Source: Hyalangium minutum
GTDB lineage: Bacteria; Myxococcota; Myxococcia; Myxococcales; Myxococcaceae
Length of the DNA stretch: 64,000 nucleotides
Assembly (NCBI RefSeq): GCF_000737315.1
Contig: NZ_JMCB01000003.1
Location: 217,394-281,393, forward strand
Reading direction: 5' to 3'
The notes below the pieces were generated by a model, which had not been told where the DNA came from, did no database searches, and worked only from the letters and a program-made list of their open reading frames with translations. Both the position numbers and the translations under genes were made by a program. This document shows, in pieces, positions 1 to 64,000 of the stretch (positions within the stretch are counted from its first letter, which is position 1; each line of letters opens with the position of its first letter).

Positions 1-1
1 C

Positions 2-3000
2 CTGCCGGGTGCGCTGCTGCTGGAGGGACTGCCCCACACGGTGAGCCTCACCAGTGGGGACGCGCGCAGTGGCACGCTCTCTCCACAGGACTTCCAGCTC
101 GTCCGCTACTACGCGGATGGGGCGCTCCTCGGCACGGTTCGCACGCCGCGCGTCGAGATGCGCAACCTGGAGGAGGATCCCACCGAGCCGCCTGAGTACG
201 TCGCCGTGCCGCTGTGGGAGCTGAGCTATGTGCCGCGCGCGGGCACCGCCGGCACGGTCGTGGCGCTGTACGCCGAGGCTGTGGATGCCCGGGGTGCCAC
301 GGCTCGCGGGGCCACCATCCTGGTTCGGATCGCGCGGGATGGGCCGCCGCTCGTCACCCTCCGGAGTCCCTCGGGGCCTCGGGTGCAAGCCACTGCGGGC
401 CGCCCCGTGCAGCTCACGGGCCTTGTCGAGGACGACACCGTGACGCTCGGGGTGGAGCTCTCCCTGTTGGTGGATGGTGCCCAGGTGAGCAGCACGCGGC
501 TGGTAGGCGAGGGGCTCGGGGGCACCCGCGCGGGCTCCGCGCCCTTCTCGATCTCCTGGACGCCTCCCGTCTCCAGCATCGGCCGGCTCGTGCGGCTGCA
601 GTTCATGGCCCGGGATGTGGGGGACCACGAGAGCCGCGCCTCACTGGAGGCCTCTGTCGTCGCGGATGCGCCTCCTCAGATCTCCCTCCAGACGCCACCG
701 CCCGGCAGCCAGGTGCTCGCGGGCACGACGCAGTTCCTCACGGCCTCGGTGGTGGATGACAGCGCGGGGCCTGTCGAGGTGACCTGGCGCGTGAACGGCG
801 TTCCCGTGGGGGCGTCGCGCTCGCCTCCGTACCGCACCTCCTGGTCCGTCCCCACGTCGGCCGCCGGGAGCACGCTCCAGCTTCAGGCCACCGCGCGGGA
901 CTCCACGGGCAACGAGGCCCAGGCCAGCGGAGAGCTCTTCGTCGTCAGCGACACCACGCGCCCCAGCATCTCCCTCGTGGTGCCGCGCCCGCTGGCGGAG
1001 GTGCCGGAGACACAGGATCTGGTGGTGTCCGTGGCGGGACAGGACGATGCCACCGTCAAGAAGGTGGAGGTGCTGCTGGAAGGGGAGGTGCTGGCCACCG
1101 ACGATGACCCCGGGCCCAACGGAACCCAGCTGGGCTCCTTCCTCACGCACACCCTGGTGCGCTCCGCCCAGCTCATGGGCCGCCAGCAGATCCGGCTGGG
1201 AGCGCGCGCGTATGACGCCTCGGGGAACGTGGGCTCGGCGCCCGAGGTGCTCGTCAAGGTGCTGCCCGATGCGCCGCCCACCGTGCGCTTCGTGCTCCCC
1301 GCGGCCAACACGCGGGCCACCATCGGCACGCCGCTGGAGTTGATCGCCGAGGCCGATGACGATGTGGCCGTCTCTTCCGTGGAGTTCTTCGCGGACGGGA
1401 ACTCTTCGTGCCGCGCCACGCTCCCGCCCTACCGGTGCACGATCACCGTGACGGGACCCGCCCGGACGCTCCACCTGCGGGCCGTGGCCTCGGATGCTGG
1501 AGGGCGCAGCAGCTCCGCGGAGGTGGCCGTCCAGGTCAGCGAGGATCGTGAGCCGCCGCTGGTGGCCTTCCGCTCTCCGTCCGAGGGCAGCTTCACCTTC
1601 GCCGGGCGGAACCTGTCCGTGGAGGTGGCGGCCAGTGACGACGTGGGCGTGCGCGATGTCCGGTTGGAACTGGACGGGCAGACGGTGGGCACCCAGAGCG
1701 GCGGCGTGGTGGATGGGCTCTACCGCCTCTTCCGCTGGCAGGTGCCCATTCCCGCGGGGGCGGCCGGTCACACGCTGGCATTCAAGGCGGTGGCCACGGA
1801 CACCTCGGGCCTCACGCGCGAGCGCTTGCTGGAGGTTCGCGCCCGCAGGGATGAGGCGCCCGCTGTCTCGCTCACCTCTCCGGCCCCCAACAGCTTCTAT
1901 AAGGAGGGAGAGGACGTCCGGCTCGTGGTGACGGTGGCGGATGACGAGGGCGTCATCGGGCTCGTGGGCCTGTCCGGTGGCCGCAGGCAGGGGACGTTGG
2001 CCCAGTCCGGGCCGCTGCTGGATGTCTCCCGGCCTCAGGCGCTTACCGTCCGCGCGCCCTCCATCTTCCGGGGTGAGCCTCCCACCGTGGGCGCCGAGGC
2101 GCGCGACACGGCCGGTCAGTCCGGTGTGGCCACGGTGATGCTGAACGTGGCGAGGGACCTCGAGCCGCCCTCGGCGCTGATGATCTCACCGCTGCCTCCC
2201 GCCACCGGCCACCTCCGGGTGAACGAAGGCGGCGCCTTCTCGCTGCGCGTGGAGGTGGAGGACGACGTGCGCGTGGTGCGCGTCGCGGCGGTGGTGGATG
2301 GGCAAGAGCTGCCCGTCGTGAATGGACGTGAGCCGCTGGGTCCTCAGAACGAGCGCTTCGAGGAGGTGCGTGTCCAGGATCCGGTGATGCCGGGGCAGAT
2401 CATCGTCAGCCGCCGCTACCTGGGCACCTTCGCGGGGACGGCGAGCCTGGCGCAGTACTCGGTGGGGCTCCACACGCTGGCGGCCCGGGCCTATGACGCG
2501 GGCGGGAATGCCACCACCACCCCGGCACTGTCCTTCGAGATCCTCGAGGTGCAGGATCTGGCACCGCCTCGGGTGACCCTGACGCTGGAGGGAGGCCCGG
2601 ATGAGCGCACGTGCGTGGCCGGAGCGCCCATGAAGCTGCGGGTCTCCGCCACGGATGACGTGTCGATCCGGGAGGCTTCGGTCACCTTCGAGGGCCAGCC
2701 CGTGACGATCCGAAACCCTCCGGAGCGCTCGCCTCGGAACTGGCAGGAGGAGATCCCCTTTCAGTTCCCGCCGCTCGGGACGGGCGGCCGCCGGACCGTC
2801 ACCTTCCTGGCCCGCGTCACGGATGGAGCCCAGCACACTGGCGTGGTGAGTCGCACTTGCGAGCTGACGCCAGATGGGCCTCCGCAGATCCTGGTGGTGA
2901 GCCCCACGGCGCGCGCGGCTCTCACGGAGGAAGGCACCGAGCCCGTCCAGGTGGACGTGAGCGATGACGTGGGCGTCCGGCGAGGGCTGAGGGTGCTGTC

Positions 3001-6000
3001 CACCTCGGCGGTGGCCGTGCCGGGCATCGGCAGCTTCGAGGTGACGGCGACCGCGGCGCATGAGGGACTGGGCGTCCCGAGCGCCACGCTGATCCCGGGC
3101 GATGGGCCTGGCTTCTCCGTCGAGGCCCTGGAGGGGCGGCTGCTGATCTCTCCGCCAGGGGAGGGGCAGGGGACGGGCACTACCGCACCGGGCCGTCTGC
3201 GGCTGAACGTGGAGCCTTCTCCCGCGGGGCACGGTGCCTTGGCCCAGGTGCGCTTCCGCTACGTCGTGAAGCCAGGGCACGAGGGCAGCACTGCGCTCCA
3301 GTCGTTCCGCTCCGCATTCCCCGACGGCGTGGGCAGCGTCACGCTCTCCGCGCCTGCCTTCTCCGCGGATCTGTCGTTCCCCTCCCAAGACATCGAGATG
3401 GAGGAGGTGGACATCCAGTTGTCCAAGGCGTCCGCGAACGCCGAGGAACTGGCGGTGACCCGGCTGGGCCTGCGCGGGTGGGGCACGCCGCAGCTCCAGC
3501 TCCGTGCTGAGGCTGCCGGCGAGCGCGTGGCGGTGCAGCGGTGGAACACGGGGGTGGCGCCCTCCCGGCCCGGACAGGTGAAGCGGATCGACGAAGCGGT
3601 GTGGCTGCCTCGGGGGCAGGCGCCGCGGGACTCCCAGCTAACCGTGCTGGCCGAGGATGTGGCCGGGCTCGTGGGCCGCGTGGCGATCCCGATCGTCGCG
3701 CGCACGGACACGGACCCGCCCACGGCCTCCATCGTCTCCCCCGGCAACGGCGCGTCGGTGGTGGAGGACACTGTCTTCGAGGTCCAGGTGAGCGCCCAGG
3801 ACAACGCGCGTCTGGATCAGCTGGAGCTGTGGGTGGATGGGCAGTCGCGCCAGGTGATGCGCGTGGGACCCGGGCCGTCCGGATCGCCTCAGGCGCACCG
3901 GTTCTCACTCTCCCTGCCGCTGCCGGCCTCGGGGTACCCGGCCGCGCTGTCGGTGGTGGCGCGGGATGGGGCGGGCAATGCCACGGCGTCGGACACAGCC
4001 TATGTGCGTGTCATCCCCGATGTGGCGCCGTCGGTGACGTTCCAGTCGTTGACCTCCGCGGTGGAGTCGTTCACCCGCACCGAGCTGGACAGCGGCTACG
4101 TCGTGATGCTGCAGGGCGTCCCCGCCACGCTGGGGATGCTGCTGGAGGATGACGCGGGCCTGGCCTCCATGCGCGTCCAGTTCGGCGATCAAGTGGTGAA
4201 GGAGGAGTCCTTCACGGGCGCGCCGCTGACGGCCGGGCGGCAGGTGACGTTCACTCCGCCCGTGGGCCGGGACGGCGCCCCCGTGGTGCTGCTCGTGTCG
4301 CTCACGGACTCTGCGGGCCATACGCGGCAGACCCGGCTGCTCATCGAGTCCCGGAGGCCCCGGCCTCCCGCGCTGGCGCTGGCCGCGCCTACCCCTGGCG
4401 CTACCATCGCCGAGGGCAGCATTCAGCTCCTCTTCGACGCCGTGGCCGTGGACGACACCGGGGTCGACCATGTGCAGCTGTTCATCAACGGCCAGCCCGC
4501 GCTGATCCTCACCCGGGGAGAGCCCATTGCGTGGAACCTGGATCCGCAGAGCGGGGCGGTGGTCGTCGCCGATCCCGCGCTCCGGCAGGCCGTGGCCTCC
4601 CTGCCCCCCGAGGACCAGGATCTGCAGCGCCTCCGGCACTACCGGGGTCAGGTGAAGCTGCCGCCCGGGTTCGTGGCGCTGGTGCCCGGGCGCACGGACG
4701 CGGCGCTCCAACTGCGCACCATCGCCGCAGATAAGGAGGGGCACGAGACGGTGCTCGATCAGCCGCTCCGCATCGAGGCGGACGTGGCGACCCCGCTCGT
4801 GGAGGTGCTGCGGCCCGTGCTGGGGCGCAACGTGGTGGAGGGCACCTCCGTGCTCGTGGAGGTGTCCGCCCGCGACAACGTGCTGGTGGATCGGGTGGAG
4901 ATCCTCGCGGGGCCTAGCGCCTCCGAGCTGCGCGTGGTGCACACCGCAGGCGGCTTCCCGCCCACGAACGCCGTGCCGGGCTCACCCTTTGATGTGTACG
5001 CGCCCCTGGTGCAGTACGCGTTCACGGTGCCCACGCTGGCGCAGCTCGGCTCCACGGTGCCGGTGCCGTACTTCGTCGCCGCGCGCGCCCGGGACATCAG
5101 TGGCAACTGGACGGCCCCCGCCGACTTCGTCATCCAGCCCATCGAGATCATCCAGGACCAGCCGCCTGGGGTCTCCATCCTCTCGCCCGCGGATGGCACT
5201 CCGGCAGTCGCCAACAGCACGATCACCGTGTCGGTGATGGCCGAGGATGACGTGGCCGTGGGCAACGTGCGCCTGGAGGTGGATGGCACGCCGCTGCCCG
5301 TCACGCTGCACGCGCCGCCTTTCTCCTTCCATGTGCCGGTCCCGGATCGCGCGGGCGAGCTCCGGCTGCGCGCGGTGGCGGTGGACTCGGGAGGCCATCA
5401 GGTGGGCAGCCAGGTGGTGATCCTGCCGCTGCGCGACGATCTGGCGCCCACTGTCGCCGTGGCGCAGCCTCGTCCGGAGGCTCGGCTCACGGAGGGCCGG
5501 GACTTCGCGCTGGTGGTGGCGGCGCAGGACGACGTGGCCATCCGCAGCGTGGAGGTGCTGGTGGAGGGCGGGCTCGCGGGCCCACTGCGCCTGGTGGCCT
5601 CCAACCTGCCGTACTCCTTCCGCGTTCCGTTGCCTCCGGGCTCGGCGGGGAGGACGCTGCGCATCGTCGCTCGGGCCCGGGACTCGGCCGGACACGAGTC
5701 CGTGGCCCCCGAGGTGACGGCCCTGGCGGTGGCGGACACCTCGCGCCCCACGGTGGCGTGGTTGCGCCCTGCCGCGGGCTCGCAGGCCCTGGAGGGCTCG
5801 GTGGTGGAGCTGGAGGTGGACGCGCGAGACGACGTCGCCGTCAACAGCCTGGAGCTGCGCCTCAATGATCAGCCGCTGGCCATCATGCCCACGCCGCCGT
5901 TCCGGATGACGTACCACGTCCCGGCGCAGGGGGGAGGGCAGGCGCTGGTGTTCTCCGCCATCGCTCGGGATCCCTCTGGCAACCAGACCGTGGAGACGCG

Positions 6001-9000
6001 CCGCCTGGAGATCGCGGAGGACGAGCCTCCGTCCGTCTCGGTGATTGCGCCGACGCGGCTCGTGGTGGGCAACCCCGCGCTGCTGCGCGCCCAGGCCAGC
6101 GATGACGTGGCCGTCACCGAGATTGGCTTCCATGTGGGATCGGATCCGGCGGCCTTGAGCGAGGTGGCCCGGCGCTACCAGTTGCCTTACGAGTTCCGCT
6201 ACGCGGCCACCGAGGCCGATGTGGGCAAGGTGCTGACGATCCGGGGCCGAGCCATGGATCTGGCGGGCCATGAAGCGTGGTCCGTCCCCGTGCAGGCGCT
6301 GGTGGTGCCGGACACACCTCCCACCGTGGCGGTTCGGAAGCCCCTGGCGGGCGAGGCGATCTTCGAGGGCCAGCGCCTGCGTCTGGAGGTGGAGGCCACG
6401 GACGTGGAAGGCCCCATCAAGCAGGTGGCCTTCTTCGTGGACGGGCGCAAGGTGCACGTGGCCACCACGCCTGCGGGCATCCCCGGTTCGCCCAACCTCT
6501 TTGCCACGAGCTACAGCCCACCGGTGGGCAGCGGCAACCGGCTGCTGCGGATCACGGCGGTGGCGGTGGACTCGGCCAACCAGGAGACGGAGTCCGCGCC
6601 GGTCGTCGTGGGCACGGTGCGCGACACGGTGCCGCCGGAGACCCAGCTCGTCGATCCCATGGTGTGGGAGCTCGTCACCGAGGCCGAGCCTGTGGAGTGG
6701 ACGGCCGCGGCCCTGGACGAGTCCGCCGTGGTGGGGGTGCGCTTCCTGGTGGATGGGCAGCAGGTGGGGCCACCGTCGACCGTGCCGAGGCCGGGGCCCT
6801 CCAACCGGCCGCTGTATTACGGCACATGGCTGCCTCCCTCGGGTGCCGCGGGACAGACGCGCACGCTCACCGCAGAGGCCACGGATCCGTCCCAGAACGT
6901 GGGCCGTGCCGAGCCTGTCACCGTCGAGCTGGGCATGCGCCCCGAGCCCGCGGTGGAGCTGGTGGTGGAGCCCTACGCGCGGCGGCAGGCCGGGATGGCG
7001 GCGGATGGCGAGGGCCTCGTCATTCATGGGGCTCTGCTGAAGGACGTGCCCCTGCCCCCGCCCAACGACACGGTGAAGCGGGATGAGGGCCGACTGGCAC
7101 TGGCCCGGCTGGACCTGAACGGGCTGGCGCCGCTGGGGACTGTGAAGGTGACGGGCTCTCCGGTGAGCCAGACGTTGCTGGGACGGCTGGCGCTCGTGGC
7201 GATGGGCCCCGTCTTCGATCCTGTGGGCAAGAAGACGATCCCCGCGCAGCTGCAGGTGGTGGATCTGTCCAACACCGCCGTGCCCCGGCTGAGGGGAGTG
7301 GTGGATCTGCCCAGCGACGACGTGCACCAGGTGGTGGCGAGGGACCGGTTGGCCTTCGTGGCCAACGGAACTTCGGGCGTGGCGGTGCTGGAGCTGGGCA
7401 ATCCGGACGCGCCTCAGCGGGCTTTCACCCGTCCCACGGTGGGTCCGGCGCGGGGCGTGGCGGTGACGGACCAGTGGCTGTTGGTGGCCGCAGGCTCCGG
7501 AGGCCTGCGCGTGCTGGACGTGCGCGATCCGTATCTGCGCGAGCTGGGCTTCGTCGCGCTGCCCGGTGAGGCGAACCGGGTAGAAGTCGTGGGCTCGCGC
7601 GCATACGTGGGGTGCTCGAACGCCCAGGCGCCTCTGGCGGTGGTGGATCTCTCCCGTCCCGCGCAGCCCCGGCTGATGTCGCTGCTCTCGCACGCGCCGC
7701 GCCGCCCGGACCTGCTGGCCAGCGAGGTGACGGACGTCGCCGTCTCCGGAGGCGTGGCGCTGGTGACCACCGCGATCACCGATCAGGACGCGGAGCCCGT
7801 GAAGGGGATCCTCTCCGCCTCGACGGTGAAGGCGGATGGGGCCGCCTCCACTTTCGTCCGGGCGAACCTGCCGGGCGCTCGGGATGTGCTCTTCAGCCAG
7901 GGGCGGCCGGTGGCGCTGCTCGGGGACTCGGCGATGGGGGCCTTCACGCTCCCTCGGCTGGCGGTGACGGACGTGTCCCCTGTGGATGGCACGGGGCAGG
8001 TGCCTCCCACGGCTCAGGTGACGGTGACGTTCTCCCGGCTGTTGCAGGGGGCCTCGGTGACGGAGCAGACAGTGTTGCTCCGAGCCCAGGACGCCGTGCT
8101 CGGGCCGGTGGTGCCCGCCACGGTGACGGTGAATGAGACGCGCATCCTCGTGGCACCTCGGGCGCCGCTGCCCACGAACACGGAGATCTTCCTCACGGTG
8201 CTCCCCACCGTCACGGGCGAGGGCGGGGTGACGCTGGGCGAGCGCTTCGTCTCGCGCTTCCGCACGAGCCCAGTGGACGGCCTGCCTCCCCAGGTCGCGG
8301 ATGTGCAGCCGCCCGCGGGCCCAGTGGACGGCGGTACACGCGTGAGGGTGTGGGGCCTCCACTTCGCTCCTGGCGCCCGAGTGCTCTTCTCCGGCCAGGA
8401 GGCCACGCAGGTGCAGGTGGCCGCGGATGGCCGCAGCCTCGATGCCGTCACGCCTCCCAACCTGGAGGGGGCCGTCGTGGTGACGGTGGTGAACCCCAAC
8501 GGGCTGGAGGGCTCGCTGCTCGGCGGCTTCCTCTACCTCCAGATCCTCGACGTGAGCATGGTGGTGCCGGCCACCGGCAGCCTCGCGGGTGGCAATCTCG
8601 TGGAGCTGTCCGGCTCGGGCTTCCAGCGCGGCGCCACCGTGCGCTTCGACGGGGTGCCCGCCACGGACGTGCGCGTGCTCTCGCCGGGCCGCATCTCCCT
8701 GCGCACACCTCCCGGACACTTCGGCACGGTGGATGTGCGGGTGGACAACCCGGATGGCCGGTACGTGGTGAAGCCGGATGCCTTCCTCTACTCGAACCTC
8801 GTCGTCTCCCGGGTGCTGGGGCGCCACATCCCGGATCCTCAATATGACGGCCCCATCCGCCCGGCGGAGAAGCTGCCACAAGGCGTCCCGCGCGCCGTGG
8901 TGATGCAGGGCGGCCTGGCCTGGTTGCTGAGCGACGGCACGGCCGCCCTCCAAGCCCACTCCCCCGAGGAGCTGCTCCAGGACAGCATCCAGGCGGCGGT

Positions 9001-12000
9001 GACGCTGGTGGACGTGAGCGATCCGGACAACGCCGCCGTGCGGAGCGGTGTGTCCATCGCGCCGCCCTACCAGCCGCGCGCGCTCGCGGTACGGGGCACG
9101 ACGGCCTACGTCGCGGCGGATGCCGCGGAACTGCCCTACGTGGATGTGGTGGGGGAGGGTGGGCCCTCGCTGCTGGTGGTGGATGCGTCGGTGCTGCAGG
9201 CCCCGAGGATGGTGACCGCGGTGCCCTTCGAGGGGACCGCTCGCGCGGTGGCGGTGGCGGATGATCTGGCGCTGGTGGCCGCGGGCGCGGGCGGACTGGC
9301 TGTCTTCTCGGTGGCCGATCCGCTGCGGCCGGTGCTCACGGGCTCGATCCAGAGCATGCGGGTGAGGGGCGAGGTTCGCGCGGTGAACGTGGTGGACGTG
9401 GCGGCCTCGGGCCGCTACGCGCTGGTGAGGGCAGGCACGAACGCCGGCACGTTCACGCTGGTGCTGGATCTGGCCACTCCGGGGATCGAGGTGGTGGGCG
9501 AGGCGTCCGATCTCGGGCCGATGGCGCTCCAGGGCCGCCGGGGACTCACGCTCGGCAACGGGCAGATCCGGACGCTCTCGTTCTCGCCGCCCACGTGGCC
9601 TCGGAACCTCGTGGGCATGTCGTCGCTCGTGGGGGGTACTCCCGTCACCGTGGCGGTAGGCCCCCACGTGGGCGCCGCGGGGACAGAGGTGTCTCGGCCC
9701 GGGAACTCTGGCTCGGGCAAGCTGGAGGTCTCCCTGAGCGCGGACCCCTCGCGTCCGCGAGCGGTCGATGCCGTGGATCTCTACCCCGCGGCCCGCTTTG
9801 GAGGGGTCGCCGTGGAGCGGGATGTCGCGGTGATCTCCATCTCCGCCTTGCTGACCAAGAAGGGCGAGGTCGTGGCGGATCCCACGCTGGCCCTGGGCTC
9901 GGATGGTTTGGCGGTGGTGCGGATGCCCTTCCTCATGGGGATGCGCAGCCAGCCCGCGGATGGGGACACCGAGGTGCCGCCCTCCACGCCGCTGCGGCTC
10001 GAGTTCAACCGCGAGGTGGCCGGAGCCTCGCCGCAGACGGTGCGCCTCATTCGCCAGGATGGCTCGGTCAACGGCGTGGTGGAGCCCGCGGAGATCCAGA
10101 CCTTGGGGCGCACGGTGCTGCTGCTGCCCGCCCAGCCGCTCGCGCCCTCGACGACCTACCGAGTGGTGGCCGATCAGCTGACGGATGCGCTCACGCGGGC
10201 GGAGATGGCCGGGCCCTTCTACCTGGAGTTCTCCACCGCCAGCAGCAGCGCGGCCATGCCCGTGTCCATCTCAGGGCTCACGCCGCGCGAGGGCCCCGCG
10301 GCCGGGGGTACGCTGGTGACGGTGACGGGCACGGGCTTCGAGCCGGGGGCCACGGTGCGCTTCGGCGGCGTGCCGGCCACGCAGGTGACGGTGTCCGAGG
10401 ACGGGACGCAGCTCACGGCTCGCACGGCCGCCAACACCGCCGGAGCCGCGACGCTGGAGGTGACCAATCCCTCGGGCAGTGTGGCGCGGCGCCTCGGCGC
10501 CTTCCTCTTTACGCAGCCGCTGTCCGTGCTGGCGGCAGCTCCGGGGCGCGGCCCCGCCTCGGGGGGCACGCGCGTCATCTTGTCGGGCACGGGGTTCTCT
10601 TCGACGGGAACGGTCCAGGTCCGCTTCGGAGGTGTCCCGGCGCTGCGCACGCGCGTGCTCGGGCTGAACCGGCTCGAGGTGTACACGCCGCGCGGCCTGC
10701 GCGGCACGGTCGACATCCAGGTCACCAACCCGGACGGCAGTCAGGCCACGCTGGAGGACGGCTTCATCTTCGATCAGCCGGGTGGGGCCTCGGTGGCGCT
10801 GTCGGATCGGCCGGTGGATGTGGTGGTGATCGGCGACTCCGCGCTCGTGCTCCAACGCGGTGGGTTGTCGGTGGTGGATCTCTCCGGGCTGTACCTCAAG
10901 GGGCCCCTCAAGGACACGCCCATCCCTCCGGATCTGGTGGATGGTCTCGTGGACGTGGATAACGATCGCAAGGACGATCGGCTCGTCTCGTTCCTCCCGA
11001 TCCCGGATGCGCTCTCCCTGGCCTATCCGTCCACCTGGGGGCACCGCCTCTTCGTGGGAACAGGAGGCTGGGATTCCAAGCTGCAGCAGTGGACGGCGGG
11101 CGAGGTGCTCGAGGTGGCCATCGCGGATCTGGCCCACCCGGCGATCTCGGCCAGGACGGCGGCCGTGGAGGGGCCTGTCTTCGGCCTGGATGTGAAGGAC
11201 GAGCGGTTGCTGGCCGCCACGGGACAGAAGGGACTCAGCAGCTTCGATCGCTCATATGCGCCGTTCCTCGTTGGCCAGCTGCCGATGCAGGGCGCGGCCC
11301 AGTCCGTGGCGGGAAGCGCGGGCATGGCGGTGGTGGGCGTGGGGCAGCGAGACGCCACCTCCTTTGCCGTGTCGGCCGGGGCACTGCGGATCGTCTCCAC
11401 CGAGGCCTCGCCTTCGCTCCGGGGCGCGCTGCCGCTCAACATTCAGCGGGCGAGGTGGAAGGGCGACGTGGCCGTCGTGGCTGCTGGCGATGCGGGGCTC
11501 GTGCTGGTGAGCGCCGCGAATCCGGATCAGCCCCAGGTGCTGGCCTCGGTGCTGGTGGGCGGCTTCGCGTGGGATGTGCGGCTGCAGGGCAACCTGGCCT
11601 ATGTGGCGGCGGGGACGGCGGGCGTGGCGGTGGTGGATCTGACGGATCTGCTCCACCCGCGCGTGCTGTACCACGTGACGGGCGCCCGGGGCGGCACGGC
11701 GAAGCTCGTGGAGATGACCGCGGGCGGCCGCCTCGTGAGCATGAGGGATCGCGGTACCCAGGGCTGGTCCGTGGACTTCGGACGCCCCTCGGAGCTGGCG
11801 GTGGTCTCCGCGAGCGTGGCGCCGGACGAGGTGGTGCCGCTCTCGCTGCCCTCGGTGACGGTGACGCTGTCCGCGGGCCTGTTGCACACGTCGGCGCCGG
11901 AGGCCTTCTCATTCACGGCGAATGGCGCTCCGGTGCCTGGGACGCTGGAGGCTGGGACGCCGGAGCTGCCGGTGAGCACGCTGGTGTTCCGGCCTTCGGA

Positions 12001-15000
12001 GCCGCTGCCCTCGGGCGCCGAGCTGCGGCTGGCGCTGGGCACCTCGCTGCGCTCCCTGCTGGGGGATGCGCTGATAGCGCCCTTCGAGGTGCGCTTCTTC
12101 GCCGCGGGAGGCACGGGCGAGCGTCCGCAGCTCCTCCAGGTGGTGCCGCGCGTGGGGCCCTCCGAGGGAGGCACGGAGATCGAGCTGCTGGGCACGGGCT
12201 TCGTCCCAGGCACCACGGTCCGCATCGGTGCCGCGCCCGCGCTCGTGCTGTCGCTGTCCTCCACGCGGATGACGGTCCGCGTGCCTCCCGGAGAGCCTGG
12301 GCTGGCGGACGTGGTGGTGGTGCACCCCTCGGGCGTCACCGCGAGGCGCTCGGGCGGCTACTTCTATTCCGCGCCGCTGTTCGCGAGCGCGTCGATCCCG
12401 CGCTTCCTCAACCCGAAGGGCGGAAGCACCGTGCGAGTGACGGGGCGCGGCTTCCTGCCCACCTGGTCCAGCCCGTTGGGCTCCACGCGCGTGCTGATTC
12501 GCGGGCTGCCCGCGCGCAGCGTCTCCGTGGAGTCCACCACCCAGCTCGTCGCGGTGGCCGGGCCCGGCTCCTTTGGCGACGCGGACGTGGAGCTGGTGGC
12601 GGCGGACGGCCTGCAGCGCGCGAGCTCGCCCTCTCCCGTGGGGTATGGGCTCCCATTCTCGGGGAAGGTGGTGGGTGCCTCGGTGAGGCCCGTGGCGCTG
12701 GCGGGCAACCCCGCGCTGCCGCTGCTGCCGTTCGCGGCGGCGGGCGCTTCGGTGGAAGGCAACACCTTCCCTCAGCCCTATACCGGTCCCATGACGGGCG
12801 GCGGCCTGGTGCCCGAGTCCTTCCGCATGGTGGCCTATGACGTGACTCGCGTGGGCCGGCCCGAGCTGGCGGGCGCCTCGGTGGTGGATCCGCCGGATCA
12901 CGACGTGGACTACCTGATCGGCAGCCTGCCGTATCTGGCCCAGCGGGAGCTGCCCCTGCCAGAAGTGGAGCTGATGCCGGACTCCTTCGACGTGGCGCTG
13001 CGCGGCACCCAGCTCCTGGTGGCCAACGGCGCCAGCGGCCTCGCGGTGATTGACGCGTCCGGGACGACCCTGGAGCAGTGGCCGCTGCTGGGGCGCGGAG
13101 GCATTGGCAGCGTGCTCGGCCAGGAGTACGCCACGCGCCTGCTGGCGACTCCGACGGGAGCCTGGGTGTTCAGCAATCCCCTCGAGGACAACCTCCTGCC
13201 CGAGGAGATCCCCTGTAAGTCCCCCACGGACGAGCACTACCCCGCCGCGGGCAGTGGTGGCCAGCTGCAGCTCTTCGATACCCGCAGTCCGTCGGATCCG
13301 GTCCTCCTGGGGAGCATCGGCTCGGGGAGCGCGCAGGAGCCGTACGGCGCCACGGTGGCGGGAGGACGGCTGCTGGTGGCCATGGGCAACCACGCGGGCG
13401 TCATCTACTGCACCGAGACGCCGTTCCCTCCGCCGCCCTGGGCCTCGCTGACCACGGGCCGCCGCACGCGGTTCCTCGGGCTCGATCCGAGCGACGACTA
13501 CCGGTCCGAGGACGCGCCGATCATCATGATGAAGACCCCGCACGGGGCCTTGGAACTCTATGACTCGGCGGGAGTGGGCGCGCAGCGGCTCGCTCGGAGG
13601 CCGTACCCCTACAGCCTCACGGACGTGGTGGTGGTGCGGGACGTGGCCATCGCCTCGGCGGCCGAGTTCGGACTGATCTTCTTCGACGTGCGGCCGGACA
13701 ACCCGCAGGCGCCGCAGGAACTGCTGCGGCTGCCCTTCGATCAATCGCTCTCCAACACCCCCGGCCACCCCGAGCGCCTGCGGCTGATTGGGGATCTGCT
13801 CTTCGTGGCCGCCTCCTCGGGGAGCGTGTACGTGCTGGACGTGTCGGATCCGCGCCACCCGGAGTTCCTCAGCGGAGGCAACACGGAGTTCGCGTACGAC
13901 GTGCTGCCCGTGGGGGATCGGCTGATGCTGGCGAGCCGCCAGGAGCTCACCGAGCTGTCCATGCCCTTCCTCCTGCCCCTGTCGACGACGCCGGAGCGGG
14001 ATGCGCTGGTGCCGCCGTCCCTGAGCCAGCTCGAGGTCCGCTTCAACCGGCCGCTGGCGCCGGCCACCGTCAACGACATCAGCGTGCAGCTGATCGGGCC
14101 CTCGGGTCCGGTCCCGCTGGAGCTGTCCGTGGTGGCGGAGCACGCGACGCTCACCTACGCCGTGCGCGCCCAGCTCCCGGAAGAGGGGCTGGAGCCTGGC
14201 GCCACCTATGAGGTGCGGATCGCGTCCACGGTTGCGGACCAGCGGGGCGGAGGGATGATCCGGCCCTTCCGCACCGCCTTCCGCACGGGCGCCGCGGGCA
14301 GCCACGCGCCTCGGATCGATGCGGTGCAGCCCTCGGCGGTCTCCATGGCGGGAGGGCAGCAGGTGGTGATCCAGGGCTCGGGCCTGAGCGGCGTGGCGTC
14401 GGTGCGGATCGGTGGAGCCACCGCCAGCTTCACGGCAGCGGGGGATACGGAGCTGCACGTCACCGTGCCTCCGTCCACGCGCCCTGGGCCAGCGGACGTG
14501 CGTATAGAGGATGCGGGGGGCCCCTGGTCCCTGTTGCCGCACGGCGTCCTGTACCTGTCGCCGCTCGCGAGCGCTCACGCCTCGCTGGTGCCCGACCACG
14601 GGCCCGTGGAGGGCGGTACCGAGGTGAAGGTGTCGTTCAGCGGGGCCTCTCCGGTGGCTCCGGGCACTCGCGTCTTCATTGGAGATCGCGAGGGCGTGAA
14701 CGTGGACGTGGTGAGCCTGTCCACCCTGCGCTTCACCACGCCGCGTCCAGATGGGCCCGGCCTGGTGCCCGTGAAGCTGGAGCGTCCGGGCGAGGTGTCG
14801 GAGACGGTGGGGTACTTCTCCTATGATCTGCCCACGGGCACCACGGTGGATCTGCCCGGCTTCCCGCCGCGCGAGACGTCCGAGGTGGTGCTCTCGGGGG
14901 ATCTGCTGTTCGCGGGAGTGCCCACCGCCGGGTACGAGGGGCTCGAGCTCTTCAACATCCGCGTGCCCGAGCACCCGGTCCGTCTGGGAGGCCTGCGCAC

Positions 15001-18000
15001 GGAGGGCGCGGTGCGAGGCCTGGACGCGCGAGGAGCGCTGGCCCTGCTGGCCACGGATGCGTTCGGCCTGGTGGCGGTGGATGTGCAGGATACCGCCCGG
15101 CCCTTCACCGTCGGCCGGGGCGCCACTGCGGGGCTCGCCACGGGGATCCGGCTGGAGGGCAACGTGGCCCACGTCTCGGTGACCCAGATGGATGGGGGCG
15201 CCGGGTATGTGCAGACGTTCGATGTCTCGCAGCCCTCGCTGCCGCTGCTGAGCACCACTCCGCTCACGGAAGATGCGCTGGCGCTGGATCACGCTCCGGG
15301 GCGCTTCTACGCGCTGACCTCCAATGTGCGCACCGGGCAGCCGGATGGGCTGCGCCTCACGGTCTACACCCGCCAGGGCCAGCGCCTGGGCGGCGTGGTG
15401 GTGGATGCCACGCCGCGCTCCTACGCGGAGCTGGTGCGCAGCCGGCTCACTGTGCGCGGAGGCCGGGCCTACGTCACCCTGGGCTCTCGGCTTTACGTCT
15501 TCGACATGAGCGACGAGACCGCGCCGCAGGTGCTCCAGTCCACGGAACTGGGCGCTCCGGCGCGCGGGCTCACCTGGGCGGGCGGCTCGCTGCTGGTCTC
15601 CACCACGGGGAGCTCCACGCTGGTGACGGTGCCACCGACGGATCTGCTGGTCGTGGGCACCTCGCCCGTGAATGGCGCGCTGGCTTCTCCGCTCACCTCC
15701 ATCCGCGTGGACATGAGCCTGCCCGTGCGCGAGGACACGGTGACGGCGGGGACCTTCGAGGTGGTGCAGGTGGGCTCGGCAGGCCCCGTGCCCGTGCCCG
15801 GCCATCGGGAAGTGGTGTTCGCCACGCGGGGCTCCTCGCTCGTCTTCACGCCGGAGGACCCGCTCGAGCCCGGCGCTCAGATTGAGGTGAAGGTGGAGGG
15901 GGTGCTGGGCTTTGACACCCGGCCGCTGGCGCACCCTGCGTCCTTCGCTTTCACGGTGGCGGGGGAAGATGCGCTGCAGCCCTGGGTGGAGCGGCTCGAA
16001 CCCGCCTCGGGGCTCTTCACGGACTTCACCGCCACCACGGTGCGGGGCGCGGGCTTCCGCCAGGGCGTCACCGTGCGGATCGCCGGGCAGAACGCCACGG
16101 TGGTCTCCGTGCAGGAGGATCAGCTGGGGATCGTCGTCCCGCCGTCGCTCACGTCGGCAGGGCCGGCCTCGGTGGAGGTCATCGATCCGAGCGGCCTGTC
16201 CGCGGTGCGCCTGGGCGGCTTCCTCTACCGCGAGCCGCTGCGGCTGGCGCTGCTCTCGCCGGATCGCGCGCCGCAGCAGGGCGGAGTGGCCGTGGAGCTG
16301 CGAGGCACGGGCTTCATGCCCGGCCTGGTGGTGCGCTTTGGTGGCACCGGCTCCTTCCAGGTGGACGTGCCGTCCATGGAGCGGGCGGTGGCCGTGGCGC
16401 CTCCGCACGCGCAGGGGTTGGTGGATGTGGAGGCGGTGCTGGGCAGCCAGAGCGCCGTCAAGGCGCGCTCCTTTCTCTATGGCACGGGCGCGGTGTCTCG
16501 CCTGCCCACGCCCCCGGTGCGGGACGTGCGGGTGGAGGGCACGGTGGCCTATGTGGCGCTGGGCGGCGAGACGGAGATCGTCGGGCTCGACGCCGAGGGC
16601 CACCTCATCACCCTCGAGCAGCGGCGGAAGACGGACTCCGGTGGGCTCATGGTGGCCGATCTCAGCGAGCCCACGGTGGCGCGCGAGATCCGGCGAGTGA
16701 ACGTGTCCGCGCAGGGGGGCGTGCGCCGCATGGCCAGGGCGGGCAACACCCTGTACCTGGCGGCGGGCTCCGCGGGGGTGGTGGCCGTGGACGTGAGCCA
16801 GCCCGCCAACGCGTCGGAGACCCTGAGGCTGTCCGTCCAGGGCGAGGCCGTGGACGTGGTGACGGCCGGCAGCCTGATCTTCGTGGCGGATGGGAGCGGC
16901 GTGCGGGTGTTCCGCACGGGTGAGACGGAGCAGCCCATGCTGGTGGCCCAGCGAGCGCTGCCGGGGGGCGCGAGCGCGCTGGCGTTGTATGGCGGGCTGT
17001 TGCTGGTCTCGAACGCGAGCGCAACGGACGCACGGCTCTATGTGCTGGACGCGCGGCGCGGGGATCTGGCTCCGCTGGCCCAGGAGGCGCATCTGCCGCT
17101 GTCGGCTCCGGCGCGGCACATCGCGGTCGAGGGCACGCGGGCCTTTGTCTCGCTGGGGCGCGCGGGGCAGGTGGCCATCGTCGAGCTGGCCGATCCCACG
17201 GCGCCCGCTCCCGCGGGCACGCTGGTGCTGAAGGACGAGCTGCACCAGGGGTGGACCTCCGCCGAGCAGACGCTGGTGGCCGGAGACGTGGTCTGGGTGG
17301 CGGGCGGAGGCGGCAAGGTGCAGCGCTTCGCGGCGCTGGTGGGGCAGCAGCCCCAGTGGCTGGAGACGGCTTCCGTGCTCGGAGACGCGAAGGCGCTGGC
17401 GCGCTCGGGCCGCTACCTCATGGCGGGCACGCTGCTGCTGGACGTGAACGGACGCCCGGTGGAGATGCCGCTGGCGGACACCCGGGATGCGGCGGGGACC
17501 CTGACGGGCGGGCTCGTCTCTGTGGCGCTGGATCACCTGGAGCTGAGGGGGACGGTGCCGGTGGCGGGCGCGGTGGTGCAGGTGGGCGTGGTGCCCGAGG
17601 TTCTGCTCTCCGCGCTGCCGGACATGGCCACGGCGGGGGCAGTGCGGCTGGAGGGCACGGATGGCGTCGAGGTGCGCGTGGCGCGCCAGGGCCGGGCGGA
17701 CACGGAGGGAGGGCGGCTCGCGCTGATCCCGCAGTCGCCGCTGGCGGTGGGGACGGACTACGTGCTGCGCGTGGGCGGCACACTGGCGGATCTCGCGGGC
17801 CGGCCGCTCGGAACGGACGTGGGCGTGCGCTTCCGCACCGGCCCGATCGCATCTCCCGAGCAGCCGGTGATCACGGCGATGTCGCCTGTCACGGGCCTGG
17901 AGGCGGGCGGGGACACGGCCGTCCTCACGGGAGAGGGCTTCATGCCCGGCTGCCAGGTGTGGGTGGGGGACACGCTGGCCTCGGGGGTGACGGTGTCCTC

Positions 18001-21000
18001 GGATGGGGGCCGGATCACGCTCATCGTCCCGCCGGGGCCTGCGGGCGCGGCGGCGGTGCGGGTGCGCAACCCCAATGGACTCGAGGCGCTGCAGCTGGGG
18101 CTGTACCGCTACCTCGTGGCCCCCGAGCTGACGCAGGTGTCGCCGGCCCAGGCGCCCTTCAACAGCCGGCAGCGGGTGGTGCTGACGGGCAAGGGCTTCG
18201 CGGCGACCACGCAGGTGACGTTCGGCGGCAGGCCAGCGCTGCACCCGGTGATGGACTCGCAGGGCCGGATCTCGGTGGAGGTGCCGGACGATGTGACGGG
18301 CGTGGTGGAGGTGGCGGTGGCCACGCCGATGCCGGGAGGGGCGCTGGTCGCCCGGAGGCCGGACGGCTTCACCTATACGCTCAAGCCGCTGGGGGGCGTG
18401 GGCGGCAACACGGAGGCCCTGGCGGTGGCGGGGCGGGTGCTGCTGGCCGCGCGGGCGGGACGGCTCGTGGCGTTCGATCTCACGCGCCCCGGCGATCTGC
18501 CGGAGGTAGCCAATGTCCCCGGTGTGACGAGTGCGGGGGGCCTGGTGGTCTCGGGTGACGAAGCTTGGCTCGCGGGCCAGGGCGAGGTCGTGCGGTATGC
18601 CCTGGAGGGCTGCGGCGCGGGCCTCCCGGTGAGCTGCCCGCTCCAGGTGGTGGAGCGCATTCCGCTGGTGGCCTCGGGCGTGGCCAGCGTGGCGGCGGGG
18701 CAGGGGAGTGCATACGTGACGGTGGCGGGCGGCAGCGACGTGGTGCTGCTGGGCCGGGTGGACGGGGCCACGCGCGTGGTGGCCCAGGTGAACGTGGGGC
18801 CGGGCGTGGTGCGAGGCGTGGCCATGGCAGGCCCGGTGCTCGCGGTGCTGGTGCAGGGCTCGCAGTCGAGCCGGCTGGAGCTGCGCGACGTGGCGGATGG
18901 GTCGCTCACGCTGGTGGGTGAGGTGCCCGGGTTGTACTGGACCGTGAACCGGCTGGCCGCGGAGGGCACGCGCGTGGCGGTGGCCTCTGGAGCGGGCGTG
19001 CGCCTCTATGAGACGGCCGAGCCGGCCGTGCCCGTCGAGCTGGGCCGGTTTGAAGGCCAGGGCAGCGCGTACACCGTGGCGCTGTCGGGCCCGTGGGCGC
19101 TGGCCTCGGGAGACTTCGGGCTGGCGTGGCTGGACACGACGCAGGGGCTGAAGCGGCGCACCTCGGGCTCGACATATGGGTGGGCCGGGAACGTGGCCGT
19201 GGGGGCAGGGGTGGCGGTGGCGGCCTCGGCCTATGAGCTGAGAGCCTTCGAGCTGCCGTACCCCACGGTCACCGGCCAGGAGCCTTCGCCGGGAGGCGCA
19301 CTGCCCAGGGAAGCGGCCGTGTCGGTGACGCTGGCGGATCGTCTGCCGCCCTCGGTGGTGCAGGGCACTGCGATGGAGCTGGTGGGCCCCGCGGGAGCCA
19401 TCTCCGGCACGCGCACGGTGCAGGGCTCGGCGGTGCTGTTCCGGCCCTCGGCGGTGCTCACTCCCGGGGAGCGGGTGCAGGCGCGCGTCACGCTGGGCGC
19501 CACGCCCTATGTGGGCGGCACGGTCCTCGGGCCGTGGACGTGGTCCATCCTCCCGAGCGCGGAGGCTCCCTCCCTTCGAGTGGATGCGCTGGTGCCGGAC
19601 CATGGAGACGTGTCGGGTGGCTACCCGGTGGTGCTGGCGGGCGCGGGCTTCGACGCGCAGACGCAGGTGTGGTTCGGCACGCGTGCGGCCACGGTGGTGC
19701 CGCCGGTGTCCACGGACGCGATCCATGTGCTGGCGCCGGCCTCTCCGGTGCCGGGCCCGGTCCGCGTCCGCGTGAGCCCGGGGGTGGCGGGGACGCCGGT
19801 GGATGTGCCCGGAGGCTTCGTCTACCTGGCGCCGCTGGCGATCTCGCGGGTGACACCTCCCCGGGTGGACCTGGGCGGAGGCGCGGTGACAGTGGAGGGC
19901 ACGGGCTTCAACCGGAGCCTCACCGCGCGGCTGGGCGGGCTCGTGGCGCCGGTGAGTGACTTCACGCCCACGAGCTTCAAGCTGAGCGTTCCGGCCGGTC
20001 CTTCCGGGTGGCTCGCGCTCGAGGTGGCGCAGGCGGGCACGCCTCCGGTGACGCTGGCTCAGGCCGTGCTGCGCGCCGACGGCGTCGCGCCCACCGTCAC
20101 CGCGTGGGAGCCGCTGGACACGGTGGGCACTGGGCAGGTGCCGCTCAACTCCATCTTCACGGTGCGCTTCAACGAGCCCATTGATCCCGCCACAGCCACC
20201 CACGTGCGGCTCGTGCGCCAGGGCGGCACGGTGCCAGAGTCCGGGACCCACACCGTCGCGCCGGATGGGCTGAGCGTTACGTTCACACCGGCGGCGGCGC
20301 TGCCCTCCACCACGGCGTTCACGCTCTCGGCGGCGGGGGTGGCGGATCTGTTCGGCAACGCGATCGCGAACACTGCCGCGGCCCGGAAGGACTTCCGCTC
20401 TCGCGACGTGGTTCCGCCCAACGTATACGTGCGGTTGGAGAGCAGCACCGAGCCCCTCGCGCCAGGGACTCTGCTCGCGGCGGAGGTGTCCTGGAGCTTC
20501 CGGGTGGTGGCCTCGGATGACAGCGGCCAGGTGAGCCTCCGCCAGCTCTGGGTGGACGGAGCGGCCGTGAGCGTGGATTGGGACGGGAAGGCCACCTACC
20601 GCTGGCCCGCGATCATGAGCTCGAGGCCCTCGACGCTGAAGGTGCGCGCCGAGGACAGCGCGGGAAACGGTACCGAGTCCGAGGTGACGGTGCAGGTGGT
20701 GGAGGACATGCCGCCCACGGTGGCGATCACCCAGCCCTCCACGCCAGTGGTGCAGGTGGAGCAGGGCGTGTCGCTCACCGTGGCGCTGGCCGCGAGCGAC
20801 AACCATGGTGTCTCGGCGGTGGAGCTGCGGCTGGACGGGGTGCCGATCAAGCGCGCGAGCAGCCTGACGGGCACGAACGCCACGCTCTCCCATGTGCTGT
20901 ACCTGCCCACGCAGGGCACCTACCAGCTCACGGCGCTCGCGATGGATGATCGGGGCCAGCTCACCAGCTCCGAGAGCGTGAGCGTGCAGGTGCTCCCGGA

Positions 21001-24000
21001 CACGACGCCGCCGCAGTTGGCGTGGGTGTTGCCCATGGCAGGGACCAAGCTCATCGGCGGCGGGCGCTACCCGTTGCAGGTGTCCGCCACGGACCTGAAC
21101 GGAGTGGCCGAGGTGTCGTTCCGCATCGATGGCCAGCTCGTGGCGACGCGGACGGCCCCGCCCTGGTCGATGGACTGGGACGCGCCAGCGGTGACGTCCG
21201 CGGGGACCCGCCTGCTCGAGGCTCGCGCGCGAGATGCGCAGGGCAACGAGGCCGGAGCCAGCCAGACGGTGACGGTGGCGCCGCCCTCGACTTCACGGCC
21301 CACGATCGTGCTCGATGGGTTTTCTACTTCTTACGGCTACCCCGAAGGGACGGCGGTCACGGTCCGAGCGCGTGTGACGTCGGAGATCCCGCTCCAGAGC
21401 GTGCGCCTGTCGCTGGGAGCGGAGACGGTGACGCTCACCCAACCGCCCTGGCAGCTCACGTTCGTGGCACCGCGAGTTCCGCCGCCCTCGCAACTGGTGA
21501 GGCTCCGCGGCACCGCGGTGGATCTCCTGGGGCGCGAGAGCTTCCCTGTGGAGTACGACGTCACCGTCCAGGACGACGGGCGGCAGCCCGTGCTCGCGCT
21601 GGACATGAACCCGCAGGGCCCTTCGCTGCTGGGCGGTTCCACGCTCCAGGTGGGGGGCCTGGATGGCGGCGTCCTGACAGGCACGGTGGTCCGCGTGAGC
21701 GAGGTGCTCCAGCCCGCCGAGACGGACGGGGGCTACACCCTGCCCTTCGAGCCAGAGGCGGCGCCTGTGCGCGTGTCCGCGCGAATGGATGCGTGGGACG
21801 GCGGCATGGTGACGCTGGAGCGGCAGGGCACGCTGACGGCCTTTGCCAACGGTGCCACGGTCTCGGTCGCGGCCGCGGACGAGCCCGTGCTGGATCTGGC
21901 CACCTCCGGGCCATGGGAGTGGGTGGCCCGCGATCAGAGCGGTGGGCACACGCGCCTCGAGCTCCGGGATGCGGCCACTCAGGCCCTCACGGCCGAGCGC
22001 TCGCTGGACGGGACCGCGGTGGCCGTGGCCTTTGAGCGGGGCCGGGCCGTGGTGGCGCTGCGCACCGGAGGGCGCGGCCGGGTCGACATGATGTCCGTGC
22101 CTGCCCTGGAGACGGTCGGCTCGTTCTCCGTGCGCAGAATCCCCCGCGCACTGGAGACCACTTCCTTCGGTCTGGCGATCGGGACGGACGAGGGCCTCGA
22201 GCTGTGGAGCAGCGGGGGCATGCTCGCCTCGCGACTGCCCCTCGGGGACGTGCTCGGGGTGTCCGCCGAGGGTGATCGCCTCGCGGTGCTGACGAACAGC
22301 ACCTTGTATGAAGTGGATGCGAGCGTGCCGCATGCTCCGGCGCTCGTGGCCTCCGTGCCTGTGGCAGGAGCCACAGGGGTGGTGGCGCTCGCGGATGCCC
22401 GCAGGTGCGTGGTGGGAGCCACGGCGCGGTGCTTCCGCGTGGAGGGAACCGCCTTGACGCTCCAGGGTGAAGCGCGGCTGCCGGACACGGCGATCGCCGC
22501 CGACGGTCCGGGGCCGTGGCTCCTGGCGGGCACGGCCAGCGGTCTGTCCGTGGTGGATGCGCGGGGAGCTCCCTCGATGGCGGGGTACTACCCGGCACTG
22601 GCGGGGCGGGTGGCTGCAGGGGACGGCCGCATCGTCGCGGCGGCGCCGGGCCGCAGCTCCCTCCTGAAGCTGCGGCGGAGCGTGGGAGCGCCCACGGTTC
22701 ACCTGGAGCTTCCTCCCTCGGCGGCTCCTGGCGCGCGGGTGCCCGTGGTGGCCAGCGTGGAGGGGCTCTCGGACCCTCGGGATGGCTACACGGCGGAGCT
22801 GCGTGTGCGCGGCACGGCTGTCCAGGTGCTCAAGGGGCGGCTGCCGCAGTCCGTGGATCTGCCGCGTGACGGCACGGCGGCGCAGGTGGCCCTGCGGGTG
22901 GTGGATCTCGCGGGCCATGAGGCGCTCGCGCAAGGAACCGTGGCGCTCGTGGATGATGGGGCGGGCCCGGCGCTGGCGGCGCTGCAGGCGCGGGCGGAGG
23001 TGCCCTCGGGCGCCTTCTTCTCGCTGGCGGCGGTCCCGGCGGATCCCGCGCGGGTGGCCTCTGTCGAGTACTCCGTGGACAGCACGGTGCTGGGACGCGC
23101 GGATGCTCCGGCGCTGGCTTGGCGGCTGCGGGCTCCCACGGTGTCCACGGACACGGCCTTCACGGTGAGCGCGGTGGCATTGGACGCGCAGGGCCGCCGG
23201 GGCGCGCCGGTGCAGGCCTCGGTCTGGGTGCGGGCAGGAACGGGGGCGGCACTGCCCACGGTGTCCCTGGCGCGCGTGGGCACCGGGTCGATCCAGGAAG
23301 GCACGGAGGTGAGGGTCCGGGCCACGCTCACGCCGTCGGTCCCCGTGGCCGAGGTGCGCTTCAAGATGGACGGAGAGGAGCAGCAACGCCTGATGCTTCC
23401 CCCGTATGAGGCGGTGCTGCGGATGCCGGTGGGAACGGGCTCGCGCGGCGTCACAGTGGAGGCGGTGGCGGTGGATGACCAGGGCCGCGAGTCGGCCGCC
23501 GCGCTCCTACCGCTCACGGTGGTGGATGACCTGACGCCTCCGGTGGTGGCCCTCGAGGTGGATCCCTCGGGAGAGGTGCTGACAGCTGGGAGCCGTGTGC
23601 GAGCCACCGCGATCGCGTCCGATGGAGGAGCGCTCGAGTCCTGGTCCGTCCGGGCGCTGTTGGCGAACGTGGAACTGGCCAGCGGAGGTGGCCGGCTGGA
23701 CTTCACCGTGCCCGCGAGCACTCCGGCCGGGACCTTGGTGGAGATCGTCGCCACGGCGCGGGATGTGGCGGGCAACGTGGCGACGAGCCGGGTGACGAAG
23801 ACGGTGCTGGCCCCCGTCCTGCCCGACGGCGGCGTCGTGGTTGCCGGGGACTTCGTGGGAGCGGACCGCCTGACCCTGCGCGGGGACTTCGTCTATGCGA
23901 CGACCCCGAGAGGACTGGCCGTGGGGCGGGTGCGGTGGGGAGAGACGCCCACGATCGAGCCGGTGAGCTTCCTCGCCACGGACGTCGCGCCTTCCTCGTT

Positions 24001-27000
24001 GGCGGTCCAGGGCCCGTGGGCGGTGCTGGTGCTGCCAGGGAGAGGGCTGTCGATCGTCAACATCGCGGATCCGGCGCAGCCCCGGGTGCGCGGCACGCTC
24101 GCGGGCACCTTCACCAAGGCCCTGGCAGGGGATGGGCTCTATGTGCAGGGGAACTCCCTTTTCGAACTCGATCTGGAGGTGCCCTCCACTCCCGTGCTGA
24201 GGAACATGGCGGTATCGGCAACGGCGGTGGACGGCACGGCCGACGGGGTCGTCTTCAACTCCTACTCCTACCTCATGGTCCGCGCGCGGCTGACCAGCGG
24301 CCTCAGTGGCTACCTGTCGCTCCTGTGGCCCGTGGGAGTGCCTCAGACGGCTCGCTGGAACGATGGGAAGCTGCTGGTCGGGACGGATCGCTCTCTCGCC
24401 GTGCTCGTCCGCAGTGGGGACAGCCTCGGCGTGGCCCAGGAGGTACCGCTGCCCGCGGGGGTTCGCGCCATGGCCGTGGCGGATGGCCGGGTCTGGCTCG
24501 CCTGCACGGACGGCAAGCTGAGATGGGTGGACGTCCGCAACCCCACGGCTGCCCAGGTCATCGCCCAGGAGGCGCTCCCGGCCCGTGCGCTCGAGGTCTC
24601 CGGAGGGTTGATGCTCGCCACGACGGCGCAGGGGATCTTCGTGCGCCGGCTTCCGAACCTGGGCGCGGCGGGCAGTGCTCTGAGTACCCCGGTGGGAGGT
24701 CTGACCCTGGATGACGCGCCTCGGGCGGTGACGTCGTTCCGGCGGGGCGTATTGGTGGCGGCAGGGCTCGCCGGCGTGCAGCGGATCGTCCTGGACGATC
24801 CTTCCCACCCCAGCCGCGTCTCCCAGTCCGTGGCGGGGTTGGCCCTGAAGCAAGTCGAGCGCACGGGCGAGCAGGTCTTCACCCTGAATGGCACGACGCT
24901 CTCGATCCACGTGGAGCAGTGGGATGGAAGCCTGGTGAGGGATGGCGGTGCCTCGGATCGGCTGGCGGCGCTCGGCAGCGTGGAGCGCTTCGCCGTCTCG
25001 CCGAGGAGGCTGTGGGCGGTGTCGGGAGGCACGGTGTCCTCGATGGGGCTGCCCTCGGTGGATCAGAAGGTGTCCCTGCTGCTGGGCTCCGCCACGCTGG
25101 ACGTGGCGGGAGACGAGACGCGTGCCGTGGTGGCCCTGGGCCGCGCGGGCGCGGCGGTGGTGCTGGTAGATGGCGCGGGGACGCTGAGGCTGGGCGCGAT
25201 GATTCCGGAGGTCCACACGGACGCGGTGGCGGTGGACGGCGACCTCGCGCTGCTGGGAGGCCCCTCGGGCTTGGCGGTGGTGGATCTCAGCGCTGCGAGC
25301 GGGCCCGTGCGCCGGGCCTCGCTGCCCACGGCGGGAGCGGTGCGCCGTGTGAGGCTGGAGGGGCGGCTGGCCCTGGTGAGCGAGGGCTCGGCGGGAGTCG
25401 AGCTGTGGAATGTCTCCCAGCCCGCCGCGCCGGTGCTCCTGGGCAAGCTGTCCACGCCGCGCGCCGAGGACGCGGTGGTGGCCGCGGGGCACATCGTCGT
25501 CGCGGACAGTGTGGCGGGCGTAAAGGTCTTCTCCCTCCCCGCGGCTGGGGTGAACCCGGTGGTTCGGGTGGTGCCGGACGCGTCCAGCGTGGAGGCGGGG
25601 TCCTGGCTGGAGGTCTCGGCGCGGGTGTCGGGCGTGCAGGTGGATACGGCCGAGCTGCTCGTGGAGGGGCAGGTGCTCAGCCGGATGGACGAGCGGGCGG
25701 CGGTGGGCCGCTACCTCGTGCCAAAGCAAGCGGTGGTCGGCCGAGAGCTGGCGGTGCAGGTCCGGGCGCGCACCGCCTCCGGAGCCGAGACACTGTCGGC
25801 TCCGGTCTTCGTGAGGGTGTCAGCGCCCACGAACCTGCCGGAGATCGTCCTCTACCCGAACTCGCCCAACTCCGGCTGGTCGTACTACTCCGCGAGCAGC
25901 ATCTCCGTGTCCGCGGTCTACGGGGGGGCCCTGGCCCCCGTCTCGGCGCGGGTCCGCTGGGCGGGACAGGACCTGGGAGCGCTGACGGTCATGGACACCT
26001 CCATCCATGGGGAGCTGCGCATGCCGGTGGTGGGAGCGGACACGACGGGGACGCTGGAGTTCGTGCTCGTCGATGCGGCGGGGCGGATCAAGACGGCCTC
26101 CGTCCCGTCCATCAGGGTGCTGGCTCCCCAGGATCCGCTCCCCCAATCCGTCTACGGGCTGCCCTCCCGCCTGTACTCGGCGCCCTATGACAACGCCTTC
26201 ACGGCTCAGGCCTACTGCTACACTTGGTGCAACGTGCGCGTGGAGCGCAATGGCGTCACCATCGCGAGCACCCTGAGTACCTCCCCGTACACCGGGTGGC
26301 GAAGCCTGCCAGTCTCGCTGGTGCTTCCGGGAGAGACCACTGGAACGCAGCAGACGCTGACGATCGTGGCCGAGGACTCGGCAGGCCGTCAGGTCCGGCA
26401 GGAGCAGCGCTACACCGTGCTCCGGGATGATCTGGTCCCGTCGGTGTCCCTCTACGCGCCGTACTCCGCTTCCGAGGGCGCGACTGTCTCCGTCTCCGCC
26501 TACGCCTCGTTCCCACCGGGGCATCAGATCCGGTCGCTGCGGTTGTTGGCCAATGGGGTCGAGATCGCCTCCGTGGTGGGCCCCACGCTATCGGGCGTGC
26601 CCTATACGTTCCCCAGTGTCAGCGTCACCTCGACCGTCCGCTTCGAGGCGATTGCCACCGATCACCTGGGGCGCGAGGGACGCGCGGAGCAACTCGCCCA
26701 GGTTCTTCCAGACGCGCCGCCCAGCGCATCTATGTATGCGTCCCCAACGCCTGTGCAGGGCTACCCGATCTACGCGTGCATCAATGCCGCGGATGACGTG
26801 AGGCTCACGGCCGTGACCTTCAAGGCGGGAGAGGAGACGTTGTGGAGCTGCACGAGCGGCTGCTCGGCCTACTTCTCCACGTCCTTCTCCAAGTGCGTCC
26901 AGAGCGCGTCTCGCTACACAGGGAGCGAGATCGTCCTGAGCGCGGAGCTCACCGACAGCGTCGGCCATACTGTCACGGAGACGCGGCCCTACGCGGTGGC

Positions 27001-29857
27001 GCAGAACCAGCCGCCGACGGTGACGCTAACGTCCAAGAGCTATCTGGTGGCCGGACAGGGGGGGACCCCTGTGTACGCGAGTGCCTATGATGAGGCCCAC
27101 ATGCAGTCGCTCAAGGTGCGGGTGGGCGACACCCTGATCGCGCAGAGCACCTCCTCCTACTATGCCCAGAGTGGTCTCTCCTGGAGCGGTTCCTACACGC
27201 CCAGCTCTCCGGAGTCGTTCGTTCTCGAGGCGGTGGCGGAGGATGGGGCGGGCCTACAGACCGTCCTGCGCAAGCAGGTGCCTGTCTTGCCCGCGGGGTC
27301 GGGGCAGAGCTGTGAGAAGCCCGTCCCGATCGGCATGGACCTCACGCTGAGGCCGCCTCAGGTGCAGCTGCAGAGCACGTTCTACTCGCGGTGTGGGACC
27401 TTCTATACGGGCTCGTGGCACACCCTGCCGTTCGACGGGCCCGTCGAGGAGATCTCCTTGAGGGCCTATTCCGACTCTTGGTACTGGCCAACCCTCATCG
27501 TGAAGGACGGCTGTGACGCCTCGGCGGCGCAGTTCTGTCCATATTCCTCGTCGTCTTCCGATGTCTCCACGCGCGCCACCTCGCTCTCCTCCCAGGCGCG
27601 TGTCTTCCTCTCTCAGGTCACAGGGGACGTTTATGTCTCCTTCGCCCGGCTGGGCATGGGCGCCCGGTGCATCCCGGGCTCTACCTCCGTGGTCTGCTCC
27701 AACAGCGTCTGCCGTGAGCAGAGCAGTGGTGAGTACCGATGCGCTCCCGAGGCCTGCAGGGATGGCCTGGACAATGACGGCGATGGGCGCGTGGACTTCC
27801 CAGCGGAGCCGGGCTGCACGTCCGCGACGGACGACGACGAGACAGACCCCGTGCCGCTCCCCACCTGCGCCAACGGGGTGGACGAGGATGAGGATGGGGC
27901 CATGGACTGGCCGGCGGAGACGGACTGCCCCTCTGCCTCCAGCAACGGGGAGCACCCGACCTCCTGCCAGGTGACGCCGCTGACCCTGCTGGGCTCCCGC
28001 ATGCGGATCGACTTCTCTCAGGCCTCGAATCTGGACGATCTGGTGTGCAGCACCTCCGGCTCGGGGCCAGACCAGGTCGTGAGGGTGGAGGTGCCAGGCC
28101 AGGCCTCGCTCTCTGGATCGCTGATGGAGCCGTACGGGTACCCAAAGACGCTGGCGCTCCGAAAGAGCTGCACGGACGGAGGAGCGTTCCTCGCCTGTGC
28201 TCCGGCGGAGTGGCAATCGGTTTGGGATGATGGACGTTGGGTATCTCAGTCTGTGGCCATGACGAGCGCGGAGGTGGGGCCCGGCTCCTACCTGTTCGTG
28301 GCGGACTCCTCGCTGCCCACCGGGTACGGCGCACCCTTGTTCCAGGTCCAAGGGCAACTCGCGGCGGACCAGCCCTGTGATCCGGCGCAGCCCTGGTTCG
28401 CCTGTCAGCAGGGACAGCGCTGCCTACCCTCGGTGGACGGTTACCAGTGCCAGGACGCCGCATGCGCCAGCGCGCAGGACGAAGATAGCGATGGGTGGAG
28501 CGGCTATCCCCAGGATCCGGGCTGTACGTCGCCGGATGATCAGGACGAGTCGGACCCCGAGACTGCACCTGCCTGCTCCAACGGTGCGGACGACGACGGC
28601 GACGGGCGTACGGACTGGCCAGCCGATCCGGGCTGCAGCTCCGCCTCGGGGAACACCGAGTCGGGAGATGGCGAGCGGTGCGAGGCACCTGCGGAAGTGA
28701 CTGCATCCACCACGGTGGTGGACTTCTCGGAGGCGGCCTCGGACGAGACGCTGCTCTGTGATGCCCGGCCTGTCGGCGACAAGGTGTTGAGCGTCCGGAT
28801 GCCAGGGGCTGGCACCATGGTGCTCACTTCCAGCCCGGAGATCTCAGCGCTGGCGCTTCGTCCGGCCTGCGCGGAGGAGCATGCGGACGTGAGATGCCTC
28901 TCGACCTTGACGGCGCCCTTGTACACCAAGGTGCCGTTGGAGGCAGGGGCCTATTCGATCGTGCTCAAGGGGACAGGGACCGCGACGCTTCGAGTCTCGG
29001 GCTTCTTGAATCACGGCGCTGGCTGCGATCCCGCGATGCCTTGGTTCAAGTGCGTGGCTCCGGCGTCCTGTACCATGGGCCCCACGGGCGCCACCTGCGT
29101 CGCTCCGGTGTGCTCGAACGGGCTGGATGACGATGGCGATGGCAAAGTGGATTTCCCGTCGGATCCAGGGTGCAGCTCGATGTGGGATATGGATGAGTCG
29201 GATCCTCCGGCGACTCCCGCCTGCCGTGACGGTGTGGACAACGATGGAGACGGGCTCACGGACTGGCCCGTCGATCCAGGCTGCGAGATCCGGGACGATC
29301 TGGATGAGGCCGATCTCTCCACGCCTCCTCAATGCTCCAACGGTGTGGACGACGACGGTGACGGCCTGATCGACTACGGCTCCGATCCGGAGTGCTCCAG
29401 TGCGGGCTCGGACAGCGAGGGTCTCTTCCAGGGCGTGCTGGCACAGCACCTGTCCTCGCAGACGTCCGGCTATTTGCCCTTCACCGCCACCAGCCGGCTC
29501 CCGCTGATGACCTGCTTCGAGTCCAACCGGGAGCTCAAGAAGGTCTTCCAGTTCGTGGCGCCCAATACGGGGCGGTACATCATTCCTCCCAGCTGGCCCT
29601 CGGGCAGAGTGCGGTTCTCCGTCGACGTGGTCGGGCCCGACCGGGGACAGATCATCTGTGCCAACGACTCCGCGCAGCTGTCGCTAAGACAGGGGGACGA
29701 GATCATCGTCACTGTCGGAGGGGATGACACCTATGGTGGGAATGGCACCGGCGGGGTGATGCAGATCCACTTCATGTACTCTGAACCGCAGCAGATCGTC
29801 TCCCCATGGCTCCCACCCCCTGAGCTCGATTGGCAGTGGACGGGCGTCATCCCATGA
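2..29857 (+). CDS. Giant modular surface/adhesin-like protein, 5'-truncated by the window edge (more than 9,938 aa in window). It has tandem bacterial Ig-like domains, seven beta-propeller(LVIVD-like)+Ig+2xIPT/TIG supermodules, and a Cys/Asp-rich Ca-binding-like C-terminus.
   Basis: A single uninterrupted frame runs from position 2 to TGA at 29855-29857 and stays open upstream of the first in-frame GTG at 41. Repeated ~100-aa units have the pattern D.PP.V.L.P...DDVAV..VEF.VDG...PY...W, which is Ig/Big-like. Fourteen IPT/TIG-like motifs (G.GF.PGA.V.FGG.PA) occur in seven pairs. LVIVD-like repeats are present (LRVLDVRDP..., LAVVDLSRPAQP...). The C-terminus has CxNGxDDDGDGxxDxPxDPGC repeats. All antisense ORFs there are compositionally junk. 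Confidence 0.85.
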   Translation: MPGALLLEGLPHTVSLTSGDARSGTLSPQDFQLVRYYADGALLGTVRTPRVEMRNLEEDPTEPPEYVAVPLWELSYVPRAGTAGTVVALYAEAVDARGATARGATILVRIARDGPPLVTLRSPSGPRVQATAGRPVQLTGLVEDDTVTLGVELSLLVDGAQVSSTRLVGEGLGGTRAGSAPFSISWTPPVSSIGRLVRLQFMARDVGDHESRASLEASVVADAPPQISLQTPPPGSQVLAGTTQFLTASVVDDSAGPVEVTWRVNGVPVGASRSPPYRTSWSVPTSAAGSTLQLQATARDSTGNEAQASGELFVVSDTTRPSISLVVPRPLAEVPETQDLVVSVAGQDDATVKKVEVLLEGEVLATDDDPGPNGTQLGSFLTHTLVRSAQLMGRQQIRLGARAYDASGNVGSAPEVLVKVLPDAPPTVRFVLPAANTRATIGTPLELIAEADDDVAVSSVEFFADGNSSCRATLPPYRCTITVTGPARTLHLRAVASDAGGRSSSAEVAVQVSEDREPPLVAFRSPSEGSFTFAGRNLSVEVAASDDVGVRDVRLELDGQTVGTQSGGVVDGLYRLFRWQVPIPAGAAGHTLAFKAVATDTSGLTRERLLEVRARRDEAPAVSLTSPAPNSFYKEGEDVRLVVTVADDEGVIGLVGLSGGRRQGTLAQSGPLLDVSRPQALTVRAPSIFRGEPPTVGAEARDTAGQSGVATVMLNVARDLEPPSALMISPLPPATGHLRVNEGGAFSLRVEVEDDVRVVRVAAVVDGQELPVVNGREPLGPQNERFEEVRVQDPVMPGQIIVSRRYLGTFAGTASLAQYSVGLHTLAARAYDAGGNATTTPALSFEILEVQDLAPPRVTLTLEGGPDERTCVAGAPMKLRVSATDDVSIREASVTFEGQPVTIRNPPERSPRNWQEEIPFQFPPLGTGGRRTVTFLARVTDGAQHTGVVSRTCELTPDGPPQILVVSPTARAALTEEGTEPVQVDVSDDVGVRRGLRVLSTSAVAVPGIGSFEVTATAAHEGLGVPSATLIPGDGPGFSVEALEGRLLISPPGEGQGTGTTAPGRLRLNVEPSPAGHGALAQVRFRYVVKPGHEGSTALQSFRSAFPDGVGSVTLSAPAFSADLSFPSQDIEMEEVDIQLSKASANAEELAVTRLGLRGWGTPQLQLRAEAAGERVAVQRWNTGVAPSRPGQVKRIDEAVWLPRGQAPRDSQLTVLAEDVAGLVGRVAIPIVARTDTDPPTASIVSPGNGASVVEDTVFEVQVSAQDNARLDQLELWVDGQSRQVMRVGPGPSGSPQAHRFSLSLPLPASGYPAALSVVARDGAGNATASDTAYVRVIPDVAPSVTFQSLTSAVESFTRTELDSGYVVMLQGVPATLGMLLEDDAGLASMRVQFGDQVVKEESFTGAPLTAGRQVTFTPPVGRDGAPVVLLVSLTDSAGHTRQTRLLIESRRPRPPALALAAPTPGATIAEGSIQLLFDAVAVDDTGVDHVQLFINGQPALILTRGEPIAWNLDPQSGAVVVADPALRQAVASLPPEDQDLQRLRHYRGQVKLPPGFVALVPGRTDAALQLRTIAADKEGHETVLDQPLRIEADVATPLVEVLRPVLGRNVVEGTSVLVEVSARDNVLVDRVEILAGPSASELRVVHTAGGFPPTNAVPGSPFDVYAPLVQYAFTVPTLAQLGSTVPVPYFVAARARDISGNWTAPADFVIQPIEIIQDQPPGVSILSPADGTPAVANSTITVSVMAEDDVAVGNVRLEVDGTPLPVTLHAPPFSFHVPVPDRAGELRLRAVAVDSGGHQVGSQVVILPLRDDLAPTVAVAQPRPEARLTEGRDFALVVAAQDDVAIRSVEVLVEGGLAGPLRLVASNLPYSFRVPLPPGSAGRTLRIVARARDSAGHESVAPEVTALAVADTSRPTVAWLRPAAGSQALEGSVVELEVDARDDVAVNSLELRLNDQPLAIMPTPPFRMTYHVPAQGGGQALVFSAIARDPSGNQTVETRRLEIAEDEPPSVSVIAPTRLVVGNPALLRAQASDDVAVTEIGFHVGSDPAALSEVARRYQLPYEFRYAATEADVGKVLTIRGRAMDLAGHEAWSVPVQALVVPDTPPTVAVRKPLAGEAIFEGQRLRLEVEATDVEGPIKQVAFFVDGRKVHVATTPAGIPGSPNLFATSYSPPVGSGNRLLRITAVAVDSANQETESAPVVVGTVRDTVPPETQLVDPMVWELVTEAEPVEWTAAALDESAVVGVRFLVDGQQVGPPSTVPRPGPSNRPLYYGTWLPPSGAAGQTRTLTAEATDPSQNVGRAEPVTVELGMRPEPAVELVVEPYARRQAGMAADGEGLVIHGALLKDVPLPPPNDTVKRDEGRLALARLDLNGLAPLGTVKVTGSPVSQTLLGRLALVAMGPVFDPVGKKTIPAQLQVVDLSNTAVPRLRGVVDLPSDDVHQVVARDRLAFVANGTSGVAVLELGNPDAPQRAFTRPTVGPARGVAVTDQWLLVAAGSGGLRVLDVRDPYLRELGFVALPGEANRVEVVGSRAYVGCSNAQAPLAVVDLSRPAQPRLMSLLSHAPRRPDLLASEVTDVAVSGGVALVTTAITDQDAEPVKGILSASTVKADGAASTFVRANLPGARDVLFSQGRPVALLGDSAMGAFTLPRLAVTDVSPVDGTGQVPPTAQVTVTFSRLLQGASVTEQTVLLRAQDAVLGPVVPATVTVNETRILVAPRAPLPTNTEIFLTVLPTVTGEGGVTLGERFVSRFRTSPVDGLPPQVADVQPPAGPVDGGTRVRVWGLHFAPGARVLFSGQEATQVQVAADGRSLDAVTPPNLEGAVVVTVVNPNGLEGSLLGGFLYLQILDVSMVVPATGSLAGGNLVELSGSGFQRGATVRFDGVPATDVRVLSPGRISLRTPPGHFGTVDVRVDNPDGRYVVKPDAFLYSNLVVSRVLGRHIPDPQYDGPIRPAEKLPQGVPRAVVMQGGLAWLLSDGTAALQAHSPEELLQDSIQAAVTLVDVSDPDNAAVRSGVSIAPPYQPRALAVRGTTAYVAADAAELPYVDVVGEGGPSLLVVDASVLQAPRMVTAVPFEGTARAVAVADDLALVAAGAGGLAVFSVADPLRPVLTGSIQSMRVRGEVRAVNVVDVAASGRYALVRAGTNAGTFTLVLDLATPGIEVVGEASDLGPMALQGRRGLTLGNGQIRTLSFSPPTWPRNLVGMSSLVGGTPVTVAVGPHVGAAGTEVSRPGNSGSGKLEVSLSADPSRPRAVDAVDLYPAARFGGVAVERDVAVISISALLTKKGEVVADPTLALGSDGLAVVRMPFLMGMRSQPADGDTEVPPSTPLRLEFNREVAGASPQTVRLIRQDGSVNGVVEPAEIQTLGRTVLLLPAQPLAPSTTYRVVADQLTDALTRAEMAGPFYLEFSTASSSAAMPVSISGLTPREGPAAGGTLVTVTGTGFEPGATVRFGGVPATQVTVSEDGTQLTARTAANTAGAATLEVTNPSGSVARRLGAFLFTQPLSVLAAAPGRGPASGGTRVILSGTGFSSTGTVQVRFGGVPALRTRVLGLNRLEVYTPRGLRGTVDIQVTNPDGSQATLEDGFIFDQPGGASVALSDRPVDVVVIGDSALVLQRGGLSVVDLSGLYLKGPLKDTPIPPDLVDGLVDVDNDRKDDRLVSFLPIPDALSLAYPSTWGHRLFVGTGGWDSKLQQWTAGEVLEVAIADLAHPAISARTAAVEGPVFGLDVKDERLLAATGQKGLSSFDRSYAPFLVGQLPMQGAAQSVAGSAGMAVVGVGQRDATSFAVSAGALRIVSTEASPSLRGALPLNIQRARWKGDVAVVAAGDAGLVLVSAANPDQPQVLASVLVGGFAWDVRLQGNLAYVAAGTAGVAVVDLTDLLHPRVLYHVTGARGGTAKLVEMTAGGRLVSMRDRGTQGWSVDFGRPSELAVVSASVAPDEVVPLSLPSVTVTLSAGLLHTSAPEAFSFTANGAPVPGTLEAGTPELPVSTLVFRPSEPLPSGAELRLALGTSLRSLLGDALIAPFEVRFFAAGGTGERPQLLQVVPRVGPSEGGTEIELLGTGFVPGTTVRIGAAPALVLSLSSTRMTVRVPPGEPGLADVVVVHPSGVTARRSGGYFYSAPLFASASIPRFLNPKGGSTVRVTGRGFLPTWSSPLGSTRVLIRGLPARSVSVESTTQLVAVAGPGSFGDADVELVAADGLQRASSPSPVGYGLPFSGKVVGASVRPVALAGNPALPLLPFAAAGASVEGNTFPQPYTGPMTGGGLVPESFRMVAYDVTRVGRPELAGASVVDPPDHDVDYLIGSLPYLAQRELPLPEVELMPDSFDVALRGTQLLVANGASGLAVIDASGTTLEQWPLLGRGGIGSVLGQEYATRLLATPTGAWVFSNPLEDNLLPEEIPCKSPTDEHYPAAGSGGQLQLFDTRSPSDPVLLGSIGSGSAQEPYGATVAGGRLLVAMGNHAGVIYCTETPFPPPPWASLTTGRRTRFLGLDPSDDYRSEDAPIIMMKTPHGALELYDSAGVGAQRLARRPYPYSLTDVVVVRDVAIASAAEFGLIFFDVRPDNPQAPQELLRLPFDQSLSNTPGHPERLRLIGDLLFVAASSGSVYVLDVSDPRHPEFLSGGNTEFAYDVLPVGDRLMLASRQELTELSMPFLLPLSTTPERDALVPPSLSQLEVRFNRPLAPATVNDISVQLIGPSGPVPLELSVVAEHATLTYAVRAQLPEEGLEPGATYEVRIASTVADQRGGGMIRPFRTAFRTGAAGSHAPRIDAVQPSAVSMAGGQQVVIQGSGLSGVASVRIGGATASFTAAGDTELHVTVPPSTRPGPADVRIEDAGGPWSLLPHGVLYLSPLASAHASLVPDHGPVEGGTEVKVSFSGASPVAPGTRVFIGDREGVNVDVVSLSTLRFTTPRPDGPGLVPVKLERPGEVSETVGYFSYDLPTGTTVDLPGFPPRETSEVVLSGDLLFAGVPTAGYEGLELFNIRVPEHPVRLGGLRTEGAVRGLDARGALALLATDAFGLVAVDVQDTARPFTVGRGATAGLATGIRLEGNVAHVSVTQMDGGAGYVQTFDVSQPSLPLLSTTPLTEDALALDHAPGRFYALTSNVRTGQPDGLRLTVYTRQGQRLGGVVVDATPRSYAELVRSRLTVRGGRAYVTLGSRLYVFDMSDETAPQVLQSTELGAPARGLTWAGGSLLVSTTGSSTLVTVPPTDLLVVGTSPVNGALASPLTSIRVDMSLPVREDTVTAGTFEVVQVGSAGPVPVPGHREVVFATRGSSLVFTPEDPLEPGAQIEVKVEGVLGFDTRPLAHPASFAFTVAGEDALQPWVERLEPASGLFTDFTATTVRGAGFRQGVTVRIAGQNATVVSVQEDQLGIVVPPSLTSAGPASVEVIDPSGLSAVRLGGFLYREPLRLALLSPDRAPQQGGVAVELRGTGFMPGLVVRFGGTGSFQVDVPSMERAVAVAPPHAQGLVDVEAVLGSQSAVKARSFLYGTGAVSRLPTPPVRDVRVEGTVAYVALGGETEIVGLDAEGHLITLEQRRKTDSGGLMVADLSEPTVAREIRRVNVSAQGGVRRMARAGNTLYLAAGSAGVVAVDVSQPANASETLRLSVQGEAVDVVTAGSLIFVADGSGVRVFRTGETEQPMLVAQRALPGGASALALYGGLLLVSNASATDARLYVLDARRGDLAPLAQEAHLPLSAPARHIAVEGTRAFVSLGRAGQVAIVELADPTAPAPAGTLVLKDELHQGWTSAEQTLVAGDVVWVAGGGGKVQRFAALVGQQPQWLETASVLGDAKALARSGRYLMAGTLLLDVNGRPVEMPLADTRDAAGTLTGGLVSVALDHLELRGTVPVAGAVVQVGVVPEVLLSALPDMATAGAVRLEGTDGVEVRVARQGRADTEGGRLALIPQSPLAVGTDYVLRVGGTLADLAGRPLGTDVGVRFRTGPIASPEQPVITAMSPVTGLEAGGDTAVLTGEGFMPGCQVWVGDTLASGVTVSSDGGRITLIVPPGPAGAAAVRVRNPNGLEALQLGLYRYLVAPELTQVSPAQAPFNSRQRVVLTGKGFAATTQVTFGGRPALHPVMDSQGRISVEVPDDVTGVVEVAVATPMPGGALVARRPDGFTYTLKPLGGVGGNTEALAVAGRVLLAARAGRLVAFDLTRPGDLPEVANVPGVTSAGGLVVSGDEAWLAGQGEVVRYALEGCGAGLPVSCPLQVVERIPLVASGVASVAAGQGSAYVTVAGGSDVVLLGRVDGATRVVAQVNVGPGVVRGVAMAGPVLAVLVQGSQSSRLELRDVADGSLTLVGEVPGLYWTVNRLAAEGTRVAVASGAGVRLYETAEPAVPVELGRFEGQGSAYTVALSGPWALASGDFGLAWLDTTQGLKRRTSGSTYGWAGNVAVGAGVAVAASAYELRAFELPYPTVTGQEPSPGGALPREAAVSVTLADRLPPSVVQGTAMELVGPAGAISGTRTVQGSAVLFRPSAVLTPGERVQARVTLGATPYVGGTVLGPWTWSILPSAEAPSLRVDALVPDHGDVSGGYPVVLAGAGFDAQTQVWFGTRAATVVPPVSTDAIHVLAPASPVPGPVRVRVSPGVAGTPVDVPGGFVYLAPLAISRVTPPRVDLGGGAVTVEGTGFNRSLTARLGGLVAPVSDFTPTSFKLSVPAGPSGWLALEVAQAGTPPVTLAQAVLRADGVAPTVTAWEPLDTVGTGQVPLNSIFTVRFNEPIDPATATHVRLVRQGGTVPESGTHTVAPDGLSVTFTPAAALPSTTAFTLSAAGVADLFGNAIANTAAARKDFRSRDVVPPNVYVRLESSTEPLAPGTLLAAEVSWSFRVVASDDSGQVSLRQLWVDGAAVSVDWDGKATYRWPAIMSSRPSTLKVRAEDSAGNGTESEVTVQVVEDMPPTVAITQPSTPVVQVEQGVSLTVALAASDNHGVSAVELRLDGVPIKRASSLTGTNATLSHVLYLPTQGTYQLTALAMDDRGQLTSSESVSVQVLPDTTPPQLAWVLPMAGTKLIGGGRYPLQVSATDLNGVAEVSFRIDGQLVATRTAPPWSMDWDAPAVTSAGTRLLEARARDAQGNEAGASQTVTVAPPSTSRPTIVLDGFSTSYGYPEGTAVTVRARVTSEIPLQSVRLSLGAETVTLTQPPWQLTFVAPRVPPPSQLVRLRGTAVDLLGRESFPVEYDVTVQDDGRQPVLALDMNPQGPSLLGGSTLQVGGLDGGVLTGTVVRVSEVLQPAETDGGYTLPFEPEAAPVRVSARMDAWDGGMVTLERQGTLTAFANGATVSVAAADEPVLDLATSGPWEWVARDQSGGHTRLELRDAATQALTAERSLDGTAVAVAFERGRAVVALRTGGRGRVDMMSVPALETVGSFSVRRIPRALETTSFGLAIGTDEGLELWSSGGMLASRLPLGDVLGVSAEGDRLAVLTNSTLYEVDASVPHAPALVASVPVAGATGVVALADARRCVVGATARCFRVEGTALTLQGEARLPDTAIAADGPGPWLLAGTASGLSVVDARGAPSMAGYYPALAGRVAAGDGRIVAAAPGRSSLLKLRRSVGAPTVHLELPPSAAPGARVPVVASVEGLSDPRDGYTAELRVRGTAVQVLKGRLPQSVDLPRDGTAAQVALRVVDLAGHEALAQGTVALVDDGAGPALAALQARAEVPSGAFFSLAAVPADPARVASVEYSVDSTVLGRADAPALAWRLRAPTVSTDTAFTVSAVALDAQGRRGAPVQASVWVRAGTGAALPTVSLARVGTGSIQEGTEVRVRATLTPSVPVAEVRFKMDGEEQQRLMLPPYEAVLRMPVGTGSRGVTVEAVAVDDQGRESAAALLPLTVVDDLTPPVVALEVDPSGEVLTAGSRVRATAIASDGGALESWSVRALLANVELASGGGRLDFTVPASTPAGTLVEIVATARDVAGNVATSRVTKTVLAPVLPDGGVVVAGDFVGADRLTLRGDFVYATTPRGLAVGRVRWGETPTIEPVSFLATDVAPSSLAVQGPWAVLVLPGRGLSIVNIADPAQPRVRGTLAGTFTKALAGDGLYVQGNSLFELDLEVPSTPVLRNMAVSATAVDGTADGVVFNSYSYLMVRARLTSGLSGYLSLLWPVGVPQTARWNDGKLLVGTDRSLAVLVRSGDSLGVAQEVPLPAGVRAMAVADGRVWLACTDGKLRWVDVRNPTAAQVIAQEALPARALEVSGGLMLATTAQGIFVRRLPNLGAAGSALSTPVGGLTLDDAPRAVTSFRRGVLVAAGLAGVQRIVLDDPSHPSRVSQSVAGLALKQVERTGEQVFTLNGTTLSIHVEQWDGSLVRDGGASDRLAALGSVERFAVSPRRLWAVSGGTVSSMGLPSVDQKVSLLLGSATLDVAGDETRAVVALGRAGAAVVLVDGAGTLRLGAMIPEVHTDAVAVDGDLALLGGPSGLAVVDLSAASGPVRRASLPTAGAVRRVRLEGRLALVSEGSAGVELWNVSQPAAPVLLGKLSTPRAEDAVVAAGHIVVADSVAGVKVFSLPAAGVNPVVRVVPDASSVEAGSWLEVSARVSGVQVDTAELLVEGQVLSRMDERAAVGRYLVPKQAVVGRELAVQVRARTASGAETLSAPVFVRVSAPTNLPEIVLYPNSPNSGWSYYSASSISVSAVYGGALAPVSARVRWAGQDLGALTVMDTSIHGELRMPVVGADTTGTLEFVLVDAAGRIKTASVPSIRVLAPQDPLPQSVYGLPSRLYSAPYDNAFTAQAYCYTWCNVRVERNGVTIASTLSTSPYTGWRSLPVSLVLPGETTGTQQTLTIVAEDSAGRQVRQEQRYTVLRDDLVPSVSLYAPYSASEGATVSVSAYASFPPGHQIRSLRLLANGVEIASVVGPTLSGVPYTFPSVSVTSTVRFEAIATDHLGREGRAEQLAQVLPDAPPSASMYASPTPVQGYPIYACINAADDVRLTAVTFKAGEETLWSCTSGCSAYFSTSFSKCVQSASRYTGSEIVLSAELTDSVGHTVTETRPYAVAQNQPPTVTLTSKSYLVAGQGGTPVYASAYDEAHMQSLKVRVGDTLIAQSTSSYYAQSGLSWSGSYTPSSPESFVLEAVAEDGAGLQTVLRKQVPVLPAGSGQSCEKPVPIGMDLTLRPPQVQLQSTFYSRCGTFYTGSWHTLPFDGPVEEISLRAYSDSWYWPTLIVKDGCDASAAQFCPYSSSSSDVSTRATSLSSQARVFLSQVTGDVYVSFARLGMGARCIPGSTSVVCSNSVCREQSSGEYRCAPEACRDGLDNDGDGRVDFPAEPGCTSATDDDETDPVPLPTCANGVDEDEDGAMDWPAETDCPSASSNGEHPTSCQVTPLTLLGSRMRIDFSQASNLDDLVCSTSGSGPDQVVRVEVPGQASLSGSLMEPYGYPKTLALRKSCTDGGAFLACAPAEWQSVWDDGRWVSQSVAMTSAEVGPGSYLFVADSSLPTGYGAPLFQVQGQLAADQPCDPAQPWFACQQGQRCLPSVDGYQCQDAACASAQDEDSDGWSGYPQDPGCTSPDDQDESDPETAPACSNGADDDGDGRTDWPADPGCSSASGNTESGDGERCEAPAEVTASTTVVDFSEAASDETLLCDARPVGDKVLSVRMPGAGTMVLTSSPEISALALRPACAEEHADVRCLSTLTAPLYTKVPLEAGAYSIVLKGTGTATLRVSGFLNHGAGCDPAMPWFKCVAPASCTMGPTGATCVAPVCSNGLDDDGDGKVDFPSDPGCSSMWDMDESDPPATPACRDGVDNDGDGLTDWPVDPGCEIRDDLDEADLSTPPQCSNGVDDDGDGLIDYGSDPECSSAGSDSEGLFQGVLAQHLSSQTSGYLPFTATSRLPLMTCFESNRELKKVFQFVAPNTGRYIIPPSWPSGRVRFSVDVVGPDRGQIICANDSAQLSLRQGDEIIVTVGGDDTYGGNGTGGVMQIHFMYSEPQQIVSPWLPPPELDWQWTGVIP

Positions 29858-30723
29858 GGCCCTCAAGCGGAATAGGCAGCTGGCTCGTGTTGGCCCTCGC
29901 GGTGCTGTCCGGGTGCGATGACTCGCGAACGGTGGCGAAGGTGGGGCGCACGGGCCTGACGGTGGAGGACGTGACGCAGCTGCGCGCCGCGCAGAGCCCG
30001 AGCGTCCGCGCCGCGCCGGAGCAGACGCTGGAGGTGCTGGTGGATCGCGCCCTGCTGGCCGAGGAGGCCCGGCGCCAGAAACTGCACGAGCAGCCCACGG
30101 TGAAGGCCCAGCTCGCGGCCGCCGAGCGGGAGCTCCTGGCGCATGCGGTGCTGGAGCGGGCGGTGGCTCCCAGCGTGACGGACGAGGCGCTGCGCGCGCG
30201 CTACGAGGCCGCGCGCTCCCGGCTGGAGCGCCGCGAGGTGCACGTGGCCCAGATCTTCGCGCGGATGCCCGAGGGCTCTGATGAGAAGACTCGGCGCCAG
30301 GCGCAGGTGCGCATCAACCAAGCCTATGCCCGGCTCGCGGGCGGAGAGCCTTTCGAGACCGTGGCGCGCGAGCTGTCCGAGGACTTGGTGAGCGCGCCCC
30401 AAGGAGGAGAGCTCGGCGTGGTTCGGGAGGGAGGAGTGGATCCAGCGTTCTTCGCCCAGGCCGTGGCGCTGGCCGCAGGCGCTTGGTCCAAGCCGTTCAT
30501 CACGCCCTTCGGCTGGCACGTGGTGAAGGCGCTTGAGGCGTCGAAGACGGTGGTGCCCTCCTTTGATGAGGCGAGAGGTGTGCTGGAGTCCGAGGCGCGC
30601 CAGGAGGCCCAGGCGAAGCTGATGGAGCGGCTGCGTCAGGAGATCTCGGTCCGTCGCTACCCGGAGCGGCTCAAGCTGGCAGAGGAGAAGAGCAAGCCCC
30701 AGGGCGAGGGGGAGGCGAGATGA
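29854..30723 (+). CDS. Peptidyl-prolyl cis-trans isomerase, parvulin (PpiC) type. It is a PrsA/SurA-like foldase lipoprotein.
   Basis: The ATG at 29854 overlaps the TGA of the giant gene (ATGA). The N-terminus MRPSSGIGSWLVLALAVLSGCDD is a signal peptide with an LSGC lipobox. The C-terminal parvulin signature is PFITPFGWHVVKALE. A SurA-like N-terminal chaperone region rich in A/E/R helices is present. Confidence 0.85.
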   Translation: MRPSSGIGSWLVLALAVLSGCDDSRTVAKVGRTGLTVEDVTQLRAAQSPSVRAAPEQTLEVLVDRALLAEEARRQKLHEQPTVKAQLAAAERELLAHAVLERAVAPSVTDEALRARYEAARSRLERREVHVAQIFARMPEGSDEKTRRQAQVRINQAYARLAGGEPFETVARELSEDLVSAPQGGELGVVREGGVDPAFFAQAVALAAGAWSKPFITPFGWHVVKALEASKTVVPSFDEARGVLESEARQEAQAKLMERLRQEISVRRYPERLKLAEEKSKPQGEGEAR

Positions 30724-33700
30724 TCCGCCGCGCTCCGCGATGGCTGTGGCTCGTGCTGGGGCTGGTGACACTGGCCACGGCGTGCGACCGGCGCTCCAGC
30801 GAGGAGCCCGCGTCCGCCGCGCCGCCCGCGCAGGCTGCTCAACAGGCACAGGCGCTGTCCGGAAGCACGTGCGACAGCGTGGCTCCCACCGGCATGGCGC
30901 CGGGGTGGAAGGTGGCGCCGATCCAGGCTGCGGGCCAGAACGTCGCGAGCACGATCTTCCCGGCGTCCGTCGGTGAGCGGGCGATCCTGATCCTGCAGGA
31001 GTCGGCGGAGGCGCTGAATCAGGAGTTCAAGACGGAGGCCTCCCTCAACGGTGTGGACTGGGTGGCCATCTCCCGGCAGAGGCCGCTGGCGGCGCGGGTG
31101 GTGCAGCTGAGTGCCTCGAACCGGCTGGAGCTGGAGACGAACGGAGGCGTGGCACGGACGTCCGTGGCGGCGCTGTCGCCGCTGCCGTGCGCGGCGGTGG
31201 AGGCACGCGTGACGCACGCGGGAGGCTCGGCCGCCACCGTGGAGACGCGCACCTTCACATGGCCCATGGGAGCAGGCCCGGCCCTGCTGGTGGTGGAGTC
31301 GGGCAGTGCGTCGCAGGTGACGGGGCGGGTGGTGCTGGGCAGCCTGACGGTGCAGGTGCCGGCCGCAGGCCAGCTCCCCGTGGTGGAGGTGGTGTCGCCG
31401 CAGGCGAGCAACACGCTGCGAGTCGAGGTGGGAGGCAGCGCGGGCGCGTGGGTCCGGGCAGTGGTGGTGGAGCCGGACATGTTGCCGCCCATCGTGAGCA
31501 TGGGGCAGCCCGCGGAGGGCGCGCAGCTGAACGCCTCGCCGGTGGAGGTCCAGGGCACCGCGGGAGCCGGGGCGGTGGCCGTGAAGGTGGGGGCGGTGGA
31601 CGCGGTGCTGTCGCAAGGCCAGTACACGGCGCAGGTGCCGCTGGTGGAGGGGCCCAACGCGCTGGTGGCCGAGGTGAGAGACCAGTGCGGCAACGTGGCG
31701 CGAGTGTGCCGGCCGGTGGTGCTGACGACGGCGCCGCCCACCGTTGTTATCGAGGGAGTTACTGACGGCCAGGTCTCGCGCGAGCCACTGCACCCCACGT
31801 GGACGGTGACGAGCAGCGGCCCGGTCACGGTGGAGGCGACGCTGGATGGCGCGCCCTTCGTCGGCGGCACGGCTGTAACGGCCGAGGGCTCGCACGAGCT
31901 GCGGGTCATGGTGCGGGACGCGGCGGGCCGGGAGGCGCAGGCGCAGGTGGGCTTCGCGATCGACACCACACCGCCGCGACTCACGCTGACAGGAGTGGAA
32001 GAGGGGGAGCGGCGCAATACTCCGGCGGTGCTCGGCTTCACGGTGGAGGAGGAGCACCCGGGCTCGGTGGAGGCCACCCTGGATGGGGCTCCCATGGCCT
32101 CGGGGGACACGGTCTCGGCGGAGGGCGCGCATGTGTGGACGGTGGCGGCCACGGACGCGGCGGGCAACCGGTCCGAGGTGCAGCGCCACTTCGTGGTGGA
32201 TGTGACGGCTCCCACGCTGGAGGTGCTCTCACCCGCGCCGGGCAGCTTCACCCAGGCGGGCTCCGTCGAGGTGGTGGTGGCGGCGGCGGATGACGGGCCG
32301 GTGGCGGGCGTGTGGCTGGGGAACGCGGAGCTGACGCTCGGCACGGACGGGAAGTACCGGAGCCTGGTGGTGTTGGAGGAGGGCAGCAACCTGCTGGTGC
32401 TGGTGGCTCGGGATGCGGCGGGCAACAGCGCGCAGAGCTCGCTGGCCGTGACGCGGGACTCCACGCCGCCCCAGCTCACCCTCACCACCCCGGCCGAGGG
32501 CGCGAAGGTGGCGGGGGACTCGGTGCAGGTGGAGGGACAGGCGCAGGACACCACGCCGCTCACGGTGCGCGTGGCGGGGATGACCGCGGCGGTCGCGGCG
32601 GATGGTCACTTCCAGCTCTCGGTGGCCGTGGCGCAGGGCCCTGTCTCCCTGGAGGTGGTGGCCACGGATGCGGCGGGGAACACCGCGCGTCTGGTGCGCG
32701 GCATCCGCGTCAACACCACGCCCCCGAGGTTGGATCTGACGGCACCGGCCTCGGGCACGGTCACCGAGGAGTCCTCCATCGAGGTGTCCGGCTTCGCGAG
32801 GGCGGCGGATCGCACGGACACGGTGCGGGTAGAGGTGGCGGGAACCGAGCACGGTGTGAGGGCGGATGGCAGCTTCTCGGTGCAGGTGCCGCTGGAGGTG
32901 GGCCTGAACACCGTGTCCGTCACGGCGGTGGATGGCTATGGCCTGCGCACCCCGCGCACCGTGCGGGTGGAGCGCCAGGGGCCTCAGGGGCCCGGTCCTG
33001 GAGATGGAGGCTCGGGAGACGGTTCGGGAGGCGGCACGGACGGAGGCTCGGGGGAAGACACCCCGGATGCAGGCAGCGGAGCGCCGGATGCGGGCTCGCC
33101 CGGTCCCGTGCCGGATGGCGGCATCCCGAGCGAGCCTCCGGTGCTGGTGCTGGCCTCGCCCCAGGAGAACAGCCTCTGGGGTGTGGAGCGGGTGTCGGTG
33201 CTGGGCCGTGTGGAGGGCGGAGACCTGCCGCTGCAGGTGACGGTGGATGGACTGCCAGCCGCGGTGACGGGGCGCCAGTTCTCCGCATCGGTGGCGCTGC
33301 CTGAAGGCTCCTCGATGCTGCACGTGCGCGCCGTGGACGCGCTGGGCCGGATCGCCGAGGTGCGGCGGCAGGTGAGGGTGGATCAGACACCGCCCTTCTT
33401 GGAAGTGACGCGGCCGGAGCAGCCGTCGACGACCGTGAGCGAATCCCCATACCTGGTGGAGGGCCTCGCGGGAGACGCGTACCTCGCGGGCGTCACGGTG
33501 AACGGGGCGCCGGTGATGGTGCTGGCCGGGCACTTCTCGTCCTCGGTGGCCCTGGTCGCGGGAGACAACACCGTGGAGGTGGAGGCGGTGGATCTCGCGG
33601 GTAACCGCTCGCGCGCCGTCCGGACCTTGCGGGTGGAAGCGCTGCCGCCTCAGCTGACCGTGCTGGAGCCGGTCGATGGCTCGGAGGCCACCGAGCCGGT

Positions 33701-36700
33701 GGTGAGGGTGACGGTGAAGGTCGAGTCCTCCGCGCCGCTCGACGAGGTGCGCATCGGCACGGGCATCGCGGCGAACCTGGGCTCGGGCCAGTACACGGCC
33801 CAGGTGCCGCTGGCGCTGGGAGAGAACGTCATCCCCGTGAGCGCGCGGGACACGCTGGGGATGACGGGCTCGGCCACCGTGCGCGTGCGCTACCGCGATC
33901 CGAGCACTGAGCCGTTGACCGTGACGGGGGTGGATCCCTCGGATCAGGCCACGGAGCTGGAGCCGGACACGCTGGTGAACGTGGCCTTCAACAAGGCCGT
34001 GAAGCCTGCGTCGGTGCGGGCGGGCTTCACGGTGAGCGTGGAAGGGCAGCCGCTGGCGGGCGGCTGGTCCGTCGCGCACGGAGCACAGATCGTCTCCTTC
34101 ATTGCGCGCGATCCGCTGCCGGAGGGCGCCACGCTGCAGGTACGGGTAGCGGGCGTGGAGCCGGTGCAGGGGCCGGGGATGCAGGGCGAGTTCCGCAGCA
34201 TGTTCACGGTGCGCCGTCCACTGACCCGGCTGCGCGGCCAGGTGGTGGACGCGCGGCGCGAGCCCGTGTCCGGCGTACGGGTGGAGGTGGAGGGCCAGGG
34301 CCTCTTCACGCGCACGGGAGCGGACGGCAACTGGGCCCTCTTTGGGGTGCAGCCGGGGCAGGTGGTGCTGCGCTACGAGGGAGGCGCCTCCTCGGAAGGG
34401 CAGGTCTTCCCCACGGTCCGCCGGCGGTTCGCCGTGGAGGCCGAGCGGGACAATGAGGAGTCCACCGTGGTGCTGACGCCCGTGGACGCCGAGTCCGCGG
34501 AGCCGGTGGATACCTCCCTGCCGCTGCACCTCACCTTTGGGGGGAGGCATGGGGCGCTGGAGGTGGACATCCCCGCGGGGGGGCTCATTCTCGAAGGAGG
34601 ATCGACGCGCGGCCTGGTGACGCTCACGCAGCTGCCGCTCCACTCGCTCCCGGTGCCCACGGAAGGCGCCTTGCGCCCGGTGGTGGTGTGGCAGCTCCAG
34701 CCCGCCGGGACGCGCCTGGTGCGGCCGGTGGTGCTCCGCCTGCCCAATCGGCTGAGTGCGCCGCCCGGCAGCCGGGCCGCGCTGTTCACGTATGATCCCG
34801 AGGCGCACCGGCTGCACATCGCGGGGCTGGCCACGCTCAGCGCGGATGGCACACAGCTCGTGTCGGACGGTGTGCTCGAGGCCGGCTCGCTGGAGTACTT
34901 CGGCTACCTGCCGCTGCCCGAGGAGTCCTCCGTCGCGCGGGCCGGGGCCGTCTCTCCCCGTGTGGCGAACCTGGGCCCGCTGCCCCGGCCACCGTCTGAC
35001 GGGCTCATCCGCCCGCTGACCCAGGGCTTCGGGCTGGATCCTGGCAGCGCGCTCGCCATCTGGGACTCCTACCAGCCCTTCATCGCTCCCGCCGCCGTCA
35101 TGGGGACGGTCCGAGGGCCTCGCGAGCAGGCGGTGGCCCTCGATCTCTCCTCGCCGAGCCTGGGCGAGTCGCGGCGGGTGGCGTTGGATTCGCAGCTGCG
35201 CTACCGGATGCCGCTCTCGGTTCAGGCCCGCTCGCTCTATCCCCTCTCGAGCAGTGGCCGGGATTCGCTCGTGCTGGCCCTCGAGGGCGTGGGCCCCGAG
35301 GGACAACGGCTGGGGCCGCCCAGCGGGGGCTCCTGGCGGCAGGAGAGCCCCCAGGGGCAGCGCGCGGAGCTGTCCACGCAGGTCGAACTCTCGCTCGGGA
35401 CCAGCTCGCTCTGGGCCACGGGCACCACGGCGCGCGGACGCAACGTACTCCGGCTGAACGCCGAGCTGTCCCTGGCGGATGGAGGCGTACCGGATGGGGG
35501 CGCGACCTCGGGATTGCTGCGCGTCCAGCGGGGGGATGGAGGCTCGGCAGGAGGGGAGGACAGTGAGGGACTGGTCCGCTTCGCGGGCATGCCTGTCCGG
35601 GTGACCGATGGCTGGCACGAAGGAGGGTCGATCTCCGGCCCGGCGGGCCGGTATGCCGCCTCGATCATCATGCTCCAGTCCTCCTGGATCCCTCCCGCGT
35701 CGGTCCTGGCCTGTGTTCGCCTGCCCATCGGATGGAACGTCCAGAGCTGGGTGGCGTGGGATGGCCGTGTCCGCACGCGCAAGGCCCCCTCCACCGCGGA
35801 GGAGTGCTCGGGCCCCTGGGAAGTCCTGGCCTGGCCTTCGCCCATCATCCCCGACATCGACGTGCTCGTGGATGTGCGGTGGTTGCACGGCAACATCACG
35901 TTCGTGGATCGGCAGGGCGAGCCGCTCCCGCCGCCGTGCAGCGACTTGGTGGTGCGCCAGGGCACCGAGGTGACCGGGCTGTCGCAAGACGCCGTGCGGA
36001 GCACGGAGGTTCACTTCTTCCGGGAGGATAATCTCTCCACCCCCATCGTCAGCTACGCCGTCGCGGATCCCGAGCAGTGTGACTCGTATCCGGGGGCCCC
36101 GCATGGCCGCTATGCCAAGGTCCGCTACGGTCCCTCCACCCTGAGCCGCGTGGCCTCGCGCCGCGACAGCCAGCGGTTGCTCCCGGGGGACCGGCTGGTG
36201 GTGTTCGCCGTCAACCATGCCACGGGCTATTCGGGCATGGAGGTCGTCACCGTTCCCTCCGTCAACCAATCCTCTCGCGCCGAGGATGGGAGCTGCCCGG
36301 CGGATGACGCCGCGGGCGGCCCGATGGCCGTGCAAGATGGGAGTCGCACGGTCTCCGTCTCTCGCTGCACGCTGCAGGATCTCGGCATCGAGGCGGATCT
36401 CAAGCTGTACCCGCCGGAGATCGACGTGCGTGTGGAGCGCCAGTCTCGGGCCGAGGGATCTTCCCAGGAGGCCCTGGAGCCCAGCCTTGTCCGCCATAAG
36501 GGCGCGGCCACGACGCGGGACAACTTCGTGAGCGTTGCCACGCACTGGCGCGTCCGGCGCCAGCCCGCGCGCTCGTGGGATCCGGGGGTGTTGCCTCCCG
36601 TGAATTCTTCCTGCGAGGGCGGGAGCCAGGCGGCTGGAAGCACCTGTGCGCCCCAGATCCTCCTGGACGAGGGCCCGCGAGGCACATGGGCGGAGCACTA

Positions 36701-39700
36701 CTGCGGGGAACTTCCCGAGCCGCGGACCCCCGAGCAGCAGGCCCTCTGCCTGAAGGATGACCGCGAGCTGGCGGAGGTTCCGGTGGGGGTACCGCCCCTG
36801 GCTGGGCGCGTGGTGCGCATCACTGGCTCGGCGGTGGAGGAGCCAGCGGTGGCGAGCTTCCACGTGGCCCCGGGCCGCTCCACGACGACCGTGCAGACAG
36901 CGCTGCGGCGAGTGGAGCGGGACGGGCGCGAGGTGGTGCTCAACAACCTGACGCGTGCCTACTACTACGTGCAGGTGGTGGGGCACCCCGTGCTCCCGCG
37001 GGATCGCAACAGCGATGGCACGCTGGATCCCTCGGAGGAGAACGCGCCGCCGCCCGACTTCGAGGATGATGAGGACGCCCCGGGGATTCCCGAGGGAGTC
37101 GTCACGCTGAAGAGCGTCTACCGGAGCGTGGAGCCCGAGGGGCGCATCGAGCGCTACGATCGAGCGCTCGAGCACGAGTTCCGGGTGATGGAAGTGGGCT
37201 CCTCCCGGGTCACGGCACGGACGGAGCGGGGCGAGGAGCGCCCGCTGCCCCAGCCGGGGCAGCCTCCGTCGTCTGCGGCCGCCAGCCCGGAGGACGTGGC
37301 CTATCAGTTCCTGCTCAATCTGCTGGAGCCAGAAGATCCGGGGCGGACGGGGCCGCCGAGCAGCCAGTACGTGCTGCGGCTGGGCACGGACTCCTTCGGC
37401 ATCGAGTGCCCCATCGAGCTGAACGCCTCGGCGGGCACGCTGCGTGGCACGTGCGAGGGCGAGTACCTGCCGGAGGTGCTGAGCGCGGGGGATGTGCTCT
37501 ACCTCGAGGTGTACTTGCGCGGTAACGCGGAGAACGTGCTGTACCGCTTCAACTTCGACGGTCTGTCCATGCGGGAGGACTACCTGGGGGCCTCCAGCCG
37601 GTTCACCGCCCACCGCGCGGTGGAGCAGCAGAATGGCAAGCCCGTGGAGGATCGGCCGATCTCCCGGCTGAACGAGGCGCACTTCTTCCTCTCGCCTCAC
37701 GAGCTCAGCTCAGGACGGATCCGGCTCTGCACCAACGCGGAGTGCTCGGGCGACGGGGCGGTCATCAAGGACGCCACCGTCTTGTGGACGGCGGCGGGCT
37801 CCTACGCGGTGAGCGAGCAGGCGACGGGCAGTGCTCCGGGGCGGCTGGTCCAGGAGGTCACGTCAGGCGCAGGGAACGCGCGCCACCTTCGGCTGGGACT
37901 GCCTGCCTCGGTGACGGCGATGCCGGGGATCGCGGCGGCGGGCGCGGGGATCTTCCTGGTCAAGGACAGCGAGTCTCCGCCACGAGCGCGGCAGGTGGAG
38001 CGCCTGGGAACGCCGAAGGGACGCTTCCAGGGGCTGAACGCGCAGGCGCCGGGCCAGGAGGCCGTGGCGGGCATCAATGTGGCGGATCTGCACCTGGCCC
38101 TGACGCACACGGACTTCGCGGTGCCGCAGCTCGCGGGAGAGGTCTCCTTCTCCAGGACCTATGCCAACCAGAACGATCTGCCCTCGCCCATGGGCGTGGG
38201 CTGGAGGCACGAGCTGGACGGCTTCGTGCTCGAGGAGAGCCTCGGCCGCTATGTCGTGAACCTGGGTGGGCAGGCCTGGGGCTTCATCCGGTGCACCACC
38301 GTGGATGAGGAAGCGCAGACCGCCAGCGGGTGCATGACGGACAAGACCCACGGCATGTCGCTGAAGGTTGACAGCGAGGGCGTCCAGCTCACCACGGAGC
38401 AGGGGAGTGTGTACCGGTTCAACCGGCCGGCGGTGAAGCGGGACCAGGAGGGCCGGCGCAAGTGGCTGCTGACCAAGTTCCACGATGGCCATGGCCGAGG
38501 CGAGCAGGACGGGTGGACGCACCTCACCTATGCCGAGGGCACCAACCGGCTCACGCAAGCGAAGCGCACGCCTGGGGAGCTGTCGCTGGAGCTCAAGTAC
38601 TGCGAGGACTTCTCCCGCGAGGACTGCGATGGCGTGGCGCCGGACGCGCCTGGCAACCTCAAGTTCCTGGCGCGCAGCGAGGGCTTCAAGCTGCTGAAGG
38701 GCGTGGTTCTCAAGAACAGCCAGGGCCAGGAGCTGCACATCGTGCGCTTCAAGCACGACCGGTGGGGCAACCTGCTGGAGGCCGAGCGCACCACGGATCC
38801 GCCCACGCAGAAGTGGAAGTACACCTACGCGCCCATTGCCGATGACGTGCCGTCCATGATGGCCTGGCGTGCCATCAATGAGCTGTCCGAGGCTCGCCTC
38901 GAGGTGGCTGGTCATCCCCAGTGGGTCGCCACCTACGGGCGCGGCGGCGCCGAGTGCTATGCGCACCTCGAGGCCTTCGAGTGTGTGAGCTCGGTGACGC
39001 AGACAGGCTTCATGGGCAACGTCCTTCAGGTGCAGGGCGAGGCGGGCCATCGCCAGCTCAAGCTCCCCACGGGGAACTCCGCGGAGGTGTCACTCAATGA
39101 GTATGGGAACGTCACCTCCTCGGCGTCGGAGGGGCAGGCGGCGCGGCGGCTGACGTGGCCCAGCTCCCAGCGCGGGGGCGAGGTGCGGCTGGAGAAGTCA
39201 GTCTCTCCGAGCGGCCGGACCCTGCGCTATGGCACGGATCACCAGCTGCGCCTGGACGAGGTGAAGCTGGAGGGGAGCTCGGACGTGGTGGGGCTCGAAG
39301 CGGGGGCGCTCGTCTCCGTGTTGGCACGCGATGCCCGGGGCTTGCCTACCTCGGGGAAGCTGTCCACGGCCAATGGTCCGGCCGAGTGGTCCATGCCCCG
39401 CTCTCAGTCGGGGGACGTGCTGGGCCTCTCACTGGGGGGCACGCAGCTCTTCTCGCGGGTCACGGACGAGGAGGGCCGGATCACCTCGGAGCGGGATGCG
39501 CTGGGCAATACGACCACGTTCACGTTTGGCGCGTTGGGGTTGCCTGTCAGGATCCAGGTGTCCTCGGACTCCGCGACGTCGGGGCTCGTCCGCTACACGC
39601 TGGTGCTGGAGTACGACGCCTATGGGCGTCTGATCCGCCGCTTCAATGAGACGACGGGCGAAGCGGAGTCCTGGCGTTACGACGGCCAGGGCAACATGCT

Positions 39701-42700
39701 CGAGCACACGCTCACGGGGGAGCCGTCCGAACGGTGGACGTACACCTATACGTACGGCGATCAGCGGCTCACCGTGGTGGAGCGCCTGGAAGGCACGGCC
39801 TACACCCGCACCGCCCTCTTCGAGCAGGGGCTGCTGAAGAGCGAGCAGCTCAGCTACGGCACGGGCAACGCGTCACGTGCCTATGAGTACGAGGGCGGGC
39901 GGCTCAAGAAGAAGACAGACGAGCTGTCAGTCACCTGGGAATACACCTACGACAGCGCGGGCCGGCTGAAGGTGGTGAAAGCGAATGGCCGGACCGTGGA
40001 GTCCTACGGGCTGGATGAGGACGGCATCCTCATCTCCACCACGGACCGCGAAGGGCACACCACCCAGATCGGCAACGACTCGCTGGGGAGACCCGTCTCG
40101 TGGACCTATGAGGATGGGTACAAGGAGGAGGTGCGGCGGGATGCCCAGGGCGCCATCGTCTGGGAGAAGAAAATGTCTCCCGGCGCGGACAGAGCCCACG
40201 TCTTCGCTCAAGAGGTGGACGCGCTCGGACAGGTTCTGAGCCGCCGGAGCGCGGAAAATGGGAGCGGAGTGGAGATCGTCTCCACCTATGACGCCGCGGG
40301 GAGAGTGCGGACGCGAGAGGATCGGGGCAGGGGCCTGAACGAGTCCTTCGAGTATGGTGACGTGCTCGGAAGGCTGACGCGCTATCAGCGGACCGTGGCG
40401 TCCGCCGCGGGGAGCCAGAACTGGATCGAGACCCGTCAATACGTGGATGAAGGGGGCCGCACGGAGCTCCGCATCCTGCGCCAGATCGACACGGGTTTAG
40501 GGCCGCGGCAAGAGAACCAGGTCCTGGTGCTGGATGCGCTGGGGCGGGTGCTGAAGGACCAGCGTCTGGGTGCGGGGGTCTTCGAGTACACCTACGACGC
40601 GCGAGGCAACGTGCTGGAGCGTCGGCACTCCGTGCTGGGAACCACGTCGTATACCTACGACGGGTTGGGGAACCTGCTGTCGATGACGGAGCCGGGGGGC
40701 GTCACCACCACGTACACGGTGGATGCGGCAGGCCGGGTGCTCACGCAGGAGGGGCCTCACGATCAGGAGCGGTGGACGTTCACCTACGATCTGTTCGACC
40801 GGCCGCTGACGCAGGTGCTGGCGCAGGCCGGGAGCTCGCCGCAGGCTGCGTGGAGCTTCGAGTATCCGGGGAATGGGATCGTCATTGAGACGGATCCTCT
40901 GAGTATCGCGACGACCCGGCGTTTCAACTCGCGCGAGCTGCTGCTCTCGGAGGAGCGAGGGAGCCAGACGGCGGAGTACGCCTACGATGGAACGTGGCCT
41001 CGCCTGCACCTCATCTCCCATGAAGGTTCGGAGCGGAAGCTGACGCGGAGCTTCGATGACCTCGGGCGGCCGCTCCAGCAGGTGGAGTTCTGGAAACAGG
41101 GGGACCACTCCTATACGTACAGCACGACCACGGCTTGGACGGGCAGGCGCGGGACTCGCCAGGAGCGGTGGGAGGCCACGGACGCGAGCGTCCGGACGCT
41201 CACGGCGACGATCCGGGTGGACGGGCTGGGGAACCTCATCGAGCAGGAGCAGGGGGGCCTGACGGACGCTTGGGCCTACGATGCGGCCGGACTGTTGGCA
41301 CGTGAGGCACTGGCGGGGCGTCCGGAAAAGCGCTTCTTCTACGAGCAGGATCGGCTCGTCCGGATGGAGAACGGCTCGGAGACGACGCTGTACGAGTATG
41401 ACGCCGCGGGCCGGCAGTGGAAGGAGACGGATCCTTCGGGGCGCGAGCGCACGCGGGTCTACAACGCACAGGGCCTGGTGGCGAGCGAGCGCTTCGGAGC
41501 AGGGGAGACGCTGGAGTCCGCGTACACTTACGATCGAGGCGGGGGCCTCCGGACGCTGACGCGTGGCGGGGCACAGTGGAACTTCACGCATGGGCCTCGG
41601 GGGGAACTCCAGGCCGTCGAACTTCCGGGCGGGCTGGGGACCTTCACCTATCAATACGATGCCTTGCTGCAGCTCAAGGGGGTGACGCCTCCAGAGGGCG
41701 GGGGAGCAGCGGCACAGACCTTCGCGTATGACAACTGGGGCCGGCAGCTGCGCCGGACCCGAGGCTCCAGCGTCTGGTCCACGGCCTGGCAGGGCGGGTT
41801 GAGCACCACGAGCGACCCGAATGGCGACGTGGTGGAGCAGCTCTACGACGGCCGCGGCCGCGTCGTGCGTGAGCGCTTCGCTCCCGGGAACAGCAGCCGG
41901 CCCTTCCATGATCTGACAGCGGTGACGTACGCCTATGACGGGCTCGACCAGCTGCTGTTGGCGCAGGAGAGCCGCATCTCGGGAGCGGTCTCCAATGTGT
42001 ATGACTATGACGGGCGGAGCCGGCTGATCTCGATGCGGCGCGGCAGCGAGGAGATCTCATACACATACACGGAGAGCGGGCAGAAGCGGACGGTCACGTC
42101 TCCGTCCGGCACGTTGCGCTACGAATACGACGCGCAGGATCGGGTGCGGCGCATCGAGAGCAGCCAGGGGCCGGTGGTGGCGGTGGGCTGGGAGCCGGGA
42201 GGTCTGCTCTCGGAGGTCAGTGGCAACGGGGTGGTGGAGCGGTACGCGTATTGGGGCCATGGGCTCATCCGCTCCATCGCTTCGCAGTGGGACGGCCCCT
42301 CGGCGGGCACGCTGCGGTACGAGTACGGCTACGATGTGCGCGGCAACCGCCTGGAAGAGCGCTACACGGCACCGGGGGCCACGGCGTTCGAGGTGACGCA
42401 ATTCGGGTACGACGCGGCGGACCGGCTGACCGGGGTGCGCTACCCCACAGGCGAGGCCGAACTCTACCTCCTGGCAGCTGACGGCTCGCGCCTGGAGGAG
42501 AAGCACCTGCAGGGGTACTCAGGGGGACTGACTCCCCAGGCGCTGGCCAACGCCACGAATGCCACCCAGCACTGGCGGTACGCGTATGACACCGCGGGAG
42601 GGCTGCAACGCATTGATGACGTGTTGACGGGGGGCGTGGAAGCCCAGGTCACCACGGACGCGGGAGGCCGCGTCGTCGCGGAGATGCGAGGTGGCACCAC

Positions 42701-44768
42701 GCGGCAGTATGGCTGGGACGCAGGAGGGCGGCTCGCTTCGACCAAGCGGATCACCGCGCAGGAGACGGTCGAAGCCTCATATGCGTATGGCTTTGACGGA
42801 CTGCGGCGGACTCGGACCGTGAACGGAGTGAGCACCCGGTATGTGTGGGGTGCGAACGAAGAGCTGCTCGAAGAAGGGCCGGCTGTGGGAAGTCGGCTGT
42901 TGTATGCCCAGGCAGGCTTCGGAGCGGTGGCGGCGGGAGGAGAGCGGCTGCTGCGGGATGCGCTGGGCAGTGTCGTGGGGCGCGTGGGTCCGTCCACGGA
43001 GCTGTCTCGCTATGGCGCGTGGGGCGCACTCCGGCAGGGAGCGCCGCCCCAGGGCATGGAACCGTCCCTGGCCTACGCGGGGCAATCTCTCGACAGCGAA
43101 ACAGGGCTGAGCTACGCGCAGCAGCGTTGGTACAGCTCGGAGACCGGGCGTTTCCTCTCGGAGGATCCCCTGGGAGCGGCGGCGTACCTCTCGACCCCGA
43201 CCGAGCTGAACCCCTGGCTCTATGCGAGGTCCAATCCCCTGACGTACCTGGATCCCTCGGGTTTGTGGTCCTGGTCTCAGGCTGGAGTGGGGCTGGCCAG
43301 AGCTGGCAGGAAAGCCTGGCATGAAACGGCCAATGCTTTCTCGTGGGCCGCTCGTCCTCTGAACGGCGCGTTCGGAGTGTCCTCGGGACACTACGACAAG
43401 AAGGGACGATGGAGGCTTCGGGATACAGGCACCTTCAAAGAGGAGGCGAAGAAGCAGCTCAAGCAGATCAAGGAGGTCGCGGAGTACGTGAAGGACCACC
43501 CGGTGGAGACGGTGACTGGGCTGGTGGTGGAGCCGGCGAAGGCGATCGGTACCGGGATTGCGGCCTGTGTCGTCGGCGCGACGACGCAGGGCGTGGTGGG
43601 CGACGAGGCGAGCCGTGACTGTGGCGAGATGCTCCCGAAGGCGATCGGATCGGTAGCGGGCACTTTCTCCGGGGCAGGCGCGGCGATCCGGACCGCAGGA
43701 CGCGTCCGGCGTGCCGCGGCAGATATGCGTACGGCCATGAGGAGGAGCGTCTCGGCCGCTGATGACATGGCCAGGACGAGGCTGGGCCCGCAGCGCGGAT
43801 GGCCTGACGAGGCCCCGAAGCCCGCGAGGGCCGGCGCCAATGACTGCGCGGGTGGGGTCTGCCAACGCCCAGGACAATGCTTCGTGGCGGGCACTCCCGT
43901 CCTGACCCAGGAAGGTCTCAAGCCCATTGAGCAGATTGTCGAAGGGGAACTGGTCTGGTCACGTAACGAGGAGACGGGCCAATCGGATTGGCGGCCCGTG
44001 GTGCGGACGTTCGTGACGCCGGACCAGCCAGTGCTGAGACTGGAGCTGACGGACGAGGCCGGTCAGCGCACCGTGCTGGGAGTGACTGGGGAGCACCCGT
44101 TCTGGGTGAAAGACCTGGGATGGGTGGGAGCGTCGTCGCTGCTCCCCGGTCAGCAGGTGGCCAGCGCGCACGGAGGATGGCTCAAGGTGGGGGCCGCGAC
44201 GTGGGAGCAGGCGCGCGCCACCGTCTTCAACTTCGAAGTGGAGGAATTCCACACCTACTTCGTGGGCGACGTCGGCGCGTGGGTCCACAACAGCTGTCAG
44301 CAGCCATGGTTGTTCGCGGCGGGACAGGGGGATGTGTACACGCTCCTGGAGAAATTCAGGAAGACTCACACGTTAGGGAAAGCGGAGACCTTTGCGCTGG
44401 CAATGCTGGAGAGTGGTGAGCGTGCATTTGGAATCAACTCGGGTTTGTTCAAGGGCAGGGATTCCCGGATTCATGGCTTTGAAATGTTGAGGGAGCACGG
44501 GTTGCTGAAGAAAGCCACCATATACAGTCAGGAGCCCTTCCTGCTGCACGCAGAGGCTCTGGCGGTCATTCGTCTGTGGGAGCGGCTGCAGGGCAAAGAC
44601 CTTTCACTGATTCGGCTGTACGTCGACAACCCAACCTGCAAGCTGTGTCTGAGCGGCCTTCCCAGACTGCAAGTGGCGCTTGGGATCAAACGCTTGGAGA
44701 TTTATGGCCCGGGAACCATTCACATCAGCAAGCCGTCTCTCCACCCCATTGACCTTCTCAAGAATTGA
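30720..44768 (+). CDS. RHS/YD-repeat polymorphic toxin lipoprotein (4,682 aa). Layout: signal/lipobox, Ig-like domains, carboxypeptidase-regulatory-like plug, about 1,200 aa of unknown function, YD-repeat shell, RHS core (DPSGL), glycine-zipper linker, Hint domain, C-terminal deaminase-like toxin.
   Basis: The ATG at 30720 overlaps the PPIase TGA (ATGA) and is preceded by GGGGGAGG. The N-terminus MIRRAPRWLWLVLGLVTLATACD is a lipoprotein signal. Many YD repeats are present (YTYDARGNVLER, YEYDAAGRQW, YAYDGLDQL...). The RHS-associated core reads RWYSSETGRFLSEDPLG...NPWLYARSNPLTYLDPSGL. It ends at TGA 44766-44768. Confidence 0.9.
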   Translation: MIRRAPRWLWLVLGLVTLATACDRRSSEEPASAAPPAQAAQQAQALSGSTCDSVAPTGMAPGWKVAPIQAAGQNVASTIFPASVGERAILILQESAEALNQEFKTEASLNGVDWVAISRQRPLAARVVQLSASNRLELETNGGVARTSVAALSPLPCAAVEARVTHAGGSAATVETRTFTWPMGAGPALLVVESGSASQVTGRVVLGSLTVQVPAAGQLPVVEVVSPQASNTLRVEVGGSAGAWVRAVVVEPDMLPPIVSMGQPAEGAQLNASPVEVQGTAGAGAVAVKVGAVDAVLSQGQYTAQVPLVEGPNALVAEVRDQCGNVARVCRPVVLTTAPPTVVIEGVTDGQVSREPLHPTWTVTSSGPVTVEATLDGAPFVGGTAVTAEGSHELRVMVRDAAGREAQAQVGFAIDTTPPRLTLTGVEEGERRNTPAVLGFTVEEEHPGSVEATLDGAPMASGDTVSAEGAHVWTVAATDAAGNRSEVQRHFVVDVTAPTLEVLSPAPGSFTQAGSVEVVVAAADDGPVAGVWLGNAELTLGTDGKYRSLVVLEEGSNLLVLVARDAAGNSAQSSLAVTRDSTPPQLTLTTPAEGAKVAGDSVQVEGQAQDTTPLTVRVAGMTAAVAADGHFQLSVAVAQGPVSLEVVATDAAGNTARLVRGIRVNTTPPRLDLTAPASGTVTEESSIEVSGFARAADRTDTVRVEVAGTEHGVRADGSFSVQVPLEVGLNTVSVTAVDGYGLRTPRTVRVERQGPQGPGPGDGGSGDGSGGGTDGGSGEDTPDAGSGAPDAGSPGPVPDGGIPSEPPVLVLASPQENSLWGVERVSVLGRVEGGDLPLQVTVDGLPAAVTGRQFSASVALPEGSSMLHVRAVDALGRIAEVRRQVRVDQTPPFLEVTRPEQPSTTVSESPYLVEGLAGDAYLAGVTVNGAPVMVLAGHFSSSVALVAGDNTVEVEAVDLAGNRSRAVRTLRVEALPPQLTVLEPVDGSEATEPVVRVTVKVESSAPLDEVRIGTGIAANLGSGQYTAQVPLALGENVIPVSARDTLGMTGSATVRVRYRDPSTEPLTVTGVDPSDQATELEPDTLVNVAFNKAVKPASVRAGFTVSVEGQPLAGGWSVAHGAQIVSFIARDPLPEGATLQVRVAGVEPVQGPGMQGEFRSMFTVRRPLTRLRGQVVDARREPVSGVRVEVEGQGLFTRTGADGNWALFGVQPGQVVLRYEGGASSEGQVFPTVRRRFAVEAERDNEESTVVLTPVDAESAEPVDTSLPLHLTFGGRHGALEVDIPAGGLILEGGSTRGLVTLTQLPLHSLPVPTEGALRPVVVWQLQPAGTRLVRPVVLRLPNRLSAPPGSRAALFTYDPEAHRLHIAGLATLSADGTQLVSDGVLEAGSLEYFGYLPLPEESSVARAGAVSPRVANLGPLPRPPSDGLIRPLTQGFGLDPGSALAIWDSYQPFIAPAAVMGTVRGPREQAVALDLSSPSLGESRRVALDSQLRYRMPLSVQARSLYPLSSSGRDSLVLALEGVGPEGQRLGPPSGGSWRQESPQGQRAELSTQVELSLGTSSLWATGTTARGRNVLRLNAELSLADGGVPDGGATSGLLRVQRGDGGSAGGEDSEGLVRFAGMPVRVTDGWHEGGSISGPAGRYAASIIMLQSSWIPPASVLACVRLPIGWNVQSWVAWDGRVRTRKAPSTAEECSGPWEVLAWPSPIIPDIDVLVDVRWLHGNITFVDRQGEPLPPPCSDLVVRQGTEVTGLSQDAVRSTEVHFFREDNLSTPIVSYAVADPEQCDSYPGAPHGRYAKVRYGPSTLSRVASRRDSQRLLPGDRLVVFAVNHATGYSGMEVVTVPSVNQSSRAEDGSCPADDAAGGPMAVQDGSRTVSVSRCTLQDLGIEADLKLYPPEIDVRVERQSRAEGSSQEALEPSLVRHKGAATTRDNFVSVATHWRVRRQPARSWDPGVLPPVNSSCEGGSQAAGSTCAPQILLDEGPRGTWAEHYCGELPEPRTPEQQALCLKDDRELAEVPVGVPPLAGRVVRITGSAVEEPAVASFHVAPGRSTTTVQTALRRVERDGREVVLNNLTRAYYYVQVVGHPVLPRDRNSDGTLDPSEENAPPPDFEDDEDAPGIPEGVVTLKSVYRSVEPEGRIERYDRALEHEFRVMEVGSSRVTARTERGEERPLPQPGQPPSSAAASPEDVAYQFLLNLLEPEDPGRTGPPSSQYVLRLGTDSFGIECPIELNASAGTLRGTCEGEYLPEVLSAGDVLYLEVYLRGNAENVLYRFNFDGLSMREDYLGASSRFTAHRAVEQQNGKPVEDRPISRLNEAHFFLSPHELSSGRIRLCTNAECSGDGAVIKDATVLWTAAGSYAVSEQATGSAPGRLVQEVTSGAGNARHLRLGLPASVTAMPGIAAAGAGIFLVKDSESPPRARQVERLGTPKGRFQGLNAQAPGQEAVAGINVADLHLALTHTDFAVPQLAGEVSFSRTYANQNDLPSPMGVGWRHELDGFVLEESLGRYVVNLGGQAWGFIRCTTVDEEAQTASGCMTDKTHGMSLKVDSEGVQLTTEQGSVYRFNRPAVKRDQEGRRKWLLTKFHDGHGRGEQDGWTHLTYAEGTNRLTQAKRTPGELSLELKYCEDFSREDCDGVAPDAPGNLKFLARSEGFKLLKGVVLKNSQGQELHIVRFKHDRWGNLLEAERTTDPPTQKWKYTYAPIADDVPSMMAWRAINELSEARLEVAGHPQWVATYGRGGAECYAHLEAFECVSSVTQTGFMGNVLQVQGEAGHRQLKLPTGNSAEVSLNEYGNVTSSASEGQAARRLTWPSSQRGGEVRLEKSVSPSGRTLRYGTDHQLRLDEVKLEGSSDVVGLEAGALVSVLARDARGLPTSGKLSTANGPAEWSMPRSQSGDVLGLSLGGTQLFSRVTDEEGRITSERDALGNTTTFTFGALGLPVRIQVSSDSATSGLVRYTLVLEYDAYGRLIRRFNETTGEAESWRYDGQGNMLEHTLTGEPSERWTYTYTYGDQRLTVVERLEGTAYTRTALFEQGLLKSEQLSYGTGNASRAYEYEGGRLKKKTDELSVTWEYTYDSAGRLKVVKANGRTVESYGLDEDGILISTTDREGHTTQIGNDSLGRPVSWTYEDGYKEEVRRDAQGAIVWEKKMSPGADRAHVFAQEVDALGQVLSRRSAENGSGVEIVSTYDAAGRVRTREDRGRGLNESFEYGDVLGRLTRYQRTVASAAGSQNWIETRQYVDEGGRTELRILRQIDTGLGPRQENQVLVLDALGRVLKDQRLGAGVFEYTYDARGNVLERRHSVLGTTSYTYDGLGNLLSMTEPGGVTTTYTVDAAGRVLTQEGPHDQERWTFTYDLFDRPLTQVLAQAGSSPQAAWSFEYPGNGIVIETDPLSIATTRRFNSRELLLSEERGSQTAEYAYDGTWPRLHLISHEGSERKLTRSFDDLGRPLQQVEFWKQGDHSYTYSTTTAWTGRRGTRQERWEATDASVRTLTATIRVDGLGNLIEQEQGGLTDAWAYDAAGLLAREALAGRPEKRFFYEQDRLVRMENGSETTLYEYDAAGRQWKETDPSGRERTRVYNAQGLVASERFGAGETLESAYTYDRGGGLRTLTRGGAQWNFTHGPRGELQAVELPGGLGTFTYQYDALLQLKGVTPPEGGGAAAQTFAYDNWGRQLRRTRGSSVWSTAWQGGLSTTSDPNGDVVEQLYDGRGRVVRERFAPGNSSRPFHDLTAVTYAYDGLDQLLLAQESRISGAVSNVYDYDGRSRLISMRRGSEEISYTYTESGQKRTVTSPSGTLRYEYDAQDRVRRIESSQGPVVAVGWEPGGLLSEVSGNGVVERYAYWGHGLIRSIASQWDGPSAGTLRYEYGYDVRGNRLEERYTAPGATAFEVTQFGYDAADRLTGVRYPTGEAELYLLAADGSRLEEKHLQGYSGGLTPQALANATNATQHWRYAYDTAGGLQRIDDVLTGGVEAQVTTDAGGRVVAEMRGGTTRQYGWDAGGRLASTKRITAQETVEASYAYGFDGLRRTRTVNGVSTRYVWGANEELLEEGPAVGSRLLYAQAGFGAVAAGGERLLRDALGSVVGRVGPSTELSRYGAWGALRQGAPPQGMEPSLAYAGQSLDSETGLSYAQQRWYSSETGRFLSEDPLGAAAYLSTPTELNPWLYARSNPLTYLDPSGLWSWSQAGVGLARAGRKAWHETANAFSWAARPLNGAFGVSSGHYDKKGRWRLRDTGTFKEEAKKQLKQIKEVAEYVKDHPVETVTGLVVEPAKAIGTGIAACVVGATTQGVVGDEASRDCGEMLPKAIGSVAGTFSGAGAAIRTAGRVRRAAADMRTAMRRSVSAADDMARTRLGPQRGWPDEAPKPARAGANDCAGGVCQRPGQCFVAGTPVLTQEGLKPIEQIVEGELVWSRNEETGQSDWRPVVRTFVTPDQPVLRLELTDEAGQRTVLGVTGEHPFWVKDLGWVGASSLLPGQQVASAHGGWLKVGAATWEQARATVFNFEVEEFHTYFVGDVGAWVHNSCQQPWLFAAGQGDVYTLLEKFRKTHTLGKAETFALAMLESGERAFGINSGLFKGRDSRIHGFEMLREHGLLKKATIYSQEPFLLHAEALAVIRLWERLQGKDLSLIRLYVDNPTCKLCLSGLPRLQVALGIKRLEIYGPGTIHISKPSLHPIDLLKN
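43878..44297 (+). other. Hint (Hedgehog/intein-like, pre-toxin HINT) domain inside the RHS protein.
   Basis: It starts CFVAGTPVLTQEGLKPIEQIV and ends VGDVGAWVHNSC. This is the canonical Cys-1 ... His-Asn-(Cys/Ser) intein/Hint boundary arrangement, about 140 aa long. Confidence 0.7.
44298..44765 (+). other. C-terminal toxin domain of the RHS protein; candidate nucleic-acid deaminase (CDA fold).
   Basis: LLHAEALAV (HAE at 44547-44555) is followed about 27 aa later by NPTCKLC (PCxxC at 44631-44648). This is the zinc-binding H[AC]E ... PCxxC signature of the cytidine/nucleotide deaminase superfamily. It sits at the extreme C-terminus after RHS core and Hint, the typical toxin position. Confidence 0.6.
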
Positions 44769-44780
44769 CCCGGCATATAG

Positions 44781-46247
44781 CTATTGCGCCTGCGGATTCT
44801 GAGTCGTGGGCGGGCGCGCTCGTTCCCAAGCAGGGTCGTAGCACTCCTCCTGCCACTGGTAGGTATCGTCGCTGCATGGCGGTCTCTTGTCGGCCACGCG
44901 CACCCAGCAGCCGCCATGAATGATTTTCTCCCAGTCTCGCTTGCACGGGGGGCGGCGCTGGCCCGGGAGCGGTTGCTTGGGCATGTCCAGGGAGATGGAT
45001 CTGGCCTCAGAGGGAATCGATTGAACTTCCATCCGAGTGGTGAGCGCATCGTCTCCCAATCCGCGGGTACCGGCATCTGGCTCCATGCCCGCATCCAGCG
45101 CTTCAGCACGCGCCGTCTCAGACGGCTTTGCGCTCCACTCGGGAGCCATCCAGCAGGGCCCCACCACCGCCAGAGACATCGTGAGCAGCGCGAGGAGATT
45201 CCTCCAAGGGACGGGCCGAACTTGCTGCCTCGCCTGGAGAGTTCCTGCTTTGTGCTCAGTAGCTTTGGCTGGGGCCGTCTTCGCATCGACGGGCCTCGCG
45301 GGCCCGGCTTGAGTCTGTACCGCAGGCTTCACTGAAGCCCAGAGAGGAACATCCGCTGCGGAACCTAGATGCTCCGCCGAGGTTTCCGCTGCTTGTGCCA
45401 ACTCACTTGCCGTCCCGCGAGCCTCAGGCTCCGCCGCGAGCAGCCGCTCCACCAGCGCCGAGAGCTCAGGCACCACTCGGGGGTTGAGTTCATGCGTGCA
45501 TTGGCGTCGCGCAACTCCACCCTGGATTTGTTTCTTGAGGTCTTCAGGCTCCGTGCCAGGAGGGGGATAGATCCGAGTCAATAACCGGTACAGCGTCACG
45601 CCCAGCGCATAGAGATCGTCCGCCGGGGTGGCGTGGTAGCGCGCTCCCGGCGTGCTCCAGTGTTGCCACTCGAAGCGTAGCGCCTCGGGGCTGCGGTACT
45701 CAGGCGTGTTGGGAGGCAGCACCCGATGGGTGAGTGGGGGAGCGCCCTTCCACGTGCCCGAACCAAAATCCGTGAGCACCGCCCGGCCCTCGGGCTCCAC
45801 AAGAATGTTGTCGCCCTTCAGGTCGCGGTGCAGGCATTCCCCGCGGTGCAACACCTCCAACCCCCATGCCAGCTGGGCCACCACCCGGAGCACTTCGCGG
45901 CTGGTGGGAGTGTGCATCCGCGCCCACTCGTACAGCCGCTGGCCCCGGATCCACTCCATCACCACATAGGGATGCCGGACTCCAGGCTCGGCCTCCCACC
46001 AACCTTGGTCGATGAGTCGAGGCACGGCCGGGTGGCGGGTGCGTCTGAGCAACTCCACCTCCCGTTCGAAGCGCGGGTCATGAGGGAACACCGCCATCTT
46101 CAGTGCCACGGGCGGGGAGCCCGGGTCGTCGGCGCGCCGGGCGCGGAACACGGCGCCGTAGCTGCCCCGGCCGGCATAGCCCTCGATGCGCCAGGGGCCG
46201 ACCAGATCTCCGATGTTCAGCGAGTCAGGTGTCCTCGTGCCCGTCAT
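44781..46247 (-). CDS. Membrane-anchored Ser/Thr protein kinase (Hanks type) with a C-terminal Cys-rich extracytoplasmic domain.
   Basis: Kinase motifs are present: GRGSYGAVF...ALK (gly-loop and VAIK-like), HRDLKGDNILV (catalytic loop), DFGSG, PEYRSPE (APE-like). A TM helix LLALLTMSLAVVGPCW is followed by a 5-Cys tail. Confidence 0.9.
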   Translation of the reverse strand: MTGTRTPDSLNIGDLVGPWRIEGYAGRGSYGAVFRARRADDPGSPPVALKMAVFPHDPRFEREVELLRRTRHPAVPRLIDQGWWEAEPGVRHPYVVMEWIRGQRLYEWARMHTPTSREVLRVVAQLAWGLEVLHRGECLHRDLKGDNILVEPEGRAVLTDFGSGTWKGAPPLTHRVLPPNTPEYRSPEALRFEWQHWSTPGARYHATPADDLYALGVTLYRLLTRIYPPPGTEPEDLKKQIQGGVARRQCTHELNPRVVPELSALVERLLAAEPEARGTASELAQAAETSAEHLGSAADVPLWASVKPAVQTQAGPARPVDAKTAPAKATEHKAGTLQARQQVRPVPWRNLLALLTMSLAVVGPCWMAPEWSAKPSETARAEALDAGMEPDAGTRGLGDDALTTRMEVQSIPSEARSISLDMPKQPLPGQRRPPCKRDWEKIIHGGCWVRVADKRPPCSDDTYQWQEECYDPAWERARPPTTQNPQAQ

Positions 46248-46302
46248 GGCACCGGAGACTACCCAAGGGGTCGCTCGCCGTCATGCCGCTCTTTCAGGTA
46301 GG

Positions 46303-47517
46303 ATGGCGGCGATGGAGAATCTCCCGAGAGAGACGGAGCGTCTCCGGCCGTGGACGGTTCACAGGCGTCTCGCTCTGGCAACCGCTTGGCTCGGGAGTTG
46401 CTTGAGGCCGGGCGGTATGACGGGACTGCACGACCGATTCTTCCGCTACCTCTTCAACCACACCGCGCGCACCGAGGCTTTGCTGCGGCACAACCTGCCC
46501 GCGTTCCTCATGGCCGAGGTGGATTGGCCGTCGCTGCGGCGAGAGTCCGGCACGCTGGTCGACGGCGAGCGCGAGACTCGCAAGGACCTGCTCTTCTCCG
46601 CCCGCTGTCTCCAGTCCGCACCGGAGGAGCCTCCGCACTTCTTTCTCATCGAGCATCAATCCTCGGTGGACCCGTGGATGGCACTGCGGATGCACGACTA
46701 CGCTTGGCGTCTCATCCAGCACTGGCGAGAGCAGCACCCCCAGAGCCGATGGATTCCCGAGGTGACGCCCCTGGTGGTGTACCCCCGGCAAGGTCGGACG
46801 TGGTCAGCGCCCCTGCGGCTGGGTGACCACTATCTGGTGCGAGCGCGCGCGGACAAAGAGGGGCTGCCTTGGATTTTGCGTTCTGGGTACTGGATGGACG
46901 CCGTCTCGAACGAGCAGGAGGCACGGGCTCACGGGGGACCACCGCTGGTTTCTCTGGGATTGCTGGTGCTCAGCTTCGCGGGTACGCGGCAATTGGCGAG
47001 GAGGTTGCCGCACTGGTGCGATCTGTTTGCCCAGGTGTACGCGACAGATGGTCCCCAAACGCTCTATCGCATGGTGCGCTATGTGCACCATCTGGGGGAC
47101 GAGGAGGCCGTTGCGGCAATTCGGCGCGTGCTACATTCCATTATGGAGTCCACAAGGGCGGAGGCGTTCATGCGAACCATGGCAGAGGTGCTCAAAGAGC
47201 GGGGACGCCGCGAGGGGTGGATCGAGGGGAAGGCAGAAGGGAAGGCCGAGGGGAAGGCCGAGGGGAAGGCCGAGGGGAAGGCCGAGGGGAAGGCCGAGGG
47301 GAAGGCCGAGGGGAAGGCCGAGGGGCTCGCCGAGGGAGAGGCCAAGGGCTTGGTCAAGGCTCTCCTCCGCTTGTTAGCGGCACGAGGCCTACGTGTCGAT
47401 GAGGCCTCCCAGGAGCGCATCCAGAATTGCGGCGATGTCGCCACACTGGAGCGCTGGCTCGACCGGGCTCTGAACGCTACGCGGCTCACCGACGTCCTGG
47501 ACGGCCCCGCGCAGTAA
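46303..47517 (+). CDS. Rpn-family (YhgA-like, Transposase_31) PD-(D/E)XK recombination-promoting nuclease/putative transposase with a C-terminal DUF4351-like domain and an internal (EGKA)n repeat.
   Basis: FFLIEHQSSVDPWMALRMHDYAWRLIQHW matches the hallmark LIEHQS...MAFRLL.Y motif of E. coli RpnA-E/YhgA. The N-terminal H-D-x-x-F-(R/K) motif HDRFFRYLF is present. The C-terminus LVKALLRLLAARGLRVDEASQERIQNCGDVATLERWL is DUF4351-like. The start was chosen at the first ATG (46303, MAAMENL) that does not overlap the divergent kinase start. Confidence 0.85.
   Translation: MAAMENLPRETERLRPWTVHRRLALATAWLGSCLRPGGMTGLHDRFFRYLFNHTARTEALLRHNLPAFLMAEVDWPSLRRESGTLVDGERETRKDLLFSARCLQSAPEEPPHFFLIEHQSSVDPWMALRMHDYAWRLIQHWREQHPQSRWIPEVTPLVVYPRQGRTWSAPLRLGDHYLVRARADKEGLPWILRSGYWMDAVSNEQEARAHGGPPLVSLGLLVLSFAGTRQLARRLPHWCDLFAQVYATDGPQTLYRMVRYVHHLGDEEAVAAIRRVLHSIMESTRAEAFMRTMAEVLKERGRREGWIEGKAEGKAEGKAEGKAEGKAEGKAEGKAEGKAEGLAEGEAKGLVKALLRLLAARGLRVDEASQERIQNCGDVATLERWLDRALNATRLTDVLDGPAQ
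47224..47343 (+). repeat. In-frame 12-nt tandem repeat GAGGGGAAGGCC: 8 near-perfect copies plus 2 degenerate copies, encoding (EGKA)8-EGLA-EGEA inside the Rpn-like gene.
   Basis: Read directly: gaggggaaggca gaagggaaggcc (gaggggaaggcc)x6 gaggggctcgcc gagggagaggcc. Confidence 0.9.
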
Positions 47518-47522
47518 TCGCG

Positions 47523-48770
47523 TCAGAACAGCGCGTGCTCCGCGAGGAGCACCGCCAGCCCCACGATGAAGCTCAACAGCGTCACTGGCACGCCCACGCG
47601 CAGGTAGTCCAGGAAGGACATCTTCACCTTGTCGCGCGCGGCCTCGAAGACGATCAGGTTCGCCACGCTGCCAATCAACGTCAGGTTGCCCGCCAGCGTG
47701 GAGCACAGCGCCAGCACGTGCCAGCCCAGCTCCGGGTCCTGCAGCGTCGGAACCCACGTGCGCGCCAGCATCACGAACGGCACGTTGCTGAACAGGTTCG
47801 ACGCCACCAGCGTCAGCGCCGCGAACCCCAGCGTCTCCCGCCACGGTGGCCCCGCCATCAACGGCGCGAACAGCGCCCGCAGCTCCTCCGTCCAGCCGTA
47901 CTTGTTCACCCCGTACACCACGATGAACAGGCTGGCGAAGAACACCAGCAGCACGAAGTCCACTCGCTCCATGATGGCCCGAGGCTCTCGGCGCGCCATG
48001 GCCATCACCACCGCCGCTCCCGTCAGCGCGCTCCAGCTCATGGAGAAGCCCGCGAAGAAGGCCACCACCACCGCCGCCATCACCGCCACCGTCAGCACCA
48101 TCAGCGGTCGATCCACCGGAGGCGGCTGCGGCTGCGGCTCGAAGCGCTTCGTGGGCAGCTCCTTGCGGAACAGGTACAGCAGCATTGCGATGACAATCCC
48201 CGTGGACAGGATCGCCGGCAGCGCCATGTACGCGGCGAAGCTCGCGTAGGACAGCTTCGAGGCCCCCTGAATCAGCATGTTCTGCGGGTTGCCCGTGAAC
48301 GTGGCCACCGAGCCGCTGTTGGAGCCCATGCACACCGCCAGCAGGTACGGCACGGGCGGCAGGCGCGCGTCCTCCACCACCACCAGCACCAGCGGCGTCA
48401 GCATCAGGCACACGGTGTCATTCACCAGGAACGCGGACAGGAGCGCGCTGATCCCCGTCACCGCCGCCAGCAGCAGCCGGGGCGTGTGCGCCAGCCGCAC
48501 CGTGTGGGCCCCCGCCGTCCGGAAGAACGCCGCCTGCGCCAGGTACGCCGCCAGCAGCATCATCCCCAGCAGCAGGACGATCGTGTCCAGATCCACCGCG
48601 TGCCGCGAGACGTCCTCGCTGTGGTTGAAGACCTCGGCGGGGGTGACGACGCCCAGGACCACCATGAGCACGGCACCCAGCAGGGCGCCGCCCGGCCGAT
48701 CCAGCTTCAGGAACGGGAGGCGCGCCCCGGCAATGAACACATACGTCAGCAAGAAGATGGCGAGGGCCAC
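47523..48770 (-). CDS. ArsB/NhaD-superfamily anion permease (YbiR/P-protein-like transporter), 415 aa, polytopic.
   Basis: It has 10+ hydrophobic helices. GNPQNMLI and SNLFSNVP motifs are typical of the ArsB/NhaD/CitMHS permease superfamily. It uses a GTG start (an in-frame TAG lies 10 codons upstream). Confidence 0.75.
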   Translation of the reverse strand: MALAIFLLTYVFIAGARLPFLKLDRPGGALLGAVLMVVLGVVTPAEVFNHSEDVSRHAVDLDTIVLLLGMMLLAAYLAQAAFFRTAGAHTVRLAHTPRLLLAAVTGISALLSAFLVNDTVCLMLTPLVLVVVEDARLPPVPYLLAVCMGSNSGSVATFTGNPQNMLIQGASKLSYASFAAYMALPAILSTGIVIAMLLYLFRKELPTKRFEPQPQPPPVDRPLMVLTVAVMAAVVVAFFAGFSMSWSALTGAAVVMAMARREPRAIMERVDFVLLVFFASLFIVVYGVNKYGWTEELRALFAPLMAGPPWRETLGFAALTLVASNLFSNVPFVMLARTWVPTLQDPELGWHVLALCSTLAGNLTLIGSVANLIVFEAARDKVKMSFLDYLRVGVPVTLLSFIVGLAVLLAEHALF

Positions 48771-48838
48771 GAAGCGCGGACAGTACCCCAGGTGCTTCTG
48801 CTACGCTGCAATCCTCACGCATCGCCTCAAGGGACATC

Positions 48839-49915
48839 ATGACCGGCACCAGCCGGCCCGAAGAGGGGCCGGTGCAGCTCGACGGCAGCGAAGGGGAGGG
48901 GGGAGGGCAGATCCTCCGCTCGGCGCTCGCCCTGTCGCTCATCACCGGCCGCCCGTTCCACCTCACCCGCCTGCGTGAGCGCAGGGATCCCCCCGGCCTG
49001 CGCCCTCAGCACCTGGCCTGCGTGCGAGGCGCCGAGGCCCTCAGCTCCAGCACCAGCGTGGGCGCCGTCCTGGGCGGCTCAGAGCTGTCCTTCACCCCCG
49101 GCCCCGTGCGTCCCGGCGACTACGTACTGGAGGTGGGCACTGCAGGCAGCACCCCGTTGCTCTTCCAGTGCCTCTTCTTCCCATTGGCCCTGGCCGGAGG
49201 CGGGAGCCTCACCCTGCGCGGCGGCACGCACCTGCCGCACAGCCCCAGCTACCACTACCTCGCCAACGTCTGGCTGCCGGTGATGCACGCCTATGGGTTC
49301 CCGGCCGCGCTCCGGCTGACGCACGCCGGCTTCTACCCAGAGGGTGGCGGAGAGTTTCAAGGAGAGATCTCGGCTCCGGCCGAGCCGCCCCGGCTCGTGG
49401 ATCTGCCCACGCGCGGCATGCTGCAGGACATCACCGTCAGCACCTTCGTGGGGGGCCTGCCGTTCACCATCGCCGATCGCCAGTCCCGTGCCGCCGAGGC
49501 CGCCTTGCGTGAGCGGGGGCTCTACAGCCTCGTGCAGAACCGGGCCTTGCCCGTGGCGGGCTCTGCCGGAACCGTCACTTTCATCCTGGCGCAGTTCGAG
49601 AACACCTTCGCGGGCTTCACCGCCATCGGTGAGCGCGGACGGCCCGCAGAGGAAGTGGGGCGCGAGGCCGCTGACGCCGTGGCCCGCTTCATGGAATCCG
49701 CCGGCGCCATCGACGAGCACCTGGGGGATCAGATCCTGCTCCCGGCGGCGCTGCTGGCCTCGGGGCGGCTGGGCCCGGCCTCACCGGGAACCACGCGCTT
49801 CACGGCCGCGAAGGTCACCGAGCACCTGACGACGCACGCACGGGTCCTCGAGCGCTTCCTGCCAGTCAAAGTGACGGTGGAGCCGGGCGGTACGGTGGAG
49901 GTCCGCCCGGCTTGA
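48839..49915 (+). CDS. rtcA: RNA 3'-terminal phosphate cyclase.
   Basis: LDGSEGEGGGQILRSALALSLITGRPFHLTRLRERRDPPGLRPQHLACVRGAEAL matches the RtcA N-terminal signature (GS.GEGGGQILR...R..PGL..QH). The 358-aa length fits. Confidence 0.9.
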   Translation: MTGTSRPEEGPVQLDGSEGEGGGQILRSALALSLITGRPFHLTRLRERRDPPGLRPQHLACVRGAEALSSSTSVGAVLGGSELSFTPGPVRPGDYVLEVGTAGSTPLLFQCLFFPLALAGGGSLTLRGGTHLPHSPSYHYLANVWLPVMHAYGFPAALRLTHAGFYPEGGGEFQGEISAPAEPPRLVDLPTRGMLQDITVSTFVGGLPFTIADRQSRAAEAALRERGLYSLVQNRALPVAGSAGTVTFILAQFENTFAGFTAIGERGRPAEEVGREAADAVARFMESAGAIDEHLGDQILLPAALLASGRLGPASPGTTRFTAAKVTEHLTTHARVLERFLPVKVTVEPGGTVEVRPA

Positions 49916-49963
49916 CACGGAAACGGTGTCTTGCAGCTTCAGGCCCGGGTAGCCGGGTGAGGC

Positions 49964-50311
49964 TCAGGACTCTTCTTCGCCCTCGGCCGCCGCAGCCGCC
50001 GAAGTACCGAAGGAGTTCGAGTCCGCGATCTCCTTCGTCGTGTTGCGGTAGGCCCGGAGCGCGAACGGCGTGGCTGCCAGGAACACGAGCCCGGCCAGGC
50101 CGATGGCGGCCCAGGGCACCGGGGTCTCCTTGATCTGGATGTCCTTGCTATAGGCGTTCATGTTGCCCCCGAGCTGCTGAGCCTTGAGGGCGGACTTCTC
50201 CTCATCGGACATCTCGGAGGGGGGCTGGAACTCCTGCACGGGGCGGCCAGCCAGCACGGCGCTACCCGAGAGCAGGGCGGACAGGAGGACGAGTCGCGAG
50301 AGCGTACGCAT
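49964..50311 (-). CDS. Small hypothetical secreted/membrane protein (signal peptide plus C-terminal TM helix).
   Basis: MRTLSRLVLLSALLSGSAVLAGRP is a signal peptide. A later hydrophobic helix reads WAAIGLAGLVFLAATPFAL. The start is set at the second Met (signal-peptide geometry). It could begin at 50329. Confidence 0.45.
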   Translation of the reverse strand: MRTLSRLVLLSALLSGSAVLAGRPVQEFQPPSEMSDEEKSALKAQQLGGNMNAYSKDIQIKETPVPWAAIGLAGLVFLAATPFALRAYRNTTKEIADSNSFGTSAAAAAEGEEES

Positions 50312-50428
50312 GGAATCCCATCCTATCACGGGTCGGGCCCTCCATCGCCAGAGGGGACCATCGCCGCCCGTACAGCTCCATGAAAGCAGGCTTGCGTCCG
50401 TCCCAGCCGTCCATTAGGCGCGGAGCGA

Positions 50429-52144
50429 ATGCGCCTGCTCTTCGTTGGCCTCGCGAACCTGCTGCTGGGGGTGTGGACCCTGCTTGGGCTGCCCTTCCGC
50501 CTGCTTGCCTCCCGGAACCGTCCCACCTACGTCCGCTTCCGGCTCTCCGGGGAGCTGCCCTACCGTCAGCCGCGCAAGGCCCGGCGGTTTTTCTCCGGCT
50601 CGAAGCCCGAGCCCGCCACCGTCACCTCCCTGGTGGCCTTCGGTGAGTCGCTCAAACTGCTGGCCCAGGATCCTCACGTGAAGGGCATCCTCCTGGAGAT
50701 CGAGGGGCTGGAGCTCGGCTCGGCGAAGAAGGACGCGGTGGTGAAGCTGCTCACGGACTTCCGGGCGGCGGGCAAGCGGGTGGTGGGGTGGGCCGTGAGC
50801 GTGGACAACCTGGGCTACCAGATCCTCTGCGCGGCGGACGAGGTGCTGCTGGCCCCCGCCGGGAGGCTCGAGCTGGTGGGCTATGCCGCGGAGGCCACGG
50901 CGATCGGAGAGGGGCTCGCGCGCGTGGGCATCCAGGCGCACTTCGTCCGCCGGGGTGACTACAAGACGGCCCCCGAGCTCTTCACCCATGCCCATGTCTC
51001 GGACATCCAGCGCCAGACCATCGAGGGCTTCCTGGACGAGCGCTATGCCGATCTCATCGACTCGATAGCCCGGGGGCGCAAGCGCACGCCCGAGGAGGTC
51101 CGAGCAATCATCGACGTCGGCCCCTACAGCGCCCAGCGCGCGCTGGCGGCGGGACTGGTGGACGGGCTGTGCAGCGAGGCAGATCTCCCCGCCCGGCTGG
51201 ACGAGCGCAGGCGCGAGGAGAAGGACTCGGACGATGCCGAGGAGCCGATCGAGCCAATGGCGTCCTGGCTGGGCGCGCGGCCGTTCCCTCCGATGAAGTG
51301 GCGGCCAGTGAAGCGGCGGCCGAAGCTCGGGCTGGTGGTGATCTCGGGGATCATCGCCCCGGGCAAGGGCTCCAGCGGCGAGCTGGGGCCGAAGATTGCG
51401 GGCTCCGAGGCGGTGGTGAAGGCCCTGCGTGCGGCCAGCCGGGACAAGCGGGCCAAGGCGGTGGTGCTCTACATCGACAGCCCGGGGGGCTCGGCGCTGG
51501 CCTCGGAGTTGATCCTCGAGGCCGTGCAGCGGGTGGCGCGCAAGAAGCCGGTGATCGCCTACGTGGATCAAGTCTGCGCCAGCGGCGGGTACATGGCGGC
51601 GCTCGGGGCCAAGGAGATCTGGTCGGCGCCGCACGCGATCGTCGGCTCCATTGGCGTCTTCGCTGGGAAGTTCGAGGCCTCGGGGCTCATGGATCGCCTG
51701 GGCATTCGCCGGACACTGATCTCCCGAGGCGAGAACGCCGGGATCTTCTCCACCTCGCGAGGCTTCACCCCGCACGAGCGCGCCGCGCTGGAGGCGGAGG
51801 TGGAGGAGACGTACCAGGCCTTCCTCGCCCACGTGGCCAAGGCCCGCGGGAAGACGAAGGAGGAGATCCACACTCGCGCCGAGGGCCGCGTGTACTCGGG
51901 CACGCGCGCGCTGGCAGCGGGGCTGGTGGACCGCGCGGGAAGCTTCGAGGAGGTGTGCCGCCATGCGCTCGACCTGGCGAAGGTACCTCCCGGCAAGTTC
52001 GACGTGGGGCTGTACGCCACGCCCGATAGAGGGCTCTCCCTGCTGCAGATCCTCCTGAGCCTGTCTGGCGCTCACCTCTATGCACTGTGCCCCTCCGCCT
52101 GGTCTCTCATGGGAGGGAAGGCAGGCAGGCGATTCGAGGGGTAG
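50429..52144 (+). CDS. sppA: Signal peptide peptidase SppA (protease IV), 67K type.
   Basis: Two ClpP/crotonase-like halves are present. The catalytic region reads YIDSPGGSALASELILEAV...KPVIAYVDQVCASGGYMAALGAKEIWSAPHAIVGSIGVFAG. It has an N-terminal TM helix. Confidence 0.9.
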   Translation: MRLLFVGLANLLLGVWTLLGLPFRLLASRNRPTYVRFRLSGELPYRQPRKARRFFSGSKPEPATVTSLVAFGESLKLLAQDPHVKGILLEIEGLELGSAKKDAVVKLLTDFRAAGKRVVGWAVSVDNLGYQILCAADEVLLAPAGRLELVGYAAEATAIGEGLARVGIQAHFVRRGDYKTAPELFTHAHVSDIQRQTIEGFLDERYADLIDSIARGRKRTPEEVRAIIDVGPYSAQRALAAGLVDGLCSEADLPARLDERRREEKDSDDAEEPIEPMASWLGARPFPPMKWRPVKRRPKLGLVVISGIIAPGKGSSGELGPKIAGSEAVVKALRAASRDKRAKAVVLYIDSPGGSALASELILEAVQRVARKKPVIAYVDQVCASGGYMAALGAKEIWSAPHAIVGSIGVFAGKFEASGLMDRLGIRRTLISRGENAGIFSTSRGFTPHERAALEAEVEETYQAFLAHVAKARGKTKEEIHTRAEGRVYSGTRALAAGLVDRAGSFEEVCRHALDLAKVPPGKFDVGLYATPDRGLSLLQILLSLSGAHLYALCPSAWSLMGGKAGRRFEG

Positions 52145-52146
52145 GG

Positions 52147-52172
52147 GGGGCCCGCCCAGACATACGGGCCCC
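52147..52172 (+). terminator. GC-rich hairpin immediately after the sppA stop (7-bp stem GGGGCCC/GGGCCCC, 12-nt loop), with no U-tract.
   Basis: ggggccc gcccagacatac gggcccc starts 3 nt after TAG 52142-52144. It may be a factor-dependent or non-canonical terminator. Weak call. Confidence 0.25.
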
Positions 52173-52253
52173 TGATCGACGCGCTGCGCAAAAGGATACG
52201 TTCACTTTCAGGCAATTCCGCTATCCTCCCGGTAGGAGGGCCCCCGCCAGACC

Positions 52254-53414
52254 ATGAACGTCGTCTTCATCTCGCCGCACTTTCCCCCTCACTTCGTGCA
52301 CTTCGTCAGCGCGCTTCGCGAGCGCGGCATCCACGTGTTGGGGATCGGGGACGCTCCGTATGACACCTTGCAGCAAGAGCTGCGCACCGTGTTGACGGAG
52401 TACTACTTCACGCCCCGGCTCAGTGACGCAGAGGCGATGTTGCGCGCGGTCGGCTACTTCACCTGGCGCTACGGCCGCATTCACCGCATCGACTCGCTCA
52501 ACGAGACGTGGCTGGAGGTCGAGGCCTACCTGCGTGAGGACTTTCACGTGCCAGGCCTGCTGCCCTCGGAGGTGCGCCAGCTGCGCTCGAAGCTGGGCAT
52601 GCACGATCTCTTCAAGGCAGCCGGTATTCCGCACCCGGACGCGATCGCCGCCCAGGACGCCGCCACCGTGAAGGCCTTTGGCCAGAAGGTGGGCTATCCG
52701 CTCGTGCTCAAGCCGGACGTGGGCGTGGGCGCCGCCGACACCTTCACCGTGAAGAGTGACGCGGACGTGGACGCGGCGTTCTCCAAGCCGCTGCAGGGCT
52801 ACGCGGCGCAGAAGTTCGTGAAGGGCACCATCGTCACCTACGACGGCATGGTGGATGGGAACGGCAAGATCGTCTGCTCGTTCAGCCACGAGTACAGCAC
52901 CGGCATCATGGAGTCGGTGCTCGAGCAGCGCGACATCTCCATCTGGAGCCAGCGTGAGCTGCCGCCAGCGCTCGAGGAGATGGGCCGCAAGACGCTCGAC
53001 GCGCTCGGGCTTCGAGAGCGCTGGTTCCACCTGGAGTTCTTCCGTCTGGAGGATGGGAGCTACGCCGCACTGGAGGCCAACCTGCGTCCGCCAGGGGCCT
53101 TCTTGATGGACATGATGAACTACGCCTGCGACATCGACGTGTACCGGCTGTGGGCGCGGATGATCTCCGGCGAGACCGTGAGCGACTTTCAGTACAGCCG
53201 CAAGTACCACGTGTGTCACACGTCCCGCCGGGCGGGACGTACGTACAAATATCCGCACGCGGAGGTGGTGTCCCGGCTGGGCGGCGCATTGATCGATCAC
53301 CGCGAGCTGCCGGGGGTCTTCCACAGCGCGCTGGGCACCGAGATGTACCTGTCTCGGCACCAGGAGCTGGACGCCATGCGCGAGGCCGTCCAGTTCATCC
53401 AGGCGCGGCCCTGA
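52254..53414 (+). CDS. ATP-grasp domain enzyme (carboxylate-amine ligase-like), 386 aa.
   Basis: The fold layout is VVFISPHFPPHFVHF...IHVLGIGD (pre-ATP-grasp), then a central region PLVLKPDVGVGAADTFTV, then C-terminal WFHLEFFRLEDGSYAALEANLRPPG, typical of ATP-grasp_4-like proteins. Confidence 0.7.
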   Translation: MNVVFISPHFPPHFVHFVSALRERGIHVLGIGDAPYDTLQQELRTVLTEYYFTPRLSDAEAMLRAVGYFTWRYGRIHRIDSLNETWLEVEAYLREDFHVPGLLPSEVRQLRSKLGMHDLFKAAGIPHPDAIAAQDAATVKAFGQKVGYPLVLKPDVGVGAADTFTVKSDADVDAAFSKPLQGYAAQKFVKGTIVTYDGMVDGNGKIVCSFSHEYSTGIMESVLEQRDISIWSQRELPPALEEMGRKTLDALGLRERWFHLEFFRLEDGSYAALEANLRPPGAFLMDMMNYACDIDVYRLWARMISGETVSDFQYSRKYHVCHTSRRAGRTYKYPHAEVVSRLGGALIDHRELPGVFHSALGTEMYLSRHQELDAMREAVQFIQARP

Positions 53415-53438
53415 GCCGCGGGGCACGGTGCTGGCGGC

Positions 53439-54212
53439 TCAGCTCAGCAGCCAGCGCAGCGCCATGGGGAGGCGGCGCTGCCAGTCCAGCTCGTGGTGGT
53501 GGCCGTGGGGCTCCAACACGAGCGCCAGCTCGTGATCGGCGTACCCCAGGTTCTTGAGGTGGAAGTAGAAGTCCCGAGTGGCCTGTCCATAGAACATGGG
53601 CCAGCCCACGGGATCGATGTTCTCGTCCGTGCCCGCGTCCAGGTAGATGCGCGTCCAGCGCCGGGTATGGGACGTCCAGTGCTCGAAGAGCCGGCCGTAG
53701 CTCCACATCACGGAAGGCGACATGCCGCCGACGCGGCCGAACAGCTCCGGGTACCTCCACCCCAGGTAGAGCGAGATGAGGCCGCCCATGGACGAGCCCA
53801 TGACGCCAGTCCACTCGGGGCTCTGGCGCGTGGGCCAGTGGTGGTCCACGAAGGGCTTGAGGGTGTCTACGAAGAAGCGGACGTAGGGCTCCCCGCGAGC
53901 GGAGATGCGGCTGCGGGGCTCGTCCCACGGGGAGTACTCGGAGAGGCGATGGGGGGTGGAGTCGACGGCGACGATGATCCACGGCTCGGAGTGGCGCTGG
54001 TGCACCAGGGAGTCGAGCACGTGGTTGGCGCACCAAGTGTCGTAGATGGCCGACTCGTGGTGGGCGAAGACGTTCTGCCCATCGTGCATGTAGAGCACGG
54101 GATAGCGGTGGCCCGCTGAGGGGTCATACCCCTCGGGAGTGCAGATGCGCAGAGTGCGCGAGAAGCCTTCCTGAGGGGAGTAGAAGTCGCGGATGATCTG
54201 GATGGAACTCAT
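53439..54212 (-). CDS. Esterase family alpha/beta hydrolase (esterase D / enterochelin-esterase-like, PF00756-type).
   Basis: YPVLYMHDGQNVF, the nucleophile-elbow motif VMGSSMGGLISL, and the C-terminal HGHHHELDWQRRLPMALRWL are present. The start is set at MSSIQ (54212). An upstream Met at 54263 is possible. Confidence 0.8.
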   Translation of the reverse strand: MSSIQIIRDFYSPQEGFSRTLRICTPEGYDPSAGHRYPVLYMHDGQNVFAHHESAIYDTWCANHVLDSLVHQRHSEPWIIVAVDSTPHRLSEYSPWDEPRSRISARGEPYVRFFVDTLKPFVDHHWPTRQSPEWTGVMGSSMGGLISLYLGWRYPELFGRVGGMSPSVMWSYGRLFEHWTSHTRRWTRIYLDAGTDENIDPVGWPMFYGQATRDFYFHLKNLGYADHELALVLEPHGHHHELDWQRRLPMALRWLLS

Positions 54213-54241
54213 GAGGGGGAACCCGGCGGCCCGCACGATAG

Positions 54242-55342
54242 ATGGGGGCTTTGCTCTATCCAATGGCTAAGCTTGCCCCCATGTCCTGTGTGCACTGTGG
54301 CCAACCTCTGCCGGAGGCAGAGAGTCGCACCTGCCCCCACTGTGGGAAGCCCGTGGAGCGCTCGGAGGCTCGGCTGCCACCCGAGGTAGCGAAGGCGGCC
54401 GCCACCGCCGCGGACGCGGCCCGGCGCGCGGCGGGACATACGGGGCAGGCGGTGCAGTCCGTGCTGGAGGATCCGCGCCTGAGGGAGCGCCTCCCGGGGC
54501 GATCCTTGGCGCTGCTGGGAGCGGGGTTGGTGGCGCTGGCGGTGCTGTTGTCCGTGCTGCCGTTCTTTGGGGGGATTGGGGTGGGGTGGTCGCTGGTGAT
54601 GCTCGCGGGGAGCCTGCTCATCGGAGCGCGCGAGCTTCATGCGGCGGGGCGCACGCTTCCGGACCCGGTGGTGCAGGCGGCGCGGTGGGCCGAGCACCCG
54701 CTGTTCCTCCCGGCCTTCACGGTGCTGACGTTCGTGCACGCGATCCTGACGCTGGGCTTCGGGATCGTGCCGTTGCTGTGGCTGCTGGCGGCGGTGGTGC
54801 TGGGCTACGACCAGCGGCGGACGCTGGCTTCGTACGTAGCGGAGCAGGGCGCTCCGGCGCCCGCGGAGCGGAAGCTGGCTCGCTGGGTGCTGGGGGGCAC
54901 GCTGCTGTGCGTGGTGGCGCTGTTCTTCTCGTGGGGATACGGAGGCGGTGGCTTTTTCTCGGGAGGCATCCAGCAGGTCCACGAGCGAGACATCATCATG
55001 GACGGCTTTGGCCGGGAGCATGTGGATCGGTTCTCGTACCGCTACAACCCGATGATGAACTGGGTACCCGCGTACGCGGCGTCGGGCCGGGGTCGTCCGC
55101 TGGTGTCCGGAGTGCTGCTCGGGCTGGGTGGGTTGGTGGTGCTGACGCGGGGGCGCCGGGTTCGGTCAGCAGTGCCACCGTGGGTGCTGCCCGTGCTCGC
55201 GGGCGTCGTCACGCTCTGGGGGCTTTCTGGGCTGGCCTCCGCTCTGGGACCGTGGCTCTTCCTGGCGGGGGCGATCCTGGTCGACATCGCCGTGGTGAGA
55301 GACTTTCAGCAGCAGCGCCCGCGCTCAGGTTCGGGGAGCTAG
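54242..55342 (+). CDS. Hypothetical polytopic membrane protein with an N-terminal zinc-ribbon (CxxC...CxxC).
   Basis: MSCVHCGQPLPEAESRTCPHCGKPV is followed by at least 8 hydrophobic helices. The start is ambiguous among 54242, 54263 and 54281. Confidence 0.55.
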   Translation: MGALLYPMAKLAPMSCVHCGQPLPEAESRTCPHCGKPVERSEARLPPEVAKAAATAADAARRAAGHTGQAVQSVLEDPRLRERLPGRSLALLGAGLVALAVLLSVLPFFGGIGVGWSLVMLAGSLLIGARELHAAGRTLPDPVVQAARWAEHPLFLPAFTVLTFVHAILTLGFGIVPLLWLLAAVVLGYDQRRTLASYVAEQGAPAPAERKLARWVLGGTLLCVVALFFSWGYGGGGFFSGGIQQVHERDIIMDGFGREHVDRFSYRYNPMMNWVPAYAASGRGRPLVSGVLLGLGGLVVLTRGRRVRSAVPPWVLPVLAGVVTLWGLSGLASALGPWLFLAGAILVDIAVVRDFQQQRPRSGSGS

Positions 55343-55365
55343 GCTCCCCGGTCTTCCGGGGAGGC

Positions 55366-56862
55366 TCAGAGCACTTCGGAGAGACACGTGCTCTGCAGCG
55401 GCACGGACCAGAGCTGCCCGGCCTGCGTGTCGTCGTAGGCGCCGAAGTAAACGCGCTCCCCGACGCGCATGAACGAGCGAGGGTAGGCGCTCTCCCCGCC
55501 AGGACCGATGTCCCGCAGCCGCTGCGTGCCGGCGGCCGTCCCGTCACTCACCCAGGGCTCGATGCCAGTGGCCGGCTCGTAGGCGCTGAAGAAGACGAGC
55601 CCGCTGCCAAGAGCGTAGATCGGTGAGGAGTACTCATCCGAGAGGCTCAGCGGTCGCCGCAGGAGCTTCGTCCCGCCCTGTGTCCCATCTGTCACCCACA
55701 GCTGGGTGTCGCGGGGCGCCGGGCCCGTGCTGCCGATTCCGATGGAGAAGAAGATCTTCCCCTCCGTGCGAGAGACGTCCTGCAAGAATGGGATCGCGTC
55801 GGGCTGACCCGCGTAGGGGTTGGGCACGGTCGCAATGTACTCGCGGCTCGAGGCGACGCCCGTGCGCAGCCGGTACACCCGCATCCACTGCAAATCCGTG
55901 TCTGAGAGCGTGAGGTACACGTACTCTCCGAGCGAGCCCAAGAGCCGGGCGGTGGGGTTGGGGCCGAAGGTGTACAGGCGCAGGGTGCCGCCCGATGTTC
56001 CGTCCGTCTGCCAGACCTCGGTGTTGTTCCCATCGAGCACGGTGAAGAAGGCCCTTCGGCCCTCGTTGCGCATGTCGAGCACGTTCACCTGTCCACTGTC
56101 GATGAGTTGGAGAAGGCCCGTGCCTGCCGCCGTACCATCCGTCTTCCACAACTCGGTGCCCCGGGTAGGGTGGGTGACGATGAAGAGTGCGGCGGTGTCC
56201 AGCCGGATATTCTTCCAGCTCACGGACGAGCCCGCCCCCAGATCCACTAGGCGCTGAGTGCCTGCGGCGGTGCCATCGGACCGCCACAGCTCCGACCTTT
56301 CCGCCTGGGTGGCCGAGCCGGGAACGAGCCGGGCGAAGACGAGCGTGCTGCCCACGCGAGAGAGAGGTCTCAGGTTCGAACCTTCGGAGCCAGGAGTGAT
56401 CTCCCTCACGAGCCTCGTCCCGCCGGGCGTGCCGTCCGTCGCCCACAGCTCGCTGCCCGTGGCGGCCTCAGTGGCCAGGAAGAAGAGCGTGTCTTCTGCA
56501 GGGGTTAGCTCGCCCACCCGAGCGAAGGTCCAGGGAGGCAGGGCTGCGAAGCCCTTCACCTCGGTGGTGGTGGCGCCGGTGCCAGCGCTCTTCCACAGCG
56601 CCGTGCGGCCATCCTCGAAGTTCAGGGCGAAGTAGAGCTGGCCCCGAAACTCCACCAAGCTCTCCGGCATCGCCGCATACCGGGGAATGTTCTCGGAGGG
56701 TGGGAGAACGGTCTTCACACGCTGGGCTTCACCGGCGGGAGCGCACGACCCGGCGGCTGTCTCGGCTGCCTGGCCCTCGTCCCACGCGCCCTCGTCTGGC
56801 AGCGCTCCACCACACCCGATCGCCAACCCACACATCACCAGTCCTGCACGCCACGCCTGCAT
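55366..56862 (-). CDS. ELWxxDGT-repeat lipoprotein (predicted beta-propeller).
   Basis: About 8 repeats of ELW(K/A/R)(S/T)DGT..GT.LV are present (ELWATDGTPGGTRLV, ELWRSDGTAAGTQRLV, ELWKTDGTAAGTGLL, EVWQTDGTSGGTLRL, QLWVTDGTQGGTKLL, EPWVSDGTAAGTQRL). MQAWRAGLVMCGLAIGCGG is a signal peptide with a lipobox. GGAGAG lies 8 nt upstream of the ATG at 56862. Confidence 0.8.
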   Translation of the reverse strand: MQAWRAGLVMCGLAIGCGGALPDEGAWDEGQAAETAAGSCAPAGEAQRVKTVLPPSENIPRYAAMPESLVEFRGQLYFALNFEDGRTALWKSAGTGATTTEVKGFAALPPWTFARVGELTPAEDTLFFLATEAATGSELWATDGTPGGTRLVREITPGSEGSNLRPLSRVGSTLVFARLVPGSATQAERSELWRSDGTAAGTQRLVDLGAGSSVSWKNIRLDTAALFIVTHPTRGTELWKTDGTAAGTGLLQLIDSGQVNVLDMRNEGRRAFFTVLDGNNTEVWQTDGTSGGTLRLYTFGPNPTARLLGSLGEYVYLTLSDTDLQWMRVYRLRTGVASSREYIATVPNPYAGQPDAIPFLQDVSRTEGKIFFSIGIGSTGPAPRDTQLWVTDGTQGGTKLLRRPLSLSDEYSSPIYALGSGLVFFSAYEPATGIEPWVSDGTAAGTQRLRDIGPGGESAYPRSFMRVGERVYFGAYDDTQAGQLWSVPLQSTCLSEVL

Positions 56863-57024
56863 GTCCGCTCTCTCCTCTTGGGGGTGGCGCCAAGGTTTGA
56901 AGCGAACCGGAATATGTCCAGTGTCCGCGCCAAGACGGGTTAAACGCCTGACCCTGGCCCGAGCGAGCACTCCACCGTTCTTGCCTCCCTCCTGCCACAC
57001 GCCCGGTGCTACGCTGCCGCACGC

Positions 57025-57631
57025 CATGAAGCCCTCTTGCCGCCTGCTCCTGCTCCTGGCCCTCACCGCCGGTTGCGCCACGACGCCCCAGGGGCCCTCG
57101 GCCGCTGCGGAGTCCTATGCCAAGGCGCTCGAGGAGAACCGGCTCACGGACGCCTATGCCCTCACCACCGGGCTGGCCGAGGGTGAGAAGGGCTTCCAGG
57201 AGCGCTATGCGGACGCCGCCGCGCGCCAGGAGCGGGCCGCCTCCGTGCGTGCCGTGGTGGGCCAGCTCGAGGCGCGGGCGCCGAACCTGATCGTCGAGCG
57301 CCGGGAGAACGCCTGGCGCGTGGTGGAGACGCGGCCGGCAGACGAGGCCAAGGCGGTGCTGACGCGCTTTCTCAACGCGGTGGATGCGCGGGACTGGGAG
57401 AAGGCCTGGAGCCTGCTGAGCGCGCCGCTGCGCTCCCGCTACACGCCAGACCGGTTCCGCGACGACTTCGAGCGCGAGCCCCTGGCCAGGGAGCGTGTGC
57501 GCAAGGCCCGGCTGGCACTCAAAGGCGCCATGAAGGTAACGAACGCGGAGGCCTCCATTGCCTTGGGGGCGGATCGGGCGGTGCGGCTGGTGATGGAGGA
57601 CGGCGAGTACCGGGTGGCCGCCATCGAGTGA
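57025..57631 (+). CDS. Hypothetical lipoprotein (about 202 aa).
   Basis: MKPSCRLLLLLALTAGCATTPQ is a lipoprotein signal peptide. It is divergent from the ELWxxDGT gene (163-bp intergenic region). No recognisable catalytic motif. Confidence 0.55.
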
Positions 57632-57637
57632 GCTTCA

Positions 57638-57699
57638 TTAACGGGAGCGTGCAGGCGGGCGGAGGGACGGAGCGTGCAGGCGGGGCCGGGGCCCGTTAA
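57638..57699 (+). promoter_or_regulatory. Composite repeat element between the lipoprotein gene and apbC/mrp: an 8-bp inverted repeat TTAACGGG...CCCGTTAA flanking two copies of the 16-nt direct repeat GGAGCGTGCAGGCGGG.
   Basis: Read directly. TTAACGGG is at 57638-57645. The direct repeats are at 57644-57659 and 57669-57684. CCCGTTAA is at 57692-57699. It starts 7 nt after the stop at 57631. A TTGACA hexamer at 57706-57711 follows, but no matching -10 is seen. Confidence 0.3.
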
Positions 57700-57789
57700 A
57701 CGTCGTTGACAGCCCGGGGGGGGCTGGCCATCCTCCGCGCCCTTCCGGGCTCGCAACCGCCCGATTTCCAAAAGGTTTCAGGTGTTTCG

Positions 57790-58881
57790 ATGAGCGTTTC
57801 CGAGCGCGACATCCTCGCGGCGATGTCCAAGGTGATGGATCCCGAGCTTCACGTGGATCTGGTGAAGGCGGGCATGGTGAAGGACATCCGTCTCAACGGC
57901 GATGCGGTGAAGCTGAAGATCGAGCTGACCACGCCGGCCTGTCCAATGAAGGGGAAGATCCAGGCGGACGCCGAGGCAGCGCTCAAGGCCGTGCCGGGGC
58001 TGAAGTCCTTCGACATCGAGTGGGGAGCGCAGGTGCGGGCCACGGGTGGCGCGGGGCCGGGCCAGCAGGGCCAGGCGCTGCTGCCGGGTGTGAAGAACAT
58101 CGTCCTGGTGGGCGCGGGCAAGGGCGGTGTGGGCAAGAGCACGGTGGCGGTGAACCTGGCCGTGAGCCTGGCCAAGCACGGGGCGAAGGTGGGCCTGCTG
58201 GACGCGGACTTCTACGGCCCATCCATCCCGCTGATGACCGGGATTACCGAGCGCCCGGTGAGCCCGGACGGCAAGACGCTCAACCCGATGATCAAGCACG
58301 GGCTGAAGGTCATGTCGATCGGCTTCCTGGTGGAGTCGGATCAGGCGCTCATCTGGCGTGGGCCCATGCTGCACGGGGCGCTGATGCAGCTGGTGCGCGA
58401 CGTGAACTGGGGCGAGCTGGACTACCTCATCCTGGATCTGCCGCCGGGCACGGGCGACGTGGCGCTCTCGCTGTCGCAGAGCGTGCGCGCGGCGGGCGCG
58501 GTGTTGGTGACGACGCCGCAGGACGTGGCGCTGGCGGACGTGGTGCGCGCCAAGCAGATGTTCGACAAGGTCCACATTCCGGTGCTGGGGATCGTAGAGA
58601 ACATGAGCCAGTTCGTGTGCCCGAACTGCTCGCACACGACGCACATCTTCAACAAGGGCGGCGGCCGCAAGGCGGCGGAGATGTTCAACATCTCCTTCTT
58701 GGGCGAGGTGCCTCTGGATCTGAAGGTGCGCGAGTCGGGTGATGCGGGAGTGCCGGTGGTGGCGGGCGCCCCGGAGAGCCTGGAGGCGAAGGCGTTCATG
58801 GAGATCGCCCGCAACGTGGCCGGCCGGGTGTCCGCGGAGAGCGCGCGGGCCATCCGTCTGCCGGTGATGCAGGCGCGCTGA
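57790..58881 (+). CDS. apbC: Mrp/ApbC/NBP35-family Fe-S cluster carrier ATPase with an N-terminal DUF59 (MIP18-like) domain.
   Basis: ILAAMSKVMDPELHVDLVKAGMV is DUF59-like. The Walker A/deviant P-loop GKGGVGKST and the DADFYGPSIP motif are present. The CPNC motif (FVCPNCSH) is characteristic of Mrp/ApbC. Confidence 0.9.
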   Translation: MSVSERDILAAMSKVMDPELHVDLVKAGMVKDIRLNGDAVKLKIELTTPACPMKGKIQADAEAALKAVPGLKSFDIEWGAQVRATGGAGPGQQGQALLPGVKNIVLVGAGKGGVGKSTVAVNLAVSLAKHGAKVGLLDADFYGPSIPLMTGITERPVSPDGKTLNPMIKHGLKVMSIGFLVESDQALIWRGPMLHGALMQLVRDVNWGELDYLILDLPPGTGDVALSLSQSVRAAGAVLVTTPQDVALADVVRAKQMFDKVHIPVLGIVENMSQFVCPNCSHTTHIFNKGGGRKAAEMFNISFLGEVPLDLKVRESGDAGVPVVAGAPESLEAKAFMEIARNVAGRVSAESARAIRLPVMQAR

Positions 58882-58905
58882 GTCCCGAAGTCCCGGAGGT
58901 CCCTC

Positions 58906-59385
58906 ATGGCTGGTGACAGCAACGACTTTCCGCCGGATCCGCTCGATGACGACTACCAGCAGCCGCACTCGGGCCGCGAGGGGCGTGCGGGCTTTGTGCC
59001 CGACTTCGTGCGCAAGGTGGCGGTGGCGGGGCTAGGCGCCATCTTCATGACGGAGGAGGGCATCCGGAACCTGGCGGGACAGCTCAAGCTGCCCAAGGAG
59101 ATGCTCGGCTTCGTGCTCTCCCAGGCGGAGAAGACGAAGGACGAGGTCGGCCGGGTGCTGGCGGAGGAGGTGCGCCGCTTCCTACAGTCGGAGAAGCTGC
59201 GCGAGGAGTTCGTGAAGCTGATGTCGGGGATGACCTTGGATGTGCGGGCGCAGATCCGCCTGGTGCCCGCCGACGAGGACAAGAAGGAGGCCTCGTCCGA
59301 GGAGGGCTCGGGTGTCCCCACGACGCCCAAGGTGACCGTCTCCGAGGTGAACGCGCGCCGCGGCAAGCGGGCGAAGAAGGAGTGA
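58906..59385 (+). CDS. Hypothetical protein, helical and K/E-rich; possibly a phasin-like (PHA granule-associated) protein.
   Basis: It is 159 aa with predicted amphipathic helices (LKLPKEMLGFVLSQAEKTKDEVGRVLAEEVRRFLQSEKLREEFVKLM). It sits immediately upstream of a 3-hydroxybutyryl-CoA dehydrogenase cluster. The phasin assignment is speculative. Confidence 0.45.
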   Translation: MAGDSNDFPPDPLDDDYQQPHSGREGRAGFVPDFVRKVAVAGLGAIFMTEEGIRNLAGQLKLPKEMLGFVLSQAEKTKDEVGRVLAEEVRRFLQSEKLREEFVKLMSGMTLDVRAQIRLVPADEDKKEASSEEGSGVPTTPKVTVSEVNARRGKRAKKE

Positions 59386-59789
59386 CGTTGGAGTCTGAAG
59401 CACGGCCCAGCTGGCGGAACCGCCCCTTGATGAAGCGCCTGCCGTTGCTGGTGATGGCGGCGCTGGGCGTGTGGCTCTGGCAGACGATGGGCACGCCGGA
59501 GCGCGAGCTGGTCTGGCAACTGGACGGCTCGGGCTGGGCGGCGGTACGGGCGCTGGACCTCCAGGTGACGGCGCCGGACGGGAAGATCCTCAAGCGGGAG
59601 GAGCGGTTCTTTACCGGAGCGCCTCCGCACGAGGTGACGCTGAAGGTGGCGCTGCCGGAGGGCACCTACCGCGCGCTCATCTTCGTGAAAGAGGAGAACC
59701 GCCCCACGCGGCCCCCACTGGTGGAATCCCTGACGATTGGCTCGGAGCAGTATGTGCTCCGGACGCTGAGACTGCCGGCGATCCGTTGA
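59382..59789 (+). CDS. Hypothetical protein with an N-terminal membrane anchor/signal (135 aa).
   Basis: A GTG start overlaps the upstream stop (GTGA). MKRLPLLVMAALGVWLWQ is a hydrophobic N-terminus. Good GC3. No motifs recognised. Confidence 0.4.
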   Translation: MTLESEARPSWRNRPLMKRLPLLVMAALGVWLWQTMGTPERELVWQLDGSGWAAVRALDLQVTAPDGKILKREERFFTGAPPHEVTLKVALPEGTYRALIFVKEENRPTRPPLVESLTIGSEQYVLRTLRLPAIR

Positions 59790-59851
59790 CCGGCTGGGAG
59801 GCGGGGGCTATAGCGCCCGCACTTTCACTCTCGGCTGGAGCAGGAGACGCC

Positions 59852-60700
59852 ATGGCAACGGAGCACATCGTCGTCGTCGGGGCAGGGCAGATGGGAGCGG
59901 GCATCGCGCAGGTCTCGCTGCTGGCGGGGCTGCGCGTCACGCTGGTGGACGTCTCGAAGGAGGGGCTCGCCAAGGGCGCGGACCGCATTCGGGCTGGCCT
60001 GGCGAAGCTGGTGGAGAAGGGCAAGCTGGACGACGCCAAGCGCAAGGCCGCCGAGGCGAACCTGGCCACGGCCACCAGCGCCGCCGAGGTGAAGGACGTG
60101 GACTTCGCCGTCGAGGCGGTGACGGAGAACGAGGACCTCAAGCGCCGCATCTTCCAGGAGCTGGACGGGGTGGTGAAGCCCGGGGGCGTGCTGGCGACGA
60201 ACACCTCGTCCATTCCGATCACGCGCATCGCGGCGGGGACGAAGCGGCCCGAGGCGGTGATCGGGATGCACTTCATGAACCCGGTGCCAGTGATGCAGCT
60301 GGTGGAGCTGATCCGGGGCGCGGCGACGTCGGACGAGACGTACCAGAAGACAAAGGCGCTGGCGGAGAAGATGGGGAAGACGACGGTGGTGTCCAAGGAC
60401 ATGCCGGGCTTCATCGTCAACCGCATCCTGATTCCGATGCTGAACGAGGCGTGCTTCGCGCTGATGGAGGGGCTGGGGACGGCGGAGGACATCGACACGG
60501 CGATGAAGCTGGGGACGAACCAGCCCATGGGCCCGCTGCAGCTGGCGGACTTCATCGGCCTGGACACGTGCCTCTACATCGCCGAGGTGCTCCACAAGGG
60601 CCTGGGCGACAGCAAGTACCGCCCGTGCCCGCTGCTGCGTCAGTACGTGGACGCCGGTTGGTACGGCAAGAAGAGCGGCCGCGGCTTCTACAAGTACTAG
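59852..60700 (+). CDS. hbd: 3-hydroxybutyryl-CoA (3-hydroxyacyl-CoA) dehydrogenase, NAD-dependent.
   Basis: The Rossmann motif IVVVGAGQMGAGIAQV, the NTSS motif, and the C-terminal 3HCDH domain (PMGPLQLADFIGLDTC) are present. The ATG at 59852 has GGAGAC upstream. The longer ORF from 59471 is rejected. Confidence 0.9.
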   Translation: MATEHIVVVGAGQMGAGIAQVSLLAGLRVTLVDVSKEGLAKGADRIRAGLAKLVEKGKLDDAKRKAAEANLATATSAAEVKDVDFAVEAVTENEDLKRRIFQELDGVVKPGGVLATNTSSIPITRIAAGTKRPEAVIGMHFMNPVPVMQLVELIRGAATSDETYQKTKALAEKMGKTTVVSKDMPGFIVNRILIPMLNEACFALMEGLGTAEDIDTAMKLGTNQPMGPLQLADFIGLDTCLYIAEVLHKGLGDSKYRPCPLLRQYVDAGWYGKKSGRGFYKY

Positions 60701-60723
60701 AGCACCGAGCCGTCTCGGATCCT

Positions 60724-61356
60724 TTAGGGCACGGGGCGCACGGGAAGCGGAGCCGTCTTCAAGTTCGCCAGATCGAGGACGAACTCGAGCTTCTCGAGCT
60801 GCTGCCCCCAGCCGATCTGCACCGTCACCTTGACGCTTCCCTTCTTCGGGAGGGGAGCGCCCCAGAGCACGGTGCGCATGACCGAGGCTTTGCCAGTGGA
60901 CACCCCGAATGCGTCCTCAAGGGTCCTGCCATCGGTGGCAAGGACGTCCTTCGGATCGAAGAGCTCGGTGCCTGGCTCGAAGCGCTTCTTGAGGAGCGTC
61001 TCGGTCATCGCCTGGTAGCTCTGACCATCGATGGTGAAATCTCGCAGCTCGGCTAGGGAGAAGAGCCCCGTGGCCGAGGGCTGCCGGACGAAGAGAAACT
61101 CGAACCCGAGCCCGTCGGGTGCTTCCTGCCTCGCGGCGGTCTGAGCGTCGAGCTTCCAGGCCCGTAGCAACAGGGCCCGCGAGTGCGCGCCTTTCTTCTC
61201 CGTCACGACGGCCGGGGGCTTGGCCTTCTTGGCGGCGCCTTGGCTTGGAGGGGCGCTGGCGCTGGCCGTCTGCAAGGGAGCGGTGACCCCCAGGAACAGG
61301 GAGAACGTCAGCAGGGCGATGGAACGGGTGTGACGGGCGGGATCCAACACGCTCAT
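60724..61356 (-). CDS. Hypothetical secreted protein (210 aa) with an N-terminal signal peptide.
   Basis: IALLTFSLFLGVTAPLQTASASA is a signal peptide. No motif recognised. It is convergent with hbd. Confidence 0.5.
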   Translation of the reverse strand: MSVLDPARHTRSIALLTFSLFLGVTAPLQTASASAPPSQGAAKKAKPPAVVTEKKGAHSRALLLRAWKLDAQTAARQEAPDGLGFEFLFVRQPSATGLFSLAELRDFTIDGQSYQAMTETLLKKRFEPGTELFDPKDVLATDGRTLEDAFGVSTGKASVMRTVLWGAPLPKKGSVKVTVQIGWGQQLEKLEFVLDLANLKTAPLPVRPVP

Positions 61357-61438
61357 GGAGGCCTCTGGGAATATGCCTTGGAGGGGACTCGGGGAATGGT
61401 ATGGATAACCGCGTCTCGACGGAACACGAGGACCTCAC

Positions 61439-62215
61439 ATGGCCTACGAGAACATCAAGCTGGAGACGCAGGGCCCCATCAGCACGCTCACGATCGACCG
61501 GCCCAAGGCGCTCAACGCGCTCAACAGCAAGACCCTTCAGGAGATCGAGTCCGCGCTGCAGTCCCTGGGCCCGGACACCCGCGTGCTCATCGTCACCGGA
61601 GGCGGGGAGAAGGCCTTCGTCGCCGGCGCGGACATCTCGGAGATGTCCTCGATCAGCGCGGCACAGGCTCGTGAGTTCGCCGCCCTCGGCCACCGCGTGT
61701 TCCTGGCGCTGGAGTCTCTGCCGTTCCCCACCATCGCTGCGGTGAACGGCTTTGCCCTGGGCGGCGGCTGCGAGCTGGCCCTGGCGTGCGACCTCATCTA
61801 CGCCTCGGAGAAGGCCAAGATGGGCCTGCCGGAGGTCTCCCTCGGCGTTATCCCCGGCTTCGGCGGGACGCAGCGGCTCGCGCGGCTCGTGGGGAAGATG
61901 CGCGCCAAGGAGCTCATCTTCTCGGGTAGCCATGTGACGGCGGCGCAGGCCAAGGAATACGGCATGGTGCTGGATGTGCTGCCTCCGGAGAAGCTCATGG
62001 AGCATTGCCAGGGGGTGGCCGCGAAGATCCTCAAGAACGGCCCGCTGGCCATCTCGCAGGCCAAGCGCGTCATCGAGTTCGGCGCGGACCAAGACCTGCG
62101 CGCTGCCAACGAGCTGGAGCGCCAGGGCTTCGCCGTCCTCTTCGGCTCGGAGGACCAGCGCGAGGGCATGAAGGCCTTCCTGGAGAAGCGCCCCGCCTCC
62201 TTCATGGGCAAGTAG
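61439..62215 (+). CDS. crt: Enoyl-CoA hydratase (crotonase family).
   Basis: ISTLTIDRPKALNAL, VLIVTGGGEKAFVAGADI and the catalytic-Glu context GGGCELALACDLIYASEKAKMGLPEVSLGVIPGFGGTQRL are crotonase-fold signatures. Confidence 0.9.
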   Translation: MAYENIKLETQGPISTLTIDRPKALNALNSKTLQEIESALQSLGPDTRVLIVTGGGEKAFVAGADISEMSSISAAQAREFAALGHRVFLALESLPFPTIAAVNGFALGGGCELALACDLIYASEKAKMGLPEVSLGVIPGFGGTQRLARLVGKMRAKELIFSGSHVTAAQAKEYGMVLDVLPPEKLMEHCQGVAAKILKNGPLAISQAKRVIEFGADQDLRAANELERQGFAVLFGSEDQREGMKAFLEKRPASFMGK

Positions 62216-62242
62216 GCATCTGCCCACAGCACCGGGAAGCCG

Positions 62243-62254
62243 TCCGACCGGTCG
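62243..62254 (+). promoter_or_regulatory. Perfect 12-bp palindrome CCGACCGGTCGG in the crt-acd intergenic region; candidate operator.
   Basis: Read directly. It is its own reverse complement. It lies 112 nt upstream of the acd ATG. Confidence 0.25.
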
Positions 62255-62365
62255 GTTTCTCATGGGCGCGGCAACCTGGACTCGGGGGAGCCCGCTGACG
62301 AGCGGTATTCCCCAGCGCCGCGCCTCATTATAAGGAGTCCGAGCCCCATCCCCTTCAGGAGTGCC

Positions 62366-63508
62366 ATGAACTTCGAGCTGACCGACATCCAGCGTGACAT
62401 CCAGCGGATGTGCCGAGAGTTCGCCGCCAAAGAGCTCATCCCCAACGCCCGTAAGTGGGACGAGACCCACGCGTGGCCCACCGAGGCCGTGAAGAAGCTG
62501 GCGGAGCTGGCGCTGCTGGGCGTCGCGGTGCCGGAGCAGTACGGCGGCGCCGGGCTGGACAACGTCTGCTACGCCATCGCCATGGAGGAGATCAGCCGCG
62601 GCTGCGCCTCCACCGGCGTCATCATGAGCGTGAACAACTCGCTGTACTGCGATCCGGTGATGAAGTTCGGCACCGAGGCGCAGAAGCAGGAGTTCCTCGT
62701 CCCGTTCGCGCGCGGCGAGAAGCTCGGCTGCTTCGGCCTCACCGAGCCCGAGGCTGGCAGCGACGCGGCCGCCCAGAAGACCACCGCCGTCCGCCGGGGT
62801 GACGAGTACGTCATCAACGGCTCGAAGAACTGGATCACGGTGGGCCCGAAGGCGGACGCCATCGTCCTGTTCACGATGACGAACAAGGAAGCGGGCAACA
62901 AGGGCATCACCGCGTTCCTGGTTCCGACGAACACGCCGGGCTTCATCCGCGCCGAGCCGGACAAGAAGATGGGCATCAGTGCAGCGCACTCGTGCTCCAT
63001 GTTCTTCGAGGACATGCGCGTACCGGCCAAGAACATCCTCGGCAAGGAGGGGGATGGCTTCAAGGTGGCCATGAGCACGCTGGACGGCGGGCGCATCGGC
63101 ATCGCGGCGCAGGCGCTGGGCATCGCGCGGGCGGCCTTCGAGGAGGCGGTGCGGTACTCGGGGGAGCGCAAGACGTTCGGCAAGCCCATCCGCGATCACC
63201 AGGCCATCCAGTTCATGCTGGCGGACATGGCCACGGAGATCGACGCGGCGCGGCTGCTGGTGTGGCAGGCGGCGCTGCTCAAGGACAAGGGCGTGCGCCA
63301 CAGCGTGGAGAGCGCCATGGCGAAGCTGTACGCCAGCGAGATGGCCAGCCGCGTGGCGAACAAGGCCCTGCAGGTCCATGGCGGCATGGGCTACAGCAAG
63401 GAGATGGACGCCGAGCGCCACGTGCGCGACGCCCGCATCACTGAGATCTACGAGGGGACGAGCGAGATCCAGCGCATCGTCATCTCGGCCAACCTGCTGA
63501 AGGACTAG
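62366..63508 (+). CDS. Acyl-CoA dehydrogenase (short/butyryl-CoA dehydrogenase-like), 380 aa.
   Basis: GCFGLTEPEAGSDAA is the ACAD signature. A C-terminal YEGTSEIQ motif is present. AGGAGT lies 9 nt upstream of the ATG. Confidence 0.9.
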   Translation: MNFELTDIQRDIQRMCREFAAKELIPNARKWDETHAWPTEAVKKLAELALLGVAVPEQYGGAGLDNVCYAIAMEEISRGCASTGVIMSVNNSLYCDPVMKFGTEAQKQEFLVPFARGEKLGCFGLTEPEAGSDAAAQKTTAVRRGDEYVINGSKNWITVGPKADAIVLFTMTNKEAGNKGITAFLVPTNTPGFIRAEPDKKMGISAAHSCSMFFEDMRVPAKNILGKEGDGFKVAMSTLDGGRIGIAAQALGIARAAFEEAVRYSGERKTFGKPIRDHQAIQFMLADMATEIDAARLLVWQAALLKDKGVRHSVESAMAKLYASEMASRVANKALQVHGGMGYSKEMDAERHVRDARITEIYEGTSEIQRIVISANLLKD

Positions 63509-63515
63509 CGCGCCG

Positions 63516-64000
63516 TGAACCTCGAGCTGACCGAGACCCAGACGCTGATCCGCGACACCGCACGCAAGTTCGCCAAGGAGAAGGTGGCTCCGCAGGCGCG
63601 CAAGCTGGATCGCGAGGAGATCTTCCCCACGGCCACCTTCAAGGAGCTGGCCGAGCTGGGGCTGATGGGCGTGAACCTCCCCACGCGCTACGGCGGCGCC
63701 GAGGCCGGCGTGGTGGCCTACGCGCTGGCGATGATGGAGATCGCCGCGGCGGACGCGTCCACCTCGGTGGCCATGTCGGTGACGAACATGTGCGCGGAGC
63801 TGATCTACATGTTCGGCACGGACGCGCAGCGCGAGAAGTTCGTCACGAAGCTGACCTCGGGCGAGGCGGTGGTGGGCTCGTTCGCGCTGTCCGAGCCGCA
63901 TGCGGGCTCGGATCCGGGGGCGATGAACACCTCGGCGGTGCGCAAGGGCGACACGTGGGTGCTCAACGGCAGCAAGCAGTGGATCACCTCGGGCGCGCAC
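63516..64000 (+). CDS. Second acyl-CoA dehydrogenase, 3'-truncated by the window end.
   Basis: A GTG start 8 nt after the previous stop. GSFALSEPHAGSDPGAM is the ACAD signature. The frame is open to the window end. Confidence 0.85.

Follow-up and report, generated by a model that had tools for sequence, protein, structure and literature searches.

Organization of the locus

The analysed window, a 64,000-nucleotide stretch of the Hyalangium minutum genome, begins inside a giant gene, ORF1, which is followed on the same strand by the genes for a parvulin-type PPIase lipoprotein and an RHS/YD-shell lipoprotein, ORF2 (Table 1). ORF1 occupies nucleotides 2–29857 of the plus strand (29,856 nt) and contains 9,951 sense codons and the stop codon TGA at 29855–29857. 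The length of 9,938 residues given in the first-pass annotation of this DNA is the count from the first in-window GTG, at nucleotide 41. The start codon of the PPIase gene overlaps the stop codon of ORF1 in the sequence ATGA, and the start codon of ORF2 overlaps the stop codon of the PPIase gene in the same manner.

Table 1. Features of the giant gene and its two downstream neighbours (nucleotide positions within the window; residues numbered from the first in-window codon of ORF1)
Feature	Position (nt)	Strand	Residues and details	Evidence
N-terminal stalk, ~20 tandem Big_7-like Ig domains	2..6934	+	aa 1–2311	Pfam Big_7 E 3.5e-51, 6.6e-48; HMM map
Seven supermodules	7169..20083	+	each LVIVD 7-bladed beta-propeller–Big_5–TIG–TIG	
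Extra Big_5 domain, then four Big_7-like Ig domains	20084..21577	+	aa 6695–6790; aa 6800–7192	Pfam, HMM map
Propeller-like region, kin to supermodule propellers	21719..22672	+	aa 7240–7557	Self-derived HMM, self-BLAST
Four Ig domains	22670..23818	+	aa 7557–7939	HMM map; weak Big_7/Big_13 matches
Propeller-like region, probably two propellers	23843..25543	+	aa 7948–8514	Pfam, self-BLAST, HMM map
Six Ig domains	25541..27295	+	aa 8514–9098	HMM map
Hyalangium-clade C-terminal extension	27296..29854	+	aa 9099–9951 (~850 aa); Cys-/Asp-rich	NF033662 E 1.2e-30
Acidic double-disulfide repeats	27749–27931, 28457–28639, 29105–29398	+		NF033662
PPC/CBD-like beta-sandwiches (putative)	27950–28279, 28664–29011	+		Low-confidence model, Foldseek; homologs
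Parvulin-type PPIase lipoprotein	29854..30723	+	289 aa; lipobox LSGC	Pfam Rotamase E 1e-18
ORF2, RHS/YD-shell lipoprotein	30720..44768	+	4,682 aa; lipobox LATAC	

ORF1 is a single intact coding gene

The mean open run in a random frame with the base composition of ORF1 is about 56 codons, and a run of 9,951 open codons has a probability of about 1e-78. The GC content of the window is 70%, and an antisense open frame of 3,127 codons is also present within the ORF1 region; therefore, openness by itself is weak proof of coding. The decisive evidence is the codon-position composition. The GC1/GC2/GC3 values of ORF1 are 0.73/0.53/0.88 overall, and GC3 lies between 0.81 and 0.91 in each of ten 3-kb bins. 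Comparison with orthologs yielded dN/dS ratios of 0.2–0.6, and ORF1 is under purifying selection. The internal repeats of ORF1 are 25–45% identical as protein. Among nucleotide-level matches within the gene, the best covers 183 nt with 70% identity, and no exact repeat exceeds 19 nt. Since the DNA is essentially non-repetitive, repeat collapse is not a concern.

An intact frame of more than 29.8 kb without a frameshift, consistent coding periodicity, and repeating module boundaries had been proposed from the letters alone. All three hold: frame 2 is open from nucleotide 2 to 29857, GC3 is about 0.88 with all ten bins in agreement, and the boundaries recur at the protein level in self-BLAST and in an iterated HMM map. 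The accompanying worry about mis-assembly is answered by the minimal repetition of the DNA and by the intact orthologs in independent assemblies from seven lineages. Spurious long frames do occur at 70% GC, as the antisense example in the same region shows, but the explanation of ORF1 as an artefact (a chance GC-rich frame, an assembly that is chimeric or has collapsed repeats, or a pseudogene undergoing decay) is refuted by GC3 sustained throughout the frame, many in-frame Pfam domains, the dN/dS ratios, the lack of DNA-level repetition, and complete orthologs of 9,679–10,495 aa in seven independent lineages, one of them in a 9.3-Mb single-record genome. ORF1 is a real, intact, single giant coding gene.

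N-terminus and full size

The 5′ end of ORF1 is outside the window, as the first-pass annotation stated; it further described the export signal and the true size as unknown, and both can be approached through an ortholog. The N-terminus was taken from L001, a locus in a related Hyalangium MAG whose giant protein is 84% identical to ORF1. Relative to the window edge, the L001 frame opens approximately 415 codons and its first ATG lies approximately 400 codons upstream, and, judged from this ortholog, about 400 codons of the H. minutum gene are missing from the window. The N-terminus of the L001 protein, MRCMAGVGERVRLCLWVLALVLPLTAWSAAV, is a Sec-type signal peptide. No known domain besides the signal peptide was found in the roughly 400-residue N-terminal region of L001, including in relaxed Pfam scans. 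The full H. minutum gene would comprise about 10,350 codons, and ORF1 would represent its 3′ 96%. Complete orthologs of 10,495 and 10,480 aa were identified. The earlier placement of the protein among the largest bacterial proteins was overstated. With about 10,350 aa, the product is large yet well below the record: predicted proteins of bacteria extend to 85,804 aa (bioRxiv 10.1101/2023.11.21.568195), and over 41,000 UniProtKB entries are longer than 5,000 aa (PMC11573180).

Domain architecture of the giant protein

The product of ORF1 is predicted to be an all-beta array of about 75 Ig-like and beta-propeller domains. Pfam searches and the iterated HMM map assigned 34 Big_7-like Ig domains, 8 Big_5 domains, and 14 TIG domains, in addition to the propeller regions, and the Pfam HMM search bore out the domain types named previously, that is Ig (Big_7, Big_5), IPT/TIG, and LVIVD. 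NCBIfam matches were obtained for NF058597 and NF033662, together with weak matches to choice-of-anchor B and choice-of-anchor Z repeats. The seven supermodules start at residues 2390, 2977, 3669, 4258, 4910, 5446, and 6084, and the seventh ends at residue 6694. Their LVIVD repeats (PF08309), which are propeller-forming, score above the Pfam threshold, and one propeller fold was modelled. Within the N-terminal stalk, residues 1105–1233 have no domain assignment.

The first propeller-like region downstream of the supermodules (aa 7240–7557) has no Pfam match above the threshold, and self-BLAST of ORF1 aligned residues 7424–7575 with residues 8043–8196. The second region contains a weak LVIVD match at residues 8406–8436. 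Orthologs from Stigmatella and Melittangium stop at the point equivalent to the end of the six-Ig block, residue 9098. Sequence searches of the PDB with a supermodule, the late propeller region, and the tail gave no match, and no enzyme or toxin family was found in ORF1 with Pfam or NCBIfam.

The C-terminal tail contains five or more units of the form C-x-DG-x-DNDGDG-x-x-D-x-P-x-DPGC, in which the cysteine and aspartate columns are invariant. The first-pass annotation had listed calcium-binding repeats, and acidic double-disulfide repeats of the NF033662 type with DxDxDG-type motifs are indeed present; that they bind calcium is suggested by the motif. A 550-residue module of the tail is common to stand-alone proteins at 30–34% identity, and homologs of the tail contain PPC domains. 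The structure model of the tail has a pLDDT of 57.8, which is low confidence, and its Foldseek matches were the collagen-binding domains of ColG, PPC domains, and CUB-EGF-CUB. The likeness of the tail to PPC/CBD domains is only suggestive. The final 150 or so residues make up a terminal domain without an assignment. The tail is present in L007 and L008 and absent from L002, L003, L006, and L090. An interpretation of the low-GC tail as a swapped toxin domain was rejected, as the acidic-repeat/PPC-like module is conserved within the Hyalangium clade.

Downstream genes of the operon

The PPIase matches the H. minutum protein P0056 at 100% identity, and the nearest solved structures are those of the periplasmic chaperones SurA, HP0175, and PrsA. 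ORF2 begins with an N-terminal Ig array (Glucodextran_B, Big_13, Big_5) and a TTR-like CarboxypepD_reg domain, and continues with DUF6531, RHS repeats (E 5.7e-56), PT-HINT (E 7e-24), and a C-terminal deaminase-like toxin (HAE...PTCKLC), which gave a weak match to MafB19-like deaminases with HAE...PCxxC motifs. By its predicted domains, ORF2 fits an Rhs/YD polymorphic toxin, in which an RHS shell is combined with a releasing domain and a toxin at the C-terminus. A relaxed Pfam scan of its middle region returned no match, and no homologous segment common to ORF1 and ORF2 was found. The end of a convergent kinase gene lies 13 nt past the ORF2 stop codon. The sole plus-strand immunity candidate after ORF2 (44784–45335) has no family match, including in relaxed Pfam scans, and its codon bias is ambiguous.

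No match to an NHL propeller was found in ORF2, though YD-shell/RHS repeats and DUF6531 are present, which sets it apart from bacterial teneurin-like proteins (TLPs). The identification of ORF2 with the published H. minutum TLP was rejected: that protein of 2,032 aa contains NHL repeats and is encoded by a different gene, which matches ORF2 weakly within the YD repeats, at 24–31% identity.

Conservation of the cassette

Giant orthologs were reached using the PPIase gene as an anchor, and the direct homolog search gave nothing longer than 1,748 aa. The order giant gene–PPIase–RHS is kept in seven independent Myxococcota lineages, down to a PPIase identity of 47% and a giant-protein identity of roughly 31–45%. 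The ATGA overlaps are conserved at L002, L003/L006, L007, L008, and L090. A scan of metagenomes with a PPIase profile recovered mostly generic parvulins, and only L009–L011 were orthologous. Three Myxococcus-type loci (L004, L010, L089) retain only the PPIase gene or genes and the RHS gene, and therefore the Rhs protein is not strictly dependent on an adjacent giant gene. The linkage of ORF1 to an RHS toxin, regarded as unusual by the first-pass annotation, is real; it is not a peculiarity of this genome but part of a conserved, translationally coupled three-gene cassette, including the PPIase gene that the annotation did not mention. Conserved gene order is to be read as a sign of co-expression, and not of physical or functional partnership. 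No description of the giant–PPIase–RHS cassette was found in the literature searched, which is absence of evidence within that scope.

Export and surface anchoring

The giant protein has the tandem Ig-like stalk of a fibrillar adhesin and, in the L001 ortholog, an export signal of the Sec type. The propellers and the PPC/CBD-like sandwiches of the low-confidence model are possible binders, and no match to a characterised adhesive family was found in ORF1. Searches for a cell-surface anchor in ORF1 revealed no LPxTG motif, transmembrane or hydrophobic segment, beta-barrel family, or lipobox. A MYXO-CTERM or choice-of-anchor sorting tail is absent, as the C-terminus of ORF1, ...PPPELDWQWTGVIP, contains no hydrophobic segment, and NCBIfam matched only NF033662 in the last 996 residues. 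ORF1 contains no RTX nonapeptide repeats (zero matches to the GGxGxDxUx motif and no HemolysinCabind match), and genes for a type 1 secretion system (ABC transporter, MFP, TolC) are missing both from the window and from the region upstream in L001. Pfam detected no TPS domain or FHA beta-helix repeats in ORF1 or in the ortholog N-terminus, and there is no TpsB gene nearby. The description of the protein as a typical giant adhesin is thus supported as far as composition is concerned, which fits giant surface and adhesin-type proteins; it is still only a putative adhesin, as searches turned up neither an anchor nor a characterised adhesive domain nor a dedicated secretion system. We assume that the protein is displayed on the surface of its Gram-negative host. 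The route poses an export puzzle: a diderm cell would have to fold and position a 1.1-MDa Sec substrate for which no outer-membrane route or anchor is known.

Proposed function of the giant protein

Based on the architecture and gene order described above, we propose, with a probability of roughly 0.6, that ORF1 encodes a Sec-exported, adhesin-like fibre, which is the first product of a coupled operon, is co-expressed with the Rhs toxin, and probably works with it. Sec would carry the giant protein, the PPIase, and the Rhs lipoprotein across the inner membrane. The dedicated PPIase, a foldase of the SurA/PrsA/HP0175 type, may aid the folding in the envelope of two very long, proline-rich (8% Pro) chains of beta-domains, and so probably acts as the chaperone of both the giant protein and the Rhs protein. 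The giant protein is presumably extracellular or surface-located and would form a long multivalent binding fibre, either an adhesin or a matrix fibre. Its ligand-binding surfaces may be the propellers and the PPC-like tip, the disulfide-rich acidic tip being found in Hyalangium only. The fibre may take part in the cell-contact process through which the Rhs lipoprotein would intoxicate neighbouring cells, in kin discrimination or antagonism, after release of the ORF2 deaminase-like toxin by HINT.

Alternatively, the giant protein may be a stand-alone adhesin or matrix fibre that takes no part in intoxication. It would then share the operon only because the giant and Rhs proteins, both exported, beta-rich, and very long, have a common need for the dedicated PPIase, or because the cell requires both under the same conditions. 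This explanation is possible, if somewhat unlikely. The PPIase–RHS pair occurs without the giant gene in the three Myxococcus-type loci, ORF1 and ORF2 lack a homologous segment, and ORF1 lacks any toxin-related or pre-toxin domain; however, gene order and 4-nt overlaps are kept in seven lineages, beyond what convenience usually maintains. If the linkage were mere co-regulation, ORF1 would encode yet another giant, uncharacterised surface protein in a social soil bacterium, of value for annotation and little surprise.

We regard as doubtful the more ambitious version of the cooperative reading, in which the giant protein and the parvulin are dedicated accessories of a Sec-dependent, T6SS-independent Rhs toxin system of Myxococcota, the fibre serving to capture or bridge the target cell and to present the Rhs lipoprotein. 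If true, it would supply the "missing delivery machinery" of the large myxobacterial Rhs/teneurin-like toxins, and the cassette would represent a new type of contact-dependent antagonism apparatus. The cassette is a genetically testable candidate for the display or delivery of large Rhs toxins.

It is improbable that the giant protein is itself a delivery apparatus, a stalk or translocator that would inject or carry the Rhs cocoon into target cells by analogy with TcA of the Tc toxins or the CdiA filament of contact-dependent inhibition. The conserved, translationally coupled cassette would suit such a role, and publications on teneurin-like and Sec-dependent Rhs toxins identify no machinery for their delivery (PMC13018210, PMC10433427). 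However, ORF1 is all-beta and has no helical pore or translocation domain, TPS/FHA repeats, or hydrophobic segment, and RHS orthologs occur without an adjacent giant gene.

A role of ORF1 as a polymorphic toxin in its own right, with the variable C-terminal end as the toxic module, is very improbable. The C-terminal end varies by genus: Hyalangium has the extension of 850 aa, Stigmatella and Melittangium have no extension, and the tails of Corallococcus and L090 are of other kinds. The H. minutum tail also has a lower GC content, 0.66, and the highest dN/dS in ORF1 (0.5–0.58). Nevertheless, the tail consists of acidic disulfide repeats and PPC-like sandwiches with no toxin fold and is conserved within the Hyalangium clade, no PT-HINT, VENN, PT-TG, or RHS domain was found in ORF1, and the next gene encodes a conserved PPIase and not a variable immunity protein.

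Comparison with known systems

Giant Ig-repeat fibrillar adhesins include Ebh of S. aureus, with about 10,000 aa, an adhesin of Mobiluncus mulieris with 7,651 aa (PMC10619420), SiiE of Salmonella, and adhesins of the RTX type, for example LapA and MpIBP. Similar to the giant Ig-repeat adhesins, ORF1 encodes a single chain of thousands of residues dominated by a tandem Ig-like stalk, with putative ligand-binding modules towards one end, an acidic, extracellular-type composition, and fast evolution. It differs from them in its predicted Sec-dependent export in a diderm without RTX repeats and a type 1 secretion system, LPxTG, or a recognised anchor, in the interleaving of ten or so beta-propellers in a regular propeller–Big_5–TIG–TIG supermodule, and in the operon coupling to a PPIase and an Rhs toxin.

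Adindla et al. (2004, PMC2447325) predicted a beta-propeller fold for the LVIVD repeats (PF08309) of cell-surface proteins, and those of ORF1 are likewise modelled as a beta-propeller. LVIVD surface proteins usually have one propeller and a sorting signal, whereas ORF1 carries many propellers in one chain of 10,000 residues and, unlike choice-of-anchor proteins, has no PEP-CTERM, MYXO-CTERM, or other choice-of-anchor tail.

The closest relatives of ORF2, and not of ORF1, are the large Sec-dependent Rhs proteins of myxobacteria, Rhs4 and Rhs5 of M. xanthus, and the bacterial teneurin-like proteins (PMC10433427, PMC13018210). As in these proteins, the product of ORF2 is a YD-shell lipoprotein or signal-peptide protein exceeding 4,000 aa. 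Its N-terminal part is rich in Ig domains and its C-terminal toxin is of the polymorphic type, and its delivery is presumed to be independent of the T6SS. The large signal-peptide Rhs proteins of M. xanthus mediate T6SS-independent kin discrimination, by a delivery route given as unknown (PMC10433427), and a 2026 study of bacterial teneurin-like toxins reports no evident delivery machinery (PMC13018210). In the passages that term searches brought up, neither paper mentions a giant gene upstream or a PPIase gene.

The arrangement of the locus resembles that of the Tc (ABC) toxins, in which the gene for a very large receptor-binding protein also adjoins the gene for a toxin enclosed in an RHS shell; in both cases the two products presumably cooperate. 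TcA, a pentameric binding and translocation subunit of about 2,500 aa with an alpha-helical pore-forming channel, is encoded beside the RHS cocoon TcB-TcC. ORF1, in contrast, is all-beta, lacks any channel-like region, and is four times as long, and the likeness is one of gene-arrangement logic only. Relative to the NF033662 acidic double-disulfide proteins, which carry metal-binding motifs of the thrombospondin type-3-like or MopE-like kind, the Hyalangium module is distinguished by its fusion to the end of a giant stalk.

The giant gene is an intact coding frame

The giant gene ORF1 extends on the plus strand through 9,951 sense codons, from nucleotide 2 to the TGA at 29855–29857, without an internal stop. 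The 9,938 residues given in the first-pass annotation result from the ORF listing, in which the count starts at position 41, with the earliest GTG inside the window. Openness alone is weak evidence for ORF1, because the window, with a GC content of 70%, holds spurious long open frames; this composition accounts for the two long antisense frames (3,127 and 1,027 codons), which are artefactual. A random frame of ORF1 composition is expected to stay open for about 56 codons on average. ORF1 was accepted as a coding frame on its codon-position composition, since GC1/GC2/GC3 are 0.73/0.53/0.88 over the whole gene, and GC3 is 0.81–0.91 in all ten 3-kb bins. Both the uninterrupted frame of more than 29.8 kb and the coding periodicity noticed at first pass thus stand. 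The accompanying worry about collapsed tandem modules can be set aside: the internal repeats are only 25–45% identical in protein, Tandem Repeats Finder detected a single array, a trivial one of 29 nt, and at the DNA level the gene matches itself at best over 183 nt (70%), with no exact repeat longer than 19 nt, so there is nothing for an assembler to collapse. The reading of ORF1 as an artefact was rejected.

The 5′ end lies outside the window, as first noted, and the signal and true size, then given as unknown, can be deduced from orthologs. The ortholog in L001, a Hyalangium sp. metagenome contig, shares 84% identity with the first 400 in-window residues. Its frame is open for about 415 codons ahead of the first codon of the window, with the earliest ATG about 400 codons ahead, and the N-terminus, MRCMAGVGERVRLCLWVLALVLPLTAWSAAV, is a typical Sec (SPI) signal peptide. 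Complete gene calls in independent assemblies of two close relatives (L007 and L008) are 10,495 and 10,480 residues long. From these orthologs we infer that the full H. minutum protein is Sec-exported and has about 10,350 residues. It does not belong "among the largest bacterial proteins", since predictions reach 85,804 residues (bioRxiv 10.1101/2023.11.21.568195), and more than 41,000 proteins above 5,000 residues are catalogued, the bacterial ones being chiefly NRPS/PKS and surface proteins (PMC11573180).

Purifying selection acts on the giant gene, which evolves at the faster pace that exposed proteins typically show: the N-terminal part has a dN/dS of 0.27 against L001 and the last 3,300 ORF1 codons have 0.42 against L007, compared with 0.17 for the PPIase. 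An exhaustive HMMER search with residues 7200–8399 returned, out of 1.84 billion cluster representatives, only 36 with E ≤ 1e-30. Of these 36, about 20 are colinear, and the longest reach 6,000–7,700 residues, a ceiling that is probably contig-limited. The family is small and, judging from named records, confined to Myxococcota. The longest sequence returned from a 5.8-billion-protein set has 1,748 residues, and giant orthologs are therefore invisible there. One protein, P0102 (1,530 residues, 73% identical), is encoded on a contig as long (656,347 nt) as that of the PPIase ortholog P0066 and may represent a piece of the giant gene from that locus, split up in gene calling.

Domain organisation and the Hyalangium tail

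Pfam searches found the Ig types Big_7 and Big_5, TIG and LVIVD, confirming the expected domain repertoire, and NCBIfam placed a choice-of-anchor-Z repeat on the TIG units. The domain map was built with HMMs iterated on the protein itself. ORF1 contains neither RTX nonapeptides nor LPxTG in a motif search, and no hydrophobic segment (19-residue Kyte-Doolittle maximum 1.89). Cysteine is nearly lacking in the first ~8,500 residues and plentiful in the tail.

Features of the window and of related loci (aa, ORF1 residues from the iterated HMM map; other positions, nucleotides)
Feature	Position	Strand	Remark
~20 Ig domains	aa 1–2311		
Seven supermodules	aa 2390–6694		LVIVD propeller-Big_5-TIG-TIG
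One additional Big_5, then four Ig domains	between aa 6694 and 7240		
Propeller-like region	aa 7240–7557		
Four Ig domains	between aa 7557 and 7948		
Double propeller-like region	aa 7948–8514		
Six Ig domains	end at aa 9098		
Tail, 853 aa	after aa 9098 to C-terminus		
Tail module	27689–29400		
Antisense frame, 3,127 codons	11909–21292	−	spurious; opposite ORF1
Antisense frame, 1,027 codons	60917–64000	−	faces three + strand genes, GC3 0.91–0.97
Region around ORF2 toxin end	43800–45400		GC falls to 0.63
Ser/Thr kinase gene	44781–46247	−	convergent; ends 13 nt past ORF2 stop
Sole + strand immunity-gene candidate	44784–45335	+	no family match
YhgA-like (Transposase_31) gene	46186–47517		just past ORF2 toxin end
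Genes upstream of giant gene	L001 980–7218		
Parvulin paralogs in giant gene's usual place	L004 5751–10969; L010 8856–10834; L089 7800–10891		precede RHS ortholog

The ~850-residue tail is shared with two close Hyalangium relatives at 50–82% identity. The Stigmatella and Melittangium orthologs end without it, at the equivalent of residue ~9,100, and other C-terminal ends occur in the giants of Corallococcus sp. M34 and of the distant L090, the latter terminating in a PPC-like domain. The GC content of the tail is 0.66 versus 0.72, and its dN/dS of 0.50–0.58 is the highest within the gene. At least five C-x-DG-x-DNDGDG-x-x-D-x-P-x-DPGC units alternate with ~115-residue sandwiches, and the cysteine and aspartate columns are invariant across the tail-module alignment. 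NCBIfam NF033662, "acidic double-disulfide repeat", matches within the last 996 residues (E 1.2e-30). A 550-residue block of this layout is common to stand-alone proteins of 750–1,700 residues at 30–34% identity, some annotated with PPC domains. Because the same module exists as stand-alone proteins, the sequences suggest that the tail arose by fusion of a stand-alone acidic-repeat/PPC-like gene. The tail module forms the core of the hypothetical proteins P0001–P0035 (750–1,700 residues), whose named records are mostly Myxococcota MAGs, one being labelled Woesearchaeota. With a poor AlphaFold model of the tail (pLDDT 57.8), Foldseek matched ColG collagen-binding domains, CUB-EGF-CUB arrays and a collagenase PPC domain (TM 0.69 on target). 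The tail may be a captured ligand-binding tip.

Linkage to a parvulin PPIase gene and an RHS toxin gene

The 289-residue parvulin PPIase (lipobox LSGC) has an ATG that overlaps the stop of ORF1, and its own stop in turn overlaps the ATG of the 4,682-residue ORF2 (lipobox LATAC). The PPIase is 100% identical to a peptidyl-prolyl isomerase of Hyalangium minutum, and its closest relatives of solved structure, SurA, HP0175 and PrsA, are periplasmic chaperones. ORF2 contains Ig arrays, a TTR-like domain, DUF6531, RHS repeats (E 5.7e-56) and PT-HINT (E 7e-24), followed by a C-terminal domain with deaminase-type motifs HAE...PTCKLC. No homologous segment was found between ORF1 and ORF2, and no immunity gene is recognisable downstream of the ORF2 toxin end. 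The YhgA-like gene may be relevant to swapping of the toxin tip; RtcA and housekeeping genes also lie downstream. Upstream of the giant gene, L001 carries HEAT-repeat, TPR plus cyclic-nucleotide-binding and MshEN-domain genes, which may be regulatory neighbours, and a 396-residue ORF of unknown function. MshEN domains bind c-di-GMP.

Loci collected with the PPIase as anchor (protein lengths in residues)
Locus	Source	Giant	PPIase	RHS
L002	Stigmatella sp. ncwal1	9,740	289	4,160
L003	Melittangium boletus (single 9.3-Mb record)	10,033	282	4,313
L006	'[Archangium] primigenium'	10,034	282	4,194
L005	Corallococcus sp. M34	9,679	259	4,521
L007	Hyalangium relative	10,495	278	4,714
L008	Hyalangium relative	10,480	288	4,497
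L090	uncultured lineage, PPIase only 47% identical	9,946	282	4,070

The giant-PPIase-RHS order occurs in seven independent lineages, including the window and counting L003 and L006, 97.3% identical in DNA over the whole loci, as a single lineage that bears two names. Both junctions retain their ATGA overlap in all seven lineages but Corallococcus sp. M34, and a partial metagenome locus (L011) has the same arrangement. The RHS linkage pointed out in the first-pass annotation is therefore real but not peculiar to this genome. In three Myxococcus-type loci (L004, L010 and L089) the RHS ortholog comes after two or three parvulin paralogs, and a giant gene is absent upstream. Since they keep the pair, PPIase-RHS is the conserved core, and the giant gene a frequent, ancient first gene that is dispensable in cis.

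Proposed role and comparison with known systems

We propose that the giant protein is a multivalent binding fibre that is exported through Sec and has no enzymatic activity. It would be expressed together with a dedicated envelope foldase and a large Rhs toxin lipoprotein, and would probably take part in the same cell-contact process as the toxin. This combined reading is the best supported, with a probability of about 0.6. That the protein is real, exported, adhesin-like and a member of the operon is highly probable; its functional cooperation with the Rhs protein is somewhat less likely than not. The main competing explanation, an independent adhesin or matrix protein that has no more than chaperone and regulation in common with the RHS gene, is somewhat unlikely; the loci keeping PPIase-RHS without a giant gene speak for it, and the conserved gene order and stop/start overlaps against it. 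A role of the giant protein as the apparatus that delivers the Rhs toxin is possible; however, no translocation-type domain supports such a role. Neither the window genes nor the upstream genes in L001 include a secretion system or outer-membrane partner. The idea that ORF1 is itself a toxin was rejected.

No description of the giant-PPIase-RHS cassette was found in the literature searched. In M. xanthus, kin discrimination independent of the T6SS is mediated by large (~4,000-residue) Rhs proteins with signal peptides, by a delivery route given as unknown (PMC10433427). H. minutum is among the species listed in a 2026 study of teneurin-like toxins of bacteria, which describes obvious delivery machinery as absent (PMC13018210). 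The teneurin-like protein of H. minutum DSM 14724 in its supplement has 2,032 residues and an NHL propeller; its identity with ORF2 was rejected by sequence comparison, which shows a different gene. H. minutum therefore has genes for at least two large toxins of the YD-shell type.

Follow-up and report, generated by a model that had tools for sequence, protein, structure and literature searches.

Giant surface fibers made of immunoglobulin (Ig)-like repeats include the RTX adhesins LapA, SiiE, and MpIBP, and the combination of a beta-propeller with a YD shell is found in teneurins and in Tc toxins, where the TcB propeller goes with an Rhs cocoon. Among Bacteroidota, a predatory bacterium captures its prey with the grappling hook GhpA, a protein of 5,898 aa that has 52 Ig-like repeats (bioRxiv 10.1101/2024.01.29.577165). 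The first LVIVD repeats to be described were in cell-surface proteins of Methanosarcina and certain bacteria (PMC2447325). Here, we analyzed a stretch of 64,000 nucleotides of Hyalangium minutum (the window, on contig NZ_JMCB01000003.1), which encodes a giant protein of an unnamed family, on which we found no study in the literature.

The giant protein shares a ~42-aa blade motif (…AYVA.g..GL.V.DVSDP..P..vg…) with LVIVD and Beta_propel proteins (PF08309, PF09826). Yet, the typical LVIVD relatives that we retrieved have 500 to 1,100 aa, with at least a dozen clean blades following each other without a break, whereas the giant has seven separate, degenerate propellers, each followed by Big_5-TIG-TIG, in a chain of 10,000 aa. 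It resembles GhpA and SprB of Bacteroidota and the RTX adhesins in its multi-thousand-residue size, its predicted Sec export, and its largely Ig-like composition, and fragments of GhpA were among the weak structural hits (9flw, 9flp). In these fibers, however, a single kind of Ig-like repeat is reiterated over long stretches, and the binding modules sit at one end of the chain. In the giant protein, unique propellers of a binding type recur at regular intervals along the chain and the repeats lack DNA-level similarity. As in teneurins and Tc toxins, its beta-propellers are associated with a giant Rhs/YD-shell toxin, but propellers and YD shell are on separate polypeptides and there are seven or more propellers instead of one, and we saw no similarity to the teneurin NHL propeller.

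RESULTS

Organization of the giant protein

A single giant ORF occupies positions 2 to 29857 (+). According to the ORF list and to the in-frame translation, which has no upstream stop, its 5' end is open and it encodes at least 9,938 aa within the window. The first of these residues aligns to residue ~547 to 561 of full-length relatives, and about 550 N-terminal residues, signal peptide included, would lie upstream of the window; the complete H. minutum protein has ~10,500 aa. The full-length relatives open with Sec signal peptides. As the N terminus of the H. minutum protein lies outside the window, its signal peptide is deduced from these relatives, and the protein is presumably exported. 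The conserved core of the family is made of the signal peptide, a Big_7 Ig array, and seven supermodules, and the C-terminal end differs by lineage. The ORF has the following features:

674..6769, + strand: N-terminal array of 17 Big_7 bacterial Ig domains, preceding the supermodules (Pfam Big_7, 338 bits; local HMM map)
6872..8758, + strand: supermodule 1; propeller 6872-7993, Big_5 7994-8215, TIG-A 8303-8503, TIG-B 8561-8758 (LVIVD 41.3 bits; four consecutive blades)
8759..10738, + strand: supermodule 2; propeller 8759-9967, Big_5 9968-10183, TIG-A 10277-10477, TIG-B 10535-10738 (LVIVD 19.5 bits, just under the cutoff)
10739..12610, + strand: supermodule 3; propeller 10739-11827, Big_5 11828-12046, TIG-A 12140-12334, TIG-B 12395-12610, the latter with an insertion conserved in orthologues (LVIVD 28.3 bits)
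12611..14794, + strand: supermodule 4, the largest; propeller 12611-14002 (464 aa), Big_5 14003-14236, TIG-A 14324-14521, TIG-B 14585-14794 (LVIVD 22.0 bits)
14795..16450, + strand: supermodule 5, the smallest; propeller 14795-15682 (296 aa), Big_5 15683-15907, TIG-A 15995-16195, TIG-B 16253-16450 (LVIVD 17.8 bits, just below the cutoff)
16451..18331, + strand: supermodule 6; propeller 16451-17584, Big_5 17585-17788, TIG-A 17879-18079, TIG-B 18137-18331 (LVIVD 31.5 bits)
18332..20041, + strand: supermodule 7; propeller 18332-19294, Big_5 19295-19495, TIG-A 19589-19783, TIG-B 19850-20041 (no Pfam LVIVD hit)
20132..23389, + strand: post-module block; eighth Big_5 20132-20344, Big_7 20456-21436 and 23255-23389, weak propeller-like region ~21680-22828
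24326..25756, + strand: further propeller-like region with LVIVD blades, aa ~8096-8572 (blade HMM at aa 8001-8473; propeller profile; dot-plot)
27293..29854, + strand: lineage-specific C-terminal end, aa 9085-9938; Cys-rich acidic double-disulfide repeats and terminal ~200 aa

The supermodules (positions 6872-20041) make up the central ~4,400 residues. They follow each other in tandem, count 552 to 728 aa each, and consist of an LVIVD-type beta-propeller, a Big_5 (SbsA-type) Ig domain, and two IPT/TIG domains. The original prediction, made from the letters alone, had proposed these TIG, LVIVD, and Ig assignments, and domain HMMs recovered all of them. Pfam TIG (PF01833) matched 13 stretches above the gathering score (219.9 and 138 bits), and iterated local HMMs gave 14 TIG domains in seven pairs. 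The pairs had been predicted to within ~50 nt, together with an even spacing, which turned out to be only roughly so because the TIG-to-TIG period varies from 557 to 728 aa (mean ~627). A periodicity of about 600 aa is visible in a chunked self-BLAST dot-plot, as a ladder of diagonals over aa 2700-6650. Pfam Big_5 (PF13205) scored 108 and 103 bits, above the gathering score, and the local HMM placed one Big_5 ahead of each TIG pair, as anticipated, and an eighth at aa 6698. Pfam also detects LVIVD and Big_7 in the + strand ORF.

The LVIVD stretches expected before each TIG pair correspond to seven propeller intervals between the Ig blocks, with lengths of 296 to 464 aa instead of the ~300 aa first given. 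Four of them exceed the LVIVD (PF08309) gathering score of 20.2 bits (modules 1, 3, 4, and 6), two are just below it (2 and 5), and one has no hit (7). Given these scores, LVIVD membership holds for the block as a whole, but Pfam alone does not establish it for each module. When the seven intervals were combined in a profile, the search returned 47 proteins, and PF08309 is present in 45 of these (E values down to 1e-71). A blade HMM matches almost only inside the intervals. The recognizable blades are degenerate and only 2 to 5 per propeller. The protein has 8% proline, and every blade has a conserved D-x-x-x-P-x-x-P turn.

The region after the supermodules has the same order in the relatives P0056, P0061, and P0063. 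Two weaker propeller-like regions and the eighth Big_5, after module 7, lie beyond the range of the original prediction, and the region at 24326-25756 has dot-plot similarity to the module propellers. Similarity to orthologues stops at aa ~9070 to 9085. The C-terminal end matches NCBIfam NF033662 (104 bits, 5 stretches) and has 4.7% Cys, versus 0.14% in the modules; its terminal ~200 aa have no family match. Scans with Pfam and NCBIfam gave no sorting-domain family in the last 854 aa, which end in ...WQWTGVIP, nor was a sorting or anchoring signal identified in the window. An RTX or T9SS sorting domain was not seen in the protein. Nor does it have the traits of an RTX or type 1-secreted adhesin: C-terminal scans gave no RTX/HemolysinCabind match, and the relatives have N-terminal Sec signals.

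Predicted structure of the supermodules

The original prediction suggested modeling one supermodule, and we modeled two with AlphaFold2, including module 7, which lacks a Pfam LVIVD hit. Both models have a confident propeller followed by three beta-sandwiches. The LVIVD repeats are thus predicted to fold into a beta-propeller, with six blades in the smallest module and seven in module 7; the largest module probably has more blades or insertions. The model of module 7 (pLDDT 87.5) superimposes on RACK1 and G-beta with TM-scores of 0.67 to 0.76, and its pTM of 0.81 suggests a defined arrangement within the module.

For both models, the best whole-module structural matches are ectodomains of plexin, MET, and semaphorins (6gcu, 2uzy, 7mo7, 6vxk, 5l56, and others; E values of 1e-13 to 1e-9). 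Plexin and MET also have a seven-bladed propeller directly followed by IPT/TIG domains, the TIG being of the same Pfam family, but since the TM-scores are low (0.15 to 0.34), what is shared is the domain order and not the geometry. Sema (PF01403) and PSI (PF01437) are absent from Pfam scans of the giant and of the seven intervals. Unlike in these transmembrane receptors, Big_5 replaces PSI and the unit occurs seven times in one chain of a secreted bacterial protein. This is an architectural and probably convergent resemblance. Integrin alpha, with its FG-GAP propeller and its Ig-like thigh and calf, also has a seven-bladed propeller head on an Ig-like stalk, and Foldseek returned an alpha-V chain (8xen) as one of its hits. 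This analogy is only architectural. FG-GAP repeats were not detected in the giant, which, unlike integrin alpha, is neither heterodimeric nor membrane anchored.

Age and conservation of the modules

Identity between modules is 20 to 32% for protein and ~45% for DNA, i.e., background, and the DNA matches amount to three short HSPs of at most 131 nt. The modules have indeed diverged at the DNA level, as had been noted. The accompanying argument against recent duplication or assembly collapse is also borne out, by this background identity and by the single ORFs of 9,679 to 10,033 aa in complete or near-complete genomes of relatives from three other genera. A related contig (L001) is interrupted by numerous frameshifts.

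Relatives with identities as low as 28 to 40% still have one orthologue for each module, arranged in the same order, and the diagonal scores of the orthology matrices are 3 to 10 times the off-diagonal ones. Such orthologues occur in giants of Myxococcus, Corallococcus, Stigmatella, Melittangium, and metagenomes, with order and one-to-one orthology conserved in P0056, P0061, P0062, P0063, P0088, P0096, and P0127. Modules 2 to 6 also have orthologues in an organism with 41% GC; in P0131 the diagonal covers only modules 2 to 6. All full-span family members have an identical architecture string with exactly 7 TIG pairs. Across modules, the first and the second TIG are separable subtypes (13/14 positions, p ~0.0009). 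Together, module orthology and the TIG-A and TIG-B subtypes indicate that the whole unit underwent its seven-fold duplication before the family diverged.

The dN/dS is 0.26 to 0.29, and the reading frames stay open throughout 1,785 and 2,931 codons of orthologous sequence. A value of ~0.27 means constraint and is silent on function. The low identity between modules, their ordered one-to-one orthologues, and the dN/dS show that the duplications are ancient and the modules not interchangeable, and that purifying selection has preserved each copy as an orthologous unit of its own. This agrees with the age and the selective maintenance proposed originally.

Neighboring genes

Two genes follow the giant gene:

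29854..30723, + strand: lipoprotein parvulin-type PPIase, PrsA/SurA-like (Pfam Rotamase, 68 bits; lipobox LSGC)
30720..44768, + strand: Rhs/YD-repeat polymorphic toxin of 4,682 aa (Pfam Glucodextran_B x7, RHS_repeat 157 bits, DUF6531, PT-HINT)

The start of the PPIase gene overlaps the stop of the giant gene (ATGA), and the start of the Rhs gene overlaps the stop of the PPIase gene in the same way (ATGA). The PPIase is 100% identical to the H. minutum PPIase P0212. The Rhs protein has its own signal-like N terminus and a long N-terminal Ig-like array, and the Pfam scan gave no PAAR/VgrG-type domain. At its tip, a match to a MafB19-like deaminase is weak and stays under the cutoff. Orthologues of the Rhs protein give weak TEN_YD-shell hits. 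RHS/YD repeats, PT-HINT, and a variable toxin end are all in this gene and none of them in the giant protein, which is a neighbor of the Rhs toxin and not a member of the Rhs family.

The order of giant, lipoprotein parvulin PPIase, and Rhs toxin of 4,100 to 4,700 aa is kept in four genera: the set is also found in Stigmatella, Melittangium, and Corallococcus, with giants orthologous to that of H. minutum. In Myxococcaceae, the giant gene is part of a conserved operon with the PPIase and a giant, Sec-signal-bearing Rhs toxin. We examined PPIase adjacency in the window, in these three genera, and in the distant relative P0127, which is flanked by PPIases and has a different downstream gene set. 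The giant and Rhs genes are not linked everywhere: no gene for a giant lies within 10 kb of the PPIase-Rhs pair of Myxococcus sp. CA051A. Hence, the PPIase might serve the Rhs protein rather than the giant.

DISCUSSION

From this architecture and history we infer a function that we consider reasonably probable: the giant protein would be a segmented extracellular fiber with seven different binding propellers and a dedicated foldase, acting with the Rhs toxin. The chain would leave the cell by Sec and be folded, with help of the PrsA-like lipoprotein, into a long fiber in which the blocks of three Ig-like domains serve as spacers and the propellers as seven different ligand-binding platforms. 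The logic would be that of the propeller-plus-IPT-stalk receptors plexin and MET, but with seven such units in a single chain. Because the identity of each propeller has been kept for very long, each probably recognizes a different partner or surface structure. Since the gene linkage is conserved, the fiber would most likely mediate contact with target cells, either prey or competitors, jointly with the Rhs toxin.

Other readings of the locus must be considered. The protein could be a purely structural component of the envelope or matrix, such as an S-layer-like element or a matrix fibril, with propellers for self-assembly or polysaccharide binding and a functionally unrelated Rhs. Ig-like, TIG, and LVIVD domains are indeed typical of surface-layer and cell-surface proteins (PMC2447325), the scans of the giant revealed no domain of a toxin or an enzyme and none for receptor binding, and the pair of CA051A has no adjacent giant. 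We regard this as unlikely, given that the three-gene order is kept in four genera with overlaps of 4 nt, that ~10,500 aa make a costly building block, and that seven individually conserved propellers with a lineage-variable C-terminal tip fit specific recognition better. The conserved, translationally coupled operon could also mean that the giant is a delivery scaffold, docking the Rhs shell via one or more propellers and carrying or translocating it to the target cell, as TcA does for TcB-TcC. In Tc toxins and teneurins, propellers pair with YD shells, which is in line with this, as is an Rhs protein that has a signal-like N terminus and an extended Ig-like part but, in the Pfam scan, no domain of the PAAR/VgrG type. 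Yet, we saw no similarity to TcA-type channels in either sequence or fold, one Myxococcus genome has the Rhs-PPIase pair without the giant, and the distant giant P0127 has different downstream genes, which makes this role quite doubtful.

It is very improbable that the propellers are catalytic, e.g., lactonase- or lyase-like, which would make the protein a multi-enzyme surface array and not an adhesin. Finally, the whole ORF could be an artifact, i.e., a spurious frame in GC-rich DNA, an assembly collapse or expansion, or a recently amplified repeat array. The window has 72% GC and long ORFs in several frames, including one of 2,994 aa on the minus strand, and there are the frameshifts of contig L001. 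However, domain hits occur in the + frame only, antisense and alternative-frame ORFs having no Pfam hit, and the dN/dS in that frame, the virtual absence of a DNA repeat signal between modules, and the intact genes of other genera refute this reading, whose probability is negligible.

Hyalangium minutum is a soil predator, and its giant protein belongs to an unstudied family whose genes are in most cases accompanied by one for a folding enzyme of their own and, within Myxococcaceae, also by one for a giant Rhs toxin.

A single giant gene and its shadow reading frames

The domain matches in this region belong to one very long gene, embedded in DNA of 66-75% GC and itself at about 72%. Its plus-strand ORF (41..29857) is preceded by a frame that is free of stops back to base 2, so that the encoded protein, hereafter the giant, has at least 9,938 aa and is truncated N-terminally by the window edge. 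In Pfam scans, the matches to TIG (13 stretches), Big_5, Big_7 and LVIVD are confined to this frame, and the long ORFs of the opposite strand and of the other frames over the same DNA gave no domain match. We therefore rejected these ORFs as genes and regard them as the shadow ORFs that GC-rich coding DNA typically contains. The long antisense ones could misdirect gene callers. The relatives available at full length begin with Sec-type signal peptides, and the first residue of the giant aligns to about residue 550 of these proteins. Hence, the complete giant would have about 10,500 aa and would be exported, most probably by the Sec pathway, as the signal peptides of the relatives indicate.

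Features of the giant gene and ORFs that overlap it
11909-20893, minus strand: antisense ORF of 2,994 aa, overlapping the giant gene, without Pfam match
4982-9667, minus strand: antisense ORF of 1,561 aa, overlapping the giant gene, without Pfam match
Upstream of the seven modules, plus strand: array of 17 Big_7 domains (local HMM)
Downstream of the seven modules, plus strand: eighth Big_5 and additional Big_7 domains (local HMM)
About 21680-22828, plus strand: weaker LVIVD-blade or propeller-like region without Big_5-TIG-TIG (blade HMM/profile)
24326-25756, plus strand: weaker LVIVD-blade or propeller-like region without Big_5-TIG-TIG (blade HMM/profile)
27293-29854, plus strand: lineage-specific C-terminal end (aa 9085-9938), NF033662 acidic double-disulfide repeats

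Seven propeller modules on Ig-like spacers

Local HMMs, seeded with the best Pfam stretches and iterated over the giant, recover 14 TIG domains that form seven pairs, at aa 2755/2841, 3413/3499, 4034/4119, 4762/4849, 5319/5405, 5947/6033 and 6517/6604 (nt starts 8303/8561 for the first pair to 19589/19850 for the last), with one Big_5 ahead of each pair. The original prediction had located these pairs within about 50 nt of the HMM starts and had put an SbsA-like Ig domain before each of them, where Big_5 is now found in 7/7 cases. It had also proposed a period of about 600 aa. A self-BLAST of the whole giant returned the identity match alone, and chunked BLAST was used instead; the resulting dot-plot has a ladder of diagonals matching the modules, whose lengths are 623, 660, 624, 728, 552, 627 and 570 aa.

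The seven candidate propeller intervals span 296-464 aa, which implies that blade number or insertions differ along the giant. Pfam LVIVD scores above its gathering threshold in four of the seven, narrowly below it in two, and gives no match in the seventh. Since this evidence is thin by itself, the propellers were put to three additional tests. In a search of 5.8 billion proteins, a profile built from the seven intervals retrieved 47 matches, 45 of them carrying PF08309, with E values down to 1e-71. The underlying MAFFT alignment is poor (3 invariant columns) and served as a profile, with no residue-level claims drawn from it. With 412 blades of the homologues from this search as its training set, a blade HMM matched the giant almost exclusively in the seven intervals, with 2-5 blades in each, and in two places downstream. 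The series of propellers runs on past module 7, in another format and beyond the range of the original prediction. Finally, structure prediction of two supermodules gave a propeller followed by three beta-sandwiches in both. The model of module 5 (pLDDT 81.9) has 24 strands before the sandwiches, and that of module 7, the one without a Pfam LVIVD match, has 28 propeller strands plus closing strands (pLDDT 87.5, pTM 0.81). These counts suggest six blades in the propeller of module 5 (14795-15682), a reading that is provisional, and seven in that of module 7 (18332-19294). Taken with the Pfam matches, these results uphold the LVIVD-like propellers first proposed from the sequence.

An ancient array with individually maintained copies

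The modules share 20-32% identity in protein and about 45% in DNA, the latter being near the background expected at such a GC content. Only three DNA matches between modules survive; none is longer than 131 nt, and the two longest lie where first TIG domains begin. With such divergence, neither a recent duplication nor an assembly artefact can explain the array, as had been argued initially. It had further been proposed that the array is ancient and selectively maintained, and both points are supported by its relatives. In two Myxococcaceae MAGs (loci L002 and L003) the orthologous DNA is colinear, 82-85% identical and has intact frames, and the comparison gives dN/dS values of 0.26 and 0.29, indicative of purifying selection. 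Housekeeping genes are usually under stronger purifying selection than this.

A profile HMM of all seven modules was searched exhaustively against 1.84 billion representative proteins. It matched mostly plain TIG arrays, and 17 of the best 150 matches fit the whole profile in several stretches. The relatives have a common domain plan: a Big_7 array, seven copies of propeller-Big_5-TIG-TIG, then Big_5-Big_7 x4 and more propeller. In all relatives that cover the complete block, the number of TIG pairs is exactly seven. When modules are compared one by one by BLAST, seven relatives (P0056, P0062, P0063, P0061, P0088, P0096 and the distant P0127) match the giant along the diagonal at 92-557 bits (off-diagonal scores, 20-135 bits), and P0131, a shorter relative, has modules 2-6 on the same diagonal at 150-201 bits. 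This one-to-one orthology persists at identities as low as 28-40%. Within the giant, simple identity does not separate first from second TIG domains (35/30/33%, permutation p = 0.45). Leave-one-module-out profiles that include the orthologues class 13 of the 14 module positions correctly (p about 0.0009). From the diagonal orthology, the fixed seven pairs and the two TIG classes, we conclude that the propeller-Big_5-TIG-TIG block was duplicated as one unit, that all seven copies were in place before the family diverged, and that every copy has retained its identity ever since.

Relatives and the variable C-terminal end

The family is found in cultivable Myxococcus, Corallococcus, Stigmatella, Melittangium and Hyalangium, as proteins of about 10,000 aa named in databases only "hypothetical", "IPT/TIG domain-containing" or "Ig-like domain-containing". 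It is not limited to high-GC genomes, since P0131 (3,550 aa) is encoded on a 15.7-kb contig of 41% GC (L012, JGI 3300043541), where a 1,663-aa gene call overlaps its start. Its modules match modules 2-6 of the giant in the same order at 25-34% identity, and the family extends well past the high-GC Myxococcaceae. Another locus (L001, ENA ERZ25039597 contig_3132, 656 kb) has an orthologue with 85% DNA identity over 21.7 kb that is split into some 19 short gene calls, each frame containing 81-93 stops. Either the assembly has indel errors here or the gene is a decayed pseudogene.

The C-terminal end is variable among lineages. Similarity to P0063 (Myxococcus virescens), P0056 and the Stigmatella and Melittangium orthologues stops at about aa 9070-9085, that to the orthologue in Corallococcus sp. 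M34 at about aa 8800, and that to the most distant relatives directly after module 7. The last 850 aa of the giant are Cys-rich (4.7% Cys) acidic double-disulfide repeats (CxxGxDDDGDGxxD…, NF033662), including internal copies at least 70% identical (about aa 9500 versus 9700 in the dot-plot). The GC content is 0.66-0.67 over 26001-30000, compared with about 0.72 upstream, a difference hinting that a cassette was swapped in.

A conserved gene order with a foldase and an Rhs toxin

The TGA stop of the giant gene overlaps the ATG of a parvulin-type PPIase gene, whose stop overlaps the ATG of an Rhs gene, both through a 4-nt ATGA.

Genes downstream of the giant gene
29854-30723, plus strand: parvulin-type PPIase, 289 aa, with lipoprotein signal (…LALAVLSGC…) (translation, Pfam)
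30720-44768, plus strand: Rhs/YD-repeat polymorphic toxin, 4,682 aa, with Glucodextran_B x7, Big_13, Big_5, DUF6531, RHS repeats and PT-HINT
44781-46247, convergent: Ser/Thr kinase, next gene after Rhs
46186-47517, plus strand: YhgA-like (PF04754) putative transposase, shortly downstream of the operon
48839-49915, plus strand: RtcA RNA 3'-phosphate cyclase, shortly downstream of the operon

A Hyalangium minutum protein matches the PPIase at 100% identity; the TTG start of the PPIase in the ORF list is 24 nt too early. In the Rhs protein, PT-HINT lies at aa 4394-4525 and is followed by a tip of about 150 aa. The match of this tip to MafB19-like deaminases is below threshold (22.1 bits for a cut-off of 27), and we do not claim a deaminase. 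Directly 3' of the Rhs gene, no same-strand candidate for an immunity gene was found within the window.

Stigmatella sp. ncwal1, Melittangium boletus and Corallococcus sp. M34 share this order of giant (about 10,000 aa), PPIase and Rhs (4,100-4,500 aa), and their giants are orthologues of that of H. minutum. The distant P0127 has PPIase genes on both sides. In Myxococcus sp. CA051A (L009, JABUMS010000005.1), two tandem parvulin PPIase genes lie directly upstream of a 5,124-aa Rhs-type gene and a third lies about 3 kb farther upstream on the opposite strand; no giant propeller gene was found within 10 kb of this PPIase-Rhs pair. The linkage of PPIase with Rhs may be older or tighter than that of the giant with PPIase.

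Possible functions and resemblance to known systems

All domain types of the giant are already known, and the family is present in public databases but unstudied: our literature search found no description of it. Myxococcota are reported to have many very large genes in a survey of giant genes, which does not treat this family. A review from 2025 on contact-dependent predation gives adhesins for Bdellovibrio and Aureispira but not for Myxococcus (PMC12428579), and mentions no such adhesin in myxobacteria. Among structures, the best whole-module matches are the ectodomains of plexin and MET, but with low TM-scores. These receptors have Sema and PSI domains in a single unit, whereas the giant has seven units and neither domain in the Pfam scans, which excludes it from the Sema/PSI family. 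RTX-type adhesins, like GhpA and SprB, repeat a single Ig-like domain in long runs and carry their binding modules at an end, unlike the giant. We also rejected an RTX assignment because scans of the C terminus gave no RTX match and the relatives have N-terminal Sec signals. Nor is the giant an Rhs protein, since the Rhs features sit in the neighboring 4,682-aa gene. The ordinary LVIVD proteins retrieved by our searches have one long run of clean blades, in contrast to its seven separate propellers. These differences set it apart among giant bacterial surface fibers, of which it would be a kind distinguished by a higher-order repeat fixed in number and identity and by its three-gene context.

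We consider it fairly probable that the giant is an extracellular segmented fiber with binding propellers spaced by Ig-like domains, acting in contact with prey or competitor cells. Its Ig triplets would hold seven different binding propellers apart, applying the head-on-a-stalk logic of plexin and MET to the propeller and Ig block. By a crude estimate, its approximately 44 Ig-like domains and at least seven propellers could reach a few hundred nanometers if extended. Of the original interpretation, the antiquity and the selective maintenance of the modules are supported, and the rod is a putative geometry. The giant has 8% proline, and the blade consensus includes a D-x-x-x-P-x-x-P turn; the PrsA-like lipoprotein PPIase probably aids its extracytoplasmic folding. 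Its action on prey or competitor cells is suggested by the conserved coupling to an Rhs toxin, and a direct part for this fiber in Rhs delivery is much less certain. A bolder proposal is that giant, lipoprotein PPIase and giant Rhs form a new Sec-dependent, T6SS-independent apparatus of myxobacterial contact killing, which we regard as unlikely. A fiber of some hundreds of nanometers would then "read" the surfaces of target cells, with its seven different propellers as multiple receptors, and would present or dock the Rhs cocoon for delivery, and the lineage-variable C-terminal tip would set the target range.

Whichever its function, the family overturns no expectations, but it is large, conserved and experimentally accessible. 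Its design is clear and unusual: Ig spacers carry seven propeller modules that are ancient and not interchangeable. The family provides a natural system to study the extracytoplasmic folding of very long multidomain proteins and the way in which supermodule repeats acquire a fixed number and identity. Myxobacteria kill prey by contact, and the surface molecules by which they recognize and hold it are poorly defined. The design of the family, together with its conserved genetic partnership with a giant Rhs toxin and a dedicated foldase, provides directly testable hypotheses.

Follow-up and report, generated by a model that had tools for sequence, protein, structure and literature searches.

Predicted Ca2+-binding, disulfide-closed repeats alternate with jelly-roll domains at the C-terminus of a giant myxobacterial surface protein

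The window, a 64,000-nucleotide stretch of a Hyalangium minutum contig (NZ_JMCB01000003.1), contains a frame-2 open reading frame which is cut by the left edge and terminates with the stop codon at 29855-29857. The visible part encodes at least 9,951 residues of a giant surface protein, and the gene is translationally coupled to genes for a parvulin PPIase lipoprotein and an RHS lipoprotein toxin. While most of this protein is composed of Ig-like domains, its last 850 residues feature Asp-rich, Cys-closed loops alternating with collagenase-type binding domains, a region with the architecture repeat-repeat-PPC-knot (R-R-PPC-knot). The cysteine content rises from 0.21% upstream to 4.7% in the last 852 residues, whose 40 cysteines are distributed such that each module contains an even number.

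The loops follow the consensus C-x-[ND]-G-x-D-[DN]-D-G-D-G-x-x-D-[FWY]-P-x-D-P-G-C (C-x19-C repeat). Where the first-pass annotation had counted about seven Cys-bracketed poly-Asp repeats, a regular expression retrieved exactly seven, including a degenerate copy not spelled out before (Table 1). They span nt 27755-29434, are grouped 2+2+3, and recur within clusters with a period of 37 residues (111 nt). No further units were found by the regular expression in the six frames of the whole window, and when the C-terminal 852 residues were shuffled 2,000 times, the mean number of chance matches was 0. Since the copies share only 61-72% DNA identity with one another, they are old duplicates conserved at the protein level.

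Table 1. Location of the C-x19-C repeats within the window
Feature	Position (nt)	Sequence	Method
C-x19-C repeat	27755	CRDGLDNDGDGRVDFPAEPGC	regular expression
C-x19-C repeat	27866	CANGVDEDEDGAMDWPAETDC	regular expression
C-x19-C repeat, degenerate copy	28463	CASAQDEDSDGWSGYPQDPGC	regular expression
C-x19-C repeat	28574		regular expression
C-x19-C repeats, three copies	29111, 29222, 29333		regular expression

The Asp-rich loops between cysteines are predicted by AlphaFold2 to be ordered rather than disordered, with pLDDT values of 85-97 for repeats R1 to R6 and lower values for R7, and to lack helices and strands. Because the flanking helices are not predicted, a dockerin-like fold, as proposed previously, or an EF-hand-like one is unlikely, and the respective Pfam models stayed below threshold in profile searches. 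The same searches gave no match at threshold for Pfam TSP_3, TSP3_bac, and MopE or for Myxococcus Cys-rich-repeat models, the families suggested for checking; the repeats instead exceed the curated cutoff of an NCBIfam family not named at that time, NF033662 ("acidic double-disulfide repeat"). The suggested likeness to thrombospondin type 3 repeats, although not borne out by the two Pfam TSP models, is supported for the core D-x-D-x-D-G-x-x-D, which matches Ca2+-ligand residues of teneurin. Specifically, the first 14 repeat residues are in register with the core that holds the Ca2+ ligands in the C-rich domain of teneurin (PDB 7PLP; hhalign P = 1.5e-8, a score reached in none of 300 column shuffles). 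The structure of this domain contains three Ca2+ ions, and their coordination was termed thrombospondin-type-3-like by the authors of the crystal structure (PMC9058538). The disulfide-closed loops of the giant protein very probably bind Ca2+.

The interleaved domains, of which there are four (D0 to D3) rather than three, are predicted to fold into PPC/collagen-binding-domain-like jelly rolls, in agreement with the β-sandwiches anticipated for them. Paralogy of D1 with D2 is clear from their blastp match (E = 6e-14), and D0 joins them as a true paralog through a common eight-cysteine framework (spacing 27/40/8/44/9/5/10 in D0 versus 27/41/9/60/9/6/9 and 26/37/9/43/9/6/9 in D1 and D2). The terminal domain D3, erroneously counted among the paralogs, has only two cysteines and no detectable sequence similarity to the others; it is a sequence orphan for which the same fold is predicted. 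The Cys-rich stretch is a four-cysteine knot that follows each jelly roll instead of preceding it.

The C-terminal region is best read as a candidate ligand-binding tip, which would be stiffened by Ca2+ and stapled by disulfides. For a putative interaction with the RHS protein, the sole support is conserved, translationally coupled synteny, the three-gene cassette being found again in three other myxobacterial contigs. Modules of this type have been catalogued before and are frequent in Myxococcota, where the R-R-PPC-knot unit occurs widely in lipoproteins.

The frame-2 open reading frame of the giant protein occupies the first 29.9 kb of the window and contains no stop codon from base 2 onward, so that the N terminus must lie beyond the window; at least 9,951 residues are visible, of which the last 852 are the subject of this section. 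Pfam analysis of the protein body revealed matches to Big_7 (E = 3e-105), TIG (E = 1e-71), Big_5, and LVIVD. The Cys content is 4.7% in the last 852 residues versus 0.21% in the upstream part; the 40 Cys residues of the C-terminal region are present in an even number in each module, and its pI is 4.05. When the whole region and each individual module were searched against Pfam at E ≤ 10, only subthreshold matches to EGF, GBD_T9SS_assoc, MopE, EF-hand, and DUF7501 were obtained, and a phmmer search with the 847-residue region against PDB sequences retrieved only a calmodulin-like protein (E = 1.3). The modules of the region, which comprise seven C-x19-C repeats (R1 to R7) interleaved with four jelly-roll-type domains (D0 to D3), are listed in the table together with the neighboring genes and the related loci.

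Table. Modules of the giant protein, adjoining genes, and contigs carrying the same gene cassette
Feature	Position	Strand	Basis
Upstream body of the giant protein, aa 1-9099 visible	2..27298	+	Ig-like arrays with LVIVD stretches; Pfam
D0, divergent PPC-like module + 4-Cys knot, aa 9100-9251, 8 Cys	27299..27754	+	Cys spacing, hhalign
R1 (27755-27865) + R2 (27866-27964)	27755..27964	+	regex; NF033662; AF2 pLDDT 85-97
D1, PPC/collagen-binding-domain-like jelly roll + EGF-like 4-Cys knot, aa 9322-9487	27965..28462	+	AF2, Foldseek
R3 (degenerate, 28463-28573) + R4 (28574-28672)	28463..28672	+	regex; AF2 pLDDT ~95
D2, D1 paralog + knot, aa 9558-9703	28673..29110	+	blastp; 8-Cys framework
R5, R6, R7 (starts 29111, 29222, 29333)	29111..29434	+	regex; AF2
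D3, terminal jelly roll, sequence orphan, aa 9812-9926, 2 Cys	29435..29779	+	
Pro/Trp-rich C-terminal tail (…PWLPPPELDWQWTGVIP) + stop codon	29780..29857	+	conserved pattern
Parvulin (PpiC-type) PPIase lipoprotein gene	29854..30723	+	Pfam Rotamase E = 1e-18; lipobox LSGC
RHS/YD lipoprotein toxin gene, 4,682 aa	30720..44768	+	Pfam; lipobox LATAC
L001, ENA metagenome contig	10001-25328		cassette
L002, Myxococcaceae MAG	1-4266		cassette
L003, Cystobacter MAG	1-6683		cassette

A regular-expression search identified exactly seven C-x19-C units, grouped 2+2+3 and spaced 37 residues apart inside a group. No further unit was found across the six reading frames of the window, and 2,000 shuffles of the C-terminal 852 residues yielded zero matches. 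The Cys-bracketed, Asp-rich consensus that the first-pass annotation had proposed for about seven repeats was borne out; R3 (CASAQDEDSDGWSGYPQDPGC), a degenerate copy, had been left out in that annotation. DNA identity among the copies is only 61 to 72%, which rules out a recent DNA duplication and indicates old duplicates maintained by selection at the protein level. The repeats belong to the NCBIfam family NF033662, "acidic double-disulfide repeat-containing protein" (acid_disulf_rpt), which matched six stretches with 101.5 bits (E = 1.4e-29; curated cut-off, 41 bits), the stretches covering positions 6 to 29 of the 32 model positions. Each unit of the window contains one Cys pair (C1 and C21), which would form a disulfide, followed by Pro-rich linkers devoid of the pair CPxGPxCPxC; many homologs carry this extra Cys pair in the linker, which presumably explains the "double-disulfide" in the family name.

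Membership in the profile families considered in the first-pass annotation, i.e., TSP type 3, MopE, and the Myxococcus cysteine-rich repeat, was not supported, as the HMM searches remained below threshold or without match. Specifically, Pfam TSP_3 did not match the region at E ≤ 1, and TSP3_bac matched 1 of 110 repeats with E = 0.61; the best match to MopE (PF11617) reached 18.8 bits (E = 0.002; 2 of 110 repeats) at a cut-off of 27 bits; and the Myxococcus cysteine-rich repeat (TIGR02232/Pfam DUF4215) was absent at E ≤ 1 from the NCBIfam and Pfam results. The EF-hand models of Pfam gave only weak matches (11 of 110 repeats, best E = 0.016). While both the NF033662 repeat family and the PPC fold are already catalogued, the repeat is experimentally untouched: literature searches for the acidic double-disulfide repeat or NF033662 found no paper and no experimental work, and a search on Cu-binding_MopE returned nothing beyond the teneurin phylogeny paper.

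The homolog search retrieved 1,352 proteins at E ≤ 0.001, and the 120 best of these contain 1,399 repeat copies with the consensus C-[AS]-[ND]-G-[LIV]-D-[DN]-D-G-D-G-x-[ITV]-D-[YF]-P-x-D-P-G-C and a dominant period of 37 residues, as in the window. Ten positions are conserved to more than 90% in these copies; individual values are 99% for D6, 97% for D8, 95% for D10, 88% for G11, 96% for D14, 98% for P16, 93% for D18, 71% for P19, and 92% for G20. An independent alignment of 32 R-R-domain-R-R modules, made up of the R-R-D-knot-R-R module of the window and 31 homologous ones, shows no variation at the bracketing Cys residues. Most homologs are proteins of 1,100 to 1,480 residues from Myxococcota metagenome bins (Kofleriaceae, Bradymonadia, Myxococcales). 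Stand-alone homologs start with a lipoprotein signal and consist of R-R-PPC-knot units only; in others, the repeats are joined to secreted subtilases or glycoside hydrolases, one homolog is a Patescibacteria protein, and some contain long tandem arrays of 13 to 18 copies. The stand-alone lipoproteins and the repeats located behind secreted enzymes point to a generic extracellular building block, which is very common, mostly in Myxococcota, and occurs also in Patescibacteria and in secreted enzymes. Three homologs (P0069, P0078, and P0079) illustrate further settings, namely, a tandem array of 17 nearly identical copies that follows a glycoside-hydrolase-like domain and ends in a hydrophobic C-terminal anchor, a subtilase, and a Patescibacteria protein whose C terminus contains a membrane region; these settings mark the repeat as a promiscuous extracellular module well beyond Myxococcota. 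The number of modules varies among the orthologs of residues ~8670 to 9951 of the giant protein: P0121 has seven repeats and D0, D1, D2, and D3, like the window, and P0009, an Archangium fragment that provides a further ortholog of the giant C terminus, has five repeats and three domains, i.e., one PPC module and two repeats fewer.

AlphaFold2 (AF2) was used to predict the structure of residues 9246 to 9560 (R1-R2-D1-knot-R3-R4) with the 32-module alignment as input. The model had a mean pLDDT of 86.8 and a pTM of 0.70; R1 to R4 displayed pLDDT values of 85 to 97 and zero helices or strands. In a second model covering R5 to R7 and D3, pLDDT was approximately 88 to 95 over R5 and R6 and 72 to 85 over R7. 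The repeats are therefore predicted to be ordered but irregular, as expected of loops wrapped around metal ions, rather than disordered, the outcome that the first-pass annotation had named as speaking against its own reading. The best sequence match of a 110-sequence repeat profile in the PDB was Ca2+ loop 2 of calmodulin (VDADGDGTIDFPE; E = 0.0065), which aligned with the repeat segment vDdDgDGlvDyP. The two loop sequences are nearly the same, but the entering and exiting helices of an EF-hand are lacking in the repeats, and both an EF-hand and a dockerin fold were rejected for them, as the AF2 models contain no such helices.

A counterpart was also found in the cysteine-rich (C-rich) domain of teneurins, whose core has been aligned in Table 1 of Tucker et al. 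2012, e.g., CGDNLDNDGDGLTDCVDPDCC (PMC3278476). Meijer et al. 2022 solved this domain at 1.5 Å for human teneurin-4 (Ten4; residues 834 to 871, 38 residues; PDB 7PLP) and found three Ca2+ ions coordinated by E835, D840, D843, N844, D845, D847, D851, D854, and D856 together with three backbone carbonyls, two of the sites being TSP3-like (TSP-1 T3 sites) and one LDL-receptor-A-like (PMC9058538). The first 14 residues of R6 (CRDGVDNDGDGLTD) are identical to the Ten4 core at 10 of 14 positions, and Ten4 residues D840, D843, N844, D845, D847, and D851 correspond to repeat positions 3, 6, 7, 8, 10, and 14, where conservation within the bacterial repeat is highest. Alignment of the repeat profile with the teneurin C-rich cores by hhalign gave a probability of 95.5%, P = 1.5e-8, and a score of 31.2 over 14 columns, whereas 300 column-shuffled teneurin alignments scored 8.7 ± 2.3 (maximum, 18.5) and 0 of 300 reached 31.2; the match thus reflects an ordered motif and not Asp-richness. 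A one-sided profile search against the teneurin cores gave only 12 to 16 bits (E values of 0.1 to 0.7). Judged by sequence, the repeat motif is the equivalent of a Ca2+ site proven by a crystal structure. Ca2+ binding by the repeat in a TSP3- or teneurin-like manner is very probable, and homology with the teneurin C-rich domain is possible. Of the likeness to TSP3 or dockerin repeats suggested in the first-pass annotation, the TSP3 part is retained through the Ca2+-loop core, which is in register with that of teneurin, while the dockerin part falls with the absence of helices and of a Pfam match.

The resemblance to teneurin has clear boundaries. Both systems share the 14-residue core C-x-D-x-x-D-N-D-G-D-G-x-x-D and a similar size (38 residues for the C-rich domain versus a repeat period of 37), and the C-rich domain is disulfide-bonded, as is proposed for the repeat, devoid of regular secondary structure, and linked to a YD/RHS shell protein. 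However, the teneurin domain has six Cys residues (paired 1-3, 2-5, and 4-6) and a conotoxin-like tail, CCxxxxCxxxxxC, whereas the window repeat has two Cys residues and no such tail; position 15 is F, Y, or W followed by Pro in the repeat but C852 in teneurin; and the leading Glu of the teneurin motif ExxCx(D/N)xxDx(D/E)xDxxxD is not conserved in the repeat. In total, two of the eight acidic Ten4 ligands (E835 and D856) and four of the six Cys residues have no counterpart. Furthermore, the C-rich domain is present in a single copy on the same polypeptide as the YD shell, whereas the window encodes seven copies on the product of a neighboring gene. TSP3 repeats are irregular, disulfide-stapled, Asp-rich D-x-D-x-D-G-x-x-D loops around Ca2+, as is proposed for those of the window, but differ from them in Cys placement and repeat length.

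For D1, the AF2 model shows a β-sandwich, for which Foldseek retrieved the claudin-binding C-terminal domain of C. perfringens enterotoxin (C-CPE; 8u5d; E = 5e-4), the collagen-binding domain (CBD) of ColG (1nqj; E = 1e-3), and the PPC domain of a collagenase (5sv5; TMt, 0.69). The model of D3 is of modest confidence (pLDDT 50 to 83). The D1 and D3 models superpose on the ColG CBD (1nqj/1nqd), PPC (5sv5), and C-CPE (8u5d) structures, and as modeled, both domains have the PPC/ColG CBD jelly-roll fold. These relatives are extracellular binding modules; unlike the clostridial domains, the copies in the window have two internal disulfides and the 4-Cys knot, whose EGF match in Pfam is weak (E = 0.034). 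Among the 32 aligned modules, 7 matched PF04151 (PPC; best E = 2.5e-7) and 6 matched GBD_T9SS_assoc; the window's own module in this set matched neither of the two, and D0 to D3 of the window showed no PF04151 match even at E ≤ 10, so that the PPC assignment is transitive through the homologs. D1 and D2 are clearly related (blastp, E = 6e-14; 26% identity over 158 residues). D0 shares the 8-Cys spacing of D1 and D2 and gave a weak hhalign match to the D1-family profile (P = 0.0028) with the Cys residues in register, and for these two reasons it is regarded as the third true paralog; its orthologs were found only in P0009 and P0121. D3, the terminal 140 residues, has 2 Cys residues and no sequence similarity to the other domains. 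When 1.84 billion representative proteins were scanned in full by HMMER with D3 and the tail as query, only three or four orthologs were retrieved, a word-indexed homolog search with D3 retrieved nothing, and a scan of genome contigs revealed no D3 relative; the D3 alignment is too divergent to yield search patterns. The three paralogous domains of the first-pass annotation are accordingly D0, D1, and D2, and do not include D3, while the Cys-rich stretch, placed there before each domain, is the 4-Cys EGF-like knot, which follows the jelly roll instead. The last 25 residues of the giant protein (…LPPPELDWQWTGVIP) are predicted to be disordered (AF2 pLDDT below 50). The tail pattern LPPPE(P/L)xWxWxG is common to the window and the homologs P0121 and P0123 and is present in a divergent version in P0122; this Pro/Trp tail may serve as a peptide recognized by the adjacent PPIase, in a sorting step, or by a partner.

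The giant gene and the parvulin-type PPIase gene share an ATGA in which the stop codon of the former overlaps the start codon of the latter (ccATGAgg; 29854-29857); in the same way, the PPIase stop codon overlaps the ATG of the RHS gene (ATGA; 30720-30723). With ATGA overlaps at both junctions, the three genes are likely to be translationally coupled. The RHS protein matched the Pfam models Glucodextran_B (seven times), Big domains, CarboxypepD_reg, DUF6531, RHS_repeat (E = 5e-52), and PT-HINT; an NHL propeller was not detected by Pfam. Its N-terminal half (30720-37700) comprises a lipoprotein signal, Ig-like arrays (Glucodextran_B x7, Big_13), and a TTR-like CarboxypepD_reg domain, followed by DUF6531 and the RHS shell, a layout parallel to the one reported for bacterial teneurin-like proteins (BIG-TTR-…-YD). 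At the C terminus (43300-44768), approximately 150 residues follow PT-HINT and contain a zinc-deaminase-like signature, HAE…(N)PTCKLC; the match of this domain to MafB19-like deaminases is weak and below the cut-off (E = 1.7e-4; 22 bits). From its sequence, the domain is probably a nucleic acid deaminase toxin. No obvious immunity gene is present 3′ of the RHS gene, the next open reading frame (44781-46247, minus strand) coding for a Ser/Thr kinase. The order giant C terminus/PPIase/RHS is repeated in the three other contigs L001, L002, and L003, with identities of 70 to 79% for the PPIase (L002 and L003) and 54 to 77% for the RHS N terminus (L001 to L003). In L001, the giant genes are split into several called genes, probably owing to assembly frameshifts.

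Taken together, we consider it slightly more probable than an even chance that the C-terminal 852 residues form the Ca2+-stiffened distal working end of a giant extracellular Ig-domain fiber, the jelly rolls of which bind a ligand. Here, the giant protein is assumed to be exported. The four PPC/collagen-binding-domain-like jelly rolls in the chain, three of them capped by a 4-Cys knot, would be the likely ligand-binding units, a role suggested by the analogous collagen-binding domains, C-CPE, and related carbohydrate-binding folds. Between them, pairs or a triplet of 21-residue loops, each putatively closed by one disulfide, are followed by an acidic "DxDExD" linker. In the millimolar Ca2+ concentrations and oxidizing milieu outside the cell, the carboxylate array C-x-[DN]-x-x-D-[DN]-D-x-D-G-x-x-D of each loop would bind Ca2+ in the manner of TSP3 repeats and the teneurin C-rich domain, and the ion would lock a segment that otherwise lacks structure, making it a rigid spacer resistant to proteases. 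Such spacers would keep the binding domains apart and in fixed orientation, providing a very long Ig-domain fiber with a stiff tip. The cotranslated parvulin PPIase lipoprotein probably aids the folding of the Pro-rich, disulfide-bonded modules or of the giant proteins as a whole; a dedicated PPIase would fit the dense conserved X-Pro bonds of the repeats (P16, 98%; P19, 71%), the Pro-rich linkers, and the size of both neighboring proteins.

In a different reading, the repeat pairs would act as dockerin-like, Ca2+-dependent plugs docking the fiber tip to the RHS toxin or the PPIase, with the fiber presenting or delivering the toxin. The repeats are indeed paired like duplicated dockerin segments, ATGA overlaps join the three genes, and three other contigs retain the cassette; in addition, the delivery machinery of the bacterial teneurin-like YD toxins is stated to be unknown (PMC13018210), and the Ten4 C-rich domain is named, in the abstract of the structural study, among the domains whose interactions stabilize the compact dimer (PMC9058538). 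We nevertheless regard docking as unlikely: helices beside the loops are not predicted, the dockerin model PF00404 has no Pfam match at E ≤ 10, and no cohesin-like partner was identified. Moreover, the repeats also form arrays of 13 to 18 copies and are part of unrelated enzymes and of stand-alone lipoproteins for which no RHS neighbor is on record; a generic spacer would account for this distribution better than a specific plug would.

RTX adhesins such as MpIBP and LapA consist of a very long Ig-like extender that ends in a cluster of Ca2+-dependent binding domains. The giant protein would share this layout, and the C-terminal position of its acidic repeats in a giant Ig-repeat protein, their Asp-richness, very low pI, and lack of secondary structure of their own would suit a Ca2+-triggered folding ratchet for export like the RTX blocks of type 1-secreted adhesins, in which the repeats remain unfolded in the Ca2+-poor cytoplasm and, by folding outside the cell, pull the chain out. 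This function is highly unlikely, however, as the 40 Cys residues imply oxidative folding, which is atypical for type 1 substrates, and as stand-alone homologs carry Sec/lipoprotein signal peptides. An RTX-like block as such was rejected, since the GGxGxD nonapeptide and a HemolysinCabind match in Pfam are absent and the 34 kb downstream contain no genes for an ABC transporter, MFP, TolC, or other type 1 secretion components. The MopE motif PF11617 has been proposed to bind copper or other transition metals; such binding by the repeats, which would make the region a metal-scavenging or metal-sensing surface, is scarcely probable. The MopE match remains under the Pfam cut-off and concerns just two repeats, the structurally solved relative, i.e., the teneurin-4 C-rich domain, binds Ca2+, and every conserved ligand is a carboxylate or Asn, while neither His nor Met nor a free Cys is conserved; on this ligand chemistry, which favors Ca2+, copper binding was rejected. 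As for a low-complexity, acidic, disordered linker with fortuitous Cys residues and no specific structure, the Asp-richness and the lack of predicted regular secondary structure in the repeats are as it would have them, but the conservation of ten positions above 90% in 1,399 copies, the invariant Cys residues, repeat pLDDT values mostly above 90, a protein pattern kept at 61 to 72% DNA identity, and zero matches in shuffled sequences leave it next to no probability, and we consider it effectively refuted already.

The fiber tip with its proposed Ca2+-stiffened spacers is, in kind, an ordinary modular adhesin tip, whose link to teneurin and RHS biology is intriguing but unproven. Tucker et al. 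2012 assigned a bacterial origin to the YD part of teneurins and traced their C-rich domain to a diatom or alga (PMC3278476). Raoelijaona et al. 2026 described bacterial teneurin-like YD toxins as lipoproteins that are especially frequent in Myxococcota and did not discuss a C-rich domain in bacteria (PMC13018210). A further reading, decidedly unlikely in our estimate, would relate the NF033662 repeat to the teneurin C-rich domain as its prokaryotic homolog and possibly its source, and would make the cassette a split bacterial version of the teneurin ectodomain; within it, EGF-like knot plus C-rich-like repeats/PPIase/YD-RHS with TTR-like domain would parallel the teneurin order EGF - C-rich - TTR - plug - YD shell. 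What makes this link suggestive is that a C-rich-like motif after EGF-like knots is abundant in Myxococcota and is coupled to a YD/RHS lipoprotein gene, i.e., a 14-residue motif and synteny. If it were true, the Ca2+-loaded tip would contact or present the YD toxin and thus represent the "missing delivery machinery," and the finding would bear on the origin of the teneurin C-rich domain; if none of these readings holds, the region is one more modular adhesin tip. The correspondence of the repeat core to a three-Ca2+ crystal site provides a testable hypothesis applicable to an entire class of surface proteins in bacteria, and the conserved, coupled fiber/PPIase/RHS neighborhood is a candidate for positioning the surface-anchored YD/RHS toxins of social, predatory bacteria against target cells.

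Some features of the window were noted in addition. In the body of the giant protein, LVIVD (β-propeller-type) matches and a weak CopC-like match lie among the Ig-like arrays (window positions 10000-14000 and ~13700). Just past the cassette, a YhgA-like (Transposase_31) open reading frame and an RNA 3′-phosphate cyclase (RtcA) gene are located (46186-47517 and 48839-49915), and the remaining downstream genes are of the housekeeping type, coding for an SppA S49 peptidase, an Mrp/ApbC-type ATPase, and a 3-hydroxyacyl-CoA dehydrogenase. The GC content of the window is about 0.72 and drops to 0.66 to 0.67 at positions 26000-30000, which contain the repeat/PPC region, and again at positions 38000-46000, which contain the RHS repeats and the toxin part; these drops may reflect amino acid composition (Asp/Asn codons) or modules gained by recombination.
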